Source of the DNA: Nannocystis bainbridge
GTDB lineage: Bacteria > Myxococcota_A > Polyangia > Nannocystales > Nannocystaceae
NCBI RefSeq assembly: GCF_028368995.1
Contig: NZ_JAQNDL010000001.1
Location: 384,001 to 448,000 of the forward strand
Direction of reading: 5' to 3'
Length of the DNA: 64,000 nt
Shown: positions 1 to 64,000 of the stretch, piece after piece
Layout: every line of letters begins with the position of its first letter
How positions within the stretch are numbered: the stretch's first letter is position 1
The notes under the pieces: generated by a model
The model's database searches: none
What the model was told of the DNA's origin: nothing
What the model saw: the letters and a program-made list of their open reading frames with translations, nothing else
Translations under genes and position numbers: made by a program

Positions 1-1050
1 CCTCTCGCTTCTGCCAGCGTTCTCGGCCTGTTCCTCGCCTGCGGCGACGCCACCCAGACCACCAGCGAGGCCGGCGATCCGAGCGGTCCGGCGAGCACCG
101 GCGGCATGACCACCGGCATCGTCATCCCGCCGACCAGCAGCACCACTGGCAGCACCAGCGCCGCCGTCACCAGCGAGGGCCCCGAGAAGTACGACCTCCC
201 GCCCAGCGACACCGAGGAAGATCCGGTCGGCTGCGGCGCCGTCGACGTCCTGTTCGTCGTCGACAACTCGAAGTCCATGGCGCAGTACCAGGCCGCCCTC
301 GCCGACGCCTTCCCGCAGTTCGTCGACGCCATGATCGACAACCTGCCGAAGGGCGTCGACCTCCACGTCGGCATCACCACCACCGACTTCTACTGCACCG
401 GCCCCGGCCAGGCCTGTTGCCCCGACAACTGCCCGGTCGGCAACACCCAGTGCCAGATCGGCACCACCCCCGAAGAGGTCGAGACCATCGACGAGTACTA
501 CGTCCCGCCGACCAGCGGGGACAACGGGGCCAACGGCGCGCAGGGCCGCCTGTTCGTCCACGACGGCATGGCCTACTTCGGCATCAACACCAACGCCGAC
601 CCGGCCCCGCTCAAGGCGTGGTTCACCGGCGCCGCCACGGCCGCCGGCGAGCAGGGCTCCTCGCTCGAGATGCCGGTCGCCGCCGCCGCCTACGCCACCA
701 GCACCACCAACGCCGGCGCCAACGAGGGCTTCTTGCGCGACAAGGACGCCGTCCTCCTGGTCTTCTTCCTCACCAATGATCCTGACGCCTCGGTCGAGGT
801 GCTCTCGACCTACACCGCCATGGTCCGCGAGGCCAAGGCCGACTGCGGCGGCGACGCCTGCATCCTCACCGCCGGCCTGCTCAAGAAATGCGTCCCGGCC
901 GAGAACCAGAAGCTGTGGCAGTTCATGAAGGCCTTCGGCGAGGAGCCGATCTGGGGCGACATCGAGGACAAGGCCGGCTACGTCGAGGTGGTCGGCGAGG
1001 CCCTCGCCGCCACCCTCGGCGACGCCTGCATCCACATCCCCATCGGCTGA
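1..1050 (+). CDS. Lipoprotein with Ser/Thr linker and vWA-like domain (5' end outside window)
   Basis: Frame is open from base 1 (PLASASVLGLFLAC, lipobox), then a T/S-rich linker and DVLFVVDNSKSM, a MIDAS-like DxSxS motif. Confidence 0.75.
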   Translation, partial: PLASASVLGLFLACGDATQTTSEAGDPSGPASTGGMTTGIVIPPTSSTTGSTSAAVTSEGPEKYDLPPSDTEEDPVGCGAVDVLFVVDNSKSMAQYQAALADAFPQFVDAMIDNLPKGVDLHVGITTTDFYCTGPGQACCPDNCPVGNTQCQIGTTPEEVETIDEYYVPPTSGDNGANGAQGRLFVHDGMAYFGINTNADPAPLKAWFTGAATAAGEQGSSLEMPVAAAAYATSTTNAGANEGFLRDKDAVLLVFFLTNDPDASVEVLSTYTAMVREAKADCGGDACILTAGLLKKCVPAENQKLWQFMKAFGEEPIWGDIEDKAGYVEVVGEALAATLGDACIHIPIG

Positions 1051-1122
1051 TGCCTGTCCGCGAGGACATGCTCCGGCAGACATGCCCCCGCGAGCATGTC
1101 CCTGAGAACATGTCCTCGAGGT
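1050..1122. repeat. 14-bp-period palindromic array, 5 units
   Basis: CCTG/CATG cores at 1053, 1067, 1081, 1095, 1109; lies between convergent genes. Confidence 0.9.
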
Positions 1123-1181
1123 CCTCCCGCTCCTCGACCTCGCCGCCGCCTTGACCCACAAAGGCCCGGGCGGCCGCCGCC

Positions 1182-2333
1182 TCAGCGGTACAGCTCGCCC
1201 TTGAGCGCGAACACCCCGGACACCGCCACCCGCTCGTCGAGCTGGAGCCCGGCCTTGACCTCGACGCGCTCGAAGTCGCCGACCCCGAGCGTCACCTTGC
1301 GCATCTCGAACGTGCGCTCGCCGCTCGCCACGAACACGATCGGCGCCCCCTCGATCTGGATCACCGCCTGCCGCGGCACCACCACCGCGCGGCGCTGGGC
1401 CGACGCCGGGCGGATGTTGGCGTGGACCGCCTGGCCCGCGCGCAGCATGCCCGACGAGTTGTCGACGACCACCCGGACCTCGGCGCTGCGCGTCATCGGG
1501 TCGAGCGCCACGGCCACGAACTCGACCACCCCGGCGAACGCCTGGTCGGGGCGGAGCGTCGGCGTCAGCTCGACCGGGTCGCCGGGCTGCACGTGCAGCA
1601 GCTCGCCCTCGAACACCGCCAGTCGGACCCACAGGCTGCTGCGGTCCGCGATCATGAAGGCCGTGTGGCTCGGCACCACCGCCTGCCCGCGCGACACCTG
1701 CACCTCGACCACGTCGCCCGCGATCGGGCTCGTCAGCGCATTGGTCCCGAGCTTGTGCTTGCCCGGCGCGCCCGCCAGGGCCGCGACCCGCTGCCTGGCC
1801 GCCCGCAGCTGCGCCTCGGCGATCGCGGCCGCCGAGACCGCCATGTCGAGCTCGCGCTGCGACGTGATGCCCTCGGCCAACAGGCTCTGCTTGCGCTCGA
1901 CGTCGCGTCTGGCCGCGATCAGCCGCGCCTCCATCGCCGCGATGTCCGCCTGGGCCGTGCCGAGCTCCGCGCTGACCAGCGTGCCCAGCACCTGCCCCAC
2001 CTCGACCTTGCTGCCCTCGATGACCGCGACGTCGGCCACCCGCCCGGCGATCCGCGAGCCCACCGCGGCCAGCCGCTGGGCGTCGAACTCGAGCACGCCC
2101 GTCACGTGGACCACGGGGGTTACGTCCTCGTAATGCGCCGACACCACCGAGATCCCCACCCGCTCCGCGTACCCGTCCGGCAGCTCCACCACGCCCTCGC
2201 GGATCAGCGGCAGCTCCGGCGGCGCCATCCGGACGCGCCCAGCGGCCTCGCCGCCGCCGCAGCCCATCACCGCCGACAGCCCGAGCAGCAAGCCGGCGGT
2301 CCATCGTGCAGTTCGGGCGCAGATCGCTGGCAT
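1182..2333 (-). CDS. RND efflux periplasmic adaptor subunit (CzcB/CusB-like)
   Basis: Lipoprotein-like N-terminus, lipoyl half-motifs (SRIAGRV..V.V.EG..V; LTSPIAGDV), coiled hairpin, C-terminal GL..DERVAVSGVFALK. Confidence 0.88.
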   Translation of the reverse strand: MPAICARTARWTAGLLLGLSAVMGCGGGEAAGRVRMAPPELPLIREGVVELPDGYAERVGISVVSAHYEDVTPVVHVTGVLEFDAQRLAAVGSRIAGRVADVAVIEGSKVEVGQVLGTLVSAELGTAQADIAAMEARLIAARRDVERKQSLLAEGITSQRELDMAVSAAAIAEAQLRAARQRVAALAGAPGKHKLGTNALTSPIAGDVVEVQVSRGQAVVPSHTAFMIADRSSLWVRLAVFEGELLHVQPGDPVELTPTLRPDQAFAGVVEFVAVALDPMTRSAEVRVVVDNSSGMLRAGQAVHANIRPASAQRRAVVVPRQAVIQIEGAPIVFVASGERTFEMRKVTLGVGDFERVEVKAGLQLDERVAVSGVFALKGELYR

Positions 2334-2379
2334 ACGGTGCTCGCAGCTACTGTGGATCGCCGGCCGCCTGTTCCGCCGT

Positions 2380-2395
2380 TTAAGAAACGGTAAAG
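2380..2395 (-). promoter_or_regulatory. Candidate PmrA/QseB-type response-regulator box upstream of the adaptor gene
   Basis: TTAAG-N6-TAAAG (11-bp period), 47 bp upstream of the ATG at 2333; a similar site sits at 4249. Confidence 0.5.
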
Positions 2396-3534
2396 CCCGG
2401 ATCGCGCGAGGTCGTCAACCGGATCGTGAACCTGGCCCCGCCGCCCGGCGCCTCGCCCACGGCCAGCGTACCGGCGTGCCCCTCGACGATCCGGCGGGTG
2501 ATCGCCAGACCGAGCCCGAGGCCCGCGCGCCCCGGCGTACGGTCGGCCGTGGGGGCCGTCGCGCGCACGAACGGGGCGAAGATCCGCTCACGCTCGGCCG
2601 CGGGGATCCCCGGTCCCTGATCGTCGACGGTGACCACCAGCGCCTCGGCCTCCGCCTGCATCCGCAGCGTCACCGTCCCGCCGGGCGGCGAGTACGCGAT
2701 CGCGTTGCTCACCAGGTTGCCGATGGCGATCTCGAGCGCGTCGGCGTCGACCTGCGCCACCAGCTCCTCCGGCCCCGCGAACACCAGCTTCACCTCGGCC
2801 CGCCCCGCCGCCTCGGTCCAGCGCTGCACCGGCCCGTCGAGCCGCGCCATCAGCTCGACGCGCGCGCGCTTCACCGCTCCGCTCGCGCGCGCCAGCTGCA
2901 GCAGCGCCTCGACCAGCCCCGACATGCGCCGCACCTCGTCGAGCGTCTGGTCGGCCAGGCCCTCCCACTCGCCCGGCGAACGCGGTCGTCGGCGGGCCAC
3001 CTCGAGCGTGCTCGAGAGCACCGTCAGCGGCGAGCGCAGCTCGTGCGAGGCGTCGGCCGCGAATTGCCGCTGGGCCGCGATCCCGCCGTCGATGCGCGCG
3101 AACAGGGCGTTGAGCGCCGACGCCAGCGCGTCCAGCTCGTCGCCGGCGCCCGTCACCGGCAGCCGCTCGCGCAGGTCCTCCGCGCTCATGCGCGACGCCG
3201 CGGCGATCACCGCGTCGATCCGCGACGTCGCCCGGTGCGTCAGCCACCGCGCCCCCGCGATCGCCAGCACCAGCCCGATCGGCGCCGCGATCGCGAACGC
3301 CACCATCACCTGGGTCAGCAGCGTCTCGGTCGGGAACTCGACGGCCTCGATGCCGTCGTCGTCTTCCTCGCCCGGCTCGCCGTCGTCGTCGTCGATCTCC
3401 GCCGCGTCGCGCAGCTCGTCGAGGTACAGCACCAGCGCCGCCGTGGCCGTGAACACCAGCAGGCTGAGCCCCGTGGAGGCGCCGATCCAGAAGCCCAGCC
3501 AGCGGCCGAGCGAGCGCCGGCGCGGCGCCGTCAT
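2380..3534 (-). CDS. HAMP-domain sensor histidine kinase
   Basis: Two TM helices, HAMP, H-box ASHELRSPL, N-box NLVSNAIAY, G1 DQGPG, G2 GLGLGL; acidic periplasmic loop. Confidence 0.93.
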   Translation of the reverse strand: MTAPRRRSLGRWLGFWIGASTGLSLLVFTATAALVLYLDELRDAAEIDDDDGEPGEEDDDGIEAVEFPTETLLTQVMVAFAIAAPIGLVLAIAGARWLTHRATSRIDAVIAAASRMSAEDLRERLPVTGAGDELDALASALNALFARIDGGIAAQRQFAADASHELRSPLTVLSSTLEVARRRPRSPGEWEGLADQTLDEVRRMSGLVEALLQLARASGAVKRARVELMARLDGPVQRWTEAAGRAEVKLVFAGPEELVAQVDADALEIAIGNLVSNAIAYSPPGGTVTLRMQAEAEALVVTVDDQGPGIPAAERERIFAPFVRATAPTADRTPGRAGLGLGLAITRRIVEGHAGTLAVGEAPGGGARFTIRLTTSRDPGFTVS

Positions 3535-4199
3535 GCCTCCGTCACCCGCGCGCGGAACCCGGCCCCGCGCACCGTCTCGAGCGTGATCGGCAGGTCGGCC
3601 AGCTTGCGCCGCAGGTGCGCCAGGTGGACATCGATCGCATTGGTCCCGGGGTCGTGCATGTAGCCGAACACCTCGCGGAGGATATCGATGCGCGGCACCA
3701 CCTCGGAGCGGCGACGCAGCAGGTACGCCAGCAGCGCGTGCTCCCGCGGCGTCAGCACCACGCGCACCTCGCCGTGACGGACCCCGAACTCGTCGTCGAG
3801 CGCCACCTCGCCCTCCTCCACCGCCGCCCAGCGCGGCCCCCCGGCGCGGCGGGTCAGCGCCCGCAAGCGCGCCAGCAGCTCCGCGAACTCGAACGGTTTA
3901 ATTAAATAATCATCGGCACCGGCGTCGAGGGCCGCCACTCGCGACTCGACCGCGTCGCGGGCCGTCAGCACCAGCAGCGGGATATGCGTCCGCTCGCCGC
4001 GGAGCAGCCCCAGCAGCTCCATCCCGTCCATGTCGGGCAGACCGAGGTCGAGCACGATCGCGTCGATGCTGGTCGCGCGCGACAGCTCGAGGGCCCGCGC
4101 CGCCGTGCCCGCAGCGACCGCCGCGATCCCCTCCTCCGAGAAGCCCTGCGCGAGCGCGCGCACAAGCCGCTCGTTGTCTTCGATGAGCAAGATCCGCAT
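3531..4199 (-). CDS. OmpR-family response regulator
   Basis: MRILLIED, DLGLPDMDG, GADDYLIKPF, winged helix LRRKL..TVRGAGF; overlaps the kinase start by 4 bp. Confidence 0.95.
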   Translation of the reverse strand: MRILLIEDNERLVRALAQGFSEEGIAAVAAGTAARALELSRATSIDAIVLDLGLPDMDGMELLGLLRGERTHIPLLVLTARDAVESRVAALDAGADDYLIKPFEFAELLARLRALTRRAGGPRWAAVEEGEVALDDEFGVRHGEVRVVLTPREHALLAYLLRRRSEVVPRIDILREVFGYMHDPGTNAIDVHLAHLRRKLADLPITLETVRGAGFRARVTEA

Positions 4200-4248
4200 G
4201 TGCTCCCGCAGTGTACCGCCGGATCTGGCGCGGGCTGCGACCACCCGA

Positions 4249-4264
4249 TTAAGACCCCGTTAAT
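4249..4264 (-). promoter_or_regulatory. Candidate autoregulatory PmrA/QseB-type box
   Basis: Minus strand ATTAAC-N5-CTTAAT, 50 bp upstream of the regulator ATG; TACACT -10-like hexamer at 4215-4210. Confidence 0.55.
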
Positions 4265-4522
4265 CCGCCCGTACGCACGCATCGCGGACCTTCGTGCTGT
4301 CCCGATCAGGTCAGCTCGCGCAGGCCGTCCTCGCCGTCAAAATAAACTGTCCCAAAGGACATCTCCGTCCTGCCGCGGCCGGAGCCCGCGCATGAGCTCG
4401 TCCAGGGTTCGAGCAGCGCTGTTTCCAGAAAGTTTCCAGAAACTGCGGCCATGCGAGCTCGTGCGACCCCTGCCGCCCGGCCCTCGACCTGTCCTCGAGG
4501 ACATCTCAAGCATCGCGCCGGC

Positions 4523-6586
4523 TCACCCCCCGCAGCCGATCGGATAGCCCCCGCGCGGCCCCGCTGCGACCTCCGTCGCCGTGAACCCCGAGGTCCCGTC
4601 GCAGCGCGCCCGCCACAGCTGCGGCCTCGTCGCGGGCGCGTGCCACAGCACATCGTCGCAGCCGTCGCCGTCGAAGTCGCCCACGCACGTCGTCGCCTCG
4701 CCCGGCGGCGTCGGCACCGGCACGCGCTCGATCGCTGGCCCTCGCATCCGCCACAGCCATGCGCGCTCCGGCTCTGCCGACCACCACAGCGCCTCGTCTG
4801 CCCCGTCGCCGTCGAAATCGCCGACCTCCATCCGCGCCAGCAGGTCGCCCGCGCCCTCGCTGCGCGACCACCCGGACGCCACGCAATTGCCGTCCTCGCC
4901 CCACAGCCGGTCCGGATGCCAGCGCACCGTCGCCTGCGCCCGCGGGTCCCACCACAGCGCCTCGTCCACCCCGTCGCCGTCGAAATCGCCGACGCGACCG
5001 ACCTGCTCTTCGCCCGGGCGCAGCCCGCACGCCGGCAGACCTGACCGTTGCAACATGTCCCTCGAGTCATCTCCGAACGCCCACAGATCGACCGCGAACC
5101 GCTGCGCGTCGAGCCACAGCACCTGGCTGCGGCGCGCCCCCGATCCGCGACCCGGCGTCCACAGCCCCACCAGCGGCCAGCCGTAGCCGGCCGCGAAGCG
5201 GTCGTCGAGCGGCTCGTCCTCCACCCCGCCCGCGCGCCAGACCCACCGCGCGTCGACCTCCGCGCCTGGCCGCCACCACCACACCGCGTCGCCGCCGTCG
5301 CCCGCGAACGCCCCCACGATCGGCGCCGCGCTGCCCGGCGCCGCCACCCGCGTGCGCACGAAGCCCCCGCGACCCTGCGCCGGCGGCTGCCACAGCTCGT
5401 CCGTGATCTCCTCCGGCCCGAACATCAGCACCTCGGTCCGCCCGTCCGCGCCTGCCAGCGCCACCGGCCGCCACGAGCGCGGCGCCCGGCTCGGGCACGG
5501 CCCGTCGCGCATGCAAAGGCTGAACGTGCGCCGCGCGAACCGCCCCGCCGGCCCGCCGTACCACACCTCGTACGTCTCGCCCCCCGGCTGAAACCACACC
5601 ACGTCCTCGCGCCCGTCGCCGTCGACATCCACGCGCGAGCGCGGCAGCGCGTAGAGGATCGCCGCGCCCAGGCGATCGCCGCGCGACAGCCGGCCCTGCT
5701 TGCTGGCCGCCGAGATGCCCGGGCAGCGCGCGTCGCCCATCACCGACGCCGGATCGGGGTACGTCAGCCCGCGGAACTCGGTCGAGGCCGCGTCGACGCA
5801 GATCTCCCGCGACTGCTCGAACCGCGAGTGCTCGTGCACGAACCCCAGCAGGTGCCCGAGCTCGTGCAGCACCACCATCTCGGGCGAGTACATCTCGCTC
5901 ACCAGCGCCTCCGGCCACACCAGCAGCCGCGCCCCCTCGTCCTCCGGCGCCGTCGCCGGGAACGACGCCGACGCCAGCGGGCACCCGCTCGCCCCGCACT
6001 CCGCCGCCGCCCCCTGGCGCACCGTGAACGCCACCTGCTCCGGCGCTGCGCAGGCCGGAGTCCCGTCGAGCTCGGCGCGGTGGATGAAGTTCACCCCTGA
6101 CGCCCGCTCCCACTGCGCCGTCGCCAGCGTCAGCGCCGCGCGCGTGCGGGCCAGCAGCGCCCGGTCGGCGAACTCGCCCAGGCAGTACGCCAGGTCGAGC
6201 TTGCGCCCCACGTCCCACGCGCGGTCGAGCGTCCCGCGGCACTTGACCGCGCTGCGGTACGCTGTCTCTTCCGACATGTCCGAAAAACCATGTCCCGACG
6301 GCAGCAGGATGTCGCCCTCGATCCGCAGCCCGCCGCCGACCAGCACCTCGGGCGCCTCGCCGCCGCAGACCCCGTCGTCGGCCACCAGCGCCGCGCCCTC
6401 GCAGCCGCCGGCGAGCGCCCCCAGAGCCAGCGCCAGGGCCCGCCCCGCGCGCCAGCGGCCGCGCGCCAGCGCCAGCGCGGCGACCTCTGCCAGCAGCGCG
6501 CCCCGGTCCGACCGCTCCACTCGCCTTGCGATGCCCGACCCGGGGCACCCGTGCAACCCGTCGCCGTCACGCTCCCCGCGGCCCAC
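4523..6586 (-). CDS. Zinc metalloprotease (metzincin/M57-like) lipoprotein with FG-GAP repeats; start uncertain
   Basis: HELGHLLGFVH zinc motif, SVM Met-turn, IEGDI propeptide, several GDFDGDGxD repeats. Confidence 0.82.
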   Translation of the reverse strand: MGRGERDGDGLHGCPGSGIARRVERSDRGALLAEVAALALARGRWRAGRALALALGALAGGCEGAALVADDGVCGGEAPEVLVGGGLRIEGDILLPSGHGFSDMSEETAYRSAVKCRGTLDRAWDVGRKLDLAYCLGEFADRALLARTRAALTLATAQWERASGVNFIHRAELDGTPACAAPEQVAFTVRQGAAAECGASGCPLASASFPATAPEDEGARLLVWPEALVSEMYSPEMVVLHELGHLLGFVHEHSRFEQSREICVDAASTEFRGLTYPDPASVMGDARCPGISAASKQGRLSRGDRLGAAILYALPRSRVDVDGDGREDVVWFQPGGETYEVWYGGPAGRFARRTFSLCMRDGPCPSRAPRSWRPVALAGADGRTEVLMFGPEEITDELWQPPAQGRGGFVRTRVAAPGSAAPIVGAFAGDGGDAVWWWRPGAEVDARWVWRAGGVEDEPLDDRFAAGYGWPLVGLWTPGRGSGARRSQVLWLDAQRFAVDLWAFGDDSRDMLQRSGLPACGLRPGEEQVGRVGDFDGDGVDEALWWDPRAQATVRWHPDRLWGEDGNCVASGWSRSEGAGDLLARMEVGDFDGDGADEALWWSAEPERAWLWRMRGPAIERVPVPTPPGEATTCVGDFDGDGCDDVLWHAPATRPQLWRARCDGTSGFTATEVAAGPRGGYPIGCGG

Positions 6587-6784
6587 CCTCCAGGTCCCCG
6601 GCCGCCCGCGCGCCCGCGAGCGCCGAGATCTCGGGCCCGCCTCTCCACCTGTCCTGAACGACCTGTCCCATCCGCCAGCCGACGCGAATTCGGCGCCGCG
6701 CCGACGCCCCTATCGAGCCCTCCGCCCGCGCGCCCGCGGCACGCGAACAGGCGGCCCGCGCTCGCGCCGGCCGCCCGACCTTTC

Positions 6785-6868
6785 GGACCTGCCCCTTCGG
6801 GCCTGTCCCTTCAGACCTGCCCCCGGAGACCTGCCCTTTCGGACCTGTCCCCTGGGACCTGCCCGAAC
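6785..6868. repeat. 14-bp-period array, 6 units (RGACCTGYCC-N4)
   Basis: CCTG cores at 6788, 6802, 6816, 6830, 6844, 6858; an extra pair at 6648/6662. Confidence 0.92.
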
Positions 6869-6871
6869 GCG

Positions 6872-8683
<1,812 letters not shown>

Positions 8684-8756
8684 GGCCGCAGGGTAAACCC
8701 ACCTCGGCTCGCAGTACAACGCGCCGCGCGGCCTCTCCCTTGTCTCGGCCAGACCC

Positions 8757-9968
8757 GTGCTGCACACTGCCGCCGTGCCCGGTCTCGACGCCGCCCGCGC
8801 AGCCGCCCTCCTGGCGGACCTCGGCCCGCTGCTGCCGGGCCTCGCCTCGCCGGCGCTGGTCGTCGACCTCGACGCCGTCGACCACAACATCGCCGCCGTG
8901 CTGCGCCGCTGCGGCGACGACCTCGGCGGCCGCGCGGCCGATCGCTGGCGCCCGCACGTCAAGACCCTCAAGGCCGCCGCGCTGGTCCGCCGCCTGTGGG
9001 CCGCGGGGGTCTTCCGTTGCAAGTGTGCGACCCTCGACGAGCTGCAGCTGCTCCTGGAGGCCGCCGCCGAAGATGGCCGCGAAGACAGCCTCGACGTCCT
9101 CCTCGCCTACCCGCTGCACGAGGCCGCCTTTCACGCCGCGCAGCGCCTCGCCGCCGCCCACCCGGCCGCCCGCGTGCATCTGCTCGCCGACAGCCCCGAC
9201 CACGCCCTCGCCCTCGATCGCTGGGCCGGCCCGGGCCGCCCGCTCGACCTCCACCTCGACGTCGATCTCGGCATGGCCCGCACCGGCAGCCCGCCCGCGA
9301 TCTGGAGCGACGCCGTCGCCCGGCTTTCGTCGCTGTCACATCTGCGGATCGTCGGCCTTCATGGTTACGAGGGTCACCTCGCCTGGAGCCAGACAGACGA
9401 AGCCGCGGCCGCCTACGATCGCCTGTGCGATCTGGCCGCCGCGTTTGCTTGCATCGGCACCGAACCACTCGAGCTCGTCACCTCGGGCACCCACAGCTTC
9501 TCGGCCGCCCTCGATCATCCGCGCTTGAACGGCGGCTCCTGGCGCCACCGGATCTCCCCCGGCACCGTCGTCCTCAGCGACCTGCGCTCGCAGCCCGCCG
9601 CCGCGCTCCTCGGGCTGCAGCAGGCCGCCTACGTGCTCGCCCGCGTCATCAGCCGCGGCAGCGACCGCGTCACCCTCGACGCCGGCAGCAAGGCGATCGC
9701 CCCCGACCGGCCGGCCCCGAATTGTCGCCTGCCCGCCTGGCCGGGCCTCGTCGCCCTGTCGCCGTCCGAGGAGCACCTGCCGCTGCGGCGCGAGCACGGC
9801 GCGCTCCCTGAGCCCGGCGCGGCGGTCCTCCTCGTCCCCGACCACGTCTGCACCACCGTCAACCTCTACCGCGAGTGCCTGCTCTTTCGGTCAGGTCACA
9901 GCCCCGCCCGCGCGCCCGTCGGCGCCTCCGGCCACCGCCTCTTCTCCGCCCAGGACCTCCTCGCATGA
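8757..9968 (+). CDS. PLP-dependent D-threonine aldolase/D-serine dehydratase family (alanine-racemase fold)
   Basis: SPALVVDLD, RPHVKT (PLP Lys), GLHGYEGH, DAGSKA, SEEH, VPDHVCTTVN. Confidence 0.88.
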   Translation: MLHTAAVPGLDAARAAALLADLGPLLPGLASPALVVDLDAVDHNIAAVLRRCGDDLGGRAADRWRPHVKTLKAAALVRRLWAAGVFRCKCATLDELQLLLEAAAEDGREDSLDVLLAYPLHEAAFHAAQRLAAAHPAARVHLLADSPDHALALDRWAGPGRPLDLHLDVDLGMARTGSPPAIWSDAVARLSSLSHLRIVGLHGYEGHLAWSQTDEAAAAYDRLCDLAAAFACIGTEPLELVTSGTHSFSAALDHPRLNGGSWRHRISPGTVVLSDLRSQPAAALLGLQQAAYVLARVISRGSDRVTLDAGSKAIAPDRPAPNCRLPAWPGLVALSPSEEHLPLRREHGALPEPGAAVLLVPDHVCTTVNLYRECLLFRSGHSPARAPVGASGHRLFSAQDLLA

Positions 9969-11626
9969 GCGTTTCGCCTCCCTCGCCCGGCCCCGTCCGC
10001 GATCACGCCCGCGGCTGCGAGCTCGAAGTCCTGGTCGCCCCGCGGGCCGCTCGCAGCCAGCTCGTCGGCCTCCACGACGGTCGCCTCAAGGTCCAGCTCG
10101 CGGCCCCGCCGGTCGACGGCGCCGCCAACGAGGCCCTGCGCGCCCTGCTGGCGGATCGCCTCGACCTCCCCGCCAGCGCGCTCGAAATTGCCCGCGGCGC
10201 CACCGGCCGGCGCAAGACCGTGCGCGTCGCCGGCCTGAGCGCAGCCGTTGCGCGCGGCCGCCTCGGCCTCGCCGCCCTCGCTCTCGGCCTCGTCGCCCTC
10301 TCTCTTGGCCTCGTCGCCTGCACCGTCGAGGTCCCGTTCGCGGTCCGCGTCGTCCTGCCCGACGACTCGACCGACCTCAACCGCGCCGACAACCTCGCGC
10401 TCGAGCTCGGGCCTGACGCCTACTTCGCCAGCTACCCGGTCCGCGGCACCGACTTCGAGGTCGAGCTCGAGTTCGAGCCCGACGCCGTCGAGCGCACCCT
10501 CGCCCTCTACCTGGCCGATGGGACAGAATTGCTCGCCTGGGGCCGCAGCGTCCCGTTCGTGACCCTCGCGCCGCCCGGCGACCTGGCCGTGCTGATGGCC
10601 CGGCCCGGCGTCCTCTCCGTCTATCCCGGCGAGGTCGCCGAGCCCGACCCTGACCTCCTGGCCGTCCACGCGCCTGGCCGCGGCCTCGTCCTGATGAGCG
10701 GCTCCGGCGACCTCGCCCTGCTCAACGAGACCAGCTACGACATCGAGCTCGGCGCTCGCCTCTCGAACCCGCCCGAGCCTGGTGACGGCGCCTTCGTCGC
10801 CGACGCGCGCGGTCGCTTGTGGCGGGTCGGCGTCGCCGACGAGGTCGGCGCTGCCATGTACGATCCCGGCGACGACGTGTGGGCGGTCGCCACCGTCACC
10901 GGCGACGACATCGGCCCCCGGCCTGGCGCCGCCACCGTCGTCGGCGCCGCCCGCGATCGTCTCTACCTCGCCGGCGGCGGCGATCACACCGACCTCGTCG
11001 CGCTCTCGCTCGAGCCTGATGACAAAGGCGTCATCACCCTCGCGCCGGTGGCCGCGCTCGACGGCCCGCGCAGCGGGGCCCGTCTCCTCGGCATGCGGCG
11101 CGGCGACGACGAGATCGTGCTGCTGGTCGGCGGCGCCGGGGCCGACGCATCGGTCGTCTATTTCCCCGAGGGTGGCCACGCATTCGGGCCTGTCGGCGAC
11201 TGGACGAACATCCAGTGCATCCGCCTCGACGCCGACGAAGATGACGAAAAAGCAACCGTTCGCCTGCTCTGCCTCGGCGGTCTGCGCGGCGGACAGCCCA
11301 CCGGCGACGCGCTCCTGCTGCACGTGCCGCCGGCGATCGAGGCCACCGAAGTCGAGGAGCGGCCGGCCTTCCTCAGCGCCCCGCTCGCAGATCCCCGGCT
11401 CTTCGCGGATGATCTGGCCGTGTACGCTCAGGGCGCCGCCCAGTGGTGGCGGGTCGATCGCAAGGACTTCGCCGTCGAGCTCACCGACACCACGGCGACC
11501 CGCGTGAACGGCGGCCATTCCATCACCCTGGCGACCGGTGTTACCTTCCTGGTTGGCGGCCGAGACCTGGACGATCGCGCTGTCGATCGCTGGTGGATCT
11601 TCGCTCCCAGCTTGGCTCCCATGTAG
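9965..11626 (+). CDS. DUF167/YggU domain fused in-frame to a lipoprotein-like kelch/beta-propeller region
   Basis: ATGA overlap with the upstream stop; N-terminal VAPRA..LKV..APPVDGAANEAL..G.TGR.K; then a hydrophobic LVAC segment and GG/LVGG repeats. Confidence 0.7.
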   Translation: MSVSPPSPGPVRDHARGCELEVLVAPRAARSQLVGLHDGRLKVQLAAPPVDGAANEALRALLADRLDLPASALEIARGATGRRKTVRVAGLSAAVARGRLGLAALALGLVALSLGLVACTVEVPFAVRVVLPDDSTDLNRADNLALELGPDAYFASYPVRGTDFEVELEFEPDAVERTLALYLADGTELLAWGRSVPFVTLAPPGDLAVLMARPGVLSVYPGEVAEPDPDLLAVHAPGRGLVLMSGSGDLALLNETSYDIELGARLSNPPEPGDGAFVADARGRLWRVGVADEVGAAMYDPGDDVWAVATVTGDDIGPRPGAATVVGAARDRLYLAGGGDHTDLVALSLEPDDKGVITLAPVAALDGPRSGARLLGMRRGDDEIVLLVGGAGADASVVYFPEGGHAFGPVGDWTNIQCIRLDADEDDEKATVRLLCLGGLRGGQPTGDALLLHVPPAIEATEVEERPAFLSAPLADPRLFADDLAVYAQGAAQWWRVDRKDFAVELTDTTATRVNGGHSITLATGVTFLVGGRDLDDRAVDRWWIFAPSLAPM

Positions 11627-11661
11627 CCGTCCCTGCAGGCGGCGTCTCCCGGAGGCTCTCC

Positions 11662-12963
11662 ATGGCCGACACTCTGACGATCACCGACAACCGAACCGGC
11701 AAGACCTACGAAGTCGACATCAAGGACGGAACGATCCGCGCCGACGCGCTGCGCAAGATCAAGACGTCCGACGACGACTTCGGCCTGATGACCTACGACC
11801 CGGCCTTCATGAACACCGCGTCGTGCCGGTCCGCGATCACCTTGATCGACGGCGACAAGGGCATCCTGCGCTACCGCGGCTACGCCATCGAGGACCTGGC
11901 CGAGCAGTCGTCCTACCTCGAAGTCGCGTTCCTCCTGCTCCACGGCGAGCTGCCCAACGAGGCTCAGCTGCGCAAGTGGTCCCACGAGGTCACGCACCAC
12001 ACCTTCGTCCACGAGTTCCTGCGCAAGTCGATGGAGGGCTTCCGCTTCGACGCCCACCCGATGGGCAAGCTGGTCAGCATGCTGGGCGCGCTGTCCACCT
12101 TCTACCCCGAGGCGAAGAAGGTCCGCGACGACAAGACCCGGCGCGAGCAGATCGTCCGCATCATCGCCAAGATGCCGACGCTGTCGGCCTGGGCGTTCCG
12201 CCACAGCGTCGGCCGGCCGTACGTCTACCCGGACAACGAGCTGTCGTACTGCGGCAACTTCCTCAACATGATCTTCCGGATGGCCGAGCCGCGGTTCGAG
12301 CCGCACCCGGTGCTCGAGCGGGCGCTCGACATCCTGTTCATCCTCCACGCCGATCACGAGCAGAACTGCTCGGCCAACGCCGCCCGCGCCGTCGGTTCGG
12401 CCGAGACCGACCCGTACTGCAGCCTCGCCGCCGCCTCGGCGGCCCTCTACGGCCCGCTCCACGGCGGCGCCAACGAGGCCGTGCTGCACATGCTCAAGCA
12501 GATCGGCAGCGTCAGCGCCGTGCCGGAGTTCATCGCCGGCGTGAAGAACGGCAGCGGCCGCCTGATGGGCTTCGGCCACCGCGTCTACAAGAACTACGAC
12601 CCGCGGGCCAAGGTCATCAAGAAGCTCGCGCACGAGGTCTTCGAGGTCACGGGCAAGAACCCGCTCCTCGAGATCGCCCTCGAGCTCGAGAAGATCGCGC
12701 TCAGCGACGACTACTTCGTCAAGCGCAAGCTCTACCCGAACGTCGACTTCTACTCGGGCATGATCTACCAGGCCATGGGCTTCCCGGTCGAGATGTTCCC
12801 GGTCCTGTTCGCCATCCCGCGCGCCTCCGGCTGGCTGGCCCAGTGGCAAGAGATGCTGCAGGACCCCGAGCAGAAGATCGCCCGGCCGCGCCAGATCTAC
12901 ACCGGCGCCGACCTCCGCCCCTACGTGCCGATGAGCAATCGCGCCACCAAGCCGGCGACCTGA
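11662..12963 (+). CDS. gltA: Citrate synthase
   Basis: YDPAFMNTASC, IDGDKGILRYRGY, LHADHEQN, GPLHGGANE, MGFGHRVYKNYDPRA, YPNVDFYSG; GGAGG RBS at 11651. Confidence 0.98.
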   Translation: MADTLTITDNRTGKTYEVDIKDGTIRADALRKIKTSDDDFGLMTYDPAFMNTASCRSAITLIDGDKGILRYRGYAIEDLAEQSSYLEVAFLLLHGELPNEAQLRKWSHEVTHHTFVHEFLRKSMEGFRFDAHPMGKLVSMLGALSTFYPEAKKVRDDKTRREQIVRIIAKMPTLSAWAFRHSVGRPYVYPDNELSYCGNFLNMIFRMAEPRFEPHPVLERALDILFILHADHEQNCSANAARAVGSAETDPYCSLAAASAALYGPLHGGANEAVLHMLKQIGSVSAVPEFIAGVKNGSGRLMGFGHRVYKNYDPRAKVIKKLAHEVFEVTGKNPLLEIALELEKIALSDDYFVKRKLYPNVDFYSGMIYQAMGFPVEMFPVLFAIPRASGWLAQWQEMLQDPEQKIARPRQIYTGADLRPYVPMSNRATKPAT

Positions 12964-12986
12964 TCGCCAGCCGCTGAGTATCGCCG

Positions 12987-13020
12987 AAGGGCCCCGCCGC
13001 ACCGCGCCGGGGCCCTTTCT
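12987..13020 (+). terminator. Intrinsic terminator after gltA
   Basis: AAGGGCCCCG...CGGGGCCCTT stem running into TTTCT. Confidence 0.7.
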
Positions 13021-13094
13021 GCGTCCGCCCGCCGGCACCGCGGGCTCGCTTCATCCCACTGGCGAACGAGTTCCGCAGGCGGGAGAGCGCCCCA

Positions 13095-13132
13095 AAGCCT
13101 GTCCTATCGGACATGTACTCAAGAACATTCGC
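13095..13132. repeat. 14-bp-period array, 3 units
   Basis: Cores at 13098, 13112, 13126 between convergent genes. Confidence 0.75.
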
Positions 13133-13163
13133 CCATCGCTCGAGACTCTGTGCGAGCCCCCTG

Positions 13164-13577
13164 TCAGGGGTGCGACTCGCAGGCGAACTCGATCGTGATG
13201 AACGCTCCGCCGGTGCGGCGATCGATCTGCGACGCGATCGTCCCCCAGTCCAGCTTCGTCACCGGACCCAGCCCGAACGCCTCGTGCAGCCAGAGATCGT
13301 TGCCGCGCTTGTCGGCCGTCAGCGTCGCGTCCGTCACCTCGTCCCACGACGCCGCCCCGCCTGCCGGTGCCAGCCGGACCACGCGTAGCGCCTCCTCGAC
13401 GAAACCCACGTGCGCGTAGAACACTCGGCCCTGCACCGCGCTCGGCCCGAGCTGGTAGGTCCGATGCGGCGGGTTGCCCGTCACCAGGCGCGCCGACGGG
13501 TGCATTTCGAGGAACCGCGCCCGCGTCGTGCGGGCGTCGATCGCTCCTTCTGCGAATCCGATCGTCCCGTCGCGCAT
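13164..13577 (-). CDS. Hypothetical protein (137 aa)
   Basis: ATG overlaps the methyltransferase stop (TGATG); globular-looking sequence. Confidence 0.65.
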   Translation of the reverse strand: MRDGTIGFAEGAIDARTTRARFLEMHPSARLVTGNPPHRTYQLGPSAVQGRVFYAHVGFVEEALRVVRLAPAGGAASWDEVTDATLTADKRGNDLWLHEAFGLGPVTKLDWGTIASQIDRRTGGAFITIEFACESHP

Positions 13578-14254
13578 CAGCCTCGCCGCGCCAGGAAGTA
13601 GGCCCGCTGGCTCGCGAACTCGCGCGGCGAGCTCGGCCCGCGCTCGAGCTTCGCCGCGATCGTGAAGCCCACCGCCTCGAGCCCGGCGCTCACCTCGTCC
13701 GCGGCGATGAAGTGCCCGTCGACGCCGACGCGCTTGCCCCACCACTCTTCAAGGCGGCGCATCGACCCGGCGGGGAATCCCGCGGCCGACGTGTGCACCG
13801 ACAGCAGCAGCGCCCCGCCCGGCCGCACCACCCGGGCCATCTCCGCGTACGCCTTCGCCCGCGCCGCCGCCTCGAGGTGGATCACCGAATAGATCGCCAC
13901 TGCTCCTGCGAGCGACGCATCGCCGAACGGCAGCGCCAGCAGCGACGCGCGCACGAACTCGAGGCCGGGCACGCCTGCGTGACGGCGCTGGGCCTCGGCG
14001 ATCATCTGCGCCGAAAGATCGACGCCGACCACCGACAGCCCGAGCTCCGTCAGCAAGCGCGCCTCGAACCCGGGCCCGCAGCCGAGGTCCGCGACCTTCG
14101 CCGCGCGCCCGACCGTCTCCGCGAACGCCGTGATCAACGCCCGGTCGACGATCTTCTCCGCCAGGTCGTCGGCGAACTCGGCGGCGTATTGCTGCGCGAC
14201 CGCGTCGTAGGTCGCCTCGATGTCCGCCTCGCCACGATCCGCGGTGCCCGTCAT
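13577..14254 (-). CDS. Class I SAM-dependent methyltransferase
   Basis: VADLGCGPG, GVDLS..MI, LPF.DAS, VRPGG. Confidence 0.92.
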   Translation of the reverse strand: MTGTADRGEADIEATYDAVAQQYAAEFADDLAEKIVDRALITAFAETVGRAAKVADLGCGPGFEARLLTELGLSVVGVDLSAQMIAEAQRRHAGVPGLEFVRASLLALPFGDASLAGAVAIYSVIHLEAAARAKAYAEMARVVRPGGALLLSVHTSAAGFPAGSMRRLEEWWGKRVGVDGHFIAADEVSAGLEAVGFTIAAKLERGPSSPREFASQRAYFLARRG

Positions 14255-14342
14255 CGCCACCGTCTCTCGTTACCACGTTCGCGGCGCACCGTCTGGCCAC
14301 GCCTGGCGGTTCCCATCACCCGCCTCGCCATGAGGATGCGCG

Positions 14343-14927
14343 TCAGTCCTCGGATGCCTCGGGCGGCTCGGGCATGAACAGGTCGGCGAGCACCAGCTCG
14401 ATCGCCTCGAACGGTGGCACGCGAGCGACAGCGCTGCGGTCGTATGTCCCCGTCAGCACCCAGCGCCCACGCTCGAGCGCGAACGCCTCGAGCACGCCGG
14501 CGACCGGATCGATCAGCCAGTAGAACGGCACGCCATGCCTGGCATACAGCTCTCGCTTGACCACGCGGTCGCGTCGCACGCCGTGGGGCGACAGCACCTC
14601 GCAGATCCAGTCGGGCACCACGTCGATGGGCCGCTGGCCCCAGGGCGACGGCAACCTTTCGCGCCGCCATCCGACCACATCGGGGCGGACCACGTCATGG
14701 TCCGTGAACCTGACATCGATCTCGACCACGATCCACCACCCGCCCGGCCCCCCGCGCCCGCGGTCGAACGGCCCGCGCAGCCCGTCCACGATCCCGCTCT
14801 GCGCGTAGCTGTGCTCGAACAGCCCGCTCGGCTGGGTCACCAGCTCGCCGCCGAGGATCTCCGCCTTCACGTCCTCGGGCGTGGCGAGCAGCTCCGCGTA
14901 GGTGGCGAGCTTCGGCGCGGCGGTCAT
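14343..14927 (-). CDS. Uma2-family (DUF820) PD-(D/E)xK endonuclease
   Basis: EILGGEL, RPDVVGW, PDWICEVLSP, K..LYARHGVPFYWLIDP. Confidence 0.92.
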   Translation of the reverse strand: MTAAPKLATYAELLATPEDVKAEILGGELVTQPSGLFEHSYAQSGIVDGLRGPFDRGRGGPGGWWIVVEIDVRFTDHDVVRPDVVGWRRERLPSPWGQRPIDVVPDWICEVLSPHGVRRDRVVKRELYARHGVPFYWLIDPVAGVLEAFALERGRWVLTGTYDRSAVARVPPFEAIELVLADLFMPEPPEASED

Positions 14928-14998
14928 GTTCGCCAGCATACACCATCCTCCAGGACCCGCGCGCTTGCCCGCCCGCGCGCGCCTGATAGCCTGCAGGG

Positions 14999-16141
14999 GT
15001 GGCACAACGGCTCGTCGTCCTCGCCCTCGGCGCCGCGTTCGCAACGACCGGCTGCAGCGACGACTGCGGCGACAGCGAGTACCACGACGCCGAGATCTGT
15101 TTTAAGGAACATGTCCTCGAGGTCCAGTCCGAGGCCGCCAGTCCCCTCGCCTTGCGCGCGGCCGACTTCGACGGCGACGGCCTCGACGACCTCCTTATCG
15201 TCGGCGCCGCTGCCGGCACCATCACCACCGACTTGCGGCGCGGCGACGGCGACGGCGGCCTCGGCGAGCCGCGCGACGTCGGCGTCGCCGGCTGCAGCGC
15301 CTATCCAGTGGTCGGCGACCTCGACCTCGACGGCGCCGCCGACCTCCTGTTCCCCAGCTGCGACGGCGGCGTGTTCGTCTACCGGGCCGACGGCGCCGGC
15401 GGCTTCGCGGCGCCCGTCGAGGTCCCTGTCGGCCTCAAGATCCGCACCACCGCCGTCACCGACGTCGACGGCGACGGCCGCCGCGACCTGCTTGTCCTCG
15501 GGGACATGTCCGAAAAGCCAGCCATCAGCCTCGTCCGGGCCGACGCCGCTGGCGGCTTCGCCCCGCCGGAGGTCCAGCCCCTGTTCGTGCCCGGCCTCGA
15601 AGACCTCGATCCTGGCGGCTTCGTCGCCGGTCGCCTGCGCCGCGACGGCCCGGTCGAGCTTGTCCTCGCCGAGTGGGACCGCAGCGACGGCCTCGCGCGC
15701 GCCACCATCACCGCCGGCGCCATCGGGCCGTTCGTCGCCATGACCACCGGCCTGCGCCCCGGCGCCCTCCACCTGCGCGACCTCGACGACGACGACATCC
15801 TCGACGTCCTCGTCCTCGACACCGCCCCGGTCGCCCTCGCCCCGCTGCTCGGGCCCGACCTGTCCGAAGGGCCACGTACCGCCCTCGGCTCGCGCCCCGG
15901 CCCGATCGCCCTCGCCCACCTCGACGGCGACGGCAGCCTCGACGCCGTGCTGTTCCACGGCGACCGCCTCGGCCTGTGGCGCGGCGTCGGCGACGGTCGC
16001 TTCACCGCCGCGATCCAGCTCGAGTTCTCGACCGACGTCGTCGAGGTCGTGCTGCCCGATCTCAACGCCGATGGCCGGGCCGACATCGTCGCCGGCCTGT
16101 TCCCCGACGGCGGCCTCGCCATCCGCCTCAGCGGCCCCTGA
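14999..16141 (+). CDS. FG-GAP/VCBS repeat lipoprotein
   Basis: TTGC lipobox; repeated DxDGDGxxD. Confidence 0.85.
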   Translation: MAQRLVVLALGAAFATTGCSDDCGDSEYHDAEICFKEHVLEVQSEAASPLALRAADFDGDGLDDLLIVGAAAGTITTDLRRGDGDGGLGEPRDVGVAGCSAYPVVGDLDLDGAADLLFPSCDGGVFVYRADGAGGFAAPVEVPVGLKIRTTAVTDVDGDGRRDLLVLGDMSEKPAISLVRADAAGGFAPPEVQPLFVPGLEDLDPGGFVAGRLRRDGPVELVLAEWDRSDGLARATITAGAIGPFVAMTTGLRPGALHLRDLDDDDILDVLVLDTAPVALAPLLGPDLSEGPRTALGSRPGPIALAHLDGDGSLDAVLFHGDRLGLWRGVGDGRFTAAIQLEFSTDVVEVVLPDLNADGRADIVAGLFPDGGLAIRLSGP

Positions 16142-16425
16142 CCCACCAGCCCGCCGGACGACCGCCTGCACTGCAGCGCCCCGCGAGCAGCGTTCCAGGC
16201 GTTCGTGGTCGCCGCCCCGCACGCCTCGGTGCCCGGAGCCCACGCGTTCCGTTCGACCGCTCCGCTCGCCGCGCCCGTCCGGCGCGCCGCGCCCGGCCCT
16301 CCCGCCTCCGTCGCCGCGACCCTGCCTCTCCCGCGCCGGATCGGCTCGCTGCACCGCCTGGGCTCGCTCGCCGGCCGCCCGCTAATTTCGCCCCTCGGTG
16401 CGCCGCTGATACCCTTCGCGGCGCC

Positions 16426-16836
16426 ATGCCCCCCACCAGCACCCCCCGCAACTACGAGTTCTCGGGCCCGGAGAACATCATCATCCGCCAGTTGGTCGAC
16501 GCCATGCGGTTCGTCGCCGCGGCCTCGCTGGCGGTGGGCGCCTTTGTCCTGATCCTCGGGATCGCCGGCCTCGTCACCCAGGGCCGCGCCGCCATCGGCC
16601 CCGCGCTCGGCGACTTCGCCGAGGCCGTCGTGTTCGTGCTGATCGGCCTGTGGCTGCAGCGGGCCGTCGACGCCTTCAGCCGCGTCATCGACACCAGCGG
16701 CGACGACATCACCCACCTGCTCGACGCCCTGCGCGAGCTGACCCGCGTGTTCTCGCTGCAGCGCACCGTCCTGGTCCTGGCCGCGATCGTCATCGTCATG
16801 GCGATCGGTATCCACGGCGTGCTCTCGCTCGGCTGA
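16426..16836 (+). CDS. Small membrane protein
   Basis: YEFS..EN..I..L...M start, three hydrophobic helices. Confidence 0.75.
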   Translation: MPPTSTPRNYEFSGPENIIIRQLVDAMRFVAAASLAVGAFVLILGIAGLVTQGRAAIGPALGDFAEAVVFVLIGLWLQRAVDAFSRVIDTSGDDITHLLDALRELTRVFSLQRTVLVLAAIVIVMAIGIHGVLSLG

Positions 16837-16842
16837 GCGTTC

Positions 16843-16905
16843 GGACATGCCCCCGGGGACATGCCCCCGGGGACATGCCCGCCGGGGCATGTCCTCCGGG
16901 ACACC
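16843..16905. repeat. 14-bp-period array, 5 units (GGACATGCCCCCGG)
   Basis: Cores at 16846, 16860, 16874, 16888, 16902; fills the gap between convergent stops. Confidence 0.93.
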
Positions 16906-17730
16906 CTAGCGGCGGGCGAACCGGCTGAAGTAGCGCGGCACCAGCTTCTGGTAGAACCGCTCCGGCGCCAGCCGCTTGAGCCGCCACAGCCACGACCCGT
17001 CGGCGTGGGGCAGCGCGTAGAGGGTCCCGGCGGCGGCGGCGTCGAGGGCGAAGCGGGCCACCTCGGGCGCCTGCATCTTGGCCCGGTCCATCAGCTTCGA
17101 CGCCGCCCGCGAGGCCCCGTTCTCGCCGTGGTGGCGGCCGGCGTCGATGATGCGGGTGCGGAAGAACGTCGGGCACAGCACCGTCACGCCGATGTTGGCC
17201 GGCGCCAGCTCGGCGGCCATCGTCTCCGACAGCGCCACCACGCCGGCCTTCGTCACGTTGTAGGGCGCCATCATCGGCGTGCACAGCAGGCCCGCCGACG
17301 AGGCGACGTTGATCACGTGGCCGCCGCCCTGCGCCCGCATGTGCGGCACGAACTGCTCGCAGCCGTAGATCACGCCCCACAGGTTGACGCCCATGATCCA
17401 CTCCCAGTCGGCCTGCGGGATGGCGTCGACCGGTCCGCTGGTGGCCACGCCGGCGTTGTTGATCAGCAGATCGACCCCGCCGAGCAGCGACGCCGCCGAC
17501 GACGCCAGCTCGGCCACCGCCGACCGCTGGGCCACGTCGCACGCCAGCGCGTGGACCCGGGAGCCGAGCTTCTCGACCATCGACGCCGTCTCCTGCGCGC
17601 CCGCGAGGTCGATGTCGGCGGCCACGATCCGGGCGTTGCGCCGCGCCAGCTCGAGACAAAGCGCGCGGCCGAGGCCACCACCCGCGCCGGTGACCACCGC
17701 GCGCACCGGCTTGTCGAAGGAGAGCGTCAT
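16906..17730 (-). CDS. Short-chain dehydrogenase/reductase
   Basis: TGAGGGLG, NNAG, YxxxK (YNVTK). Confidence 0.93.
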   Translation of the reverse strand: MTLSFDKPVRAVVTGAGGGLGRALCLELARRNARIVAADIDLAGAQETASMVEKLGSRVHALACDVAQRSAVAELASSAASLLGGVDLLINNAGVATSGPVDAIPQADWEWIMGVNLWGVIYGCEQFVPHMRAQGGGHVINVASSAGLLCTPMMAPYNVTKAGVVALSETMAAELAPANIGVTVLCPTFFRTRIIDAGRHHGENGASRAASKLMDRAKMQAPEVARFALDAAAAGTLYALPHADGSWLWRLKRLAPERFYQKLVPRYFSRFARR

Positions 17731-17740
17731 GCGCGGCACG

Positions 17741-18613
17741 CTACACCAGATCGGCGGGCGGCTGCGGCGGGTCGTCCGGAGGGCGCGCGCGCGTCTGCCA
17801 GTCGTCTGGCGGCCACGGCTCGGGCCAGTGGACCTCGACCAGCGTCAGCCCCTGCGGCGGCGCGGTGCGCCCGGACCGGCTGCGATCGGGCCGCGCCAGC
17901 AGCTCGGCGATCTGCGCCGGCGGCCGACGCCCGAGCCCGACCTCGACCAGCGTGCCGACCATGATGCGCACCATGTTCTGCAAGAACGCCTCGCCGCGGA
18001 CCGTGACCGTGACGACCGCCGGCACGTCGCGCGCGGCCACCGTGCTGAGCGCCGCCGGCTCCTCCGCCGCCGCCGCCGCCACCTCGACCGCCAGCATCTT
18101 CCGCACCGTCGTCGGCGCCTGACACATGCTGGCGCGGAAGCCGGCGAAATCGTGCTCGCCGACGAACGCCGCCGCCGCCGCCTGCATCGCCGCCACGTCG
18201 AGCGGGCGGGTCAAGTGCCACTCGCCGCGATCGGTGGTCGGCACGCGATGCGGCGTGCAGCGGATCCGGTAGCGGTAGGTCTTGCCGTCGTTGAAGAACC
18301 GCGGGTCGACCGCGCGGCCGTCGGGCAGCTCGCACGCCCACGCGCCCAGGACCCCGACGTCGCGCGGCAGCTTGCTCGTGAGTCCCAACACCACGCCGCG
18401 CGCGGGGATCGGGAGCGTGGGCTCGAACCCCACCAGCTGGCCCAGCGCATGAACGCCGGCGTCGGTGCGGCTGGCGGCCCGCGTCCGCGTCGGCCCGCGA
18501 TACAGCTCCGACAGCGCCGCCTCGAGCGCGCCCTGCACCGTCCGGATGCCCTCCTGGCGGGCAAATCCGTGGAAATCGGTGCCGTCGTAGGCGACCCGCA
18601 GGAGCAGCGTCAT
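17741..18613 (-). CDS. truA: tRNA pseudouridine(38-40) synthase
   Basis: YDGTDFHGF, SRTDAGVHA, GEHDF..F, FLQNMVRIMVG, TAPPQGL. Confidence 0.96.
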   Translation of the reverse strand: MTLLLRVAYDGTDFHGFARQEGIRTVQGALEAALSELYRGPTRTRAASRTDAGVHALGQLVGFEPTLPIPARGVVLGLTSKLPRDVGVLGAWACELPDGRAVDPRFFNDGKTYRYRIRCTPHRVPTTDRGEWHLTRPLDVAAMQAAAAAFVGEHDFAGFRASMCQAPTTVRKMLAVEVAAAAAEEPAALSTVAARDVPAVVTVTVRGEAFLQNMVRIMVGTLVEVGLGRRPPAQIAELLARPDRSRSGRTAPPQGLTLVEVHWPEPWPPDDWQTRARPPDDPPQPPADLV

Positions 18614-18725
18614 GAGCGCGGCCGACCATCGACCGCGCCCGCCGACCTGTCAACCAAAGTCCGCAATCTGCCGACAAAGCAGCGCCCCGCGCGCGATTTC
18701 TTGCTACCCTCCGAGGCCCCCGGCG

Positions 18726-19625
18726 ATGGACTTCCGCAAGACCTATTTCCTGCTGCCGAACCTGTTCACCCTCACCGGCCTGTTCTGCGGTTTCTACGCG
18801 ATCTCCGTGTGCGCAAGGCTGAGCGACGAGGGTGGGGGCAGCGACGCGCTCTACAAGGCCTCGCTGGCGATCATGCTCGGCCTGTTCTTCGACGCGGCCG
18901 ACGGCCGGATCGCCCGCCTCACCCGCACGCAGTCGGAGCTCGGCCTCCACCTCGACAGCCTGAGCGACCTCGTCACTTTCGGCGTCGCCCCCGGGCTCGT
19001 CATCTACCGCTGGGGCCTCGAGGGCTTCGGCCGCGCGGGCCTCTTCATCGCCTTCCTGTTCGTCGCCGGCGGGGCGTTCCGCCTGGCCCGCTTCAACGTG
19101 CTGTCGCTGCGCGCCATCGACGAGAAGCCCGGCAAGTACATGCTCGGCCTGCCGATCCCGGTGGCGGCGACGGTGCTGATCTCGACGGTGATGGCGTTCC
19201 ACGCGATCGGCATCAACCAGACGACAAACCACATCCTGGTGGCGAGCCTGGTGATCGTGCTGTCGTACTTGATGATCAGCCGGGTCCGCTTCCGCTCGAT
19301 GAAGGACCTGAAGATGACGAAGCGGACCACGGCGGTGGTCGGCCTGCTGCTGGCCAGCGGGGTGCTGGTGGCAGTGCGGATCTCGCGGCCGGCGGTTCTT
19401 ATCCTGCTGGTGGGCTGCTACATCACGCTGGGCCTCATCGAGGAGATGTATCTGCTGCGCAAGGGCCGGGTGGAGCGCCTGCGAGCTGCCCGCGCGCTGG
19501 CGCTGGCGCCGGCGCCGACCGAGGAGGTGGCGAGCGAGTCCGAGGTGCTGGCCGAGCTCGGCATCGATGACGACGCGAGCGCACGCGCGGCTTCGCCGGT
19601 CGAGGGCGCCATCTCGTCGGTCTGA
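18726..19625 (+). CDS. pssA: CDP-diacylglycerol--serine O-phosphatidyltransferase
   Basis: LPNLFT, DAADGRIAR....S.LG..LDSL.D.V.FGVAP, RLARFN, GLPIP. Confidence 0.93.
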   Translation: MDFRKTYFLLPNLFTLTGLFCGFYAISVCARLSDEGGGSDALYKASLAIMLGLFFDAADGRIARLTRTQSELGLHLDSLSDLVTFGVAPGLVIYRWGLEGFGRAGLFIAFLFVAGGAFRLARFNVLSLRAIDEKPGKYMLGLPIPVAATVLISTVMAFHAIGINQTTNHILVASLVIVLSYLMISRVRFRSMKDLKMTKRTTAVVGLLLASGVLVAVRISRPAVLILLVGCYITLGLIEEMYLLRKGRVERLRAARALALAPAPTEEVASESEVLAELGIDDDASARAASPVEGAISSV

Positions 19626-19733
19626 CCTTTCGGCCAGCTCCGCGCTGAGCTCGCGCGGCGTTGGCTCGCTCGGGGGTTCGGCGTCCGGGGTCCTGGGGGC
19701 GCTTGCTTCGCGAATTGCCGACTGCGCCTCGCT

Positions 19734-19836
19734 GGGGGCCCGAGGAAGGGTCGCCCGCGAGTTCAGCGCCTGGTGAGCGCTCGTACCTCGCGCTCACCCT
19801 GTCTCGTATTCGCGGGCGACCCTTCCTCGGACCCCC
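19734..19836. repeat. Structured intergenic element: 27-bp inverted repeat enclosing a 9-bp hairpin
   Basis: Arms 19734-19760 and 19810-19836 (1 mismatch); inner GGTGAGCGC/GCGCTCACC at 19772-19798. Confidence 0.85.
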
Positions 19837-20043
19837 GGCACGGCTGCCGCCGTGAGAGGCCGACCCGCCGCCCGGGCTTCGCTGCAGGCTGTCCCTCGGG
19901 GCAGATCGTCGGGCGCCCGTTCGACGGCCAGGTCTGGCCGCCGAACGGACGCCTCTTCACGTCCTCGAGCGGCGTGCCCGCTCCCGCGGCGAGCCTCCCG
20001 GCGGCTCCGACGAGCACGTCCAAGCAGGCGAATCGCTTAGCGG

Positions 20044-20093
20044 TCAGCTGTCCTTACGGACAGACTCATTGCTCAGCTGTCCTTCCGGACAGC
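20044..20093. repeat. Two copies of TCAGCTGTCCTT(A/C)CGGACAG (14-bp motif family)
   Basis: Direct repeat of a CTGTCC-N4-GGACAG palindrome at the 3' end of the 20073 gene. Confidence 0.8.
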
Positions 20094-20675
20094 CGCAGTA
20101 GTCAAACCCGTTCGACCCGATCCTCGTCCGACCCGCAGTCCGATCGCCAGCAGCAGCGCGTAGAGCAGCAGCTCGAGCAGCTCCTGCGCCGCGCGCTCCC
20201 ACGCCGCTGACATGTTGCCGGCCACGAACAGCCCCGCGATCGCCACGAACGCCCACCGCTCGTCGCGGCTCGGTGCGAGTCCGCCGAGCCACCGCCGCGG
20301 GGCCGCGAAGTAGCCGATCAGCGGCAGCGCGAACAGCAGGTACGACGACCCGCGGGCGGCGTTGTGCATGTTGCGGTGGCCGAACGCCCCGGCCATGCGC
20401 TCGCCGATGGTCGTCCAGCCGTACACGCTGCCCCAGTCGACCTCCTCGACCAGCACCAGCGCCAGGAACCCCGCCATCGCCAGCGCCACCGCTCGCCTGT
20501 CCGCCCGCCGGCCCGCCAGCGCCCACGCCACCACCGCCGCCGCCAGTACCGCGTGCGACGCGTGCTCCGCCGGGCCCTCCTTCGCCAGCAGCGCGGCGGT
20601 CCACGCCGGGCTCGTCAGGGCCGCCGTCACGGCCACGGCCGCGATCGTCAGCGCCGTGATCGTCCGCGGGAGCAC
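20073..20675 (-). CDS. Integral membrane protein; start uncertain
   Basis: Several TM helices, KEGPAE and EEVDWG motifs. Confidence 0.7.
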   Translation of the reverse strand: MLPRTITALTIAAVAVTAALTSPAWTAALLAKEGPAEHASHAVLAAAVVAWALAGRRADRRAVALAMAGFLALVLVEEVDWGSVYGWTTIGERMAGAFGHRNMHNAARGSSYLLFALPLIGYFAAPRRWLGGLAPSRDERWAFVAIAGLFVAGNMSAAWERAAQELLELLLYALLLAIGLRVGRGSGRTGLTTAAVRKDS

Positions 20676-20866
20676 GACCGGAGCATAGAGGATCTCGAGG
20701 CGGCTGGGCCTGGTCCTCGCGGCGCCGTCGCGTTCGAAGTCGCCGCGGAGGTTCGCGCACCCGCTCGCTGGCGCCCCGTCGCGACCGGGCCCACAAGCAA
20801 GGCGATTTCCCACCCGGGCCGCGGACCACGCGCCGCAGCGGCCCGGTTGGCAGCGAGGCAAGCACG

Positions 20867-21043
20867 ATGCGCAAGCTCGGCACCCCACCTCCGTCCAGCG
20901 CCCTGCTGCTCGAGCGACGGACCCTGCACCTCACCTACGAGCGTCCGCCCGCCCGCGTGCCGTGGCTGACCCCCGTCGTCATCCCCGCGATGGTGGTGCT
21001 GCTGGTCGCCACCGTCCTTATCTACGTGTTCGCCGCGCAGTGA
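20867..21043 (+). CDS. Small single-TM protein (58 aa), below the ORF-track cutoff
   Basis: ATG at 20867 with GAGG upstream; MRKLG...WLTPVVIPAMVVLLVATVLIYVFAAQ*; GC3-biased codons. Confidence 0.6.
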   Translation: MRKLGTPPPSSALLLERRTLHLTYERPPARVPWLTPVVIPAMVVLLVATVLIYVFAAQ

Positions 21044-21049
21044 TCGACA

Positions 21050-23050
21050 ATGACGACCCCGCCGAAAAGACCTGTCCCCGAGGACAGCGAAGCGACGAGC
21101 CCCGCCGGCCCGCCGTCTTCGCCTGTCCCGGAGGACAGCCTAAGCGCGGTCGTCGCGGAGGACAGCCTCGGCGCGGTGGTCCCCCGCGCGCACGGACCCG
21201 AGGCGCCGCCGCCACCTGTCCCCGAGGCCAGTCGCGCGAGCCCCTCTTCGTCATCACCTGTCCCCGAGGACAGCCACGGCGCCGCGCTGCCCTCATCACA
21301 TGTCCCCGAGGACAGCCCACGCGAGGCTCCCGCGGAGGCCCGTGCGGCCGCTCCCGACGCGCCATCTGTCCCCGAGGACAGCCCCGCTTCGCCTCGCGAG
21401 ATCGTCATCCCTCGGCTCGAGGAGCGGCTGAGCGTCGGCGCTCGCGTGCGCGAGCAGGGCCGCGTGCGCGTCGACAAGACCGTCGACGCCCGCGACCAGC
21501 AGGTCGAGCTCGCCAGCGTCGAGGAGCACGTGGTCAGCTGGCGGGTCCCGATCGGTCGCCCGGTCGAGGCCCCGGCGCCGGTCCGCCGCGAGGGCGACAC
21601 CTTGATCCTGCCGGTCCACGAGGAGGTCGTGGTCGTGCAGAAGCAACTCGTCCTCCGCGAGGAGCTGCACATCCGCGTGCATCGCGTGCCCCTCCACGAG
21701 CAGCAGACGCTGCGGCTCCGCGCCGAGGCGATCTCTGTCACCCACAACCGAACCACCCCAGGAGAAGCCGCCATGAAAACCGTCATCGGTCTGTTCGACG
21801 ATTTTACCGACGCGCAGGCCGTCGTCACCGCCCTGCTCAAGCGCAACATCGATCGCGCGGACGTGAGCGTCGTCGCCAACAACCTCGAGAACATCCCGAT
21901 CAACCTCGACAAAGATCCGTCCGAGGGGCGCCACGAGGCGATGGCCGAGAGCGCCAAGACCGGCGCCGGCACCGGCGCGATCGTCGGCACCGGCGTCGGC
22001 GGTGTGCTCGGCTTCCTCGCCGGCATCGGCTCGATCTTCATCCCCGGCGTCGGCCCGATCGTCGCCGCCGGCCCGCTGCTCGCGGCCCTCACCGGCGCCG
22101 GCGTCGGGGCTGCCGCCGGCGCCGCGCTCGGCGGCCTCGTCGGCGCGCTGACCCAGGCCGGCGTGCCCGAGCACGACGCCCACTTCTACGCCGAGGCCGT
22201 GCGCCGCGGCGGCACCCTCGTGCTCGTGCAGTCCGCGGACGAGCGCGCCTCCGACGTCGCCTCGATGATGAGCGGCGCGGGCGCGGTCGACGTCGATCGC
22301 CGCCGCGAACACTTCCACGCCACCGGCTACAAGGGCTACGAGCCGACGACCAAGCCGTACACGATGGAGCAGGTGTCGCGCGAGCGTCAGACCTACCGCG
22401 CCCAGCCGGCCGCCACCGGGGCGACCATGCGGACGCAGCAACCGGCGCCCTCGCAGGGTCAGCGGCCGACCGAGGCGTCGGGCACGATCGGCGCCAAGGG
22501 CACGACCGGCGCGGCGCAGAAGATGGAGCAGCCGCACTTCAAGGACGCCTCGATGGAGATGAAGGTCGTCGAGGAGGACCTGCTGGTCGGCAAGCGCGTC
22601 GTCGAACACGGCCGCGTCCGCGTCTACGCGCGGGTCACCGAGCGCCCGGTCGAGGAGCAGGTCAGCCTGCGCGAGGAGCACGTGACGGTGAAGCGCCGGC
22701 CCGTCGACCGCCCGGCCACCGGCGAGGACATGGGCGCCTTCCGCGAGTCCTCCATGGAGATGACCGAGTACGCCGAGGAGGCCGTGGTCGCCAAGGAGGC
22801 GCGCGTGGTCGAGGAGGTCGTGGTCGGCCGCGAGGTCGAGACGCGCACCGAGACCGTGCGCGACAAGGTGCGGCGCACCGACGTCGAGGTCGTCGAGGAG
22901 CCGACGCCGGCCACGACGGTCTCGACCACGCCGATGCACAAGGTCGCCGGCACCGCCCAGCCCGCCCAGCCCGCCCAGCCCGCCGCCACCAACCGGCCGA
23001 TGCCGCCGCCGCCGCCGCAGGGGCAGAAGCGACGCGCCTCCGGCAGTTGA
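21050..23050 (+). CDS. YsnF/AvaK (DUF2382) + general-stress-protein-like + YsnF protein; probable second in-frame start at 21773
   Basis: EERLSVG..V...GRVRV.K and [18 protein letters not shown] domains; Gly-zipper [15 protein letters not shown]; AGGAG RBS before ATG 21773. Confidence 0.8.
21068..21384. repeat. Intragenic CCTGTCCCCGAGGACAGC repeats encoding PVPEDS
   Basis: Copies near 21071, 21122, 21215, 21257, 21299, 21365, plus degenerate ones. Confidence 0.9.
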
Positions 23051-23171
23051 ACCGCTTACCCGCGAGGGTTTCGGCGATAGGCCGGGCCCTCGCCGGACAT
23101 GCCCGTAAGAACATGTCCGCTCCCGCCGCGTCCCGCCAGGGACGCGGATTTTTTCGCTATCCTCGCGCGCG

Positions 23172-26100
23172 GTGCCGCCCGTGATCGCCTTCGCCGCCGT
23201 GCTCGTCGCGTTCGCGCGGCGCTGGCACGTGCGCTGCGGCCCGCTCGCCTGCGCCGAGTCGCTCGCCCTCGTCGCCGCCGTCGCGCTCGGCGGGCTCGGC
23301 CTGCTCGCCGCGCTGCTGGCCGTCGCCGGCATCTTCTCGGCCCCGTCGTTCTCGTTCACCGCGTTCGCCCTGGCGGTCCTCGCCTGGCCTTGGGGACAGC
23401 GAGCGCCCGCGCGCCGCACCGCCCGCGACCTGCCGCGCGCCGCCGGCCTGCTCGCGCTGCTGCTCGTCGCCGCCGCCCTGCGCTGGCCGCCGATCCCCGC
23501 CGACCTCGGCGGCCGCGATCAGGGCACCTACGTGCTCCGCGCCCGCCACACCCTGCGCACCGGCCGGACCGGCCACACCGACCCGGTCCTCGCCCGCGCC
23601 GGCGCCGAGGCCGAGCTGCGACCTGGCCCCGGGGACATCCTCGGCCTCTACCACGCCGATCGCAGCCCCGCCCGCGTCGGCCGCTACGAGGGCGCCTATC
23701 GCCCCGGCTTTTACCTCACCCGCCGCGACGACGGCGAGGTCGTGCCGCAGTTCCTGCACCTCCACCCGTCGCTGCTGGCGCTGTTCGGCCTGGTCTTTGG
23801 GCCATGGTCGATGGGACTGGTCGCACCGCTCGCCGGCGTGCTCTCGGCGCTCGCGCTGTGGGCCCTCGGCGAGCGCCTGTGGCCGCGCGCCGGCGCCTCG
23901 TGGCTGGCCGCCGGCCTGTTCACGCTGTCGCCGATCGCCGTGTGGACCGCCCGCACCCCGCTCACCGAGTCACTCACCGGCCTGCTGCTGCTCGCCGCCG
24001 CCCTCGCGGTCGCCCGCGGCCTCGCATCACGCGACCCCCCCCGCGAAGCTGCCGACGCCAGCAGCGGCTCACGCACCTCCCTCCCCACGTCGGCCGCCCG
24101 CAGCTCCGATCCCGCCGCCAGCTCCGTCCCCGACGCCGCACCGCGCTCCGACCCCGCGCACGGCCTCGAGCTCACCGCCGCCCTGCTGCTCGGCCTCGCC
24201 GGCTTCGTGCGCGGCAACCTGTGGCTGTCCGCCCCGGCCCTGCTCGCCGTCCTGTGGCTGCGCCCCGGACCTGGCCCTCGCCGCATGTCCGCGCCGACCT
24301 TGCTGCTCGGTCTGCTGCTCGCCAGCCTCGCGCTCCACCTCGCCACCGGGTACCCGTACCTTCACGACGAGTTCAAGCGCCAGCTCGGCCCCGTCGCCGC
24401 GCTCTCGGCCGGCGGCGCCCTCGTCCTCGGCGCCGTGGCGATCGCCATCTACCTCGCCCTCGACGCCGCCCTCGATCGCCTCCGCGGCCGCGTGCGCCGG
24501 CTCCCGCTCGTGCTCGCCGTGCTCGCCGCCCTCGGCGCTCTCGCCTGGCTGCTCCTGCGCGCCCCCGGCCCGCCGTGGAGCCGCCTCGACCCGGCGCTGC
24601 CGCTGCTCGGTGTCCCGCTCCTGCTCGCCGCCGGCCTCGGCCTGGTCGTGTTCGCCCGCCTGCGCCCCGTCGCCACCACGCCGATCGTCTGGCTGCTCGC
24701 GCTCGCCACCCTCCCCGTCACCGCCCTCGCCCTCTACGCCCAGCGCAACCTGCCCCAGGTCGGCCTCTACTACTACGGCCGCTACCTCGTGCCCGAGCTG
24801 CTGCCGGCCGCCTGCCTGCTGGCCGCACTCGCGCTCATGCATGTCCATCGGGCCATGTCCCGAAGGACCGGTCTCTCGCGACATGCGCGAAAGGTCAGCC
24901 TCGTCCTCGGCCTCGGCCTGCTGGTCGCCCAGGCCCTGCCTTACCTGCGCCACCCGGCCACCCGCCTGCAGGAGTTCGCCGGCGCCGAGCGGCTGATCGA
25001 CGACCTCGCCGCCGAGCTGCCCGAGCGCGCCGTCGTGCTCGCCGGCGGCGAGGGCTGGCACCACGTCCACGTGTTCAGCCAGCTGGGCGGCGCGCTCGCC
25101 TTCGGCCACGGCCGCACCGTCCTGCCCTACCGCAGCCGCGAGGCCGCCTACGCCGCGCTTCACGAGCTCCTCGTCGCCGGGCCCGCCGCCAGCGGCGACG
25201 ATCCGCCGCCCGTCTACCTCCTGCTGGGCGAGGCCACCCACCCGCTGCGCCTGCCCGGCCAGGCCGCCCCGCTCGCGCTCGTCGACGACCTCCTGCCGCC
25301 GCCGTTCGTCGCCCGTCCTGTCGCCTTCGCCGAGCTCTACCTCGACCGCCTCACCCCCGTCGATGACCGGCTCCCCGACCGCGTCACCCGCACCGACCTG
25401 CGCGTCGGCCTGCTCGAGGTCCGCGTCGACCCGGCCCGGCGCGCCGCCGTCCGCAGCTGGCGGATCGACGCCGGCCGCGCCGTCGGACCTGGCCCTTTGA
25501 ACCTGTCCTCTTATTACTTGCCCGACGGACAGACCTGCCTCGACCTCGAGCACCCGCTGGTCCTCGACCTCCCGCCCGGCGACGGCCCCGGCTCGCTCGT
25601 GCTCGTCGCCCAGCCCGGCGGCGACACCCCCGCCTGGCGGATCGTCGTCGACGGTCAGCCCGTCGCCCTCGATCCGCCTGGCCCCGGCCCCGCGCGCGCC
25701 CGCGACACTCTCGGCCCGATCGCCTTCGCTGCGCCCCCGCGCCGCGTCGAGCTGTGGGGCAGCCCCCGCCCGCGCGACGACCTCGCCTGCCCTCACGGCG
25801 GTCTCGCCGAGGTCCGCCTGCTCGGCCCCGATCGCGGCCCCGACGAACCCACCCCGGCCTGGGCCCGCACCTACAGCCCGCCGCACGACCTCGGCCACCG
25901 CGTCACCCCGGCCCGCTTCGCCCCCGGCCGGGCCCTCACGCGCCTGCGCTCCGGCCTGGACCGCGCCCGCGAGCTCGACGGCCCCTCGCTGGTGGTCCGC
26001 GCCGGCGACCCGCTGACCTTCCCCATCGAACATGTCCCGAGCGCCAGCTCGATCAGCCTCGCCGTGACCCTCCGCGGCACTCGCCTGAGCCCGTCCGGCC

Positions 26101-26300
26101 GCGTGCGCGTGCTCGCCGACGACGCGCTGCTGCTCGAGCTCGACCCCCCCGACGAGCAGCCCGGCGTGTGGCACTCGCCGCCGACGAGCGTCGCCCTGCC
26201 TGGCCCGGCCCCGCGGCTGCGGGTGGAAGTCCACGATCCCGAGCGCCCCGACGCCCACGTCGCCGTCCGCGACCTGGTGCTGTTCGCCACGCCCGACTGA
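23172..26300 (+). CDS. Multi-TM membrane protein, GT-C/PMT-like glycosyltransferase
   Basis: DQGTY loop motif, VPQF, R..LTE, YYGRYLVP, many TM helices, C-terminal beta domains. Confidence 0.7.
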   Translation: MPPVIAFAAVLVAFARRWHVRCGPLACAESLALVAAVALGGLGLLAALLAVAGIFSAPSFSFTAFALAVLAWPWGQRAPARRTARDLPRAAGLLALLLVAAALRWPPIPADLGGRDQGTYVLRARHTLRTGRTGHTDPVLARAGAEAELRPGPGDILGLYHADRSPARVGRYEGAYRPGFYLTRRDDGEVVPQFLHLHPSLLALFGLVFGPWSMGLVAPLAGVLSALALWALGERLWPRAGASWLAAGLFTLSPIAVWTARTPLTESLTGLLLLAAALAVARGLASRDPPREAADASSGSRTSLPTSAARSSDPAASSVPDAAPRSDPAHGLELTAALLLGLAGFVRGNLWLSAPALLAVLWLRPGPGPRRMSAPTLLLGLLLASLALHLATGYPYLHDEFKRQLGPVAALSAGGALVLGAVAIAIYLALDAALDRLRGRVRRLPLVLAVLAALGALAWLLLRAPGPPWSRLDPALPLLGVPLLLAAGLGLVVFARLRPVATTPIVWLLALATLPVTALALYAQRNLPQVGLYYYGRYLVPELLPAACLLAALALMHVHRAMSRRTGLSRHARKVSLVLGLGLLVAQALPYLRHPATRLQEFAGAERLIDDLAAELPERAVVLAGGEGWHHVHVFSQLGGALAFGHGRTVLPYRSREAAYAALHELLVAGPAASGDDPPPVYLLLGEATHPLRLPGQAAPLALVDDLLPPPFVARPVAFAELYLDRLTPVDDRLPDRVTRTDLRVGLLEVRVDPARRAAVRSWRIDAGRAVGPGPLNLSSYYLPDGQTCLDLEHPLVLDLPPGDGPGSLVLVAQPGGDTPAWRIVVDGQPVALDPPGPGPARARDTLGPIAFAAPPRRVELWGSPRPRDDLACPHGGLAEVRLLGPDRGPDEPTPAWARTYSPPHDLGHRVTPARFAPGRALTRLRSGLDRARELDGPSLVVRAGDPLTFPIEHVPSASSISLAVTLRGTRLSPSGRVRVLADDALLLELDPPDEQPGVWHSPPTSVALPGPAPRLRVEVHDPERPDAHVAVRDLVLFATPD

Positions 26301-26374
26301 ACATCGTTACCTGTCGTCAGGGACATCCGCCCTGCGCTTGACCCGCCGCCGACCGCCGCGGTACCCCGGGTGCG

Positions 26375-26677
26375 ATGTTCCGCCCGACCCCCCTCAAGCT
26401 GATCCTCGGCCTCGTGCTGGTCGGCGCCACCTACTTCGTGGCCGCCAACTCGCACATGGACATCTTCCCCTGCAAGAAGACCCGCGAGGACCTGGTAACC
26501 CGTCGCCTCGTGACCGACGAGTCCACCTGCAGCATCCTGCAGACCCACGGCGACTACTACCAGCCGCCGGAGAGCGCCAAGCTCACCGAGGCCGGCTGGG
26601 CCACCGCCGTGGTCGTGATCGGCCTGGTCCCCCTGCTGCTCGGCTTCGCCATCGGCTCCCGCTTCTCGAAGAAGTGA
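26375..26677 (+). CDS. Small two-TM membrane protein
   Basis: Two hydrophobic helices flanking a Cys-pair loop; strong GC3. Confidence 0.75.
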   Translation: MFRPTPLKLILGLVLVGATYFVAANSHMDIFPCKKTREDLVTRRLVTDESTCSILQTHGDYYQPPESAKLTEAGWATAVVVIGLVPLLLGFAIGSRFSKK

Positions 26678-26752
26678 GCCTGCCCTCGAGGACATGCCTG
26701 AACGGACATGTCCCCTTCGCCATGCCCGATCGGGCATGTCCCTTCAGACATC
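26676..26752. repeat. 14-bp-period array, 6 units
   Basis: Cores at 26679, 26693, 26707, 26721, 26735, 26749 between convergent genes. Confidence 0.92.
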
Positions 26753-26784
26753 GGTGGCGAGCGCTGCCCCGCCGCGCTCGCCGC

Positions 26785-28113
26785 TCACTCCCCGCCAGGC
26801 GAGCGGTTGAGCCAGAAGAACACCCGGCCCTCGCTGCCGACCTTCAGCACCGCGCCGATGTCGATGCGGCCGTCGCCGTCGTAGTCGAGCGGCTCGAGGT
26901 CGACGATCTCGCCGCTGACCTCGCCTGCGGGCGCCAGCGCGTACTCGACCTGTCCGGGCGTCAGATCGGGGGTGCGGACCAGCACGCTGATCGCGTTGAG
27001 GCCGGTGCCGTCGACGTCGTGGGCCACCGCGACATCGACCTCGCCGTCGCCGGTGAAGTCGCCGAGCACCGCGTCGCGGATCTCCTGGCCGACCTCGAAG
27101 AACTGCGGCGCTTCGAACAAGAGCGGCTCGCTGCGGCGCTGGCGGACCACCGAGATCCCGCGGGCCGTCGGGTGCACCGCGACCAGGTCGACATCGCCGT
27201 CGCCGTCGAGGTCGTCGAGCAGAACCCGGCGGATCTCGTAGTGTGACAGCGGGATGTCGAGGCGCTCGGCCTCGTCGGCCTTCATGGTGAACGCGTCCTT
27301 GCTCACCAGGTAGATCGCCAGCGACTCGTGCTCGCTGTCCTTCGGCCTGTGCGCGGCCACGATGTCCTCGAACCCGAGCCCGTCGAGCTGGGCGACGTTG
27401 ACCGCGTGGATCCCGGTGAGCTCCGGGATCTGCAGCCCCACCCGGCGCTGCAGCGCGAACAGGGCCCCGTCGTCGGCCGCGACCACGATCCCGTCGAGCG
27501 GCTCCTCGTCGGGCTTGTCCTTCGGCGCCGGTCCGCTCTCGCAGCCGATCGCCAGGCCGGTCGTCTTCTCCACCCCGACCACGTCGAGCGTCTCGATGCT
27601 GTTCGGCGCCGGGCAGTTGCCCCACGGCACCAGCGTCGCCGCGTCGAACTGCTCCGGCGACGTGCGCGCGAACATGTCGCCGCCGTTGTGGAACCCGAAC
27701 ACCTTGCCGGCCGTGCCGGTCGCCGGCGTGCCCGCGGTCACCCCGAGCAGGTCGTCGCCGTGGCCCTCGCCGAAGAAGCGGGCCGCCGCGATCGCCTCGA
27801 TGCGGCCCGCCATCTCGAGCTCGGCGCTGAGCTCGGTCTTCTGCGCGCGCGTCGTGTGGATCTGGATGCGCCCGAGGTCGAGCAGCACCGCGAAGTCGTT
27901 GTCCACGCCCTCGTCGTCGAAGTCGCCGCGCAGCAGCCGACGCGGCGCGATCGGCAGCTCCAGCGGCGCCCCGGCGCGCGGCATGCACACGTGATGCGGC
28001 GTGTGCAGCCCGCCCTCGCCCGCGTTCGCCCCGCAGTCGGGCAGCGGTTCGACCTGAAAGCAGCTGGCCGCCGCGATCGCGGCGACGGGGAGCGAACTGA
28101 GACGCGCGCGCAT
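26785..28113 (-). CDS. FG-GAP/VCBS repeat lipoprotein
   Basis: AASC lipobox, DLDGDGDVD/DFTGDGEVD repeats, GGAGG RBS. Confidence 0.85.
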   Translation of the reverse strand: MRARLSSLPVAAIAAASCFQVEPLPDCGANAGEGGLHTPHHVCMPRAGAPLELPIAPRRLLRGDFDDEGVDNDFAVLLDLGRIQIHTTRAQKTELSAELEMAGRIEAIAAARFFGEGHGDDLLGVTAGTPATGTAGKVFGFHNGGDMFARTSPEQFDAATLVPWGNCPAPNSIETLDVVGVEKTTGLAIGCESGPAPKDKPDEEPLDGIVVAADDGALFALQRRVGLQIPELTGIHAVNVAQLDGLGFEDIVAAHRPKDSEHESLAIYLVSKDAFTMKADEAERLDIPLSHYEIRRVLLDDLDGDGDVDLVAVHPTARGISVVRQRRSEPLLFEAPQFFEVGQEIRDAVLGDFTGDGEVDVAVAHDVDGTGLNAISVLVRTPDLTPGQVEYALAPAGEVSGEIVDLEPLDYDGDGRIDIGAVLKVGSEGRVFFWLNRSPGGE

Positions 28114-28122
28114 GGACCTCCG

Positions 28123-28974
28123 CTAGAACGCCACCGCCAGGCCACCCGGCCGCACCTGGGCGCGCCGCGGCCCGGCCCGGTCGCCGCGCACCGCGTCGAC
28201 CACCACCAGCGCCACGCCTGCCAGCGCCAGCGCCCCGCCGACCCCGATGCCCACGAACGCCAGCGTGCGCGCCGATTGATAGTGATCGGCATACAGCTGC
28301 TCGCGCCCCGAGGGCAGCGGCACGTACTGACCCTCCTCGCGCCGCTGATCGTCGATGCGCCCGGCGCTGACCAGCCCGGCCGCGCCGAGACCTGTCCCGA
28401 GGGCCAGGCCCGCGCCGATCAGCGCGTAGCCGGCGATCCCGGGCGCGCGCGGGCGATACGGCTGCGCCTGCTTCGACTCGAGCTCCGGCCCCGGCGCCGG
28501 CCTTTCGGGCTGCGTCGCGCCCCCCGCCGGCGGCATCGCGGCCAGCTGGGCGTCGATCGCCGCCACCCGGGCGCGCGCGTCGCGGGCGTCGCTGCCGGCC
28601 GCCTCGCTGATCTTGGCGAAGTTGAGGAACAGCACCCGCGCTCGCCGCAGGTACGCCGGATCGGGCTCGACCTCGTGGCGCTTGCTGTACGCCTGACCGA
28701 GGTTGTAGAGCAGCGCCTCGGCGCGGCTCAGCTCGTACGCCGCCTCGAACTTCTCGAGCGCCACCTCGAACTTGCCGAGGTTGTAGGCCTGCGAGCCCTC
28801 CTCGAACAGCCGCTGCGCCTCCGCCTCATCGGTGCTCGCCGCTGGCCCCTGGCGCGCCGCCGCCGGCCCCGGGGCGGCCGCCGCGAGGCTCAGGGCGATC
28901 GCCGCGACCAGCCGAAAAAACCGCGTCTGCGCGAGGATTCGGCCGTTCTGACGCCTCCGTCCGCGCGAGAGCAC
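28123..28974 (-). CDS. TPR-containing exported protein; start uncertain
   Basis: A..LFEEG..AY..G.F..A...F..AY, LLYNLGQAY, two C-terminal TM helices, terminal aromatic residue. Confidence 0.8.
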   Translation of the reverse strand: MLSRGRRRQNGRILAQTRFFRLVAAIALSLAAAAPGPAAARQGPAASTDEAEAQRLFEEGSQAYNLGKFEVALEKFEAAYELSRAEALLYNLGQAYSKRHEVEPDPAYLRRARVLFLNFAKISEAAGSDARDARARVAAIDAQLAAMPPAGGATQPERPAPGPELESKQAQPYRPRAPGIAGYALIGAGLALGTGLGAAGLVSAGRIDDQRREEGQYVPLPSGREQLYADHYQSARTLAFVGIGVGGALALAGVALVVVDAVRGDRAGPRRAQVRPGGLAVAF

Positions 28975-29132
28975 GCCCGACGCTACCACCTCCGGCGAAG
29001 CAGCGACAAGCGGGCTGCGTCCGCCCCGCGCGTTATCGACCGCACGCGCGCACCGGCGCCGCCCGACCTTCACGGCCGCGGGCCGACAGTGCCACACTGC
29101 ACCTCCGGCGCCCGTGCGCGCACGGAGCCGCG

Positions 29133-30821
<1,689 letters not shown>

Positions 30822-30868
30822 GCGCGGTGATGACACGCGCGCTCGGCCGGGCGGTTACACTGCCCCGC

Positions 30869-31645
30869 ATGTCGAACGCACCGCTCGCGCTCATCACCGG
30901 GGCTGGCCGCGGCATCGGTCGCGCCGTCGCCGAGGCGCTCGCGCCGAACCACACCCTCCTGCTCGCCGGCCGCGACCGCGACGTCCTCGCGCGCACCGCC
31001 GCCGAGCTCGGCGCTCCGCACGGCGCCCACGTCCTCGGCGTCGACCTCGGCGAACCGGCCGCTCGCCGCTCCTTCCTGTCCGAAGTGACAGGTCTCGAAG
31101 GCCAGCTCGGCGCGCGGGTCCAGGTCCTCGTCAACAACGCCGGCGCCGCCCACTCCGCCCCGCTCGCGCGCACCGGCGACGACGACTGGGCCCGCCTGTT
31201 CGAGCTCAACTGCACCGCCCCGTTCGTCCTGACCCGCGCCCTCGTGCCCGGCATGATCGCCGGCGGCTGGGGCCGGATCGTCAACGTCGCCTCGACCGCC
31301 GCCCTCAAGGGCTACGCGTACACGGCCGCCTACTCGGCCAGCAAGGCCGGTCTGCTCGGCTGGACCCGCGCCCTCGCCGTCGAGCTGGCGGCCAAGGAAG
31401 TCACCGTCAACGCCGTCTGCCCCGGCTTCACCGACACCGACATCGTCGCCGACGCCGCCCGCAACATCCAGGCCACCACCGGCCGCAGCGAGGACGACGC
31501 CCGCAAGGCGCTGGCCCGCTTCTCGCCGCAGGGCCGGCTGCGCAGCCCGGCCGAGGTCGCCGACCTGATCGCCTGGCTCGTGCGCCCGGGCGCCGGCGGC
31601 GTCACCGGTCAGGCGCTGGCGATCGACGGCGGCGAGACGGCCTGA
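30869..31645 (+). CDS. Short-chain dehydrogenase/reductase
   Basis: TGAGRGIG, NNAG, YSASK, VCPGFTDT. Confidence 0.94.
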   Translation: MSNAPLALITGAGRGIGRAVAEALAPNHTLLLAGRDRDVLARTAAELGAPHGAHVLGVDLGEPAARRSFLSEVTGLEGQLGARVQVLVNNAGAAHSAPLARTGDDDWARLFELNCTAPFVLTRALVPGMIAGGWGRIVNVASTAALKGYAYTAAYSASKAGLLGWTRALAVELAAKEVTVNAVCPGFTDTDIVADAARNIQATTGRSEDDARKALARFSPQGRLRSPAEVADLIAWLVRPGAGGVTGQALAIDGGETA

Positions 31646-31725
31646 CCGAAGGGCCAGGTCTCGGCCGCAGCCCGTGCCCGCCGCGCCAACGGCAGCTCTG
31701 CCCGCGCCTGCCGGCGCACCAGCGG

Positions 31726-31818
31726 GCGCCTGTACGATCGCACATGCACGAAGGGGCAGGTCCCGAAGTACCTGCCCCTTTCGCCATGGCCCGAGGGACA
31801 TGCCCTCGCGGACAGCCG
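31726..31818. repeat. 14-bp-period array, 7 units
   Basis: Cores at 31729, 31743, 31757, 31771, 31785, 31799, 31813; an extra pair at 31641/31655. Confidence 0.9.
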
Positions 31819-31831
31819 CGATCAGCCGCGA

Positions 31832-33295
31832 TCAGCCGACCTTGTCCCAGCCCTTCTTGATGTTCTCGCCGACCATCTCGTCGCCGATCTTGAGCGCCTC
31901 GCCGAGCGTCGGCGCCAGCCGGACCTCGCGCTCGAGCGGCGTCTTGCGGCCGGCCGAGAAGTCGGTCCAGTGGACCACGAAGGCCGGGTAGTTGGGGTCG
32001 GCCTTGTCCTTGTTGGTGCGCCAGATGACGAGCTTGCGGACCGCCTGCTGGCCCTTCGCGCTCTTGGCGTAGACCTCGCGGCGGATCACCTCGGAGGCCG
32101 GCAGGACCAGGCGCTCGGCCTTCTTGTTGAGGCTGTCGATCTGGACCCGCTCGAGCACCTGGGCCACGCGGATGTCGACCGGGTTGACGGTCTTGTCGCT
32201 GCGGATGCGCGAGAACACCGGGTGGAGGATCGACACGCCGGGCATCTCCCGGATCGTGCGCCAGCCGGTCTGCGAGTGCTCGAGCACCATGCGGAGGATC
32301 GGGTCGCCGCTCGAGTCCTCGCCCTGGATGTCGGTGACCTTGACCTCGATCACCGTCTCCGGTGGGACGAACCGGTACAGCGCGCCCTTGCTGTTGGCGT
32401 AGCGGTAGTTCGACGCCACGGCCTTGCCGGACATCTGCTGGTAGAACGACTTGCGCTGCTCGGTCGGCATGTTGCCGCAGGCGCCGATGACCTGGAACTG
32501 GCCGTCGTCGCGCATCATCGCCAGCAGCAGCGAGCCGACCGCCTCGGGCTCGTCCGAGCTGTCGGTGTAGCCGATGATCGCCGCGTCGATGTCGATCGTC
32601 GGCTTGAGCTTGAAGACCAGGTTGTCGGCGGTGCGGACCACCAGGCCCTCGCCCTTGCCGCCCTCGACCCACTCGTTCCAGCGCTGCATGATCTGCTCGG
32701 CGCCGGTCGCAGCCTCGGTCTTGATCGCCTGCAGCCGCTTGCCGCCGGCCAGCAGCCGCTGGCACAGCGCCAGGCGGTCGACGTACAGCGGCGGCCGCTG
32801 CGGCGCCTCGGCGTCGCCGCCGTGCAGCACGTCGAACGCGAAGTACGCCATGCGCTCGACCTGCGCCTGCGCCTCGCCGCCCATCGCCGACCCGAGGTCG
32901 CCGACGCGCGGCCGGCCCTGGCCCGGCGCCTTGGCGGCGAACAGCTCGCCCGCCAGCACCGTGCGGCCCTGCTTGCGCCCGAGCGCCGCCTTGGCCTCGA
33001 GCAGCACCGGCACGTCGCCCGAGACCACGCGGCCGGTCGGCGAGCACAGGATCGCCTGCTGCTCGTCGAGCACCAGGAACCACAGCTCGCCGTCGACCTT
33101 CGGCGACACCTGCAGCACGCCCGGCGGGACCGACCCGCGGGCCAGGTCCTCGAAGGGCAGCGCGCGGTAGCTGCCGGCCACGGCGCGCTTGTAGTTGCGG
33201 AACATGGCCGCCAGCTCGGTATCGAGCAGGCTGCCGGCCGGGCTCTGCTTGCCCTTGCCGAGCGGACGGGCGCTGTCGGTGGAGAACAGGCTCAT
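31832..33295 (-). CDS. ATP-dependent DNA-ligase-fold protein (adenylation + OB) with C-terminal WGR-like domain
   Basis: Motif I KVDG, III LAGEL, IIIa FAFDVL, IV GEGLVV, V FKLKP, OB GSLLL, VI HPVFSRIRSDK; ends ENIKKGW. Confidence 0.85.
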   Translation of the reverse strand: MSLFSTDSARPLGKGKQSPAGSLLDTELAAMFRNYKRAVAGSYRALPFEDLARGSVPPGVLQVSPKVDGELWFLVLDEQQAILCSPTGRVVSGDVPVLLEAKAALGRKQGRTVLAGELFAAKAPGQGRPRVGDLGSAMGGEAQAQVERMAYFAFDVLHGGDAEAPQRPPLYVDRLALCQRLLAGGKRLQAIKTEAATGAEQIMQRWNEWVEGGKGEGLVVRTADNLVFKLKPTIDIDAAIIGYTDSSDEPEAVGSLLLAMMRDDGQFQVIGACGNMPTEQRKSFYQQMSGKAVASNYRYANSKGALYRFVPPETVIEVKVTDIQGEDSSGDPILRMVLEHSQTGWRTIREMPGVSILHPVFSRIRSDKTVNPVDIRVAQVLERVQIDSLNKKAERLVLPASEVIRREVYAKSAKGQQAVRKLVIWRTNKDKADPNYPAFVVHWTDFSAGRKTPLEREVRLAPTLGEALKIGDEMVGENIKKGWDKVG

Positions 33296-33320
33296 GAAAA
33301 TCTCCGGTCTGTCCGAAAGG

Positions 33321-34025
33321 TCAGGTGGCCGGCGCGCCCGGGGCGCGCAGCTCGAGGTTCGAGAGGTGGAGCAGCAGCTTGTACTTCTGGCCGTCGACGC
33401 GGCCCTCGAGGAAGCCGCGGTACGGCGTGCCGTTCTCCTGGAAGATCAGCGGATCGCGGCCCTTGCCGCCGGCGCCGAGCAGCGCCATCTCGCCCTTGTC
33501 GTGCAGCTCCTTCGCCATCTTGAACAGGAAGTCGAACGACAGGCCGTCGACGTGCTTGATCTGGATGGTGCGGCGGAACGCGAACTTGGTGACCACCTCG
33601 GCCTTGGGCAGCCGCCGCGGGGTGAACCGCACCGGCGACTCCTTCTCGTTGGTGTTGGCCGGGATGTCGGCCGCCGGCTTGCGCTCGCGCTCGGCCCCGT
33701 CGGGCCCGAACAGCACGTCGACCAGCCTCGGCGAGGCGTGCAGCACCTCGCCCTTGCTCGACAGGAACACGGTCTGCGTGTCGCCGACGACCTTGCCGAC
33801 CTGCTCGATGTCGATCTCGGGGTCGCCGTCGATGAGCGCCTGCGCCAGGTCGCCCGGCAGCGCGCTGAGCTTGCCGAAAGTGCCGGCCTCGGTGGTCGCC
33901 AGGTAGCGGCGGAACTCGAGCTTCTTGCCGGGCACGCCGGACACCGGCCCGACCTTCTCCTTGACCGACTCGAGCGCGAGCGTGGCGTCGCGCTTCTCCT
34001 CGTTCATCAGCTGGATCTTGCGCAT
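33321..34025 (-). CDS. Uncharacterised protein, possible divergent Ku-like protein B
   Basis: GGAG RBS, strong GC3; C-terminal half (F..L...AKEL.DKG.MAL...RGFLE.R.DG...LLLHL) resembles the Ku core by eye. Confidence 0.6.
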   Translation of the reverse strand: MRKIQLMNEEKRDATLALESVKEKVGPVSGVPGKKLEFRRYLATTEAGTFGKLSALPGDLAQALIDGDPEIDIEQVGKVVGDTQTVFLSSKGEVLHASPRLVDVLFGPDGAERERKPAADIPANTNEKESPVRFTPRRLPKAEVVTKFAFRRTIQIKHVDGLSFDFLFKMAKELHDKGEMALLGAGGKGRDPLIFQENGTPYRGFLEGRVDGQKYKLLLHLSNLELRAPGAPAT

Positions 34026-34047
34026 GGCTGTCTCCCTGACCTGTCCC

Positions 34048-34650
34048 TCAGAACATCTCGAAGTCGAGCTCGTCACCGTCGTCGTCGCCGCCCGGATCGT
34101 CGGCCACGGTGGTCTGCAGCTCGCACCACTCGCTCACCGCCGGCGAGCCCACCAGCGCGAAGTAGGCCCCGCCGTTGCACACGAGGTAGGCCAGCTCGGT
34201 GTCGTAGCCGCCGCGGTAGCTGAACACGAAGCGGAACACCTTGCCGCCGCGCAGCTCACCCTCGAGCTTGGGGTCGAGCCCGTTCGGGTCGAGCGTGTAG
34301 ACCGAGCGCACCGCGAGGTCGAGCAGCTCGCCCGGATCGATCGGGCCCTCGAGCTTCTGCGCCTCGCCGAGCGTGCTCGGGATGTGCGGCAGCGGCTTGC
34401 CGTCGCCGTCGAGGCCGACCAGCTTGCCGTTCGGGATCCACGCGTTGCCCTCGTCGAAGTAGCCCTGCGCGGTCATGCCCGAGCGGATCAGCAGCGTGCC
34501 GTCGCGCGACAGCTCGGCCCGCTCGCAGCGCTGCTCGTGAGGGTCGAGGATCTGGCGCTGACGCTTGCCGTACAGCTTGGCGCGGTCGAGCTTCTCGTGA
34601 TCGAAGGTCGACTGCACGCCGCCCCAGTTGACGATGATCGGTTTCGCCAT
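34048..34650 (-). CDS. Uncharacterised protein, possible divergent Ku-like protein A with acidic tail
   Basis: KLYG.R.R, QGY, IDP...Y.L.P, L..GKV..F..R...A.L pattern like the Ku beta-barrel; ends DDDGDELDFEMF. Confidence 0.62.
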   Translation of the reverse strand: MAKPIIVNWGGVQSTFDHEKLDRAKLYGKRQRQILDPHEQRCERAELSRDGTLLIRSGMTAQGYFDEGNAWIPNGKLVGLDGDGKPLPHIPSTLGEAQKLEGPIDPGELLDLAVRSVYTLDPNGLDPKLEGELRGGKVFRFVFSYRGGYDTELAYLVCNGGAYFALVGSPAVSEWCELQTTVADDPGGDDDGDELDFEMF

Positions 34651-35074
34651 AAGTGCGAGGGCCCAAGCGGCCGCCAAGCCTTATCCGACCGGCCGCGCAG
34701 CCCTGTCAAGCCGAGCGTTCTGCCAGCGCGAACTCGCGCTGCGCACTACTGCCCATCGACATCGCGACAGCGGCCCGCTGCACCGCGGATCCGCATCCTT
34801 GTACGCGCAATCGAGCGAGACCCTGCCAGCGCCGTCACGTTCTGATCTCGAGCAGATCATGAACCGGCCGCGCCGATCTCCTTCGAGCCCCCGGTCGGTC
34901 GACCGCGAAGGCTCCACGGACTCGTCAGCTCGAGCGTGCAATCACCTGTCCCGAGGGACAGCACGACCCTCGGCTCGGATGCCGTCGAAGCCTCGCGAAC
35001 CTTCGACCGTGAGCAGAGCGACCGCGCCCTGGTCGGGGCCCGCGATCGCGCGTAGGGTCGCCGGCAAGAACCTT

Positions 35075-35713
35075 ATGCGTCGATCCCTTCATGCATACCT
35101 GTCCGTGACTCTGACGCTGTTCGCCTGCGGCCCCGCCAAGCAGAGCGACAGCGACACCACCACCGGCCCCACGAGCACCTCCACGACCTCGTCGTCCGGC
35201 ACCGCGAGCACCACCTCCTCCTCCTCGACGTCGCCCACCACGACCGGCGAACCGCTCACCACTTCCTCCTCCGGGACCTCCGACACCGAGGCAGCGACGG
35301 ACAGCGGCACCCCCTCGAGCTCCGAGCCCACCGGCACCGAGGTCACGAGCACCACCGGAGCGCCGGCGGGTGATTGCAGCGATCAAACGAACCTGGATGA
35401 CTGCCACGCCATCCCCGGCCCGGGCGGCCACTCGGACTGCGTGTGGGTCGAGACCGTCGCGCAGTGGAGCCCGGACACCGGCTGCGAAGTCGTCGCCGGG
35501 CCGGCGCACTGCGTCCAGGGCTTCTACGTCGGCGATGGCTGCTTCGGCAGCGGCTGCCCCGATCTCGAGCGCGTGTACGTCCGCGATCAAGGCGACGGCA
35601 ACTTCGACGTCGTGAACCACCCCGGCGGCTCCTGCGGCGTCGAGCCCGACGGCTGGGAGCAATGCAGCACCGAGTTCCCCGAGCTGCCAGAGGCTTGCGG
35701 CTGCGTCTGCTGA
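35075..35713 (+). CDS. Ser/Thr-rich, Cys-rich lipoprotein
   Basis: LFAC lipobox, S/T linker, Cys-rich C-terminal domain ending CGCVC. Confidence 0.78.
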   Translation: MRRSLHAYLSVTLTLFACGPAKQSDSDTTTGPTSTSTTSSSGTASTTSSSSTSPTTTGEPLTTSSSGTSDTEAATDSGTPSSSEPTGTEVTSTTGAPAGDCSDQTNLDDCHAIPGPGGHSDCVWVETVAQWSPDTGCEVVAGPAHCVQGFYVGDGCFGSGCPDLERVYVRDQGDGNFDVVNHPGGSCGVEPDGWEQCSTEFPELPEACGCVC

Positions 35714-35758
35714 CACTGCCCTGGCGCTCTCGAGGCTCTCTTGCGCTACGCTCGAACC

Positions 35759-36091
35759 ATGCCTGGCGACGCTCCCGACATCCACGTCATCCTCATGACC
35801 TGTCCTCCCGACCAGGCCGAGAAGATCCTCCTCGCGCTGCTCGAGCGGCGCCTCGTCGGCTGCGGCAACATCCTCCCGCAGGTCCGCTCGCGCTACTGGT
35901 GGGACGGCCAGATCTGCAGCGACGACGAGGCCCTCGTCGTCATGGAGACCACCCCCGATCGCCTCGACGCCCTCTACGCCGCGATCCCCGACGTTCACCC
36001 TTACTCCGTCCCCAAGGTCGTCGCGCTCCAGCCGAGCGCCTGCGGCGAGCCTTACCTGCAGTGGCTGCGCGCTGTCACGCGGCCGGGCTGA
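35759..36091 (+). CDS. cutA: Divalent-cation tolerance protein CutA
   Basis: LLERRLVGCGNI, S.YWWDG.I, HPYSVP, YLQWL. Confidence 0.92.
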   Translation: MPGDAPDIHVILMTCPPDQAEKILLALLERRLVGCGNILPQVRSRYWWDGQICSDDEALVVMETTPDRLDALYAAIPDVHPYSVPKVVALQPSACGEPYLQWLRAVTRPG

Positions 36092-36095
36092 AGCC

Positions 36096-36527
36096 ATGGT
36101 CGTGCTGTTCACCATCCTCGGCGTCCTCGCCGATCTGCTGATCCAGATGTTCACCCTGCTGGGGACCGGGGCCGTCGTCGCGAGCGTCGTCCGCGGCTTC
36201 TCGGCCGAGGATGGCGTGCTCCTCCTCCTGTTCCTCGCCGCCACCATCGGCGGCCACTGGATCCTCCTCCGGCGGATCCGCGCCGGACGGCGCACCGTCG
36301 CCACCGCGCGGGCCGGCAGCGAGGAGGTCGGCACGCGCACCGCCGGGCACTTCGTCACCGACGCGCTGCTCATCCTCTGCCTCGCGGCGATGCTCCGCAC
36401 CATGCAGGAGCCGCCCTGGGAGACTGCCGAGCGCGCCGGAACGATCGCCATGCTCGTCGCCTGCATCGTGCTCTGCGGCCTGCGCGTCGCCTTCGTGCGT
36501 CGGGACCCGGATCCCGACCTGATGTGA
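36096..36527 (+). CDS. Membrane protein
   Basis: Four hydrophobic segments. Confidence 0.65.
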   Translation: MVVLFTILGVLADLLIQMFTLLGTGAVVASVVRGFSAEDGVLLLLFLAATIGGHWILLRRIRAGRRTVATARAGSEEVGTRTAGHFVTDALLILCLAAMLRTMQEPPWETAERAGTIAMLVACIVLCGLRVAFVRRDPDPDLM

Positions 36528-36723
36528 GGAGGCAGCAGTTCCAGAGCTTGAGGCCGTTGCTCGCCAGCATTCGGCGCGCGCAGGCAACGAGCCAGCGATC
36601 CACTCATCGCGGGGTCGCCGTTCCGACCCGGCCTTTCGTGTCGCTGCGATGCGACGCGCCGGAGCGCTGACGGTCCGCAGCGCCCGGTCGCTCGCGTGCG
36701 AGGCCGCTACGAGCCCGCCGCTC

Positions 36724-39168
36724 TCACCTGCCCGCGCGCGCCAACTTGCGCGCGCAGGCTACCAGCGCCAGGTAGCAGCCTGCCCCGATCGCCATCGTCG
36801 TCGAGATGCCCCACGTCATGGATGTCCCGAGGGCCAGGCCGCTCGCGCACACTCCGAACGCCCCGTTGATGCCCCACAGCCACGGCGTCACCGCGTGACC
36901 GCCTGCCCTTTCGACCAGGCGCAGCCCCAGCGGGAAGCAGATGCCCATCCCCACCGCGGGCGGCGCGATGAGGGCGATCGACAGCAGCACGCGGATCGTC
37001 GTCTCGGCGCCGGCGAAGTTCTCCGTCACCGGGCCGGTCGCCAGCCGGGCCGCCACCACCATCAGCGCCGGGATCAGCGGGAACAGCCACGCCACGGCCC
37101 CTCCGCGCTCGACCGCCAGCTTGCCGCTGAGCAGGCTACCGATGCCCGCCGACAGGATGATGCCGCCGAGCACCACCGCCAGCGACAGCGTCGGGTGGCC
37201 GACGAACACCCCCACCTGGGACAGCAGCGCGATCTCGACGAACATGAAGCCGAGGCCGATCAGCGCGAAGTAGGCCAGCGCCGCCGCCAGCGTCGCCGGG
37301 GCCAGCCCCGTCGTCGGCTCGCTCGCTCGGCTCACCTCGGTCTGCGCCGGCCGGGCCACCAGCGGCCCGAGCAGCGCCGCCAGCGTCAGCAGCAGGCTCA
37401 CCAGCGTCGCGTACACCAGCGTCTGCGTCGCCTGCAGGTTGCCGAGGAACCCGAGATCGAGCTCGCTGAGCTCCTCCTGGCCTTCGAGCCAGGTGCCCGG
37501 CTTCAGCATGTTGAAGAAGAACGGCCGGTCGTCGGTCGGCGGCGTCAGGTCGAGCGTCTGGCGCTCGGCCCACTGCCACAGCGTCGCCCGGTCTTCGATC
37601 GCCCCCAGCTCCGCCAGCAGCGGCTGGGCTGGCAGGCGACGCGGCGTCAGCACCATGTTGACGCCGATCCGGACCGCCTCGCGCTGCATCAGGTCGAGGT
37701 CGTCCGCGGTGAACGGCGTCGGCGAGACCAGCAGCGTCGCCACGCTCTCGACCTGCAGCAGCAGCAGGTGCGCGCGCGGCTTCTCGACCCCGAGCTGCCA
37801 CAGCGCCTCCATCGCCAGCGCCACCATGCGCGCCGTCTCGCCGGGCGACTCCTTCTTGTACCAGCGCGACACCGTGAACACCCCCGTGGGTGCCAGGCGG
37901 CGCAGGAACACCAGCCAGCCCTCGACCGTGTACAGCCCGTTCTCCGACAGGCTGTACGCGCCGGCGCCGGTCGAGGCCCACGTGTCGATCAGCGACATCG
38001 TGATCACCTCGTACTGCCGGTCGTCGCGCGAGAAGAAGCTGCGCGCCTCGTCGGTGTGCAGCTCGACGCCCGGGCGCGCCGCGATGGTCGAGAAGTCCGC
38101 CATCGACCGCCGGTGCAGGTCGACGATCGCCGCGTTGAGCTCGACCCCGACCACCGGCGCGTGGCCGCTGCGCAGCGCCGCCAGCACGTCGCGACCGCCG
38201 CCGACCCCGATCACCGCCGCTGGCCCGTGCGGGCGCAGGCGGTGGGCGAACGTGCTGAGGTCCCAGTCGAGGTACGCGTGATCCGAACCTGCCCCTTCGG
38301 CCATCAGCGTCGCCGCCGCGCCGTCGATCTTCAGCACTCGCTGCTGGATCGGCGCCCGCGCCTCGAGCGGCATGTTGCGCCCCGGCGCCCACAGGTACGG
38401 CGGCAGCGCGATCTGGGTCCCGACCGTCACCCGCGAGTGCGTGTTCCAGGCCACGTGCATGAACTCGCGCGGGTCCTCGCGCACCCCCTTGACCCACGCC
38501 GGGCGCAGCGGCGGCGCCTCGGCGGCCGCGTTGAAGCCGGCGAACCCCAGCAGCGCCAGCGTCAGCGCGCCACATGTCCCGAGGGACCTGCGCTTTTCGC
38601 CAGGGTCTTCGTCACATGTCGCAAAGGCCAGGGCGCCGAGCGCCGCGATCGCCCCGACCACCAGCACCGCGCTGGCGGCGTCGACCACGTCGAGCAGCGG
38701 GATCACCAGCCCGCAGCCGGCCGCCGCGCCGAGCAGGTCGCAGCCGTAGGCGCGGCCCGGAGGCAGCCCGGCGCGCGTCAGCGCCAGCGTCAGCGCCACC
38801 CCGGCGGCCGCGAACGGGACCGCCAGGGCCGCGCCGAAGCCGAGCAGGGCGAAGAAGCCCATCAGGTCGATGACCGGCAGCAGCGGCCCCGACATCGTCC
38901 ACGCGACCGCCAGCGGGGCCAGCGCGGCGAACAGCGCCGAGCTGCGGGCCAGCCGGCGCATCACCGTCGCCTGGGTGAACCGGGCCGGGCGCATGAACAC
39001 GTAGATCGAGCCCGCGGTCATGCCGAGCATCGCCAGCGCGATGACGAAGAACGACAGGTGGTACCACGCGATCACGCTGGTGATGCGGGTCAGCAAGATC
39101 TCGAGCGCGAGCGTCGAGCCCGCGACCAGGGCGATCCCGGCGTAGAGGAAGAACGAGCGCATCGGCAT
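36724..39168 (-). CDS. Membrane-embedded spermidine-synthase-like SAM-binding protein
   Basis: TGATG overlap with the acylase stop; TM blocks flanking IGVGGGRD/GVELN; SENGLYTVE, TDDRPFF, WGING. Confidence 0.85.
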   Translation of the reverse strand: MPMRSFFLYAGIALVAGSTLALEILLTRITSVIAWYHLSFFVIALAMLGMTAGSIYVFMRPARFTQATVMRRLARSSALFAALAPLAVAWTMSGPLLPVIDLMGFFALLGFGAALAVPFAAAGVALTLALTRAGLPPGRAYGCDLLGAAAGCGLVIPLLDVVDAASAVLVVGAIAALGALAFATCDEDPGEKRRSLGTCGALTLALLGFAGFNAAAEAPPLRPAWVKGVREDPREFMHVAWNTHSRVTVGTQIALPPYLWAPGRNMPLEARAPIQQRVLKIDGAAATLMAEGAGSDHAYLDWDLSTFAHRLRPHGPAAVIGVGGGRDVLAALRSGHAPVVGVELNAAIVDLHRRSMADFSTIAARPGVELHTDEARSFFSRDDRQYEVITMSLIDTWASTGAGAYSLSENGLYTVEGWLVFLRRLAPTGVFTVSRWYKKESPGETARMVALAMEALWQLGVEKPRAHLLLLQVESVATLLVSPTPFTADDLDLMQREAVRIGVNMVLTPRRLPAQPLLAELGAIEDRATLWQWAERQTLDLTPPTDDRPFFFNMLKPGTWLEGQEELSELDLGFLGNLQATQTLVYATLVSLLLTLAALLGPLVARPAQTEVSRASEPTTGLAPATLAAALAYFALIGLGFMFVEIALLSQVGVFVGHPTLSLAVVLGGIILSAGIGSLLSGKLAVERGGAVAWLFPLIPALMVVAARLATGPVTENFAGAETTIRVLLSIALIAPPAVGMGICFPLGLRLVERAGGHAVTPWLWGINGAFGVCASGLALGTSMTWGISTTMAIGAGCYLALVACARKLARAGR

Positions 39169-41621
39169 CACCTGCCCTCGACCACGGTCTCGTGCAGGTT
39201 GGGGTCGGCGGCGATGTCGGCCTCGCGGAACAGCAGCGGTCGCCATTGCTTCTGCGAGAACAGCTCGGTCTGGTCGCGGAAGTGGGGCGAGCGCGGGTCC
39301 TCCGACTGCGAGTACGTCAAGAACGCCTCGCCGCGCGGCCCGTCGGGCAGCATCTCGACCGCCATCACGAACGACGAGCCGTAGTTGATCACGTAGCCGC
39401 GCTCCGTAAGGCCGGCGGTGCCGTCGATCGCCGGCGGGCGCCCGACCTTCGGCAGCAGCGTCGAGTTGAGGCCGCCGTTGTAGCCGACCACGTTGGCGAT
39501 GCCCTCCTTGGCGAACCCGCCGTGGACCCCGATCTCGACGCTGCCGCGCGGCGCTCGCTGCAGCTGCTTGAGCGGGGCCGACAGCGGCACCCCGGCGGTC
39601 CGCAGGTTGACCACCGCCTCGCCGAGCGCCACCAGGGCCCCGTCGACCTGGCCCGCGGCCGGGGCGATCAGCGTGTGCGGGGTGTGGACCGGGTCGTCGA
39701 CGTCGAACGGCACGTTGAACAGCGAGCCGCGGTCGAGCACCGAGTCGGGGCCATAGGCCGCCAGGTACTCGCGGAACAGCACCGCGCCGACGCTGTCGGG
39801 GTCGAAGCGGCGGTCCCACGCGCCGAGCAGCTGGCAGATCGTGCGCAGGTCGACGACGCTGCCGGCGACCTCGATCACGTGTTGCGCGTCGCAGCGGGCC
39901 AGCAAGGCGTCCAGCACCAGCTCCGCGGTCAGCGAGTGGTTGCCCTGGATCGCCGCCTGGATCTCCGCCAGCGAGAACGTGCCGTCCTCGCCGGCCGCCA
40001 CGAACGGCGCCTCGTTCTGCAGCAGCATCGCGTTGACGCGCGTGCGCGGCGACTGCGGCGCGCGCTCCGCCCCGTGCAGCGGCGAGAAGCCCTCGAGCGG
40101 CGCCGCCGGGTTGGCCAGCCAGTACGAGTCGTTGGCGTTGAGCACGAAGTCGCGGCGGCCCAGCTGCGGCATCGCCGAGAACGGCACCAGCCCCGGCGCG
40201 CGCGCGTCCCCGCTGTCCTGCCACTCGTAGCTGGAGTCGCTGCCGTCGAGCACCACCAGGCCGCCCTGCTGGTACAGCAGCCCGGTGAGGAAATCGCTCT
40301 CGATCGCCGCCTGCCAGCCGGCGATCGCCGCCTCGGTGATCTGCCCGGTCGCCGAGGCGTCGGCGTACCACGCGTCGCCGTGCTTGTCGGCCGCCATCGT
40401 GTTGACCCACGGGATGCCCTGCACCGTCTTGAACACCTGCTTGAACCCGTCGAGGCTGGTCGCGCGGTCCATGCCGAGGAACTGCTCGATGAGCCGCGGG
40501 TTGTCGATGTTGGCGTCGCGGTAGGTCAGCGCGAGGTCGCCGGACCAGCCGATCGGGTCGACGTTGAGCATCGGCCCGTAATGGCTGTACCACATCGTGC
40601 GCGACACCTTGCCCTCGCCTGCGACCTCGGCCTCGAAGGTCTTGGCGGTCATCGGCCGCGAGGCACCGTCGTACAGGTAGGCCGTCGGATCGTCCGGGTC
40701 GAGCGTCAACTTGTAGAACGTGAAGCGCGTGCCCGACGAGAACGTGTGCGTCCACGCGACCTCGTCGTTGAAGCCGATCAGCACCCCGGGCACGCCCATC
40801 AGGCCGACGCCGTAGATGTTGAGCTGCCCCGGCACCGTCACGTGGCTCTCCCACAGCTTGAGCTCGCCGGTCCACGGGAAGTGCGGGTTGGCCACGACCA
40901 TGCCGCCGCCGCTGGTCGTCTTCTCGGCGCCGAGGGCCCAGCCGTTGCTGCCGAAGCCGCCGCTCGTCAGCGTGCCGAGGCCCGCGAGCGGCCCGCCCGG
41001 CAGCTGCAGCGGCGACCCCGGCGGCTGGGCCGTGCCGATGTAGCCCGCCAGCTGATTGCTGCTGCCGAGCAGCCCGAGGTCGACGTAATAACGGGCCAGG
41101 TCGAGCGCGTCGATCTCCTTGACCCACGGCGCCCCGGCGCAGTCGGCCGGCAGCTGCCCCGGCGGCGTATCGCGCAGGTACTGGTTGTAGCCGGCCGCGT
41201 AGCCCTCGATCGCCGTCTTGACCTCGGCAGGCGCCGCGTCCCACATCCGCTGCGCCCGCGGCCCGACCTCGAGCGCGAGGTAGGCGAAGTCGCTGGTCAG
41301 GAACGCGTCGCCGCTGCCGCGCCCGAAGTACTTGGCGCGCTCCGAGCGGACCTTGACGATCTGATCGGCCAGCGTGCACACGTGGTCCTGCGCGAACGCG
41401 TAGGCCTGGCCGAACAGCGCGCTGCCGAGATCGTCGGCCTGGATGTGGGCGATGCCGAAGCTGGTGCGCCGGATCGTCGCTCGATAGGCCGGCTCGCCGG
41501 AGGTCTCGCTCGTGCTCCCGTCACCTGTCGAGCTCGCTCCGTCCGTCTCAGTGTGGGGGGCGTCGGTCGAACCGCAGGCGAACAGCGGGGCGAGCGCGAG
41601 GACGGCGAACTTGCGCAACAT
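39168..41621 (-). CDS. Penicillin/AHL acylase (Ntn-hydrolase S45, PvdQ-like) lipoprotein
   Basis: LFAC lipobox, IRRTSFGIAHI, G|SNGWALG nucleophile, ANPHFPW, PWVNT, NANDSYW, TYSQS. Confidence 0.92.
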   Translation of the reverse strand: MLRKFAVLALAPLFACGSTDAPHTETDGASSTGDGSTSETSGEPAYRATIRRTSFGIAHIQADDLGSALFGQAYAFAQDHVCTLADQIVKVRSERAKYFGRGSGDAFLTSDFAYLALEVGPRAQRMWDAAPAEVKTAIEGYAAGYNQYLRDTPPGQLPADCAGAPWVKEIDALDLARYYVDLGLLGSSNQLAGYIGTAQPPGSPLQLPGGPLAGLGTLTSGGFGSNGWALGAEKTTSGGGMVVANPHFPWTGELKLWESHVTVPGQLNIYGVGLMGVPGVLIGFNDEVAWTHTFSSGTRFTFYKLTLDPDDPTAYLYDGASRPMTAKTFEAEVAGEGKVSRTMWYSHYGPMLNVDPIGWSGDLALTYRDANIDNPRLIEQFLGMDRATSLDGFKQVFKTVQGIPWVNTMAADKHGDAWYADASATGQITEAAIAGWQAAIESDFLTGLLYQQGGLVVLDGSDSSYEWQDSGDARAPGLVPFSAMPQLGRRDFVLNANDSYWLANPAAPLEGFSPLHGAERAPQSPRTRVNAMLLQNEAPFVAAGEDGTFSLAEIQAAIQGNHSLTAELVLDALLARCDAQHVIEVAGSVVDLRTICQLLGAWDRRFDPDSVGAVLFREYLAAYGPDSVLDRGSLFNVPFDVDDPVHTPHTLIAPAAGQVDGALVALGEAVVNLRTAGVPLSAPLKQLQRAPRGSVEIGVHGGFAKEGIANVVGYNGGLNSTLLPKVGRPPAIDGTAGLTERGYVINYGSSFVMAVEMLPDGPRGEAFLTYSQSEDPRSPHFRDQTELFSQKQWRPLLFREADIAADPNLHETVVEGR

Positions 41622-41888
41622 CGCCCGTCAGGCTAACGCGTCGCCACGCAGCGGCGCAAGCGCGCCGCCCTCGCCGGAGCGACTGCACGGCCCCTCCGCG
41701 AGCCCGCCCGACGCCGAAAGGCGCGAGGCGCCGGCGGACCCCGCGGGCGATTCCGGGCGGTTTGCCCGCGAGCGGCCGTGCGCGGCCCGTCGTGGCCGCG
41801 CCGATGGCCCGGTTCCTCACGGCGAGATCCAGGGCAGCCGCCGGGCTCCGACGGGGGTGATCCAACCCGCGGCCACGGTCGCCCGAAC

Positions 41889-42063
41889 CGGCCTGGCCAA
41901 TCGGACATGTTCTATCGAGCATGTCGTCAAAGACATTCGCGCGCCGGACCGTGAAGTCACATGCTCCACGGGACATGCCCTTCCGAACATGTCCCACCGA
42001 GCACTCCGCCGCCGCTCGCCTCCGCGCTCACCCTGCCCCATCGAGCATGTCCTCACGGACAGC
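41889..42063. repeat. Three blocks of 14-bp-period units (about 11 units)
   Basis: Cores at 41892-41934, 41960-42002 and 42032-42060. Confidence 0.88.
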
Positions 42064-42765
42064 TCACGCCTCGGCCGCCGCGAGCGCCGCCGCGAACAGC
42101 TCGGCCAGCGCGGGCTCGTCGGGCAGCTGCTGGGCCAGCGCGGTGCGGATGGCTTCCACGCGCCGGACCAGATGTGCGCGCGGGATGCCGCGGCGGCCCA
42201 GGAACCCCGCCAACCACCGGACATGGTCGGCCAGCACCGCCGGCGAGCCCAGGGCCAGCGCGTCGGCGCAGTACGACACCAGCGTGCCGAGCTCCACCAC
42301 CTGCAGCGGCTCGTCGTCGCCGGCGGCCGCCAGGGCCACCGCGGCGGCCAGGACCAAAGTATCGGCGCGGCGCTGGACCTCGCGCGCGAGCCCGTCCGGG
42401 TACGCCAGCGCGGCCGCCGCGGCGCTCAGCAGGTCGACCGCGGCCTGGCGGTCGGGCCACGGCTCGTCGGCGATCGCGGCCGCCAGACGCTCGAAGTTCT
42501 CGGCCAGGTGCAGCGTGCACATGCCGCGCGCGGTCAGCACTTGCTGCAACCAGCGGGCGTAGTTCTCGAGCACCGCCGGGTCGTCGCCGGCCAGCGCCTG
42601 CTGCAGGTACTGCACGTGGAAGCGACCGTCCTGGCGGCCGTGCCGGTCGGCCCGCTCGCCGAAGCGCTCGCGCCAGAACGGGTCGACGTACATCTCGCCG
42701 AGCACGCGCTCGGTCAGGCGGTCGCTCGCCTCCGCGAGCTGCGCGATCAGGGCCTCGTGGCTCAC
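42064..42765 (-). CDS. Tandem globin-like (phycobiliprotein-like) helical protein
   Basis: GTGA overlap; two repeats D..FHVQYLQQAL..DDP.VL.NY.RWL..L..RG and L.SY.ADAL..GSP.VL..H.RWL..L.RRG. Confidence 0.7.
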   Translation of the reverse strand: MSHEALIAQLAEASDRLTERVLGEMYVDPFWRERFGERADRHGRQDGRFHVQYLQQALAGDDPAVLENYARWLQQVLTARGMCTLHLAENFERLAAAIADEPWPDRQAAVDLLSAAAAALAYPDGLAREVQRRADTLVLAAAVALAAAGDDEPLQVVELGTLVSYCADALALGSPAVLADHVRWLAGFLGRRGIPRAHLVRRVEAIRTALAQQLPDEPALAELFAAALAAAEA

Positions 42766-43415
42766 GCCTCGACCCCCGCCAGCCGCCGCGCCGTCGTCAC
42801 CAGCTCGCCCGCGTCGTCGCCTGCCTGCACCACCCCGAGCTCGCCCGCGAGGCCTGGCGACCAGCGCGTCGCGTGTCCGCCGATGAACACCGGGCGATCG
42901 CTGATCTCGCGCACGCGCGCGACCGCGGCCCGCAGCGCCGGCAAGTTGAAGCTCATCGTCACTGACAGCCCGATCAGGTCCGGCTGCTCCTCGCGCACCA
43001 CCGCCACGAGCTCCTCGGTCGGCACGTTGGCGCCGAGGTAGCGCACTTCGAAGCCCGCGAGCTCGAGCACGTCGGCGACCAGGCGCGCCGGCAGCTCGTG
43101 CAGCTCGCCCTCGACGCACGCCAGCACCACGCGACGATCGAGCGGCGGCTGCGGCGTCGCGCGCTCGAACAGCGCCGCCAGCGACAGGTGCGAGATCGCC
43201 GTCGCCATGTGCTCCTGGGCGATGCTGACGCGGTTGAGCTGCCACAGCCGACCGATCTCGTCCTGCGCCGCGCGGATGACGTGCAACTGCAGCTCGTCGA
43301 CGTGGGCCCCGCCGCCGAGGCCGTCCTCGAGCAGCAGCCGCACCGCCTCGCGTCGATCGCCCGCGAGCTGGGCCCGCAGGTAGCTGTCGCGCAGCTGCGC
43401 CAGCACCGGGGTCAT
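42762..43415 (-). CDS. Stand-alone cobalamin-binding protein (CarH-type cap + Rossmann domain)
   Basis: W-x9-EH (WQLNRVSIAQEH), GELHEL, YLGANVP, GLS, IGG; no HTH. Confidence 0.9.
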   Translation of the reverse strand: MTPVLAQLRDSYLRAQLAGDRREAVRLLLEDGLGGGAHVDELQLHVIRAAQDEIGRLWQLNRVSIAQEHMATAISHLSLAALFERATPQPPLDRRVVLACVEGELHELPARLVADVLELAGFEVRYLGANVPTEELVAVVREEQPDLIGLSVTMSFNLPALRAAVARVREISDRPVFIGGHATRWSPGLAGELGVVQAGDDAGELVTTARRLAGVEA

Positions 43416-44026
43416 GACGCCTCCCGCAACGCCTGCCCGGCCGCTCGCGTGCGCGGGGCCAGCCAGTCGATGAGGCGCGTGAAGGTCGCGCGCGCCGCGA
43501 GCACGGCCTCGGCCTCGGCCTCGGTCGTGCTCACCACCCGCGTGACCACGGCCGCGAAGGCGCGCCAGCGAGCCCCGGTGTCCGGCCCGTAGCCGGCCAG
43601 AAACGCGGTCGCTCGTCCGCGCAGCACGGTCAGCGCCGGCGGCAGCTTGGCGAGGATGTAGCGGCCGCCGAGGGTCGAGCCTTCGAGCACGTAGGCGACC
43701 CCGAGCGCGCTCGCCAGCGAGGCCGTCGAGGGCAGCGCCGCGCATCGGGGCACGGTCGAGGGATCCTCGCCCAGGACGCCCAGATCGGCCACGAGCATGG
43801 GGGATTTGCGCCGTTCGGCGGCCGCGAAGCCGACGGCGAGGAGCCCGGCGTGAGCACCCAGCCGGTCCTCCAGCGGCGCGTGGTAACCGAGCATCGCCGC
43901 CAGGTAGCGGCGGTAGTCGGTCAAGGTCGCGTCGGCGTCGAGGATTCGCACGTGGAGCTCCGCCTCGCGGTGGAGATCTGCAGTGTCGTCCTTGAGCCGG
44001 CGAAGCGGGTCGCGGGCCGCGGTCAC
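43412..44026 (-). CDS. Biliverdin-producing heme oxygenase (BphO-like)
   Basis: LK..T..LH...E proximal His; G.AYVLEGSTLGG; W..F. Confidence 0.9.
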   Translation of the reverse strand: MTAARDPLRRLKDDTADLHREAELHVRILDADATLTDYRRYLAAMLGYHAPLEDRLGAHAGLLAVGFAAAERRKSPMLVADLGVLGEDPSTVPRCAALPSTASLASALGVAYVLEGSTLGGRYILAKLPPALTVLRGRATAFLAGYGPDTGARWRAFAAVVTRVVSTTEAEAEAVLAARATFTRLIDWLAPRTRAAGQALREAS

Positions 44027-44077
44027 GATCCCACCGTGCTCCGCACGCGCGGCCGGGTCAAGGCGCGGGTGACTTTA

Positions 44078-44092
44078 ATGACAATCTGTCAT
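44078..44092. promoter_or_regulatory. Palindromic operator candidate in the divergent promoter
   Basis: ATGACA-ATC-TGTCAT inside an AT-rich patch. Confidence 0.5.
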
Positions 44093-44152
44093 CGCGGGTC
44101 GACGAGTGCTTGTGTATGAGCCAAACAGGGGAGAGCCTCCGCGCTCAGCCGT

Positions 44153-46147
44153 ATGCAGCCGACCACCTCCTCACTCGAAGCCACGATCGACGCGCTCAGC
44201 CGCGAGCTCGCGCTGATCGTGGCCCCCGACAGCCGGATCGAGTGGGCGGACCCGCGAGCCGAGCGGCACGGCCTGCGCGCCGCGGCCGAGCTGCGCGCGG
44301 CGGTCGTGCCCGGCTGCGAGACCAAGCTCGACGAATTGCTGCGCCAGGCGGCCACCGAGCCGGTGGGCGGCTGGGAGCTCCCGCTCGTGCTCGCGGGCAA
44401 GCCGGTGACGCTGTCGTTCTCGGCGCGCGCGCTCGACGGGCGCATCGCTCTGGTCGGCAATTTCGTCCCGCAGGGCTACGCCGAGGCGATCGGCGAGGCC
44501 GCCCGCGCGGTGCAGGAGATCGTCGACCTCAACCGCCAGCTCGCGCGCCAGAAGACCCGGCTCGAGGAGTCCAACAAGGCCATCCGGGCCCTGCACGCCG
44601 AGCTCGAGCAACACGCCGATCGCCTGCGCTCCTCGGCCGAGGTCAAGAGCCGCCTGGTCGCCGGCGTCAGCCACGAATTCCGCACCCCGCTGCACTCGAT
44701 CCTCGGCCTCTCGCGCCTGCTGCTGGCCGCCTCCGACGGCCCGCTCAACGACGAGCAGCAGACCCAGGTCGCCTTCATCCGCGACTCCGCCGAGGAGCTG
44801 TCGCGCATGATCAACGACATGCTCGACCTCTCGCGGCTCGACGCCGGCAACGCGCCGATCCGGGCCGCTCGCTTCGCCCTGCCCGACTTCTGGGCCGCGC
44901 TGCGCGGGACCATGCGACCGCTGGTGCGCGAGAGCGGCGGGGTCGAGCTGCTGTTCGACCCGGCGCCCGACGTCGGGCTCGAGACCGACCAGGGCAAGCT
45001 GGCCCAGATCCTGCGCAACCTGATCGCCAACGCGCTCAAGTTCACCGAGCGCGGCGCCGTCCGCGTGTCGGCCCGCGTCGACGGCGAGGAGCTGCGCGTG
45101 CTGGTCGAGGACACCGGCATCGGCATCGCCGCCGACGACCAGGCGCGCGTGTTCGAGGAGTTCGTGCAGATCGACGGCGCCCTCCAGCGCGCCGCCACCG
45201 GCACCGGCCTGGGCCTGCCGCTGGCCAAGAAGCTGGCCGAGGCGCTGGGCGGCCGCATCGAGCTCGAGAGCACCCCCGGCGTCGGCTCGACCTTCTGCGT
45301 CACCGTCCCGCTCGAGCACGCCGAGATCGACGCGTTCCGCAAGCTCGAGGTCGCCGCGAGCCAGCCTGACCCGACGCGCGCCCCCGTGCTCGTGGTCGAG
45401 GACGACCGCAGCGCCGTGTTCGTCTACGAGCGCTACCTGTCGATGGCGGGCTTCCAGGTGCTGCCGGCGCGCACCACCGAGGACGCGCGCAAGGTCCTCG
45501 AGCAGGTCCGGCCCTCGGCGATCTTGCTCGACGTCATGCTCGAGCGTGAGGACACCTGGAACTTCCTCGCCGACATCAAGCGCGACCCGGCCACCAACGA
45601 CATCCCGGTGCTGGTGTGCACGGTGATGAACCGCGAGTCGCGGGCGCGGGCGCTCGGCGCCGACGAGTTCTGGCTCAAGCCGGTCGACGAGGACAAGCTG
45701 ATCCGCAAGCTGCAGGTGCTGGCCGCCGGGCGCGGCGCCAAGGTCCTGGTCGTCGACGACGAGCCCGCGGCCCGCTACCTGATCAAGAAATTCCTCGAGG
45801 CGACGCCCTACCAGCTGCTCGAGGCCGCCGACGGCGACACCGGCGTCCAGCTGGCCCTGAGCGAGCGGCCCGACGTCATCTTGCTCGACTTCCTGCTCGA
45901 AAACATGACCGCGTTCGACGTGATCGACCAGCTCAAGGCCGACCCGCGCACGCGACCGATCCCCGTCATCATCGTCACCTCGCATGCGCTCCCCGTAGAG
46001 GACCGACAGCGGCTGGCGGAGAGCACCGAGGCCATCCTTTCCAAGGAGCACCTGTCGCGCGAGCTGGCGATCAATCGCATCCGCGACGCGCTCCGTCACG
46101 CGGGCATCCGTGAGCAGCCGCCCGCCAACGAACGAGGTGGAGCGTGA
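44153..46147 (+). CDS. Cytoplasmic hybrid histidine kinase (HK-REC-REC)
   Basis: SHEFRTPL, NALKFT, DTGIG, GTGLGL, two receiver domains; no TM helix. Confidence 0.93.
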   Translation: MQPTTSSLEATIDALSRELALIVAPDSRIEWADPRAERHGLRAAAELRAAVVPGCETKLDELLRQAATEPVGGWELPLVLAGKPVTLSFSARALDGRIALVGNFVPQGYAEAIGEAARAVQEIVDLNRQLARQKTRLEESNKAIRALHAELEQHADRLRSSAEVKSRLVAGVSHEFRTPLHSILGLSRLLLAASDGPLNDEQQTQVAFIRDSAEELSRMINDMLDLSRLDAGNAPIRAARFALPDFWAALRGTMRPLVRESGGVELLFDPAPDVGLETDQGKLAQILRNLIANALKFTERGAVRVSARVDGEELRVLVEDTGIGIAADDQARVFEEFVQIDGALQRAATGTGLGLPLAKKLAEALGGRIELESTPGVGSTFCVTVPLEHAEIDAFRKLEVAASQPDPTRAPVLVVEDDRSAVFVYERYLSMAGFQVLPARTTEDARKVLEQVRPSAILLDVMLEREDTWNFLADIKRDPATNDIPVLVCTVMNRESRARALGADEFWLKPVDEDKLIRKLQVLAAGRGAKVLVVDDEPAARYLIKKFLEATPYQLLEAADGDTGVQLALSERPDVILLDFLLENMTAFDVIDQLKADPRTRPIPVIIVTSHALPVEDRQRLAESTEAILSKEHLSRELAINRIRDALRHAGIREQPPANERGGA

Positions 46148-47688
46148 AAGACGCCCGCAAACCTTTGATCCTCAACGTCAACGACCACGTGGCCAACCGC
46201 TACATGGTCTCGAAGATGCTCAAGAACGCCGGCATGCAGGTCATCGAGGCCTCGACCGGCGGCGAGGCGATGGCGCTGGCCCAGGACCCGCAGCAGAAGC
46301 CCGACCTCATCGTCCTCGACATCCGCCTGCCCGACATCGACGGCCTCACGGTGTGCCGCCGGCTCAAGGCCGACCCGCGCACCCGCGACATCAAGATCCT
46401 CCACACCTCCGCCACCTTCGTCACCTCGACCAACCGCGTCGAGGGCGTCGAGGCCGGCGCCGACGGCTACCTCACCCAGCCGTTCGAGCCGCAGGACCTG
46501 ATCGCCACCGTGCGCGCGCTGCTCCGCCTCCACGACGCCGAGGCCGCCCTGGTCGCGCGCAACGGCCTGCTGGTCGAGGCCGACCGGCGCAAGGACGAGT
46601 TCCTGGCCATGCTGGCGCATGAGCTGCGCAACCCGCTGGCCGCGCTGCACATGGGCCTGCCCGTGCTCGACCGCTACCCGCCGCGCGACGAGCTCGAGCA
46701 GCAGACGCGCGACATCATGGGGCGCCAGCTGACCCTCCTCACCCGCCTCGTCGACGACCTGCTCGACGTCTCGCGCGTCACTCGCGGCCGCATCGTCCTC
46801 CACCGCGAGCCGATGGACCTCGCCGCGCTGGTCCGCCGCGTCGTCGAAGTCATGCGCCAGCGGGCCGCGGGGCCGCGCCGGCAGGAGCTCCGCCTCGTGC
46901 TGCCGCCGCAGCCGGTGCCGGTGCTGGCCGACGGCGGGCGCATCGAGCAGGTGCTGACCAACCTGCTCGACAACGCCAGCAAGTACTCGGACGCCGGCAC
47001 CACCATCGAGATCCGCCTCGCGCTCGTCGGCGGCCAGGCCGAGGTCGTCGTGCGCGACCAGGGCATCGGCATCGACGCCGCCACCTTGCCGGCCATCTTC
47101 GACCTGTTCGCCCAGGCCACCCGCTCGCTCGACCGCTCGCACGGCGGGCTCGGCATCGGGCTCACGCTCGCGCGCGGCCTCATCGACCTCCACGGCGGCA
47201 CCATCACCGCCCGCTCCGACGGCCTCGGCCTCGGCACCGAGCTCACGATCCGGCTGCCGCTGCAGGCCGCGCGCGAGCTGGCCCCGGCCCAGCCCAGCGA
47301 GCCCGCCGCCGCCCCCGCCCGCCGCCGGATCCTCGTCGTCGACGACAACGAGGACGGCCGCAAGATGCTGCGCAAGCTGTGCGAGCTGCAGGGCCACGAC
47401 GTCGCCGAGGCGGCCGACGGGCTCGAGGGGGTCCGCTGCGCCCTCGAGGGCCGGCCCGACGTCGCCTTCGTCGACATCGGCCTGCCCGGTATCGACGGCT
47501 ACGAGGTCGCCCGCCGGGTCCGCGCCGGGCTCGACGGCCACTCCCCGGTGCTGATCGCCCTGTCCGGCTACGGCTCGCCCGAGCACCGCGAGCTCGCCCA
47601 CGAGGCCGGCTTCGACGAGCACGTCGTCAAGCCGATCAAGCTCGCCAACCTGCGCCGGATCGTCGGCGCCGCCGCGCCCAAGGCCTGA
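46144..47688 (+). CDS. Hybrid histidine kinase (REC-HK-REC)
   Basis: GTGA overlap; N-terminal receiver, AHELRNPL, NASKY, GGLGIGL, C-terminal receiver. Confidence 0.93.
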   Translation: MKDARKPLILNVNDHVANRYMVSKMLKNAGMQVIEASTGGEAMALAQDPQQKPDLIVLDIRLPDIDGLTVCRRLKADPRTRDIKILHTSATFVTSTNRVEGVEAGADGYLTQPFEPQDLIATVRALLRLHDAEAALVARNGLLVEADRRKDEFLAMLAHELRNPLAALHMGLPVLDRYPPRDELEQQTRDIMGRQLTLLTRLVDDLLDVSRVTRGRIVLHREPMDLAALVRRVVEVMRQRAAGPRRQELRLVLPPQPVPVLADGGRIEQVLTNLLDNASKYSDAGTTIEIRLALVGGQAEVVVRDQGIGIDAATLPAIFDLFAQATRSLDRSHGGLGIGLTLARGLIDLHGGTITARSDGLGLGTELTIRLPLQAARELAPAQPSEPAAAPARRRILVVDDNEDGRKMLRKLCELQGHDVAEAADGLEGVRCALEGRPDVAFVDIGLPGIDGYEVARRVRAGLDGHSPVLIALSGYGSPEHRELAHEAGFDEHVVKPIKLANLRRIVGAAAPKA

Positions 47689-47689
47689 A

Positions 47690-47770
47690 CCGCCTGGCCT
47701 CGGGGGCATGTCCCGATGGACATGCCCATGCAGACATGCCCCGGAGAGCATGTCCCGAGGGACCTGTCGT

Positions 47771-47772
<2 letters not shown>
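47690..47772. repeat. 14-bp-period array, 6 units
   Basis: Cores at 47693, 47707, 47721, 47735, 47749, 47763; fills the whole gap between convergent stops. Confidence 0.93.
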
Positions 47773-48976
<1,204 letters not shown>

Positions 48977-49197
48977 CGCCACGCACGGCGCAACCGGCGA
49001 TGGCCGCGACGTCGCGCCGACGCGGCGCCCCGGACACGCGTCCCGACGCGGCGCTCGATCGAGGGATCATGACACTCCAGGATCGCATCCAGGAGCCGCT
49101 GGTGCCGCTGCGGCGACCCCCGCGCGCGGGCGCACTGGCGACGCGGGCGCGGACCTGTGAACGGCGTTGCGTCCCGAGCTACCTTGAGCCCCCGCGT

Positions 49198-50601
49198 ATG
49201 CCCCACACCGTCGCTCCCCCGGTCGAGCTCTCCATGTCGACCGCGAACATCCTGGCCACGGTCTTCACCGGGCTCGCCGAGGCCCGCAACGAGGTCGAGA
49301 TGCTCGGGGCTGCGCTCGTCTACCTGCGCCCGCTCGGCCCGTTCGCCGTCAACCTCCACCTCACCACCGTGTTCGAGGACGGCGTCCCGGTCCTGGCTCG
49401 CCACGTCGCCCAGTGGTTCGAGGCCGCCGGCCTCGCGGCCACCGACGGCGAGATCGACCTCCGCTCGCACCTCTCGATCTCGCAGCTCTGGTACGACCAG
49501 GCCGCGCCGGTGTTCCTCGAGGACATCGCCGCCGACCCGCGCTGCGACGCCGTCTACCGCGAGTTCATCATCAGCCACGGCATCCGCGCCCAGGTGTTCT
49601 TGCCGCTGCACAGCGAGGCCGCCGGCCGGGTCATCGGCGTCGTCGTGGCCCACTTCGGCGCGCCGCGGACGTTCACCAGCGAGGAGCGATATGTCCTCAA
49701 GACCCTGTCCTTCGGGCTAGCCTCGTTCCTCGCCGGCCGCCGCCTGCTGGCCGAGCGCGAGGAGTCGCTGCGCCAGGTCGAGCGCCAGCGGCGGATGTTG
49801 ACCGCCGTGCTCGAGAACCTGCCGGTCGGCGTCTACCTGGCCGAGGCCGGCACCCACAAGCCGCTGCTCGCCAACCAGATCGGCGTCGAGACCATGGGCA
49901 AGCAGCGCGTCGAGGCCGACGGCCGCGTCTACTACGAGGCCTACACGATGTATCAGACCGGCACGCTCGACCCGGTCCCCTTCTCGGAGCTGCCGCTCTA
50001 CCGCACCCTCGCCACCGGTGACCCGCACAGCGGCGTGATCGACGTGCGCAGCCTCGACGAGAGCGTCGGCATCGTCACCCTCGAGCTCTCGGCCGCCCCC
50101 GTGCGCGACGAGAGCGGCGAGATGTTCGCCGCCGTGGTCGTCTACCTCGACGTCACCGGCCGCAACCGCGCCGAGGCCGAGCGCGCCGCGATCCGCGAGG
50201 AGCTGATCCGCACCCAGGCCCAGGCGCTGGCCGAGCGCTCGACCCCGCTGATCCCGCTCGGCGACGACGTCGTCGCCATGCCGATCGTCGGCACCCTCGA
50301 CGGCAGCCGCGCCGACCAGATCATCGAGGTCCTCCTCGAGGGCTGCGCCGCCCGCAAGGCCCGCCACGCGATCCTCGACATCACCGGCGTCCCGCACGCC
50401 GACACCGCCGTCGCCGGCGCCCTCCTGCGCGCCGCCGCGGCCGTCCGCCTCCTCGGCGTCGAACCGATCCTCACCGGCATCCGCCCCGACGTCGCCCGCA
50501 CCCTCGTCGGCCTCGACGTCGACCTGCGCGGCGTCGTCACCCTGCCGACGCTGCAAGAAGGCATCGCCCACGCCGCGCGCAAGGCCCCGCGCCGCCGCTG
50601 A
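49198..50601 (+). CDS. GAF-PAS-STAS (RsbR-like) protein
   Basis: GAF-like region, PAS (LENLPVGV..APVRD..G), STAS STPLIP..PIVG.LD..RA..DITGV..TGIRP. Confidence 0.87.
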   Translation: MPHTVAPPVELSMSTANILATVFTGLAEARNEVEMLGAALVYLRPLGPFAVNLHLTTVFEDGVPVLARHVAQWFEAAGLAATDGEIDLRSHLSISQLWYDQAAPVFLEDIAADPRCDAVYREFIISHGIRAQVFLPLHSEAAGRVIGVVVAHFGAPRTFTSEERYVLKTLSFGLASFLAGRRLLAEREESLRQVERQRRMLTAVLENLPVGVYLAEAGTHKPLLANQIGVETMGKQRVEADGRVYYEAYTMYQTGTLDPVPFSELPLYRTLATGDPHSGVIDVRSLDESVGIVTLELSAAPVRDESGEMFAAVVVYLDVTGRNRAEAERAAIREELIRTQAQALAERSTPLIPLGDDVVAMPIVGTLDGSRADQIIEVLLEGCAARKARHAILDITGVPHADTAVAGALLRAAAAVRLLGVEPILTGIRPDVARTLVGLDVDLRGVVTLPTLQEGIAHAARKAPRRR

Positions 50602-50659
50602 CCGGGCGCCGCGAGCCGTCGCGCGCGGTCGCCATCCCCTCGCTCAGGGCGTACGCGCG

Positions 50660-50697
50660 ACGGATGTCTCGGAGGACATGTCTTCCAGGACATGCGC
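50660..50697. repeat. 14-bp-period array, 3 units
   Basis: Cores at 50663, 50677, 50691 between convergent genes. Confidence 0.8.
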
Positions 50698-50832
50698 GAA
50701 GAAACGCCGTGAGGTGGCCTCACAGCCCGTTTCACGTGACTCGATGCGATCCGACGGCCGCCTCATCGGCGAGGCAGGTCGAGGGTGACCTCGAGCTGGC
50801 GCGCGGCGGAGCGAGCCGTCGCGCGCTCGCTG

Positions 50833-51561
50833 TCACTCGCAGGTCGACACCGAGAAGCTGCCCGCGAGGTCGATCCCGGCGGCGGCCAGCTGCGGCGAGT
50901 TGACGTGGCACAGGCGGGCCTCGATCCCGCTCGCGTCGATCGACACGATCTCGAGCGTCGCGTCGAGCATCGTCGCGCTCCAGTCGCACACCCCGTCGCC
51001 CTGGTCCGCGCCGTACACCGACTCGACCCCGCGCACCTCGGGGCCCGTGAGTTGATGAAGGCCCGGCGACTGGTGGCCCGGCGGGATCCAGATCTTCACC
51101 TCCCATTGCCCGCACTCCAGCCCCTGCTCCGTATCGGCGCACGCGTGCGCCTGCCCGGCGAGGTGGACCTCGAGCGTGCCCTCCTCCGGGCCTTCCCAGC
51201 AGCTCGTCGTCTGCACCGCGCACTCGGGCTCGTCGGGGATGACCACCCGGGCCAGCTTGGCGACCTCGAGCGGCACCGCCTCGCCCTCGCACGGCGTCGG
51301 CTCGAGCGGCGGCGGCTGCTCGGTCTCCTCGCCGGTCTCGGTGACGCTGGCCTCGCTCGGCGAGGACTCGCTCCCGGTGGTCGTGGTCTCCGTGGTGGTC
51401 GTCGTCGCCGTCCCGGTCGGCTCCCCGGAGGTCTCGGTCTCGCCCGCCGAAGTCTCGGTCGCATCGCTCGTGGGCGCGGTGGCGGACTCCTCGGGCACGG
51501 CCTTGAGCTCGCACGCCAGAGTCGCCGCAAACAGCAAACAGGTCACGGTAATCGAACGCAT
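50833..51561 (-). CDS. Thr-rich lipoprotein
   Basis: TLAC lipobox, T/E linker, Cys-containing beta domain. Confidence 0.75.
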   Translation of the reverse strand: MRSITVTCLLFAATLACELKAVPEESATAPTSDATETSAGETETSGEPTGTATTTTTETTTTGSESSPSEASVTETGEETEQPPPLEPTPCEGEAVPLEVAKLARVVIPDEPECAVQTTSCWEGPEEGTLEVHLAGQAHACADTEQGLECGQWEVKIWIPPGHQSPGLHQLTGPEVRGVESVYGADQGDGVCDWSATMLDATLEIVSIDASGIEARLCHVNSPQLAAAGIDLAGSFSVSTCE

Positions 51562-51910
51562 AGGCGATCGATGTAGCACGGCGATCGCAGCATCACCATG
51601 GGACCCGGCTGTCCTGCGAATGCAGCCGCGCACGACATCGGCGTCGCACCCCGTGTCGGAAGAGCGGCCACCCGCGCGCACCGGACCCGGGCCCTACGAT
51701 CGACGAAAGAAAAAGCATACCGATCGCGCATTGGTGAAACATTCGCCATTCGCATGATCGATGGCGCATGGTTCGTCGACAATCCGGGTGCTGGTGCCCT
51801 CACGACGCCAGGCGCGGCAGGAGCCGGAGATTCTGCAGGCATGCGGCAGGCGGGCGGCACGGGGATATGGCGGACCCGAACCGTTCGGCGTGTTACTTTG
51901 GCCTCGATCT

Positions 51911-52528
51911 ATGACCCGTTTTTTGCTCTGCCACGCCCTGTTCGTCCTGCCCGTGATCGCAGCCTGTGAGAACCAGGACCCGCTCGATTCCCTGTCGCAG
52001 GGCTCGGCCGTCAGCAACGGCCCCGGCGGCGGCCCCAGCGGCGGCCCCAGCGGCGGCCCCGGCAGCGACACGATGCCGGCGACGGACACGGACCCCACTG
52101 GCACGAGCACCGACGCGCCCACGACCACCGACGCGACCACGGGCGACCTCCCGACGGGTGGCGAGACCGGGCCGACCGAACCCGGGACCACCGGCGAAGG
52201 GCTGAGCCACGCTGCCGACATTCAGCCGATCTGGGACGCCAATTGCGTCACGGACTGTCACACGCCGGGTGGCGCCGCGTCGGGGTGGTTCGTCCTCTCC
52301 GGAGATCCCTACGACACGCTCATCAGCCAGGCCTCGTTCGAGATCAACGACATGCAGCTCATCGTCCCCGGCGTCCCGGAGCAGAGCTATCTATGGCACA
52401 AGATCAACGGCACCCACCTCGCAATCGGCGGCAACGGCAACATGATGCCGCCGCCGCCCGCGCCCGCGCTGTCGCAGGCGGCGATCGACACCATCGGTCA
52501 GTGGATCCTCGAGGGCTGCTCGCTGTGA
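51911..52528 (+). CDS. Lipoprotein with c-type cytochrome-like domain (CxxxCH)
   Basis: IAAC lipobox; DIQPIW..NCVTDCH, VPG.PEQSYLW.K, MMP, I..WI.EG. Confidence 0.75.
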   Translation: MTRFLLCHALFVLPVIAACENQDPLDSLSQGSAVSNGPGGGPSGGPSGGPGSDTMPATDTDPTGTSTDAPTTTDATTGDLPTGGETGPTEPGTTGEGLSHAADIQPIWDANCVTDCHTPGGAASGWFVLSGDPYDTLISQASFEINDMQLIVPGVPEQSYLWHKINGTHLAIGGNGNMMPPPPAPALSQAAIDTIGQWILEGCSL

Positions 52529-52646
52529 AGCGACGCCCGACAGCGCGCGCTGTCCTCGAACCATGAGAGCCCGGGCGGTCGGACGCGGCGATCCCGCTGC
52601 ACGGGCACCTTTACGTGCCCCGGGCGGCGCGCGAAGCTCGGGCCGC

Positions 52647-53417
52647 ATGCGCGTCTCCACCGTCGACCTCGAAACCGCCGCGGGCACTGACCACACCCAA
52701 CTCGTCACACCCGACGGCGCCGGGCCCTGGCCCGCGATCATCCTCTGCACGGACGCCGGCGGCCAGCGCCCGGCCATGCTCGAGATCGCCGGGCGGCTCG
52801 CCGACCTCGGCTACCTGGTCGCCATCCCCGACCTCTATTTCCGCGTGGGCCAGCTTCAGGACCTGCTGCCCGAGGGCGAGAAAGATCGGCCGATCATCAC
52901 GGCGATCTTCGGCGACGCGGCTGTGCGCCAGCGGTGGTTTCAGCGCTTCTACCTGTCCGCCACCGCCGACGAGACCGTGCGCATCGGCGTCGGCGCGGTG
53001 CTCGACCACCTCGCCGCCCGGCCCGACGTGACCGGCAAGGTCGGCACCACCGGCTATTGCATGGGCGGCAACATCTCCCTGCGGATCGCCACGATCTTCG
53101 GCGACCGGATCGCCGCGACGGCCTCGTTCCACGGCGGCGGCCTCGCCACCGCGGCGCCCGACAGCCCGCACCTGCGCGCCGCGGCCGTGCGCTCGCGCGT
53201 CTACGTCGCGGGCGCGATCGAGGACGCAACCTTCACCGACGAGGCCCGGAGCACCCTCGAGGCCGCCCTCACCGAGGCCGGCGTCGAGCACACGATCGAG
53301 GTCTACCCGGGCCGGCACGGCTTCGCCGTGACCGACAACCCGACGTACGACGCGGCCTGCGAGGCGCGGCATTTCGCCGCCCTCGAGGCCCTCTTCGCCG
53401 CGACCCTGCGCGCGTAG
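52647..53417 (+). CDS. Dienelactone hydrolase family protein
   Basis: PDLY, GYCMGG nucleophile, SFHGG, YPG.HGF. Confidence 0.92.
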   Translation: MRVSTVDLETAAGTDHTQLVTPDGAGPWPAIILCTDAGGQRPAMLEIAGRLADLGYLVAIPDLYFRVGQLQDLLPEGEKDRPIITAIFGDAAVRQRWFQRFYLSATADETVRIGVGAVLDHLAARPDVTGKVGTTGYCMGGNISLRIATIFGDRIAATASFHGGGLATAAPDSPHLRAAAVRSRVYVAGAIEDATFTDEARSTLEAALTEAGVEHTIEVYPGRHGFAVTDNPTYDAACEARHFAALEALFAATLRA

Positions 53418-53665
53418 ACAGCGGTGCAGCGACCCGCGTCTCGCAGCATTGCGAGGCGCGGCGCCGTTCGATGCACCGCGATGCACTCCACCGATTCTCG
53501 GCTCGCGCGAAAATCGACTGCGGCTTCACGACCTCGGCGTCCGCACACGCGCTGAGGGATTCGCCGACACACGCTCTCCGGCCCACCGACGCGCGCGGAG
53601 CGACGAATGGCGCCGCCGGACGTCCACGGGCGACAGCGCCGGCGTTTTGTGGTCCATTCATGTCC

Positions 53666-55315
53666 ATGCGACGTACAGCATGGCTTTGGGGCGCACCGGT
53701 ATTCTGCATGCTCGCCTGCACCGGCGGCGGCGGCGACACCGACACCACCGGTGGCACTGGTTCCCCCGGGACGATGCCCGGCGCGACCGAGGGCGGCACC
53801 CCGGGCACCACCACCGACGACCCGCCGACCACGGGCGGCCCGACCGCGCCGACCGGCACCGACGGCACCACCGCCGCGAGCGACACCACGCCCCCGGCCA
53901 CCACCACCGACGGCACCACCGGCGATCCGCCCGACCCGAACGAGCTCGGCGGCTTCTTCCGCCGCGGCATCAACATCGGCGTGCGCAACCCCAACTTCCC
54001 CGATCCGGACGGCGCCTGGCTCGCGGGACAGGTCGGCTGCAACAGCATCCGCGTCTCGCTGCCCGAGCGGCACCTCGTCACCTGGGGTTACGACATCGAG
54101 GTCTCCGACGTCGACGCCTACGCCGGCATGGGCCTCGATCGTCACATCGCCTTCTTGACCTCGCCGATCGCCGAGCACTCCTCGGCGCCGGACGGCACCC
54201 CGGAGTGGGAGCTCGCGCATTACATCCCGGCCAACCTCTACGAGCCGGCGATCGTCGATGGCGCCATCAACCCGGACAACTACTGGGCCGAATACGTGTA
54301 CAAGACCGTCAGCACGTACAAGGACCACGTCGATATGTGGGAGATCTGGAACGAGCCCGACTGGGTCGCCGACTGGAATTATACCGAGACGTGGGACACC
54401 GATCCGCCGACCAAGGAGCAATTGGTGCGCTTCGGCGGCTCGATCTTCGACTACGTGCGCATGCTACGGGTCAGCAAAGAGGCCGCCCTGCTCGCCGATC
54501 CCGACGCCAAGATCGCCCTCGGCGGCATCGGCTACCCCAACTTCCTCGACGCCCTGCTGCGCTACACCGACAACCCCGACGGCGGCGCCGTCACGGGCGA
54601 GTTCCCCGAGACCGGCGCGGCCTACTTCGACGTCCTCAACTACCATTATTACCCGCTGTGGACCCCCGGCAATTCCGACGCCGGCGCCGACGGTTTCTTC
54701 GCCACGCGCGACGCCTTCGCCGCCAAGATGGCGGCCGCCGGCGTGCCCGAGCGGCCCTACAACGTCACCGAGGTCGGCGCGCCCAAGACCGCCCTGAACG
54801 GCCAGCCCGGCGGCCTCGAGTACGCGCGCAACTTCTACGTCAAGGTGTTCGCGCGCGCCCAGGCCGAGAAGTTCGTCGGCGCCGACTGGTTCATCCTCAG
54901 CGACGGCGACCCGGGCGAGTCGTTCGGCGAGATGGGCCTCTATCAGGACATCAAGGATCTCGGCAAAAAGGAAGACGCGACGCCCTCGGTCACCGGCGTC
55001 GCCGCGAAGACGCTCAACACCCTGCTCGCCGACTCGCGCGCCGACCCGGTCGCCGCCGCCGCCCTGGCCGCGCCCGCCGACGTGCGCGCCTACGCGTTCC
55101 GCCTGCCCGACGACCGCCAGGCGATCGTCGCCTGGGCCTACGCGCCCGGCACCGACGAATCGGCGCAGGCCCAATTCGACCTGCCGACCGACAAGAGCTT
55201 CGACGTGCACGCCTGGGACTTCAGCCAGACCGGCACCGCCACCCCGGTGAGCCCGGAAGGCGGCCTCCTCGGCCTCGACCTCACCGCCTCGCCGATCATC
55301 CTCGTCGAGCAGTGA
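53666..55315 (+). CDS. Lipoprotein glycoside hydrolase (clan GH-A-like)
   Basis: MLAC lipobox, T/P linker, WEIWNEPD acid/base, [14 protein letters not shown] nucleophile. Confidence 0.8.
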
Positions 55316-55327
55316 GCCTCGGCCGCG

Positions 55328-55394
55328 CGGCATGGCCTTCAAGACATGTACTTTTGTACATTTTCTGAAGGACATGCCTCGACGGCCATGTCGT
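55328..55394. repeat. 14-bp-period array, 5 units
   Basis: Cores at 55331, 55345, 55359, 55373, 55387; AT-rich spacers. Confidence 0.88.
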
Positions 55395-55531
55395 CGCTGA
55401 AGCTCACCGGCCTCGCCCACCTCTCACAGCCCATCCCCCGCGGTTCCGATATCCTTGCGCGAGCGGGCTCGGCCGCGCGGCTTTGCCTCGTTTGATAATC
55501 GTGGTAGTGGGCCGATGAAGCCCCCTTCCCC

Positions 55532-56191
55532 ATGCCCGACCTGACGCTGCACGCCCATCCTTTGTCTTCCTATTGCTGGAAGGTCCTGATCGCCCTCTAC
55601 GAGGCCGGGACCGCGTTCACCTTCCAGCACCTCGATCTCGCCGACCCGTCCGCGCGGGCCGAGTTTTACGCCCTGTGGCCGATCGGCAAGATGCCTGTGC
55701 TCGTCGACGCCACGGCGGGGCGGACCGTCGCCGAGACCAGCGTCATCATCGAGTACCTCGAGCGCTACGCCCCGGCCGCGCGCCGCATGCTGCCCACCGA
55801 GCCCGAGGAGGCGCTCACGGCTCGCTTCTGGGACCGCTTCTGCGACCTCTACCTCTCGACGCCGATGCAGAAGGTCGTCGGCGACCGCATCCGCCCGGAG
55901 GGCAGCCGCGATCCGTTCGGCGTCGACGAGGCGCGGCGCACTCTGGACGCCGCGTTCGGCGTGCTCGAGGCCCACATGCAGGGGCGCGAGTGGGCGGCCG
56001 GTTCGTCGTTCGGCCTGGCCGACTGCGCCGCCTCGCCGGCCCTCTTCTACGCCGACCAGATCGCATCGCTGCGCGAGCGCCCGGTCCTCGCCGCCTACCT
56101 CGCGCGGCTCGCAGCGCGCCCGTCGTTCGCGCGCGTGCTCGACGAGGCCGGGCCGTGGATGCACAACTTCCCGCGCGAGAACCGGCCCTGA
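55532..56191 (+). CDS. Glutathione S-transferase family protein
   Basis: HPLSSYC, WPIGKMPVL, ETSVIIEYL, FGLADC, RPSF. Confidence 0.93.
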   Translation: MPDLTLHAHPLSSYCWKVLIALYEAGTAFTFQHLDLADPSARAEFYALWPIGKMPVLVDATAGRTVAETSVIIEYLERYAPAARRMLPTEPEEALTARFWDRFCDLYLSTPMQKVVGDRIRPEGSRDPFGVDEARRTLDAAFGVLEAHMQGREWAAGSSFGLADCAASPALFYADQIASLRERPVLAAYLARLAARPSFARVLDEAGPWMHNFPRENRP

Positions 56192-56288
56192 GCCTCGGGC
56201 CGGCCGCGACGCGAGGCCGACGCGGATGGCGCCGGAAGTGAAGCCGCGCCAATCCATGGGCGCGCCGGCTCGAGGCGTGCGCGCGGAA

Positions 56289-56335
56289 TGTCCGAAGGGA
56301 CATGTCCGAAAGTTTCGGACATGTCCCCTCGGACA
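56289..56335. repeat. 47-bp near-perfect palindrome built from the 14-bp motif
   Basis: 23-bp arms with 1 mismatch around a single central G at 56312. Confidence 0.9.
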
Positions 56336-56353
56336 CACGCCGGCGCGGCCCGG

Positions 56354-57997
56354 TCAGGCCGCCGGGTCGGGGCGCAGCCGCTCGAGGTACTTCAGGTCGA
56401 AGTCGAACCAGCGGTTCATCGGCCACTTCGCCTCGGTCTTGCCCCACTCGATCATCTGCCTCAGCTTCTCGGGCAGCACGTCGGCGTGGTGGGCGGCAGG
56501 GTCGCCCCACGGGTGGATCGGCGGCAGGGGGGCGCGCCCGAGCACCTCGAACACCAGGGTGGCGGCCTGGTCCGCGTCGATCTCGCCGGCCTCCCAGCGG
56601 TCGAACGTCGCGTCGGTGAAGCGGCGCATGTCCTCCAGCGGATCCTCGCCGGGCGCGGGCTCCAGCGGCAGCGGGTCGGCGTCGAGCTTGGCGAACTCGG
56701 CCTTGTCGCCGGTCTCGAGGTACTTGAGACAGACCCGGAACATGCGCAGGTCGCCGAACAGGATGTTGACGAGCCACACCCGCAGGAACGCGTTCCAGGT
56801 CTCGAAATTGGCGAACGAGCGGAACGAGTTGTGGACCATGCGGTCGTTGTCGAGCAGCATCGCGTCCTGCAGCCGCTTCGGGTACTCGAAGCGCTCCACC
56901 GCGAAATCGTCGTCCTTCAGGGCCTGGATCAGCCGCGGCGCGAACGCGTGGATCGTCTCGAACGTGTTGATCATGCCGCGCGAGTACAGGGCGTCGATGA
57001 AGCCGTGGGCGTGCGACATCAGGAAGAACCGCTTGCCGACGCTGTCGGTCGCGGTGAACTGCAGGCGGCTGGTGCCGACCCACGGCCGCGTGATCTCGGC
57101 GCCCTGCAGGTGGCGGACGATGCTGGGGTAGCGATTGACGACGTCCCAGAACTCCTGCTCCGGCGTGATATCGGTGCGCTGCGGGTATTTGCGCATGTCG
57201 AGGGTCAGGCCGACGCTCGTCAGGTCGCTCTCCGAGCCGGGCACGTTGTCGAAGCGGATCACCCAGAACCACCCGCCGTCGATCACGTGGTGCAGCGTGC
57301 CCTCGTAGTAGCCGCGCGACAGGCCGGGCCGCTCGTGCGGGGCGATGGTGTCGTCGTAGCGCTGGAAACCGCGCATGTGGGTGAAGATCGTGCGCGACTG
57401 GGTGCGCAGCGGCGGCACCTCCGGGCGCAGGCCCAGCTTCTCGGCCACCAGCGACTTGTGGCCGGTGGCGTCGACCAGGTAGCGGGCGTGGAACTCCTCG
57501 CCGGAGGCGGCCCGCAGGACCACGCCGTCGTCCTCGAGCGAGAAGTCGACCACGTCGGTGCGGTCGCGGTAGGTCGCGCCGTAGCGAACCGCCGCCTTCA
57601 CCACGTAGTGATCGATGTCGGCGCGGAACAGGTGGCTCTCGGACGCCAGCGGCGTCGGCGGCGGGACCAACAGGTGCCCCTTGTTCGGGTCCTGCCACTG
57701 GCCCTCGTCGTGGTAGAGGAACCCGAAGGTCTTCTTCACGCCGCAGTTGCGGGTCACGTGCCGCAAGATCTTCTGCGTGCAGCTCAGGTTTTGGATCTCC
57801 GGCACGTCGAACCGCTCGCCGAGGATCCACAGCAGCATCGAGCTCTGCGGCTGCATCGCCTCGCCGACGGCGAAGCGCGGGTGTGTGCCCTTCTCGAGCA
57901 GCAGCACGCGGAACCCCTGGCGGCCGAGGATCGCGGCCAGCACGGCGCCCGCGATCCCCGAGCCGAGAATCGCTACATCGTATTTTTCGTGATTCAC
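56354..57997 (-). CDS. Flavin-dependent halogenase, PrnC-like
   Basis: GSGIAG, HPRFAVGE, GVKKTFGF, GTLHH..GGWFWVI, GFIDALYSRG; GGAG RBS. Confidence 0.87.
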   Translation of the reverse strand: MNHEKYDVAILGSGIAGAVLAAILGRQGFRVLLLEKGTHPRFAVGEAMQPQSSMLLWILGERFDVPEIQNLSCTQKILRHVTRNCGVKKTFGFLYHDEGQWQDPNKGHLLVPPPTPLASESHLFRADIDHYVVKAAVRYGATYRDRTDVVDFSLEDDGVVLRAASGEEFHARYLVDATGHKSLVAEKLGLRPEVPPLRTQSRTIFTHMRGFQRYDDTIAPHERPGLSRGYYEGTLHHVIDGGWFWVIRFDNVPGSESDLTSVGLTLDMRKYPQRTDITPEQEFWDVVNRYPSIVRHLQGAEITRPWVGTSRLQFTATDSVGKRFFLMSHAHGFIDALYSRGMINTFETIHAFAPRLIQALKDDDFAVERFEYPKRLQDAMLLDNDRMVHNSFRSFANFETWNAFLRVWLVNILFGDLRMFRVCLKYLETGDKAEFAKLDADPLPLEPAPGEDPLEDMRRFTDATFDRWEAGEIDADQAATLVFEVLGRAPLPPIHPWGDPAAHHADVLPEKLRQMIEWGKTEAKWPMNRWFDFDLKYLERLRPDPAA

Positions 57998-58292
57998 GAG
58001 ATTCTCTCCAAGGTGCGCGAATCAGCGAATCGTGGCATCGGCTCGTCTCCGCGCTCGAATCGCCTCATCGGGTCATGTCGAACGCGAAATCTTCGTGGAG
58101 CCGACGCGCCCCGTCAATGCCACGCGGCCTCGGCGCGAGCGGGCGATTCGGCGACATCGCCGAAATCTCGGAGCCGCCCGCCGGGCATCGTCCGATGGCC
58201 GTCGCACCCACATCGGAGGCGAAGGGGGCTTCCGCGTTCGTCGCGGGTTTCGACACTCTTCGCATTCGCCGCGCCGGCCCGGCGCCGGTGAA

Positions 58293-60197
58293 TCATTCGA
58301 CCTGAAGATCTGGAGCTACCGCCCGCAGCTCGCTCAGGGTCGGTTCGAATTGGTCCTCTGCGCAGCGCGACCCGGTGACCAGTCGCTGCAGCGAGTTCAG
58401 CCATGGCGCGCCGACCAGGGGGCGCAGCCGCTCGCCGTCGAGCTCCCGGCTGCTCAAATGGAGGCGTGTCAGCCGGCGGAGGTGGGACGCCCCCCCGAGC
58501 GCGGCGACCCCCGCGATCCCGATCGCGCTGCCGCTGAACCACAGCTCCGTCAGCGCGGCCAGCGGTCCGCTTACGAGCGCGGCGAATCCGTCGTCGCCGA
58601 TCTCGCGGTTGCCCGCCAGATCGAGGCCCGCGAGCCCGGCCAGCAGCGGCGCGTCCGCCAGCGTGCGCGCCCCCTCGTCGCCGATCGCCGCGTTGGCGAG
58701 CACGAGCAGCCGCAGCCGCGGCCAGGGCGCCGACGCCAGCGCCGCGACGCCCTCGTCGCCGACGTGGTTCCTGTCGAGCAGCAGCTCGCGCACGCTGGCG
58801 AGGTGGGCCGCCGACGCCAGCGCACGCGCCCCCTTCGGCCCGAAGCCGGTGTGCCGCAGGCTCAGTCGCCTCAGCCGCGTGATGTGGGGCGCCTCCGCGA
58901 GCGCCCGCGCGGCGGTGTTGCCGAGCGGGTTGTCGTCGAGCAGCAGGCACTCGAGGCGCGCGAGCCACGGCTCCTCGATCAGGTCGCGCGCGCCCGCGGG
59001 GCCGATGTCGTTGTCGCGCAGGTCGAGCTGCGTCAGCCCGGTCAGTTGATCGGCGATCGCCAGCGTCGCGGCGCCGTCGTCGTCGAGCTTGTTGTAGGCC
59101 AGCCGGAGCTCGCGCAGGCCCGCGAGCGAGTCGGCGTAGGCGATGGCCTCCACGCCGGCGATGCCGATGTGGTTGTGGCTCAGGTCGAGCGTCCGCAGCC
59201 GCTGCATCCGCCCGACGATCGCCCGCACGCCCGCGGGCCCGAGCTCGTTGTCGTAGAGGTCGAGCAGGGTCAGGTTCGGCAAGCCCTCGGCCAGGGCCCT
59301 GGCGCCGGCGGGGCCGAGGTAGCTGGCGCCCAGCCACAGCTCGCGCAGGCCGCTCAGGTTGGGCGTCGCGGCCAGCGCCCGCGCGCCCACGTGGGTGAGG
59401 CGGCTCCACTGCAGGTCGAGGGTGACGAGCTGCCGCAGGTGACGCGCCGACGCCAGCGCGAGCGCTCCCTCGTCGCCGCACGGGTCGCCCGCGCCGTCGA
59501 AGAACGAGCCGCCGAGCCACAGCTCGCGCAGCTCGGCGAGGTGCGACGCGGCTGCCAGCGCGCGCACGCCCTCGGGACCGATCCGGCAGCTCTGCAGGTC
59601 GAGCCGGGTCAGGCCCGCGAGGTGCTTCGCGCCGGCCAGCGCCAGCCCGCCGGCCTCGAAGATCCGGTTGGCGCGCAGTTTCAACGCGCGCAGCTGGGAC
59701 ATGTGGGTCGCCTCCGCCAGCGCCCGCGCCCCGTCCTCGCCGATGTCGTTGCGCTCGGCCGCGAGATCGAGGCTGGTGACGACCGCGAGCAGCGGCGTAC
59801 ACAGCGTCGCCTTCAGCGCCTCGAGATCGTCCTCGATCCCGCGCAGGTGCAGCCCCTGGACCGGCGCATCGCGGACCAGCCGCTCGCCGATCGCCGCGAC
59901 CCGACCCGGCGTCAGCGACACCGTGTCGACGAAGCCGCGGGTCCAGGTCGCCTCGCCGACGCGCAGCCCGAGCTCGTGGTGCCAGGCCTCGTCGTGAAGG
60001 GCGAGCAGCGCCTCGGCGCGGATCACCAGCTCGCCCTGCGCGTCGTCGTCCTCGCTCCGGGCCGCCGCGCACTGCAGCTCGATGAACTCGCCGCGCGGGT
60101 CGCCGCGCTGACGCAGCTGCCGGGCCAGCGCCAGCCGCGGCCCGTCGTCGTCGGGGCGGGCGCGGATCGCCGCCAGCGCGTCGTCGGAGGATGACAT
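58293..60197 (-). CDS. TIGR02996-like N-terminal domain + leucine-rich repeat protein
   Basis: AI.A.PDDD.PRL...L...GDPRGEFI.LQ, RGFV, then many L..LDL..N.IG..GA.ALA repeats. Confidence 0.9.
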   Translation of the reverse strand: MSSSDDALAAIRARPDDDGPRLALARQLRQRGDPRGEFIELQCAAARSEDDDAQGELVIRAEALLALHDEAWHHELGLRVGEATWTRGFVDTVSLTPGRVAAIGERLVRDAPVQGLHLRGIEDDLEALKATLCTPLLAVVTSLDLAAERNDIGEDGARALAEATHMSQLRALKLRANRIFEAGGLALAGAKHLAGLTRLDLQSCRIGPEGVRALAAASHLAELRELWLGGSFFDGAGDPCGDEGALALASARHLRQLVTLDLQWSRLTHVGARALAATPNLSGLRELWLGASYLGPAGARALAEGLPNLTLLDLYDNELGPAGVRAIVGRMQRLRTLDLSHNHIGIAGVEAIAYADSLAGLRELRLAYNKLDDDGAATLAIADQLTGLTQLDLRDNDIGPAGARDLIEEPWLARLECLLLDDNPLGNTAARALAEAPHITRLRRLSLRHTGFGPKGARALASAAHLASVRELLLDRNHVGDEGVAALASAPWPRLRLLVLANAAIGDEGARTLADAPLLAGLAGLDLAGNREIGDDGFAALVSGPLAALTELWFSGSAIGIAGVAALGGASHLRRLTRLHLSSRELDGERLRPLVGAPWLNSLQRLVTGSRCAEDQFEPTLSELRAVAPDLQVE

Positions 60198-60307
60198 CGG
60201 CCTCGCGCAGTCTAGGCGCCGACGGCCGCGCCGCGTCAAGGCCGAGCGCGGGCCCGTTCCCGCGCGTCGGCGTGGTGGTGCATCGCGGACGCCCCGACGC
60301 GCCCGCG

Positions 60308-60811
60308 TCAGCCGGCCGCGGCCTGGCGCAGCGCGTCGATGTCGAGCTTCTTCATCTGCATCATCGCCGCGGTGGCCCGCTTGGCCCGCGCCGGATCGGG
60401 GTCGCCGAGCACCTCGAACAGCGCGTCGGGCACGACCTGCCACGACACGCCGAACTTGTCCTTGAGCCAGCCGCACTGCTGCGCCCGCGGGTCGCCGCCC
60501 TCGCTCAGGCGCTCCCAGTAGTGATCGACCTCGGCCTGGGTCTGGCAGTGAACCACCAGCGAGATGGCCTCGGTGAACTTGAACATCGGCCCGCCGTTGA
60601 TGGCGCCGAACTCGATGCCGTCGAGGATGAAGCCCACGGTCATGACCGAGCCCGGCTTGTGCCCGCCCGGCCCGGCGCTCTCGGCGGAGTAGCGCGTGGT
60701 CTTGGTGATCCGCGAGTCGGGGAAGATCGCGGTGTAGAAGTTCGCCGCCTCCTCGGCCTGATCGTCGAACCAGAGGAAGGTGGAGATCCGCTGCTTGATC
60801 GTGGCTGCCAT
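60308..60811 (-). CDS. VOC/PhnB-like (3-dmu-9 3-methyltransferase family) protein
   Basis: FLWFDDQAEEAANFY, NGGP.FKFTEAIS, CGWLKDKFGVSWQV. Confidence 0.93.
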   Translation of the reverse strand: MAATIKQRISTFLWFDDQAEEAANFYTAIFPDSRITKTTRYSAESAGPGGHKPGSVMTVGFILDGIEFGAINGGPMFKFTEAISLVVHCQTQAEVDHYWERLSEGGDPRAQQCGWLKDKFGVSWQVVPDALFEVLGDPDPARAKRATAAMMQMKKLDIDALRQAAAG

Positions 60812-61146
60812 GGTGAATCCTTCGTGATGTGCCGTGTTGACGTTGGGGGTGACCCGGCCCTGCCTGGGCGGCTCCGCGGCCGTGCTCACGAGAGATGTCG
60901 TTTTCGCGGGGCCGCTTTCGACACGCCCGACCCACCTCGACGAAAAAAATCTCGCGGCGGCCGCCGAGCGGCAGAGCCCGCCGAGCGCATGGCGCGCGAG
61001 AACCCATCGTCACGGAGCCGTGCGAGGCACTCGTCGCCGACTCCGACGCGGCGACACGCACGCGACCTCGCGCGTCACCGGCGAGGCCACGCCGGGCGAA
61101 ACCTCTGCGCGCCGCCCGGGCGTGGCGAAGACGCTAGGCTCTCCGC

Positions 61147-63081
61147 ATGCGACCTGCGCCGACGTTCCTCGCCTCGCTCGACGACGCCGTCGAGGTCTTG
61201 CTCGCGCGCGTGCCCGGCCCGCTGCACGTCGGCGCCCCGCTCGGCCTCGGCAAGCCGCATCGCCTGCTCAACGCCCTGTATCACCGCGTGGCCGCCGACC
61301 CCACGCGGCCCCTGCACCTCTACACCGCGCTCTCGCTCGATCCGCCCGAGCCCGGCGAGGGCCTGCAGGCCCGCTTCCTCGCCCCGTTCGTGCGCCGCCA
61401 CTTCGGCGACGAGTTCCCGCGCCTGGCCTACGTCGAAGCGCTGCGTCGCGACGCCCTGCCGGCGCACGTCGAGGTCGAGGAGTTCTATCTGCAGTCCGGC
61501 GCGCTGCTCGGCTCCCCGGCGGCGCAGCGGCGCTACACCAGCCTCAACTACACCCACGTGGCCCGCGCGCTGGCCGAGCGCGGGCTCAACGCGATCGTGC
61601 AGAAGGTCGCGCGCGAGCCCGGCGACGCGCCGCCGACCCGGCTGTCGCTGTCGTGCAACACCGACGTCACCCTCGACGCGCTCGACGCCGTGGCCGCGCG
61701 CGGGCTGCCGCGCCCGCTGCTGATCGCCGAGATCGATCCGTCGCTGCCGTGGCTCGGCGGCAGCGCGGCGGTGCCGACCGAGCTGTTCGACGTCGTCGTC
61801 GAGCCTCCGGGCCCGCATCCGCAGCTGTTCGGGCTGCCGCGCCAGCCCGTGGCCGACGCCGACTACGCGATCGGCTTTCACGCCAGCACCCTGGTGCGCG
61901 ACGGTGGCACGCTGCAGATCGGCATCGGCGCGCTGGCCGACGCGCTGAGCCACGCGCTCGTCCTGCGGCACACCGACAATGCGACCTACCGCGCCGTCCT
62001 GCGCGCGCTCGGCTCGCCGCGCGCCGACGACCCCGCGCTCGCGCCGTTCGCCGTCGGCCTCTACGGCTGCAGCGAGATGATCAACGAGGGCTTCCGCCGG
62101 CTCGTGCAAGTCGGCGTGGTCGGGCGCAAGGTCGTCGACGACCTCGCGGTGATGCAGCGCGTCGAGGGCGGCTCGGCCGACGCCGACGACCTGGCCCGGC
62201 TCGCGCGCGACGGCGAGTACCTGCACGGCGCGTTCTACCTCGGCTCGCCCGAGCTCTACGCCTGGCTGCGCGCCCTGCCGGACGCCGAGCGGCGCGCGAT
62301 CGGCATGCGCCGCGTCAGCGCCATCAACGACCTCGACGGCCCCGAGGAGCCGCTCAAGCGGCTGCAGCGCCGCGAGGCCCGCTTCTTCAACACCTGCATG
62401 ATGGCGACCGCGCTCGGGGCCGCGACCTCCGACGCGCTCGACGGCGGCCGCGTCGTCTCCGGCGTCGGCGGGCAGTACAACTTCGTCGCCATGGCCCACG
62501 CGATGCCCGACGCGCGCTCGATCCTGCTGCTGCGCGCCATTCGTGACAGCGGCGGCCGCACGTCCTCCAATGTCGTGTGGAGCTATGGTCATACCACCAT
62601 CCCCCGCCATTTGCGCGACGTCTACGTCAGCGAATACGGGATCGCCGACGTGCGCGGCAAGGCCGACGAGGATTGCGTAATCGCCATGGCGGCGATCGCC
62701 GACGCCCGCTTTCAGGCCGGCCTTTTGGCGGCCGCCGAGGCCAACCTCAAGCTGCGGCGCGGCTTCACGGCGCCGGGGCGCTGGGCCGACAACACGCCCG
62801 AGGCGCTGCGCGAGCGGCTGGCCCCGCACCGGGCCGCCGGGGCGCTGCCCGACTACCCGCTCGGCAGCGACTTCACCCCGGTCGAGCAGCGGCTGGCCCG
62901 CGCGCTCGGCTGGCTCAAGGCCCACGCCGATCACAAGCTCCACATCGCCGTGCGCGCCATGACCGGCGCCGCCACCGACGACTTCGAGGCGCTGCAGCGA
63001 ATGCAGCTCGATCGCCCGCAGGGCGCCCAGGAGTGGCTGCAGTCGCGGCTCCTCGGCCTGGCGCTGCGCATGACCGCGTGA
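61147..63081 (+). CDS. Acetyl-CoA hydrolase/transferase family protein
   Basis: PLGLGKP, NYTH, DGGTLQIGIG, SEM, VSGVGGQYNF, EYGIAD.RGK. Confidence 0.9.
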   Translation: MRPAPTFLASLDDAVEVLLARVPGPLHVGAPLGLGKPHRLLNALYHRVAADPTRPLHLYTALSLDPPEPGEGLQARFLAPFVRRHFGDEFPRLAYVEALRRDALPAHVEVEEFYLQSGALLGSPAAQRRYTSLNYTHVARALAERGLNAIVQKVAREPGDAPPTRLSLSCNTDVTLDALDAVAARGLPRPLLIAEIDPSLPWLGGSAAVPTELFDVVVEPPGPHPQLFGLPRQPVADADYAIGFHASTLVRDGGTLQIGIGALADALSHALVLRHTDNATYRAVLRALGSPRADDPALAPFAVGLYGCSEMINEGFRRLVQVGVVGRKVVDDLAVMQRVEGGSADADDLARLARDGEYLHGAFYLGSPELYAWLRALPDAERRAIGMRRVSAINDLDGPEEPLKRLQRREARFFNTCMMATALGAATSDALDGGRVVSGVGGQYNFVAMAHAMPDARSILLLRAIRDSGGRTSSNVVWSYGHTTIPRHLRDVYVSEYGIADVRGKADEDCVIAMAAIADARFQAGLLAAAEANLKLRRGFTAPGRWADNTPEALRERLAPHRAAGALPDYPLGSDFTPVEQRLARALGWLKAHADHKLHIAVRAMTGAATDDFEALQRMQLDRPQGAQEWLQSRLLGLALRMTA

Positions 63082-63131
63082 GCGGGCGCCGGCCGGCGCC
63101 TCGCCGGCGCGCGGCGAGGCACCCGCTCGAT

Positions 63132-64000
63132 TCACGGGGTGAGCCGCGCGACCTGGGCGCGTAGCCACGCCTGCAATTCGGCCGGGCTCCGCGGCACCAG
63201 GCCGAGGGCGAAGCGATGGACTTCGCCGTCCTCGCGGGCCACCAGCTCGCCGTCCGGGCCGAGCTGCAGCAGCCGCGCGAAGCCCTTGGTGGTCCACATC
63301 GGCGTGGCCGTCATGCTCTCGAGCTCCCAGACCTGCATCGTGTCGCCGACGGCGCCGAACAGGAGCTCGCCGCCCGGGTCGAATTGCATCGACCAGATGT
63401 TGCCGCCCGCGTCGATCGATCGCACCGCCGCGGTCGCGGCGTCGACGAGGAACAGCCGCTCTCCGTCGCTGACGGCGATCCGCTGGCCGTCGTGGGAGAC
63501 CCGCAGTCCGAAGTAACCCTCGGCGCGCAGGCCCAGGGCGACGTCGAGGGGGCGGGTGGTGCGAGCCACCAGGTCGTGCACGACCAGCCTCCCGCTGCCG
63601 AGCTCGAGCGCCACCAGCCAGCGTCCGTCGCCGGACATGTCCATGTTCAGGTTCACCTTCGGGCTCACGGGCGCCATCACCTGCGTGAGGGCGCCGTCAG
63701 CGAAGACTTGCACGCCGCCGGTCGACGACAGCGACGCCAGCCGCGCGCCGCCGGGGTCGTACATGAGGGTCCGCCACCCGCCGTCCCCGCCCTCGAAGCT
63801 GCGCGGGCTGGTGTCCGGATCGGACCACGCGTACACCGTGCCGTCGACGGCGATGGCCGCGAAGCCGCGACCGTCGGGGGCGAGGAAGACCCGCAGCACC
63901 GGCTCGACCACCCCCGCGATCGCGCGCGGCTGATCGCTGCCGGCGGCGTACAGATCGAGCTTGCCGCCGTGCGACACGAGCGCGCGGCCGGTCTCGTCGA
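63132..64000 (-). CDS. WD40/beta-propeller C-terminus of a larger protein (5' end outside window)
   Basis: Repeated F.PDG..LA/S.DG..V..W units; frame open to the window edge. Confidence 0.75.
   Translation of the reverse strand, partial: DETGRALVSHGGKLDLYAAGSDQPRAIAGVVEPVLRVFLAPDGRGFAAIAVDGTVYAWSDPDTSPRSFEGGDGGWRTLMYDPGGARLASLSSTGGVQVFADGALTQVMAPVSPKVNLNMDMSGDGRWLVALELGSGRLVVHDLVARTTRPLDVALGLRAEGYFGLRVSHDGQRIAVSDGERLFLVDAATAAVRSIDAGGNIWSMQFDPGGELLFGAVGDTMQVWELESMTATPMWTTKGFARLLQLGPDGELVAREDGEVHRFALGLVPRSPAELQAWLRAQVARLTP

Follow-up and report, generated by a model that had tools for sequence, protein, structure and literature searches.

Arrays of a 14-bp-phased palindrome behind stop codons in Nannocystis: a candidate protein lattice at the ends of transcription units

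Myxobacteria with genomes of 11-13 Mb and 72% G+C have few classical terminators, and the ends of their transcription units are poorly understood. A 64-kb stretch of the Nannocystis genome, analysed here as a whole and called the window, raises this question in concrete form, because arrays of a short palindrome stand behind many of its stop codons. What are these arrays, and what reads them? Their unit is an interrupted palindrome, TGTCC-N4-GGACA, of which the 11-Mb genome holds 1987 copies, and its longer consensus is CMTGTCC-N4-GGACAKG. Arrays were called with a PWM chain of units, using a threshold score on the 10-bp core, while gene ends and their convergent or tandem status were taken from our own crude gene calls. 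The elements of the window are listed below without strand; strands refer to the neighbouring genes.

1050..1115: array of 5 units, starting 2 nt past the TGA of a + strand gene ending at 1050; convergent intergenic; 2-3 units in relatives
4343..4366: single unit CTGTCC-CAAA-GGACAT
4485..4508: single unit CCTGTCC-TCGA-GGACAT, directly behind the stop (4523) of a - strand gene
6785..6864: array of 6 units with a CCTG centre variant (GGACCTGYCC), behind a - strand gene ending at 6872; variant kept in 3 relatives
13095..13132: array of 3 units in a convergent intergenic region
16843..16903: 4-5 units that take up the whole 70-bp gap separating two convergent stops (16836, 16906)
19888..19905: single variant unit TGTCC-CTCG-GGGCA
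20045..20095: two separate GCTGTCC-N4-GGACAG units, directly behind the stop (20073) of a - strand gene
23095..23118: 2 units behind a + strand gene ending at 23050
24837..24888: array of 4-5 units, intragenic and in frame, in a 1042-aa membrane-protein gene (23172-26300, + strand)
26310..26327: single variant unit TGTCG-TCAG-GGACA, 10 nt past the stop at 26300
26676..26755: 6-unit array that begins on the TGA of a + strand gene (26677); convergent intergenic
30314..30351: 3-4 units, intragenic, within a + strand gene (29133-30821)
31726..31819: array of 7 units; convergent intergenic; 0-5 units in relatives
33308..33325: one variant unit, TGTCC-GAAA-GGTCA, following the stop codon (33321) of a - strand gene
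34037..34060: unit overlapping the stop codon of a - strand gene (34048-34677)
34945..34962: single unit CCTGTCC-CGAG-GGACAG
41889..42066: three arrays (4, 3 and 3 units, starting at 41889, 41957 and 42029), behind a - strand gene ending at 42064
47690..47769: 5-6 units that occupy the entire gap separating two convergent stops (47688, 47771); the PWM chain starts at 47704 with 5 units
50660..50697: array of 3 units in a convergent intergenic region
55328..55393: array of 5 units behind a + strand gene ending at 55315
56284..56340: two pairs of units (56284, 56317) in a convergent intergenic region

All 21 coordinates named in the preliminary description of this DNA carry the motif, and the 16 arrays of at least 3 units that the PWM chain found in the window include each of its 11 arrays. 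What it had called pairs do contain the motif but are single or double TGYCC-N4-GGRCA units or one-mismatch variants, and the one at 6648 is weak. Its placement of the arrays after stop codons, often between convergent genes, agrees with our crude calls, by which 8 of the 11 arrays are convergent and 3 lie behind a tandem gene. A hairpin followed by a T-run on the - strand (50726-50706) adjoins the array at 50660..50697.

Genome-wide counts confirmed that the motif arrays are real and far beyond chance. For TGTCC-Nk-GGACA with k from 2 to 7, the whole genome holds 8, 16, 1987, 5, 3 and 2 copies, and GGACATGTCC has 956 occurrences, where eight palindromes of similar composition have 0-86. A search pattern set one base out of phase (N10), serving as a negative control, gave just 32 and 31 matches in this genome, compared with 584 and 627 in phase. 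Distances from GACATG to GACATG peak at 14 bp (808), 28 bp (422), 42 bp (338), 56 bp (164) and 70 bp (64) with only 2 cases at 13 bp and 8 at 15 bp, so that the 14-bp spacing first claimed from the window holds for the genome. The PWM chain found 2026 arrays of 3-13 units in exact 14-bp register; on contigs C5 and C4, there were 99 and 171 arrays of at least 3 units, compared with 1 and 0 in order-3 Markov copies. Judged by the share of copies that stand alone (493 of the 1987 interrupted palindromes versus 33 of 956 for GGACATGTCC), the stand-alone unit is the interrupted palindrome.

Arrays follow the final stop codon of protein-coding transcription units, most of all where genes converge. 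In the genome, 43% of the convergent intergenic regions contain one, and a unit follows 17% of all protein-gene ends and 29% of the convergent ones. Inside operons, units are at background level (3.6% at gaps <40 bp), and tRNA gene ends carry them at the random level (2/102); T-runs stand behind 22.5% of tRNA genes versus 5% of protein genes. The first unit begins +2 to +8 after the stop codon, which can fall only within the free spacer of a unit, and 250 of 496 arrays in tandem regions lie within the fifth of the intergenic spacer closest to the upstream stop. Convergent arrays have a mode of 6 units with a steep drop beyond 7. The longest arrays span 9-13 units, and their neighbouring genes gave no hint of a reader.

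Such a distribution would suit an RNA element of the REP/BIME or TRIT type, the main rival explanation, which we nevertheless doubt: the transcribed array would fold into stacked hairpins at the mRNA 3' end, which would stop 3'-to-5' exonucleases or aid termination without a U-tract in either direction. The placement at the ends of protein-coding units favors it, as does the avoidance of tRNA ends, where T-runs are found instead; because units skip tRNA genes, a role at the mRNA level explains the pattern more directly than one at the DNA level. Predicted RNA folds are strong on both strands (-40 to -55 kcal/mol, z -3.3 to -7.7), and arrays start with a TGTCC half and finish with a GGACA half, that is, they consist of whole hairpin units. 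REP/BIME elements of enterobacteria and pseudomonads are hundreds to thousands of short extragenic palindromes, clustered behind genes or between convergent genes, for which protein binding and mRNA-end protection have been proposed; REP units are imperfect palindromes of 20-40 nt with a GTAG head, arranged as inverted pairs with variable linkers. The Nannocystis units are likewise extragenic, many-copy, lineage-restricted and enriched behind genes, but they measure 14-18 bp, lack GTAG and run head-to-tail at exactly 14 bp, sharing CATG. For about 2800 sites to have one arm sequence in common, something must read that sequence or disperse it; the RAYT transposase (Y1 transposase, PF01797) had no match in this genome (90.5% complete), while the control search matched in 6 of 14 known genomes. 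TRIT of Mycobacterium ("Tuberculosis Rho-independent terminator") shows that a palindrome conserved in sequence and confined to one genus can occur at stop codons, and its authors too suspected a binding factor (PMC3152330). Compared by its description there, TRIT shares with our units conservation of both sequence and structure, bidirectionality, tight placement at stop codons and the want of classical U-tract logic. However, it comprises 147 copies of a single longer hairpin centred at -8 inside the gene (PMC3152330), whereas Nannocystis, another organism with another sequence, carries about 2800 tiled units that start at +2 to +8. The arrays have the hairpin potential of intrinsic terminators, yet the T frequency is 0.19 both before and after them, with no enrichment. 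Hidden classical terminators were rejected on separate counts: a T-run occurs at just 95 of the 1254 gene ends that bear units, mostly in phase inside degenerate units. Rfam models at the gathering threshold gave no match in the window.

The way in which the unit is conserved also bears on the hairpins. One-arm variants are common in the genome (TGTCC..GGTCA, 178; TGACC..GGACA, 230), whereas the compensated double TGACC..GGTCA occurs 25 times against 21 expected from independent arms. TGTCG..CGACA, with 49 copies, is not above the off-spacing background (50, 64), transition doubles reach just 1.35 to about 2 times expectation, and C/G at paired positions in arrays was observed 274 times versus 255 expected. 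Covariation analysis thus found conserved sequence but no compensatory pairing changes. The best-kept positions are the outer T-G/C-A (T 87%, G 96%, C 98%, A 92%), not the G+C-rich pairs flanking the spacer, which are kept at only 60-76%. The spacers are nearly free, with 166 distinct sequences among 778 and 6.66 of 8 bits, and between species their identity is 0.36-0.40 versus 0.55-0.81 for the arms. Selection for tetraloops was rejected by spacer composition (GNRA 45/778, TTCG 16/778). The earlier suggestion of REP-like tetraloop hairpins is supported by the strong folds and by the marking of mRNA rather than tRNA ends; the lack of a tetraloop preference and of a RAYT match speaks against it. 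Mirror positions relative to the upstream gene differ 1.0-1.24-fold, as do the spacers, and the units thus have no orientation with respect to transcription. These data show that it is the sequence of the arms that is read and not their pairing, although a hairpin under stabilising selection would likewise keep its arms conserved and its loops free within one genus. An apparent advantage of G-U wobble on the sense strand (480 versus 341) proved no better than background skew; the counts are unusable because the spacers were equally skewed in the mirror analysis and the same excess is expected of a sense strand rich in G+T. Within-core anticorrelation and half-site correlations were likewise dropped as evidence, being biased by the score threshold on the 10-bp core.

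The element occurs beyond its own genus, with carriers in two further groups of the family (g2 and g4; within g4, genome G071 is rich and G013 poor in arrays). It is conserved in relatives, and arrays stand at the same positions in 5 species with a flank identity of 85-90%. Unit number at one locus varies between species (at 1050, 5 versus 2-3; at 31726, 7 versus 0-5), and adjacent units identical down to the spacer were found in relatives and in the window, where two neighbours at 16843..16903 match in this way. Arrays grow by 14-bp and 42-bp duplication. The preliminary view that their regularity does not reflect recent slippage is therefore only partly right, given these spacer-identical neighbours. 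Arrays also occur within genes: 43 arrays of at least 5 units lie in frame within long ORFs of the genome, and a 6-unit array in the carA linker forms an insertion of 15-19 residues relative to 13 orthologues of other genera. In the window, the array at 24837..24888 lies in a loop between hydrophobic stretches, and the length is equal in 5 relatives. Variable unit number, spacer-identical neighbours, in-frame arrays such as the carA linker and the scarcity of arrays in 100-kb bins of lower G+C would all fit a selfish or neutral element, a self-expanding minisatellite or mobile palindrome surviving where it is harmless, behind genes and in protein linkers. We regard this origin as unlikely, because the arms are kept while spacers randomise, the peptide encoded by the carA array varies while the unit cores stay, the same sites are occupied in 5 species, convergent arrays have a preferred size, and no transposase candidate was found. 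Far less probable still is a by-product of methylation, restriction or short-patch repair driving one palindrome up, a type of drive reportedly proposed for HIP1 of cyanobacteria. It would explain why a palindrome containing CATG is over-abundant, but it leaves the N4 spacing, the 14-bp tiling and the post-stop placement unexplained.

The reading that we favor, with about an even chance of being right, is that the ends of transcription units carry a symmetric lattice of DNA-bound protein, with the arrays as its sites. We infer that the reader is a protein acting on double-stranded DNA, and the function of the lattice is inferred likewise. A symmetric dimer of a candidate DNA-binding protein would read an 18-bp two-fold site, C-M-T-G-T-C-C N4 G-G-A-C-A-K-G, on the duplex. 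Because the outer CATG is self-complementary, the right half of one site can be the left half of the next, and sites sharing their CATG halves tile with a 14-bp step. The dimers would wind round the helix, three 14-bp steps making four turns, and the lattice would act as a two-way boundary, either blocking the path of read-through RNA polymerase or serving as an insulator. Unit strength at lag 3 (42 bp, four helical turns) gives r -0.001 versus a null of -0.221 ± 0.054, a signal that could stem from 42-bp duplications. Counted for the lattice are the N4 geometry with its 14-bp phase, the arm read-out, the outer T-G/C-A peak, free spacers, no polarity, the stand-alone unit form, the lag-3 signal, the preferred convergent size and the geometry of the PadR operator; counted against it are the skipped tRNA ends, the strong RNA folds on both strands and the lack of a PadR (PF03551) reader. 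The dimeric-protein lattice suggested earlier is accordingly the best fit to sequence-read arms, N4 alone and a free spacer, but no binding protein was identified.

PadR, a winged-helix dimer of solved structure, was considered because of its operator. The B. subtilis dimer site, as described, is C6-N-T8-G9-N-A11-N6-T-N-C-A-N-G over 18 bp, with C, T and G as specific bases, and the crystal contains two 28-bp duplexes placed end to end with 4 dimers on them, since an additional "bridge" operator formed where the duplexes meet (PMC5728393). By our own count from the numbering printed there, this corresponds to one dimer per 14 bp sharing each CATG. The unit CMTGTC-N6-GACAKG meets the operator pattern CNTGNA-N6-TNCANG, with C at the A11 position; both are 18-bp 6-N6-6 two-fold sites in which C-N-T-G is read and CATG follows CATG at 14 bp. 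They differ in the inner bases (TAA in the PadR operator, TCC here) and in use, the padC operator of that source being one repressor promoter site, not thousands of gene-end arrays. In this genome C occupies the outer PadR-equivalent position in 67% of strict units and 79-89% of those in arrays. As the reader, PadR was rejected. The only PF03551 match in this genome scored 21.5 bits, below the 27-bit cut-off, and its ORF is presumably HxlR-like, judging from the HxlR motif. The unit-rich genome G001 and the non-carrier G024 have no copy, while G010, G071 and G052 have 2, 3 and 2, so presence does not track the element. Since PF03551 gave no match above the cut-off in two unit-rich genomes, the shared geometry could be fortuitous or point to a reader of a different fold. 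The unit core also fits literally the p53 decamer RRRCATGYYY, and a search for the p53 domain (PF00870) found no match in the genome, its control likewise matching nowhere.

Other known systems share single traits with the arrays. Rickettsia palindromic elements (RPE) are single elements of about 100-150 bp that lie in frame in protein genes and add peptide; the Nannocystis inserts are palindromic and in frame too, but they are 14-bp tilings, and the carA insert grows in 42-bp steps. MetJ binds arrays of 8-bp metboxes abutting in register, 2-5 per promoter, with one dimer each and neighbouring dimers in contact. It shares the abutting palindromes in exact register, but it serves a promoter regulon of a few operons, not gene ends. 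Searches of the literature on Sorangium and Nannocystis repeats and on literal motifs found no description, with only p53 papers among the matches listed for the core sequence. As first suspected, the arrays fit no described repeat family within these searches.

With about 2000 arrays, found at 43% of convergent gene pairs, the genome points to a single, lineage-specific way of ending transcription units. In its strongest form, which we put forward tentatively and think rather improbable, most protein-coding transcription units would end with a lattice in which dimers of a lineage-specific, non-PadR factor tile at 14-bp steps over overlapping operators, instead of RNA hairpin terminators, blocking polymerases both ways, with sites kept even inside genes. 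By analogy, such a lattice would correspond in bacteria to the protein-dependent terminators known from mitochondria and RNA polymerase I. If the protein lattice is true, bacteria would have a novel type of gene-end signal, and the engineering of high-G+C natural-product producers would gain a compact insulator part that works in both directions and is tunable by unit number. If the RNA element is true, the arrays would form a large new family that resembles REP and TRIT but lacks the usual transposase. Either way, the in-frame arrays represent a nucleic-acid signal shaping protein linkers.

The interrupted palindrome TGTCC-N4-GGACA or a variant of it was present at all 21 places (21/21) named in the preliminary description, and arrays of this unit tiled at a 14-bp step are a confirmed feature of the DNA. 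Tandem Repeats Finder returned period-14 arrays at 1080, 6782, 16843, and 50664 of the window, and a chain of PWM matches gave 16 arrays with at least three units in the window and 2026 in the whole genome of Nannocystis bainbridge (G000; 11.05 Mb in 5 contigs, 71.5% G + C), in which the window is C1:384001-448000.

Sizes of the arrays in the genome (units per array, number of arrays)
3 units, 867
4 units, 420
5 units, 312
6 units, 264
7 units, 119
8 units, 32
9 units, 7
10 units, 1
12 units, 3
13 units, 1

The proposed spacing was borne out genome-wide: GACATG recurred on the same strand at 14 bp (808 cases), 28 bp (422), 42 bp (338), 56 bp (164), and 70 bp (64), with 2 and 8 cases at the off-phase distances of 13 and 15 bp. 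TGTCC-Nk-GGACA occurred 8, 16, 1987, 5, 3, and 2 times in the genome for k = 2 to 7, and the 10-bp core common to two adjoining units, GGACATGTCC, 956 times vs 0-86 for eight palindromes similar in composition. Contigs C5 and C4 carry 99 and 171 arrays, compared with 1 and 0 in their order-3 Markov copies. That the palindrome is driven by methylation or repair seems to us very improbable. Array density was uneven (0-41 per 100 kb) and fell in lower-G + C bins (r 0.57); G000:C1:1100001-1300000 and other 100-kb bins (G + C 0.686-0.697) held 0-1 arrays per 100 kb vs a mean of 13-24, and such stretches are possibly recent acquisitions in which arrays have yet to arise.

The autonomous unit is the interrupted palindrome rather than the core: 493 of the 1987 TGTCC-N4-GGACA sites, vs 33 of the 956 GGACATGTCC sites, lacked a neighbouring half-site, and arrays have a TGTCC half at the left edge and a GGACA half at the right. 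Each arm extends to seven bases, C-M-T-G-T-C-C, of which the second is A within arrays, thereby making CATG common to two units, and often C in lone units and at array edges (upstream dinucleotide CA in 779 units, CC in 516). Within TG, the G is indispensable, as shown by 1-4 occurrences of TCTCC variants. Spacers are nearly free (166 distinct among 778, 6.66 bits), A + T-enriched, and weakly symmetric; with GNRA in 45 and TTCG in 16 of the 778, the loop preference implied by the suggested tetraloop hairpins was not seen.

Placement near stop codons, often between convergent genes, was likewise upheld. Genes were called with a crude G + C-third-position caller, which gave 7335 genes covering 77-81% of each contig. 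The median distance from an array to the nearest stop was 13 bp, and arrays occurred in 572 of 1331 convergent (43%), 582 of 4669 tandem (12.5%), and 112 of 1330 divergent (8.4%) intergenic regions; a caller-independent flank test found convergent coding flanks around 492 of the 2026 arrays (24.3%) vs 173 of 5000 random places (3.5%). The first strict unit begins mostly at +2 to +8 past the stop, and the stop codon sometimes falls within a free spacer (offsets -8 and -9), never within an arm. With tandem regions of at least 200 bp divided into fifths, the one adjoining the upstream stop held 250 of 496 arrays and the one adjoining the next start held 34. A strict unit followed 1254 of 7335 protein genes within 120 nt (17.1%; random 123-mers, 2.2%), the figure being 29% at convergent ends, 17.7% in tandem gaps of at least 150 bp, and 3.6% in gaps shorter than 40 bp. 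Array size in convergent regions peaked at 6 units (3 units, 91; 4, 101; 5, 102; 6, 129; 7, 55; 8, 10), and in one-sided contexts array number dropped steadily from size 3 upward.

Only 2 of 102 tRNA genes had a unit behind them, and a T-run followed 22.5% of tRNA genes vs 5% of protein genes. The tRNA-Met gene at G000:C1:20972-21050, outside the window, is followed by a textbook hairpin and T-run; thus, the genome does use classical terminators at tRNA genes, though they are rare behind protein genes. Classical terminator-like sites numbered 8 in window 40001-60000 vs 4.2 +/- 2.0 in shuffles, and no T enrichment was found past arrays. Two repeats were reported by Tandem Repeats Finder at window 21125-21317, one of 27 bp in 2.2 copies and one of 42 bp in 2.5 copies whose consensus includes CACCTGTCCCCGAGGACAGCC. 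This higher-order repeat encloses the unit and lies upstream of a + strand gene starting at 21446, not behind a stop. A perfect 11-bp direct repeat, GTTTCCAGAAA x2, is located at window 4421-4442 between two palindrome units in the intergenic region 4244-4523.

A stack of RNA hairpins, as in REP elements or the Mycobacterium terminator motif TRIT, is a possible but less likely explanation. Eight stretches gave folds of -40 to -55 kcal/mol (z -3.3 to -7.7), which makes an RNA structure physically feasible for either strand. The best-conserved positions are the outer T, G and C, A (87-98%), with 60-76% at the three G + C-rich positions beside the spacer, the opposite of what hairpin stability would favour. 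One-arm variants are common in the genome (TGTCC..GGTCA, 178; TGACC..GGACA, 230), and in the covariation test that had been proposed, the compensated double TGACC..GGTCA occurred 25 times vs about 21 expected from independent arm decay. TGTCG..CGACA numbered 49 vs 50 and 64 at off-spacings, the transition doubles TGCCC..GGGCA (146 vs about 60 expected plus about 30 background) and TGTCT..AGACA (127 vs 94) were modestly up, and at paired positions within arrays C stood with G in 274 cases vs 255 expected. Mirror positions, oriented by the upstream gene, differed 1.0-1.24-fold, and spacer positions likewise; because the former are skewed no more than the latter, the element is without polarity. 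A wobble bias on the sense strand, apparent at first, was accounted for by this general skew.

Arrays without a stop in the flanking frame numbered 295 of 2026, and 43 of them, with at least 5 units, lie in long ORFs with normal codon-position G + C on both sides and encode peptides of the type GHVxEDMSxxTGPEGHV, in which the three core phases are read in turn. One of the intragenic arrays of the window is the following.

Window 24837: array within a loop of a membrane protein of 1042 residues; frame unbroken, length equal in five relatives

Outside the window, carA (carbamoyl-phosphate synthase small chain, G000:C4:601063-602286) carries a 6-unit array in its inter-domain linker, a 15-19 residue in-frame insertion not shared by any of 13 orthologues from other genera, including the closest (68% identity, genus g4). 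It is also present in another genome, G005, with the cores kept and a different peptide, and contains a 42-bp (3-unit, in-frame) internal duplication.

Synteny with the window, at 86-89% identity, extends to five genomes of the genus. Of the 16 window arrays, 12 could be matched to their orthologous stretch in one or more of these relatives (four of the 12 intragenic), and for the other 4 the anchors failed. Arrays 16843 and 47704 were kept in 5/5 relatives with 4-6 units, the same phase and cores, and different spacers, and the CCTG variant of locus 6785 in 3/3 relatives recovered. Core positions were 0.55-0.81 identical to the window (205 comparisons each), spacers 0.36-0.40 (158 each), and 20-nt flanks 0.62 (1880 comparisons); unit number varied at loci 1050 (5 in the window vs 2-3 in relatives) and 31726 (7 vs 0-5). 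The argument against recent slippage stands only in part: spacers have diverged with the phase kept, but some neighbouring units are identical including the spacer, which shows ongoing 14-bp duplication. A self-expanding element without function is, in our judgement, improbable.

Of 10 other genomes of the genus, 8 have the strict double-core pattern, those without it being 88% and 64% complete; among 30 genomes from other genera, none has it. Single units per genome numbered 333-2090 in the genus (7/7), 87-169 in genus g2 of the same family (5/5), 67-696 in g4 (7/7), 5-20 in g32 vs 2-7 for controls, and at most 11 in the other 12 genera of the family; the maximum among 200 further genomes of the phylum was 14, with controls up to 28. 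With one mismatch allowed, in-phase double units were 584/627 in G000, 195/163 in G071 (g4), 16/15 in G060, and 1-7 in G013, G052, and G059; the doubles in G071 indicate that tiling is not confined to Nannocystis. A stop codon was close on at least one side of 16 of 28 arrays in G071, and on both sides of 7 of 28. In G052 (g2), where the unit stands about 80-fold above control (169 vs 2), 2 of 15 sampled units (loci L170-L184) were just behind a stop and most appear within coding sequence; the unit may serve a different or more ancient role there.

Our literature searches found no paper describing the element, in line with the earlier suggestion that it belongs to no described family. REP/BIME elements are alike in genomic ecology but unlike the tiled arrays in architecture, and a profile search of G000 found no gene for RAYT, the REP-associated Y1 transposase (PF01797). 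TRIT is the nearest concept and the PadR operator the best mechanistic match to the unit. The PadR dimer recognises an 18-bp site, C6-N-T8-G9-N-A11-N6-T18-N-C20-A21-N-G23, in which C, T, and G are the specific bases, and in the crystal four dimers occupy two end-to-end 28-bp duplexes via a 'bridge' operator (PMC5728393). The printed CATG numbering (6-9, 20-23) suggests one dimer per 14 bp with each CATG shared, a layout that matches that of the Nannocystis arrays. PF03551 (PadR) was found in neither G000 nor G001, so that any protein reading the arrays is no recognisable PadR; the profile is present in G010, G071, and G052. A weak match, the sole one in G000, is to a 129-residue winged-helix protein (G000:C3:82585-82689; L215:1399-1788, - strand), which looks HxlR-like from its sequence motif; an array lies directly behind its gene, as behind many genes. 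The core GGACATGTCC and the commoner variants of it match RRRCATGYYY, the consensus of the p53 half-site, at every letter, and the literature matches listed for the literal core string were all non-bacterial, with p53 papers ranked top. We take this likeness as coincidence. A PF00870 profile search gave no match, but with the positive control likewise silent this result weighs neither for nor against.

Between the two readings first put forward, we favour the protein lattice over the hairpins, strongly though these fold. What speaks most for it is that C-N-T-G is read by sequence while the spacer is free and compensation is lacking; what speaks most against it is that units are absent behind tRNA genes, combined with the strong folding of the arrays as RNA. 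We see about an even chance that the arrays are a lattice of symmetric DNA-bound dimers, which would mark the ends of protein-coding transcription units.

Follow-up and report, generated by a model that had tools for sequence, protein, structure and literature searches.

A genus-specific 14-bp palindrome lattice at gene 3' ends in Nannocystis and its in-frame copies within coding sequences

The stretch of Nannocystis bainbridge DNA analysed here (64,000 nucleotides, referred to as the window) contains runs of a short palindrome repeated with a 14-bp period, both between genes and inside them. The presence of such runs in coding sequence raises the question of whether they constitute a second code, comparable to HIP1 or DNA uptake sequences (DUS), that is maintained at a set density and overrides codon bias, as a sequence-only reading of the locus proposed, or whether they have some other origin. 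The explanation favoured here, to which a probability of roughly 0.55 is assigned, is that the lattice is not a second code with even spacing but a genus-specific family of REP-like 3' hairpin elements, whose intragenic members are old, in-frame copies residing in tolerant linkers.

The repeat unit and its location at gene 3' ends

The lattice is a real repeat, composed of a 10-bp palindrome (GGRCATGYCC) and a free 4-nt spacer, with a period of exactly 14 bp. The 11-Mb Nannocystis genome contains about 2,600 lattice chains, and the distances between CATG tetranucleotides show maxima at 14, 28, 42, 56 and 70 nt (counts of 3736, 2073, 1586, 751 and 383), while other distances occur roughly 60-480 times. 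The palindrome GGACATGTCC is found 956 times, compared to 17-86 times for five palindromes of like composition. Units of a CCTG type (GGACCTGYCC) also occur, and copies inside genes match those between genes in unit, period and CCTG/CAGG variants. Among the genomes searched, the lattice is one family restricted to the genus Nannocystis.

The chief location of this family is the 3' ends of genes, above all between convergent genes. Arrays of at least three units number 509 in convergent spacers (0.36 per spacer, 36% occupied), 356 in tandem spacers (0.08 per spacer), 31 in divergent spacers (0.02 per spacer) and 136 within genes, and the median distance from an array edge is 20 nt to the neighbouring stop codon and 198 nt to the neighbouring start. 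Intergenic arrays of the window, which like the patches listed further below are given without strand, are as follows.

1064..1115, four units between convergent genes, the usual context of the family
6785..6864, six units of the CCTG variant
16843..16894, four units occupying a whole convergent spacer, stops 7 nt and 12 nt away; RNA fold z -3.8 and -4.7
26676..26741, five units in a convergent spacer, overlapping a stop codon; RNA fold z -4.7
31740..31805, four units in a convergent spacer; 14-bp indel in two congeners
47704..47769, five units in a convergent spacer, stops 16 nt and 2 nt away; RNA fold z -2.8 and -3.5
55328..55393, four units downstream of gene 53708-55315

Because each unit is its own reverse complement, neighbouring units would pair in transcripts, forming stems of 10 bp with the 4-nt spacer as their loop on either strand, and since such stems would be independent of strand, the arrays would act like REP/BIME-type elements, which they resemble as 3' arrays of predicted hairpins. 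The five intergenic array strands that were folded have z values of -2.8 to -4.7, with stems of 10 bp or more. At the R/Y pairs of tandem spacers, the sense strand has more G.U than A.C (251 vs 145, P=1e-7; 259 vs 142, P=5e-9), which points to RNA rather than duplex DNA. Counting against a 3'-end role, the arrays have no T-run of the kind found in canonical intrinsic terminators, and a terminator scan of 16-36 kb flagged none of the three arrays of at least four units; a canonical terminator adjoins a 2-unit array at 23095. The lattice may function as an RNA hairpin, and its arrays may serve in the protection or formation of 3' ends.

The strand bias weighs against a true second code, in which a trans-acting factor would read GGRCATGYCC units on a 14-bp DNA register by HIP1-like logic, and selection would write and keep the arrays through substitution, genes included. 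Such a factor could, for example, belong to the nucleoid, topology or condensin-related proteins and work at sites of converging transcription. We regard this alternative as unlikely, although it is the strongest competitor. A single core is in use genome-wide, which a structure-only role would not need, and covariation in the stem is weak (Watson-Crick pairing at the R/Y pair is 0.484, against 0.432 expected); together these are compatible with a sequence-specific reader. In orthologous intergenic units the CATG is 91-99% identical, compared to 49% for the spacers. Spacers are mostly locus-specific, which implies that the arrays did not arise by plain copying of one master element; sharing of spacer pairs between different loci is modest (465 vs 316). 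Adjacent spacers within one array are identical in 75 cases against 18.5 expected, which indicates local slippage. On the other side, no candidate reader protein was found, and D12 methyltransferases are not co-distributed with the lattice (25/31 genomes, 16/21 genera).

Phased copies within coding sequences

The occurrence of intragenic copies was evaluated against shuffles of synonymous codons, with all gene calls taken from one purpose-built codon-usage caller. In 51 called genes of the window (56.4 kb, 300 shuffles), phased pairs with both units scoring at least 8/10 number 6, against 0.84 in shuffles; pairs scoring at least 7 and at least 8 number 21 (5.2 in shuffles), pairs scoring at least 7 and at least 9 number 9 (0.66), and triples number 4 (0.31). 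The observed pair and triple counts were matched in 0/300 shuffles. Single units scoring at least 8/10 are not over-represented in the window's coding sequence (134, against 146 after shuffling). In the genome-wide set of 6,484 trimmed confident genes (7.54 Mb, 10 shuffles), there are 689 pairs at a distance of 14, compared to 112.4 +/- 5.9 in shuffles (6-fold), and 135 triples, compared to 7.2 (19-fold). Pairs at distances of 13 (33) and 15 (78) do not exceed the shuffle level, and the excess falls at 14 bp and its multiples. Intragenic pairs are thus well above the frequency that synonymous-codon shuffling generates. The reading in which there is no DNA-level feature, but only chance matches in GC-rich coding sequence or selected peptide motifs (DMS, GHV), draws on the absence of an excess of single units, but it is contradicted by the excess of pairs and triples over protein-preserving shuffles both in the window and genome-wide, and is very improbable.

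All 21 phased runs that had been listed as intragenic lie within ORFs accepted by the codon-usage caller. The coding frame is unbroken across the patches of genes 23172-26300 and 4523-6520, with coding potential on both sides, and Pfam supports 6/9 host proteins, while family-wide orthologues support two others. In a local test of each site (1000 shuffles each, a two- or three-unit lattice score, pass at P<=0.05), 13 of the 21 runs pass (5040, 15096, 15491, 15859, 23622, 23789, 24270, 24840, 25488, 26017, 30303, 38573 and 49690), two are borderline (6261, and 31075 with local P 0.08/0.06), and six have no support from it (23383, 28391, 35799, 36821, 36902 and 38288), a proportion that is in keeping with the reading of no DNA-level feature. 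Site 36821 encodes the peptide SGLALGTSM, which is kept in genera without the lattice and which that reading would accommodate. The runs described as having five units contain three to four scoring units each. The patches and their principal hosts are listed here, with unit scores out of 10 in brackets.

4523-6520, minus strand, gene for an FG-GAP/astacin-like protein
5037..5074, three units (7, 8, 7) in gene 4523-6520; local P 0.005 (3 units)
6272..6295, two units (9, 7) in gene 4523-6520, the site listed as 6261; borderline, local P 0.16/0.07
15107..15130, two units (9, 7) with codons TGT TTT GAA CAT, in FG-GAP gene 14999-16141; local P 0.016 (3 units)
15488..15511, two units (7, 10) in gene 14999-16141; local P 0.002
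15856..15879, two units (8, 7) in gene 14999-16141; local P 0.012
23172..26300, plus strand, gene for a 1,042-aa membrane protein, carrying most patches of the window; no Pfam match, orthologues in 18/18 family genomes searched
23619..23642, weak patch of two units (7, 8) in gene 23172-26300; local P 0.001 (2-unit score)
23786..23823, weak patch of three units (6, 7, 7) in gene 23172-26300; local P 0.031/0.0, TRF period 13
24267..24290, two units (8, 8), one CCTG-type and one CATG-type, in gene 23172-26300; local P 0.02/0.003
24837..24888, four units (8, 9, 7, 8) in gene 23172-26300, loop HVHRAMSRRTGLSRHARK between two hydrophobic segments; local P 0.006 (2 units), 0.0 (3 units)
25485..25536, CCTG-type units (8, 8, 3, 7) in gene 23172-26300, with rare codons TCT TAT TTG; local P 0.002/0.0
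26014..26037, two units (7, 9) encoding EHVP, in gene 23172-26300; local P 0.045/0.058
28388..28411, possible patch of two units (8, 8 by strict scoring) in gene 28123-28974 (minus strand); the scan window of the local test at 28391 was off the pair by 1 nt
29133..30821, plus strand, gene for a Ser/Thr protein kinase, Pkinase domain at residues 42-306
30314..30351, three units (7, 9, 9) in gene 29133-30821, in the linker 3' of the kinase domain; local P 0.017/0.001
36724..39171, minus strand, gene for a widely conserved 815-aa protein; no Pfam match
38570..38621, units (8, 8, 5, 7) in gene 36724-39171, loop between hydrophobic segments; local P 0.002
49687..49710, two units (8, 7) in GAF-PAS-STAS gene 49198-50601; local P 0.001/0.0

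Codon use, peptides and density

The patches do carry rare codons: their GC3 is 0.672 compared to 0.955, and their mean codon log-odds is -0.54 compared to +0.43 in the host genes. Among the codons that had been named as rare, TGT, TTT, GAA, CAT, TCT, TAT and TTG do make up only 1-10% of their synonymous families, but AAG (96.7%) and TAC (90.1%) are preferred codons. Every codon phase is represented among the 1,364 intragenic units (472/327/565), which argues against selected peptide motifs, although the commonest frame, with 565 units, uses the preferred codons GAC-ATG, as a peptide-level explanation would predict. Since the core has a stop codon in 0/6 frames, an array is translatable, and its product would consist of G-H-V, D-M-S and T-C-P peptides, the frame shifting with each unit. 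The peptides that patches encode have a high content of G, S and P, and the most chain-laden genes are those for kinases whose linkers are long and for an ScpA whose acidic tail is long; the intragenic copies would thus occupy fast-evolving loops, linkers and tails.

The rare codons, combined with residual self-complementarity, could instead suggest functional intragenic RNA elements, in which a weak hairpin and a rare-codon cluster hold back RNA polymerase or the ribosome in stretches that separate domains or follow membrane segments, or provide internal decay or attenuation points. The strong window patches at 24837, 38570 and 30314 do come after hydrophobic segments, but TM-like segments are not enriched near patches genome-wide (0.14-0.16 vs 0.13 at random positions in the same genes), the five intragenic patches that were folded have predicted structures no stronger than those of their shuffles (z +0.09 to -1.35), and the sense-strand G.U bias is absent from intragenic patches (33 vs 41; 39 vs 57). 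From the last two results, any constraint on the intragenic copies may not be of the RNA-hairpin type, and functional RNA elements within genes seem improbable.

The density of pairs is 0.091 per kb in coding sequence and 1.72 per kb in intergenic sequence, a 19-fold difference. There are 579 intragenic chains, in 487/6,850 confident genes (7%), and they occur at 0.16-1.05 chains per 10 kb of coding sequence, well short of the proposed spacing of one every 1-3 kb. The chains are over-dispersed, with 15 genes carrying at least three against 1.9 expected, and they do not fill gaps between intergenic chains, the median distance from intragenic to intergenic chain being 2,272 nt compared to 2,237 nt for random coding positions (P=0.95). 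Intragenic units are also poorer than intergenic ones (13% vs 19% perfect). These properties count against a DNA-level reader, and the idea of a HIP1- or DUS-like code at a set density within genes is not sustained. HIP1 is reportedly conserved within and between ORFs and tied to chromosome structure (PMC5861425), a precedent on which a second code could draw. Because the lattice lies chiefly at gene 3' ends, REP-like elements are a closer analogue than HIP1.

Conservation and origin of the intragenic copies

In about 285 kb of aligned synteny, 22/22 intragenic arrays are present at the same place in the congeners G010 and G007 with no net length change, and in the reverse direction 16/18 of the pairs called in each of these genomes score at least (7,7) in G000. 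Units still scoring at least 8 in relatives amount to 76-78% for intragenic copies, 59-62% for chance coding hits and 80-85% for intergenic copies; the retention above chance hits would also suit functional RNA elements. In the conservation test, which draws on 22 arrays with 52-55 units and yields P values between 0.01 and 0.03, the central CATG differs at 6/208 positions in two unascertained congeners, against a coding background of 6.8% (P=0.010), and at third codon positions it differs at 3/74 against 10.8% (P=0.034). Positions between units change at 2-3 times the background rate at each codon position, and the core differs at 41/518 positions compared to 30/161 between units (Fisher P=3e-4). 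The slow CATG, the three phases and the rare codons agree with the earlier view that the peptide is not what is constrained, and suggest a modest constraint on the intragenic CATG at the DNA or RNA level.

The patch at 24837..24888 is identical in length and phase in five congeners and partial in divergent Nannocystis MAGs, and that at 38570..38621 is almost unchanged across five congeners. At both sites, 38573 and 24840, the phase persists in a divergent Nannocystis lineage although the peptide differs, which is hard to reconcile with the absence of a DNA-level feature and would be expected of a second code. The patch at 30314..30351 is found in five congeners, and at 6272..6295 the cores are kept in 5/5 congeners with a different spacer in each. 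The lattice is absent at near-equal loop length from two other genera at 24837..24888, at similar loop length from other genera at 38570..38621, and at equal linker length from the divergent lineage G009/G006 and two other genera at 30314..30351. The alignment of orthologues with and without the motif, which had been proposed as a way to separate insertion from substitution, thus gave about equal loop or linker length in 4/4 patches; an origin by simple insertion is not visible, and this is what writing in place by a second code would produce.

The same comparison bears on whether the family is a miniature mobile element that is still active and inserting in frame into genes, be it a MITE, a REPIN together with its transposase or an element resembling the Rickettsia palindromic elements. 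The likeness to the Rickettsia elements, as described in PMC10969869, lies in a high-copy, palindromic, extragenic family with in-frame ORF copies, and 33 pairs of 38-mers are identical at several loci. The patches have no extra length relative to lattice-free orthologues, however, presence/absence polymorphism affects 0/22 intragenic arrays in three species at about 85-89% third-position identity, a Y1_Tnp (RAYT) gene was not found in G000 (90.5% complete), and indels at intergenic arrays are mostly of 1-5 nt, with 14-nt steps that fit slippage. The lattice family is not currently mobile, and continuing insertion is slightly less credible even than functional RNA elements within genes.

In the REP-like explanation, head-to-tail 14-bp units would be placed directly 3' of stop codons, chiefly between convergent genes, and the intragenic patches would be old, degenerate, in-frame members of this intergenic repeat family. 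Both their first entry into genes and any action they may have there are matters of inference. Their position, length and phase would have been fixed before the large-genome Nannocystis species split, and some would predate a deeper split within the genus, a modest constraint on DNA or RNA having since preserved the CATG centre as spacers and encoded peptide drifted.

Array structure and placement

The 11.05-Mb genome of N. bainbridge (71-72% G+C, 5 contigs) contains a lattice of 14-bp units, in each of which a 10-bp palindrome, GGRCATGYCC, precedes 4 bases that have no consensus and are approximately 46-50% A+T. The genome-wide distribution of distances between CATG tetranucleotides has sharp peaks at multiples of 14 nt (counts of 3736 at 14 nt, 2073 at 28, 1586 at 42, 751 at 56 and 383 at 70), compared to roughly 60-480 at non-peak distances. 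The palindrome GGACATGTCC is strongly overrepresented, with 956 genomic copies vs 17-86 for five palindromes of like composition; GGACATGCCC and its complement together have 740 copies and GGGCATGCCC has 75, and in the window a k-mer count gives 24 copies of ACATGTCC, where base composition leads one to expect 0.94. Units with CATG units on both sides have CATG at their own centre in 81% of cases, CCTG or CAGG in 6.4%, and CATT or AATG in 4.8%. Those CCTG units of the sequence-only reading that fall on the lattice are thus true variants of the unit. The window contains a six-unit array at 6785-6864 with CCTG in place of CATG (GGACCTGYCC), and the 27-bp and 42-bp tandem repeats at 21125-21317, upstream of the gene at 21446-23050, each contain a TGTCC-CCGA-GGACA hairpin unit and look like a larger repeat built around lattice half-sites.

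When units that match the palindrome at 8 or more of 10 positions are chained at 14- or 28-bp steps, 2,611 chains of 2-11 units are obtained genome-wide. TRF, which is independent of this chaining, reports period-14 arrays in the window at 1080, 6782, 16843 and 50664; it calls no intragenic copy of the lattice (or “patch”) in the window as period 14, and reports only 23787-23823, with period 13. Rfam at the gathering threshold has no match within the window. By inspection, the core is free of stop codons in all frames of both strands. No account of the 14-bp Nannocystis lattice was found in the literature searched, which left most subscription journals and supplementary files outside its scope.

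Genes were called using codon log-odds trained on 719 long ORFs with high GC3, with the best-scoring start and greedy resolution of overlaps. Every genome-wide number for intragenic units rests on this codon-usage caller, which assigns 81% of the genome to coding sequence. In the window, 6 of the 9 host proteins have a Pfam match, orthologues were found for two large host genes that have none, and frame-specific coding potential occupies a single frame on both sides of the patches, so that these are in frame within ORFs that are otherwise intact. The density of phased pairs is 1.72 per kb between called genes vs 0.091 per kb inside them, which is 19 times lower, and a seventh to a fifth of all lattice copies are inside genes.

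Arrays of at least three units by position relative to called genes
Convergent spacers: 509 arrays, 0.36 per spacer
Tandem spacers: 356 arrays, 0.08 per spacer
Divergent spacers: 31 arrays, 0.02 per spacer
Intragenic: 136 arrays
Overlapping a gene end: 11 arrays

The edge of an array lies at a median of 20 nt from the neighbouring stop codon (30 nt or less in 59% of cases) and at a median of 198 nt from the neighbouring called start. Since the 10-mer is self-complementary, neighbouring units can pair at all 10 positions. The reading preferred here, to which a probability of roughly 0.55 is attached, is that the lattice is a REP-like family, specific to the genus, whose arrays form hairpins at 3' ends, and that old in-frame members of it persist in tolerant parts of proteins. 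Neighbouring units of an array would form hairpins in the transcript, with 10-bp stems and the spacer as a tetraloop, and the stop-free core would make the in-frame copies possible.

Five strands of intergenic arrays have RNA folding z scores of -2.8 to -4.7. The best evidence that the transcript matters for the arrays is a bias on the sense strand in tandem spacers, where G.U is preferred over A.C both at the inner R/Y pair (251 vs 145, P=1e-7) and at the outer one (259 vs 142, P=5e-9). Two observations count against a purely structural role: covariation in the stems is weak, and the arrays lack a T-run, and all three arrays of at least 4 units between 16 and 36 kb (16843, 26676 and 31740) are missed by a scan for hairpin-plus-T terminators. 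The same scan finds a canonical hairpin-plus-T-run terminator at 23126-23147, directly after a 2-unit array at 23095-23118; an array and a canonical terminator therefore coexist 3' of one gene. The main rival reading, which is judged unlikely, invokes a factor that recognises the sequence of the units, together with selection that places them inside genes too. It is favoured by the uniformity of the core together with its scant covariation, while the RNA-strand bias speaks against it.

Phased units inside coding sequence

The chance expectation for units inside genes was computed from synonymous-codon shuffles that preserve each protein, with 10 shuffles of 6,484 confident genes, their two ends trimmed off (7.54 Mb), for the genome and 300 shuffles of 51 genes for the window. 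Genome-wide there are 689 pairs at a distance of 14, compared to 112.4 +/- 5.9 in the shuffles, 484 pairs with one unit scoring at least 9, compared to 43.6, and 135 triples, compared to 7.2; the corresponding pair counts are 33 vs 36.4 at a distance of 13 and 78 vs 111.6 at 15. The window follows the same pattern, with 6 pairs at scores of (8,8) vs 0.84, 21 at (7,8) vs 5.2, and 4 triples vs 0.31. Single units scoring at least 8 show no excess over the shuffles, either in the coding sequence of the genome (17,956 vs 20,165) or in the window (134 vs 146). The earlier proposal that the lattice is present inside genes above chance is thus borne out for phased runs, which do not occur at the frequency given by synonymous shuffling, and is not borne out for isolated units; that the phased runs are themselves a product of chance is one of the less likely explanations.

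The sequence-only reading had listed 21 intragenic sites, and in a local shuffle test at P<=0.05 13 of these pass, 2 are borderline and 6 fail, a result to be read with the scan windows in mind, which are narrow for claims of single minus-strand units and by which 28391, one of the six, was missed by 1 nt and its pair under-scored. At 36821, another of the six, the encoded peptide is conserved in lattice-free genera. The three runs that had been described as having five units contain just 3-4 scoring units each.

Confident genes contain 579 chains, at least one of which is present in 487 of 6,850 genes (7%), and the density of chains varies by gene length class from 0.16 to 1.05 per 10 kb of coding sequence. 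Three or more chains are found in 15 genes, where 1.9 are expected; the genes of the window hold 6 chains vs 3.9 expected. Chains are most numerous in the genes of a ScpA homologue (7 chains), a Pfam-less protein, and two Ser/Thr kinases with long linkers. The ScpA (condensin subunit) homologue, L178 (G000:C3:1270033-1273218), has more chains than any other gene, and its long acidic tail, of approximately 800 residues, contains repeated EDVL(G/E)DM(S/P) motifs. The intragenic arrays do not fill gaps in the spacing of the intergenic ones, since the median distance from intergenic chains is 2,272 nt for intragenic chains vs 2,237 nt for random coding positions (P=0.95). With chains in 7% of genes, clustered where they occur, and not displaced from intergenic chains, the lattice does not have the character of an evenly maintained code in genes that had been attributed to it. 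The rarity of units in genes, their concentration in few of them and the lack of regular spacing are further points against a factor that reads the units.

Mean codon log-odds is +0.43 in the host genes but falls to -0.54 beneath intragenic chains, and to -0.64 where these have 3 or more units, and GC3 is 0.672 in patches vs 0.955 in the training ORFs. Among the codons that had been singled out as rare, CAT, TGT, GAA, TCT, TTT, TAT and TTG are indeed rare, each with a share of 1-10% in its synonymous family, as are ACA and GGA, but AAG and TAC are actually the preferred codons of theirs (96.7% and 90.1%). All three frames are in use because the period is 14 bp: the reading frame moves by 2 per unit, and the first base of CATG falls in codon phase 0 in 472 of 1,364 units, in phase 1 in 327 and in phase 2 in 565. 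The peptide does change with each unit, as had been proposed, in a cycle of G-H-V, T-C-P and D-M-S. G, S and P are abundant in patch peptides, and the peptides differ between lineages. Across the genome, patches are not enriched next to hydrophobic segments (0.14-0.16 vs 0.13 for random positions in the same genes), which led to the rejection of the suggestion that they mark loops behind membrane segments.

The RNA of five window patches folds no better than shuffles (z from +0.09 to -1.35), intragenic pairs have no sense-strand G.U bias, and perfect units make up 13% of intragenic vs 19% of intergenic units, so that the intragenic copies are somewhat poorer. A reading in which the patches act as a pausing signal is, in view of the folding and strand results and the lack of enrichment next to hydrophobic segments, also held to be one of the less likely, although the rare codons speak for it.

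Conservation and origin among relatives

The relatives compared were Nannocystis punicea, N. pusilla, N. exedens and Nannocystis MAGs, together with other Nannocystaceae that include Enhygromyxa and Plesiocystis.

Matches to a strict two-unit pattern in Nannocystis genomes
N. bainbridge: 184 matches
Five other large Nannocystis genomes: 67-127 matches each
Five divergent or fragmentary Nannocystis MAGs: 0-15 matches each

The same pattern has no matches in the genomes searched from 8 of 8 other genera of the family and from 12 of 12 other families of the class. The 14-bp arrays of G009, a member of a divergent Nannocystis lineage, are mainly of the CCTG type, an example being the syntenic counterpart of window 31.7 kb; Nannocystis sub-lineages therefore differ in their preferred core, and the strict CATG pattern undercounts the divergent MAGs, which use more CCTG-type units. 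A generic 14-bp autocorrelation in approximately 50 kb of other genera gives 42, vs 19-41 at neighbouring distances that are not multiples of 3, and is indistinguishable from background. A search for the REP-associated tyrosine transposase (RAYT; Y1_Tnp, PF01797) has no match in the N. bainbridge genome, which is 90.5% complete, and was positive in 6 of 14 control genomes. The D12 methyltransferases (PF02086), the sole class examined, are present in 25 of 31 genomes and 16 of 21 genera, and are therefore not co-distributed with the lattice.

Syntenic DNA was compared from five congeners for the window and, over a larger region, from two congeners, G010 and G007 (approximately 480 kb each, of which approximately 285 kb can be aligned to N. 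bainbridge). The otherwise syntenic stretches of these two congeners lack a block of approximately 145 kb that N. bainbridge has approximately 70-215 kb downstream of where the window starts (G000:C1), and which could be an island or a rearrangement. Beside the GAF-PAS-STAS gene at window 49507-50628, no second copy is seen in N. bainbridge, while one that is 72-74% identical adjoins the orthologue in 5 of 5 congeners; the tandem paralogue was therefore either lost in N. bainbridge or gained in the congeners.

Intergenic arrays occupy the same place in the same register in the relatives. Between the two congeners, their CATG is 91-99% identical, their flanking GGR/YCC 69-78%, and their spacers 49%, compared to 85% for other alignable non-coding DNA. 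A clean 14-bp step between species was found in one case, an intergenic array. Adjacent spacers in an array are identical 75 times, where 18.5 are expected, which indicates slippage, while identical spacer pairs at different loci show a modest enrichment (465 vs 316 +/- 18). Arrays thus grow locally, with no stamping from a master copy; spread as an active mobile element is among the less likely accounts of the lattice.

Each of the 22 intragenic arrays in the alignment has a counterpart at the same position in G010 and in G007, with no net change in length. When pairs are called in G010 or G007 in place of N. bainbridge, the latter reaches (7,7) or more at 16 of 18 sites in either case. Units that still score at least 8 in the relatives amount to 76-78% of intragenic and 80-85% of intergenic units, vs 59-62% of isolated chance hits in coding sequence. 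Rates of change were computed between G010 and G007, neither of which had been used to find the arrays, a choice that avoids ascertainment bias. In this small sample of 22 intragenic arrays and 52-55 units, differences are found at 41 of 518 core positions vs 30 of 161 between units (Fisher P=3e-4), at 6 of 208 CATG positions over all codon positions vs 6.8% for coding sequence overall (P=0.010), and at 3 of 74 third positions within CATG vs 10.8% (P=0.034).

Between-unit positions of intragenic arrays that differ, compared to coding sequence
Codon position 1: 12.7% vs 5.5%
Codon position 2: 14.0% vs 4.2%
Codon position 3: 30.6% vs 10.8%

Because the rates between units are high and that of CATG is low, the patches represented by these 52-55 units appear to be fast-evolving protein segments in which the centre of the motif is held.

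Four patches were followed into deeper relatives: 24837 and 25485, both in the gene at 23172-26300; 30314, in the linker of a Ser/Thr kinase (29133-30821); and 38570, in the gene at 36724-39171. At 38570 the large-genome species and the divergent MAG lineage share the phase of the lattice, although the best-preserved units differ and the peptides are unrelated (TCDEDPGEKRRSLGTC vs AARTDMPAGTGRKGQV); in other Nannocystaceae the loop has no lattice and is of equal length or 3-5 residues shorter. Patch 24837 behaves similarly. Patch 30314 is present in the large-genome clade and absent, with the same linker length, in the divergent-lineage genomes G009 and G006 and in two other genera. Patch 25485 has no gain in length either; in one outgroup genus two CATG are present there at a distance of 14 nt, and the site may thus be partly driven by the peptide. 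A clean insertion was thus seen in none of the four when compared to lattice-free orthologues, which have the same length to within a few residues in poorly alignable loops, and because of this poor alignment replacement (insertion plus deletion) is indistinguishable from stepwise substitution. Both the persistence of phase across lineages despite different peptides and the lack of a visible gain in length are points in favour of a factor that reads the units. Elsewhere in the gene at 23172-26300, window 23990-24180 encodes a low-complexity linker that varies by tens of residues among congeners and is missing from more distant orthologues; it falls in the stretch of the protein (approximately residues 290-335) in which most tblastn matches break in two.

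Comparison with known systems

The lattice resembles the REP/BIME elements of enterobacteria and the REPINs of Pseudomonas in being made of short GC-rich palindromes with stem-loop potential, in hundreds to thousands of copies, and in its intergenic placement, mostly at 3' ends and convergent junctions. Roles in mRNA stabilisation, termination and supercoiling are among those that have been proposed for these elements (PMC3733652, PMC2817692), and a conserved GTAG or CGTC tetranucleotide has been described at one end of the REP palindrome (PMC3733652). Unlike REPs, which are imperfect palindromes of 20-40 bp in inverted pairs, the lattice consists of 14-bp units with perfect 10-bp palindromes that abut head to tail in strict register; it is unaccompanied by a RAYT/Y1 gene in N. 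bainbridge, the GTAG or CGTC end tag is absent from its unit consensus, GGRCATGYCC+NNNN, and its spacers are not conserved between loci. Lattice arrays are also similar to intrinsic (Rho-independent) terminators, since both place a GC-rich hairpin just 3' of a stop codon and can be bidirectional between convergent genes, but the arrays have no T-run.

In-frame residence within ORFs is shared with the Rickettsia palindromic elements (RPEs), palindromic repeats that are found in frame within unrelated protein-coding genes, where they add or replace peptide segments and leave the gene intact; RPEs are described as being approximately 150 bp long, with a conserved encoded peptide, and as appearing as insertions (PMC10969869). 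The lattice pieces differ in their length of 24-66 bp, in a peptide that changes frame from unit to unit and is not kept between lineages, and in the lack of visible added length at all four patches compared to lattice-free orthologues.

The HIP1 element of cyanobacteria occurs as isolated 8-mers. Like the lattice, it is a short palindrome that is far above expectation, is present in ORFs against codon preference, and is conserved between genomes; because the motifs oppose codon preference in ORFs and are kept between genomes, the constraint in both systems would act on the nucleic acid and not on the peptide. HIP1 (GCGATCGC) has been reported to exceed one motif per gene in some cases and to be conserved both within and between ORFs (PMC5861425), and orphan methyltransferases have been linked to it (PMC4390886). 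The lattice does not approach one motif per gene or a similar abundance within and between ORFs, since its chains are found in 487 of 6,850 genes; it also differs from HIP1 in forming phased tandem arrays that are 19 times rarer in genes than between them and are clustered at stop codons. The DNA uptake sequences (DUS/USS) of Neisseria and the Pasteurellaceae are likewise short, overrepresented and present within genes too; when paired in inverted orientation they can also serve as terminator hairpins. They are asymmetric single motifs tied to natural competence, whereas the lattice unit is palindromic, tandem and phased at 14 bp.

A further proposal, which is offered tentatively and is more probably wrong than right, is that the lattice is an undescribed Nannocystis-specific signal: a phased 14-bp stop-free GGRCATGYCC lattice that is read by a dedicated trans-acting factor, selected at more than a third of convergent junctions, and also substituted without change of length into tolerant coding sequence, in which it prevails over codon usage and persists longer than the encoded peptide.

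If the reading holds, Nannocystis would provide a clean natural case of an element that acts at the level of the nucleic acid while sharing a reading frame with protein, and because the core is stop-free in six frames and the 14-bp period uses all three, the pull of the motif and the pull of the protein could be separated site by site. Because arrays are present at more than a third of convergent junctions, they can guide the annotation of 3' ends and of operon boundaries in genomes that, like these, are large and rich in natural products, and since the arrays would travel with cloned genes, the lattice would also matter for heterologous expression.

Follow-up and report, generated by a model that had tools for sequence, protein, structure and literature searches.

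A three-gene operon of Nannocystis bainbridge encodes two predicted Ku-fold proteins and a ligase, a candidate heterodimeric end-joining module

Described end-joining systems and the Nannocystis operon

[quoted passage not shown] In eukaryotes, Ku70 and Ku80 together make up a heterodimeric Ku, and a motif at the C-terminus of Ku80 recruits DNA-PKcs. LigC is a stand-alone ligase made up of nucleotidyltransferase (NTase) and OB domains, which occurs in Actinomycetota and Agrobacterium. A further group of ATP-dependent ligases, with an NT-OB_2-WGR arrangement, is placed in the delta-proteobacteria and Planctomycetia and appears as uncharacterised in the paper by Williamson and Leiros (2020, PMC7470946).

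The locus considered here lies in a 64,000-nucleotide stretch of the N. bainbridge genome (the window). A first-pass annotation had placed three co-oriented genes of 200, 234 and 487 aa at 31832-34650 and interpreted them as a two-subunit Ku-like system with a dedicated ligase. The span and the lengths are exact. The genes, designated A, B and C, form an operon on the minus strand with the following features.

34048-34650, minus strand: gene A, 200 aa, predicted acidic Ku-fold protein (pI 4.56)
34051-34116, minus strand: acidic C-terminal tail of A, residues 179-200, ending in the conserved LDFEMF
33321-34025, minus strand: gene B, 234 aa, second predicted Ku-fold protein
31832-33295, minus strand: gene C, 487 aa, predicted ATP-dependent DNA ligase
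32591-33115, minus strand: nucleotidyltransferase domain of C, residues ~61-235 (PF01068), with motif I lysine K66
32141-32542, minus strand: OB domain of C, residues ~252-385 (PF04679), with motif VI R363-K368
31835-32110, minus strand: basic C-terminal domain of C, residues 396-487 (pI 9.7), WGR-like

The trio resembles bacterial Ku-LigD in that a predicted Ku-fold protein is encoded beside an ATP-dependent ligase with a PF01068 + PF04679 core of the LigC/LigD type, in the Lys-rich DNA-binding tails of some members, and in its patchy occurrence among bacteria. In contrast to the Ku homodimer, it has two different subunits, neither of which is recognised by the Ku profile PF02735, and subunit A carries an acidic LDFEMF tail. 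C differs from LigD by the lack of polymerase (POL) and phosphoesterase (PE) domains and by its WGR-like ending, and its NCBIfam scores fall far short of the LigD cut-offs (TIGR02779, 45.3 vs 227.75; NF004628, 28.8 vs 895). Its best NCBIfam similarity is to LigC (NF006078, 1.1e-15), which likewise has no POL or PE, but the score of 57.5 is far under the 296-bit cut-off, and C has an additional conserved N-terminus of 60 aa, a WGR-like C-terminus of 90 aa and an obligate linkage to A and B. With eukaryotic Ku70/Ku80 the trio shares a predicted heterodimer of two diverged Ku-fold subunits, many of whose structural matches are chains of Ku70/80 entries, and the acidic, hydrophobic-tipped end of A is reminiscent of the Ku80 C-terminal motif. 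A and B nevertheless lack vWA and SAP domains, are only 200-234 aa each and have no sequence similarity to Ku70/Ku80, and C is unrelated in architecture to Lig4/XRCC4. The NT-OB_2-WGR ligases also join an ATP-dependent core to a WGR-type domain, but with OB-2 (PF14743) and a Pfam-annotated WGR, whereas C has PF04679 and no Pfam WGR; no Ku-like partners are mentioned for them in the portion of the paper available (PMC7470946), whereas C is linked to A and B. A literature search found no description of the trio, in keeping with the term "undescribed" used at first pass.

The genes are tightly spaced, as originally noted, with 22 nt between A and B and 25 nt between B and C. GC3 values of 0.96, 0.99 and 0.99 for A, B and C compare with 0.90-0.97 in four neighbouring genes, from which we conclude, in agreement with the annotation, that codon usage is native. 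A starts at an ATG (MAKPIIV) common to 58 aligned homologues and B at MRKIQL, as in its homologues; the longest open reading frames would make them 209 aa (TTG start) and 251 aa (GTG start), respectively. At E≤1e-3, searches returned 904 homologues of A, 1255 of B (546 representative clusters) and 791 of C, with genomes of ~50% GC among those carrying homologues. The abundance of these homologues, ~50% GC genomes included, shows that A, B and C are real genes rather than spurious antisense frames in a GC-rich genome. Their neighbours within the window are ordinary genes encoding an SDR, CutA1 and a Ser/Thr kinase. Contigs of 2734 nt (31863-34596) and 2095 nt (32297-34362) from RNA libraries lie over the operon, which is not proof of transcription. 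RNA cover is zero at 31700-31803 in four runs from three studies, and there is almost none at 34612-34800, with small residual depth in two of the four runs.

Predicted folds and pairing of A and B

By sequence, neither A nor B can be connected to a known family. No match to Pfam, NCBIfam, PADLOC or PHROG families was obtained with either protein, and the Pfam Ku profile (PF02735) matched 0/59 members of the A family and 0/61 of the B family at E≤10. A search of the whole genome with the same profile found only the canonical Ku on contig 2. When compared with 10 canonical Ku proteins by hhalign, A scored 14.1 (shuffle maximum, 20.7) and B scored 12.6 (shuffle maximum, 23.1); Ku was not found in PDB sequence-profile searches with A and B, and an ESM Atlas feature search gave nothing above 0.79. 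A profile comparison of A with B likewise revealed no detectable similarity (hhalign probability 0.4%), and the earlier statement that the two differ strongly from each other and from canonical Ku holds.

AlphaFold2 models of A (pLDDT 75, built from a 59-row alignment) and B (pLDDT 67, 61 rows) were compared with 350,542 PDB chains using Foldseek, and both retrieved Ku, as the first-pass proposal would predict. The top matches to A were Ku proteins of B. subtilis (9vnq_A, E = 6.5e-5) and M. tuberculosis (9i91_A, 9e-5). All five of its matches at E≤1e-3 were bacterial Ku, and among the 39 matches listed, 38 were Ku entries (bacterial Ku or chains of Ku70/80 entries), the sole exception being INTS13-INTS14. 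B gave 68 matches at E≤1e-3, headed by M. tuberculosis Ku (9i91_A, 1e-5), and Ku entries, defined in the same way, accounted for 37/37 of the matches listed. The B model is not promiscuous, since it had no match at E≤1e-3 in a viral structure library. For both proteins the alignments to Ku extended over ~200-250 columns, nearly the whole protein, and the top matches had a probability of 1.00; TM-scores were only ~0.43 and rmsd values 7-13 Å, with models of middling confidence. The predicted models suggest that A and B have a Ku-type beta-barrel core fold. The short motifs quoted at first pass are present: A contains GY, IDP..VYTLDP and GKVFRFVFSYR, and B closes with LLLHLSNLELR. No sequence or profile method links either protein to Ku. 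In the non-significant hhalign alignment of A, GYFD, VY.L.P and GK.F.F..YR are aligned with KGYEY, Y.L.P and GKVA..R..R of Ku.

The A family is acidic, with a median pI of 4.4, and the tail of A contains 9 acidic and 0 basic residues. D196 and F197 never vary in the alignment of 59 sequences, L195, M199 and F200 are at least 90% conserved, and the final six residues read LDFEMF, LDFDMF or DFDFEF. The tail has a pLDDT below 50 in the monomer model and may be a partner-recruiting peptide.

The annotation had suggested multimer prediction as a check on pairing, and here the outcome was positive. The predicted A:B complex reached ipSAE values of 0.75, 0.80 and 0.81 in three runs, as compared with 0.00 for the best of 3 controls, and passed a mark that is reached by 58/80 solved complexes and 2/110 mismatched pairs. 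The prediction comprises ~330 contacts, at least 84% of which are shared between runs, with partner pLDDT values of at least 76. Core strands of both chains are joined, and the arms, which are modelled with low confidence (A 21-87; B 17-45 and 82-110), meet the partner chain, as expected for an intertwined, Ku-type dimer. The passing score may reflect likeness to solved Ku dimers and not real binding.

The ligase and its C-terminal domain

Judged from its sequence, C is an ATP-dependent DNA ligase. The OB domain PF04679 matches stretch 252-368 at 37.8 bits (cut-off 27.5; 2.7e-9), which agrees with the OB-like region recognised at first pass, and the NTase domain PF01068, which is annotated on many C homologues, matches stretch 63-224 at 25.2 bits (1.5e-5), just below its cut-off of 26.2. 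The nucleotidyltransferase motifs I, III, IIIa, IV, V and VI that had been read from the sequence are all present. In 42 aligned relatives, the residues of motifs I (K66, D68, G69), III (G116, E117), IV (E216, G217, R221), V (K229, K231) and VI (R363, R365, D367, K368) are invariant, and those of motif IIIa (F154, D155) are at least 90% conserved. A family profile of C matched solely ATP-dependent DNA ligases in the PDB (26/26 at E≤0.01; best 9dfa_A, 9.1e-9), so that its nearest solved structures are DNA ligases and not RNA ligases, and in PHROG it matched the ligase family phrog_114 (8.4e-13). A weak match to the Pfam RNA_ligase family was also seen (6.2e-4). The absence of polymerase and phosphoesterase domains, already remarked upon in the annotation, was borne out by Pfam, where neither was found at E≤1, and by NCBIfam, where the best similarities are to LigC and to the ligase domain of LigD.

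The proposed WGR-like ending is upheld in part. Comparison of the C-terminal domain with a WGR alignment built from genome hits gave an hhalign probability of 76.9% (P 2.1e-5, score 32.3), confined to 43 columns in the second half of WGR; the maximum score of 40 column shuffles was 12.2, and a reversed alignment scored 15.4. In contrast, the Pfam WGR profile (PF05406) matched 0/52 ligase C-terminal domains at E≤10, and Pfam WGR was absent from the full C protein, from its 112-aa tail and among the 120 C homologues listed. A genome-wide WGR search produced 6 matches, none of them in ligase C, and in an Atlas search a WGR cluster first appeared at rank 17 with a score of 0.75.

Distribution, interpretation and alternative readings

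Neighbourhood conservation had been named as a further check, and the three genes do occur together: the same strand carries A, B and C in 75/80 loci from several phyla, with the order A-B-C in 72. The five loci without the full trio include three at contig ends (L022, L056, L080), one without A (L023) and one without C (L059). No conserved fourth gene was found around the trio, and its flanks are variable. Of 61 genomes of the phylum, 11 have B; all of these also have A, which otherwise turns up once, as a contig-end fragment. A single copy of the trio was found in 10/10 other Nannocystis genomes searched and in 12/15 genomes of the family, and the trio is a conserved core gene set of the genus. 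In the collection scanned, at least 484 species genomes carry it. Its distribution among phyla is patchy, the B tree places non-Myxococcota rows within the Myxococcota ones, and the A and B proteins are 50-60% identical between phyla. No relatives were found in 50,697 phage records, 72,556 plasmids and IMG/VR contigs. Pfam Ku was present in 1/11 B-bearing genomes of the phylum and in 0/5 carriers from other phyla, and the trio is mostly independent of canonical Ku. The N. bainbridge genome does carry a classical Ku-LigD pair, and a second end-joining system therefore needs a reason.

By its predicted models the trio is a new module of a structurally Ku-like heterodimer and a ligase, most likely serving DNA end joining. 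We assign a probability of roughly 0.55 to the reading in which A and B form a heterodimeric, Ku-like, end-loading ring and, with the dedicated ligase C, constitute a minimal end-joining module. A and B would both belong, as very divergent members, to the Ku structural class, and their ring, similar to that of Ku70/80, would close and load onto DNA ends. C would be the dedicated ATP-dependent DNA ligase of this ring, probably sensing the break with its basic WGR-like domain and probably recruited to the ring, possibly via the invariant acidic LDFEMF tail of A. As an end-joining or break-sealing module without polymerase or nuclease, the trio would rejoin clean, ligatable ends, and its cellular role may lie in double-strand-break repair. 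The predicted folds, the A:B pairing and the co-occurrence of the genes all support the first-pass interpretation. A broader proposal, which we advance tentatively and at less than even odds, is that the trio represents a third kind of prokaryotic end joining: an ancient branch of the Ku superfamily that is unrecognisable by sequence, an obligate heterodimer and the first bacterial ring of the Ku70/80 style, with a WGR-type break-sensing ligase recruited by an acidic C-terminal peptide, much as Ku80 recruits its partner. A TIR insertion, an AAA ATPase fusion, a Fic neighbour and the presence of 14 copies in one genome suggest that some lineages would have converted this DNA-end sensor to an immune-type role.

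If the end-joining reading is true, bacteria possess a second end-joining system that is structurally related to the first but invisible to sequence comparison. Most carriers in our sample have no recognisable Ku, and the set of bacteria credited with the ability to rejoin double-strand breaks would change accordingly. With 434 aa in total, A and B would offer a small heterodimeric model in which to study why Ku of eukaryotes has two different subunits. The compact ligase, with its possible break-sensing domain, could serve genome editing in bacteria without NHEJ, and through the TIR, AAA and Fic variants a connection of DNA-end sensing with conflict systems can be tested.

These variants, together with the 14 copies, point to conflict systems and not to plain repair. 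A TIR domain (PF13676, PF08937) is inserted in the ligases P0336, P0340 and P0353 and at locus L055 (A and B kept). Genome G018 contains 14 diverged copies of the unit (82-98% nt identity), in which a classical AAA ATPase (PF00004, 1e-41) is joined to the ligase; some of the copies are followed by a Fic gene. The trio could accordingly be read as a module for anti-phage or anti-plasmid defence, or for protection of host DNA, in which the ring senses free ends of invading or damaged self DNA and the ligase, joined in the variants by TIR, AAA or Fic effectors, responds to that signal; patchiness among phyla, nesting in the B tree and variable flanks lacking a conserved neighbour also favour it. 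We consider this unlikely, however. The PADLOC-DB 2.0 defence models yielded 0 families at E≤1 for A, B or C, and a single copy in every other genome of the genus searched is unlike defence islands, which are typically variable in presence. The 50-60% identity between phyla suggests strong purifying selection rather than arms-race divergence, no relatives were found on phages, plasmids or viral contigs, and the neighbours in the window are ordinary.

The resemblance to Ku could also be a coincidence of modelling, in which case A and B would make up a beta-rich heterodimer that assists or regulates the ligase and does not encircle DNA. Such a coincidence would be in keeping with the failure of every sequence and profile test for Ku, the middling pLDDT values and TM-scores, the presumed ring arms being the least confident regions of the monomer models, and the acidity of A. 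It is nonetheless quite improbable, as Ku is nearly the only thing that the sequence-unrelated A and B, each on its own, retrieve from the entire PDB set, the non-significant hhalign comparison still aligns the motifs of A with those of Ku, and a linked ligase gene is the hallmark of Ku loci. Another reading accepts the ring and alters its substrate: the trio would act on nicks, gaps or RNA in place of two-ended DNA breaks, with the A/B ring giving the ligase a sliding platform or loading it (cf. PCNA-Lig1), or binding structured RNA. C has no end-processing domains and matches RNA_ligase weakly. In PARP enzymes, WGR domains recognise nicks and 5′ phosphates. The review by Williamson and Leiros (PMC7470946) states that in other proteins the WGR domain serves to bind RNA. 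Against this reading, which we regard as similarly improbable, the OB domain of C is of the DNA-ligase type and above cut-off, the solved structures matched by its family profile are all DNA ligases, its closest NCBIfam families are LigC and the ligase domain of LigD, and the Lys-rich tails resemble those of DNA-binding Ku. The preferred reading remains that of a ring that loads onto ends together with its ligase.

Tails and a fusion among relatives of the trio also favour the end-joining reading, the tails being DNA-binding accessories of the kind that canonical Ku has. Some B members bear Lys/Ala-rich, histone-H1-like tails (HC2 in P0361, 7.7e-16), some ligases of the C family have KKKA tails, and P0369 is a fusion of B to the WGR-like domain of the ligase.

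Organization, cover and distribution of the operon

The three genes lie head-to-tail on the minus strand, as ORFs spanning 31832-34650, with spacers of 22 nt between A and B and 25 nt between B and C. They and the divergent neighbour of gene A are positioned as follows:

34048-34650, minus strand: gene A, 200 aa, counted from the ATG common to homologues
33321-34025, minus strand: gene B, 234 aa
31832-33295, minus strand: gene C, 487 aa
34628-35713, plus strand: divergent neighbour ORF with a lipoprotein-like signal, an extended Ser/Thr-rich region and a C-terminal part rich in Cys

GC3 values of 0.96-0.99 resemble those of adjacent genes, in a window of ~72% G+C and a genome of 11.05 Mb. Reading frames, gaps and GC3 all agree with the first-pass annotation, which had described three tightly spaced, co-oriented genes of 200, 234 and 487 aa with native codon bias. 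The closest public relative of this genome is that of Nannocystis pusilla Na p29, in which protein B is 96% identical. Downstream of the trio, genes for a Ser/Thr kinase and for a short-chain dehydrogenase are convergent with it; upstream and divergent are the Ser/Thr-rich ORF, which had no Pfam match at E≤0.001, and a CutA1 gene. The flanking genes are ordinary chromosomal genes. No Rfam family was found in 30000-37000, no notable repeats were seen around the operon, and a consensus promoter scan returned no promoter. A single terminator-like site was present, a frequency expected from shuffles. The sequence TTGACA-18 nt-GATAAG upstream of A (34709-34680), spotted by eye, breaks the rule of the scan and was not counted as evidence.

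Sequences closely related to the operon, at 90-99% likeness, occur in four runs recorded as RNA in three studies. A 2734-nt contig falls entirely inside 31863-34596, another of 2095 nt covers 32297-34362, and in two other studies short contigs cover all three genes. All of these runs are represented by contigs, and they therefore show presence in RNA libraries rather than transcription, strand, level or ends. The contigs fit a three-gene transcript without proving one; DNA may be present in the libraries. Cover was zero at 31700-31803 in all four runs and almost nil at 34612-34800, with small residual depth in two, and we take this missing cover outside the operon as a weak hint.

At least 484 genomes encode a relative of B, as judged by a scan of one genome per species. 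Co-occurrence of the three genes across taxa, a check proposed in the first-pass annotation, was borne out: of the best 80 loci, which come from several phyla, 75 have all three genes on a single strand and 72 keep the arrangement A-B-C, the exceptions in order being two permuted loci (L077 and L081) and one with a 2.6-kb gap containing Ns (L065). Three of the five loci without the full trio (L022, L056 and L080) are contig ends; the genuine misses are L023, without A, and L059, without C, within 6 kb. Clustering of all flanking ORFs revealed no fourth conserved gene, and the next recurrent cluster, present at 29 loci, consists of generic Ser/Thr kinases.

By record title, 51 of 72 phylum-labelled rows are Myxococcota, followed by Pseudomonadota (8), Acidobacteriota (5), Planctomycetota (3), Actinomycetota (3), one Flavobacteriaceae bin and one bin labelled archaeon, in a carrier set that is biased towards the kin of the query and includes bins that may be contaminated. 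In a tree of B, rows from outside the Myxococcota branch within those of Myxococcota. The 2670-bp contig binned as a Methanobacteriota archaeon (L022) carries B and C and groups in this tree with gammaproteobacterial and Flavobacteriaceae copies; a binning error is likelier than an archaeal carrier.

Within Nannocystis, one copy is present in each of the 10 other genomes of the genus. The trio occurs in 12 of 15 genomes of the family and in 0 of 10 across ten other families of the class. Searches of 50,697 phage records, of 72,556 plasmids and of the IMG/VR contigs turned up no relatives, and the viral structure library gave 0 matches at E≤1e-3; for want of evidence, an origin in mobile elements was set aside. 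Canonical Ku was detected in 10 of 61 genomes of the phylum, and Ku and trio together only in the genome studied here; Pfam Ku was not detected in five carriers from other phyla, whose genomes may be incomplete. On contig 2 of the present genome (L001:865-3548), the gene immediately after a canonical Ku gene (PF02735, 1.7e-44) encodes a LigD containing a 3′-phosphoesterase domain.

Fold and predicted pairing of A and B

Searches with A and B gave no match in Pfam, NCBIfam, PADLOC or PHROGs, nor among PDB sequences, whether single proteins or profiles were used. Homologues at E≤1e-3 number 904 proteins for A and 1255 for B, and a profile search of 1.84 billion representatives placed the B family in 546 clusters at 50% identity; the best 150 of these 546 matches were listed, and sequences bridging to Ku might lie in the weaker remainder. 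Mean column identity in the alignments built here is 62% for A and 65% for B. Judged by sequence, each protein belongs to a large, tightly conserved family, and every named member of either is annotated as hypothetical. The two proteins had been said to differ strongly from each other, and they do; hhalign found no mutual similarity (probability 0.4%).

AlphaFold2 models computed from these alignments (pLDDT 75 for A and 67 for B) have confident beta-rich cores and, past the first two strands, a long ill-defined segment. When the models were compared by Foldseek with 350,542 PDB chains, A gave five matches at E≤1e-3, all to Ku of B. subtilis or M. tuberculosis (best 6.5e-5), and 38 of 39 rows among the matches listed were Ku entries, the exception being INTS13-INTS14. 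B gave 68 matches at E≤1e-3, headed by M. tuberculosis Ku (1e-5), and all 37 rows among the matches listed were Ku entries. The alignments span nearly the entire proteins with TM-scores of only ~0.43, low values that might be expected for flexible arms in monomer models. The B model had 0 matches at E≤1e-3 among predicted viral structures, and ESM Atlas features for B reached a best score of just 0.79.

Sequence comparisons gave a different picture. Pfam Ku at E≤10 matched 0 of 59 A members and 0 of 61 B members, and hhalign of each family against ten canonical Ku sequences yielded scores inside the shuffle range, although the non-significant A-Ku alignment still superposes GY, VY.L.P and GK.F.F..YR of A on the matching Ku motifs. 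The earlier claim that both proteins are Ku-like therefore stands for the models, which retrieve Ku in Foldseek, but failed every sequence and profile test. On the strength of the models we consider it very likely that both proteins adopt the Ku fold, a statement on fold and not on homology to Ku.

The first-pass annotation had also suggested modelling A and B as a complex, and here the prediction supported the pairing: ipSAE was 0.75, 0.80 and 0.81, compared with 0.00 for the best of three controls, with ~330 contacts, partner pLDDT ≥76 and ≥84% of contacts common to runs. Of 80 solved complexes, 58 attain the same ipSAE mark, as do 2 of 110 mismatched pairs; these counts hold only roughly because our own alignments were used for A:B. 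Predicted contacts join core strands (e.g. A 110-117 and 159-176 with B 145-150 and 215-226) and run from the arm of each chain, its low-confidence segment, to the other chain (e.g. A 31-33 with B 103-104). An intertwined Ku-type dimer would show such contacts; since Ku dimers have already been solved, the pass may reflect fold likeness. Among 61 genomes of the phylum, B is present in 11, and A in those 11 and on one further contig-end fragment, and this co-occurrence thus provides independent support for a two-subunit unit.

Ligase C and its C-terminal domain

C matched the Pfam OB domain PF04679 above cut-off (2.7e-9) and the adenylation domain PF01068 slightly below it (1.5e-5); its top NCBIfam likenesses, LigC and the LigD ligase domain, are both far under the family cut-offs. 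Motifs I, III, IIIa, IV, V and VI and the OB region, noted on first inspection, were recovered. Across 42 aligned members of the family, no substitution occurs at the catalytic residues of motifs I, III, IV, V and VI, and motif IIIa shows ≥90% conservation. A profile of the C family gave 26 distinct matches at E≤0.01 among solved sequences, all 26 of them DNA ligases. Because the catalytic motifs are conserved and the profile matches are all DNA ligases, C is very probably an active DNA ligase. In keeping with the initial reading, neither a polymerase nor a phosphoesterase domain was detected in C. Family-specific additions are found at both ends: 60 conserved residues at the N-terminus and, at the C-terminus, a basic domain of 90 residues with a pI of 9.7 (family median 9.3).

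This C-terminal domain had been called WGR-like. The Pfam WGR model matched neither whole C nor its isolated tail, nor, at E≤10, any of 52 orthologous tails, and a genome-wide Pfam search found six other WGR domains, with ligase C not among them. Comparison of the 52 tails by hhalign with ten aligned WGR domains, drawn from genome matches, gave a probability of 76.9% (P 2.1e-5, score 32.3) over 43 columns only, whereas 40 column shuffles reached at most 12.2 and a reversed alignment 15.4. The comparison superposes pGRK-PL-REVRLAP...A..IA..M...NIKKGW of the tail on GRiG...g....k.f.s...A...a.klv.ek.kKGY of WGR. At the profile level the similarity to the second half of WGR appears real but partial, and the label WGR-like suits the tail best, without filing it in PF05406; the original description thus holds in part, through the hhalign signal and despite the failure of Pfam WGR throughout. 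A review describes a large uncharacterised bacterial ligase cluster with bona fide WGR and an OB domain of type PF14743 (PMC7470946). The OB domain of C is of the other type, PF04679, and on that account the two are different families.

Proposed function and variants

We propose, with a probability of about 0.55, that the trio is a minimal end-joining or break-sealing module, consisting of a heterodimeric Ku-like ring and a dedicated ligase with a break-sensing domain. The A/B ring would bind DNA ends and bring in C, which would carry its own break-sensing domain; having no end processing, the module would rejoin clean ends. The trio is predicted to work like Ku plus ligase, and its proteins fall outside Pfam Ku, LigD, LigC and PF05406 by their defining profiles.

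Several variants bear on the main rival, a conflict system built on DNA-end sensing. Three among 120 listed ligase homologues (P0336, P0340 and P0353) have a TIR domain (PF13676/PF08937) inside the adenylation domain, between motifs I and III, and at a locus with a TIR-inserted ligase (L055:4813-6927) A and B are still upstream. One Myxococcota genome (G018; 7.1 Mb, ~50% G+C) contains 14 complete A-B-C trios on contigs 1 and 3 (loci L101-L115), in a repeated unit of ~5.45 kb (e.g. L101:8151-13600) whose copies share 82-98% nucleotide identity; most lie within ~0.9 Mb, if contig 1 is taken as circular. The ligase of these copies carries a classical AAA ATPase at its C-terminus, the fusion forming a 1091-aa ORF; a 137-aa ORF lies ahead of A, and some copies are followed by a Fic-domain gene. 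Genes for an ISL3 transposase and an SNF2 helicase are also found near these trios.

A role in conflict is suggested by the variants with TIR, AAA or Fic domains and by the expansion to 14 copies, but no known defence model (PADLOC) matches, and we regard this reading as unlikely. A cellular repair role is favoured over it because the trio belongs to the conserved core of Nannocystis in a single copy, is strongly conserved in sequence between phyla and is absent from the phage and plasmid collections searched. Less likely still, to about the same degree, are a misleading resemblance to the Ku fold and action of the module on nicks or RNA.

Full-text literature searches found no description of the trio; the ligase similarity network of PMC7470946 may include the C family. 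A 2025 survey of Ku evolution uses sequence searches, and A/B-like proteins are not mentioned in the available part of it (PMC11936186). What appears to be new, on evidence that is computational throughout, is a predicted two-subunit, Ku-like system, invisible to sequence comparison, with its own ligase.

Accessory features of the end-joining module would include the C-terminal tail of A, which has 9 acidic and 0 basic residues and ends in LDFEMF; D196 and F197 are identical in all 59 sequences aligned. SSB and Ku80 have C-terminal partner-binding peptides, which the acidic tail recalls, and we infer that the basic WGR-like domain of C is a plausible candidate receptor for it. A 381-aa protein (P0369) joins a full B domain directly to a WGR-like domain, without ligase catalytic domains; this one instance might be a fusion pointing to cooperation between B and the WGR-like domain, or an assembly or deletion artefact. 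Canonical bacterial Ku is known to bear Lys-rich tails. Likewise, long Lys/Ala/Pro-rich, histone-H1-like C-terminal tails are found on some B proteins (P0361, P0362, P0375 and P0383), that of P0361 matching HC2 at 7.7e-16, and KKKA or histone-H1-like tails on some ligases (P0340, P0346, P0353, and those at L041 and L055). In a further B protein, P0382, a SAM (sterile alpha motif) domain takes the place of the Lys-rich tail.
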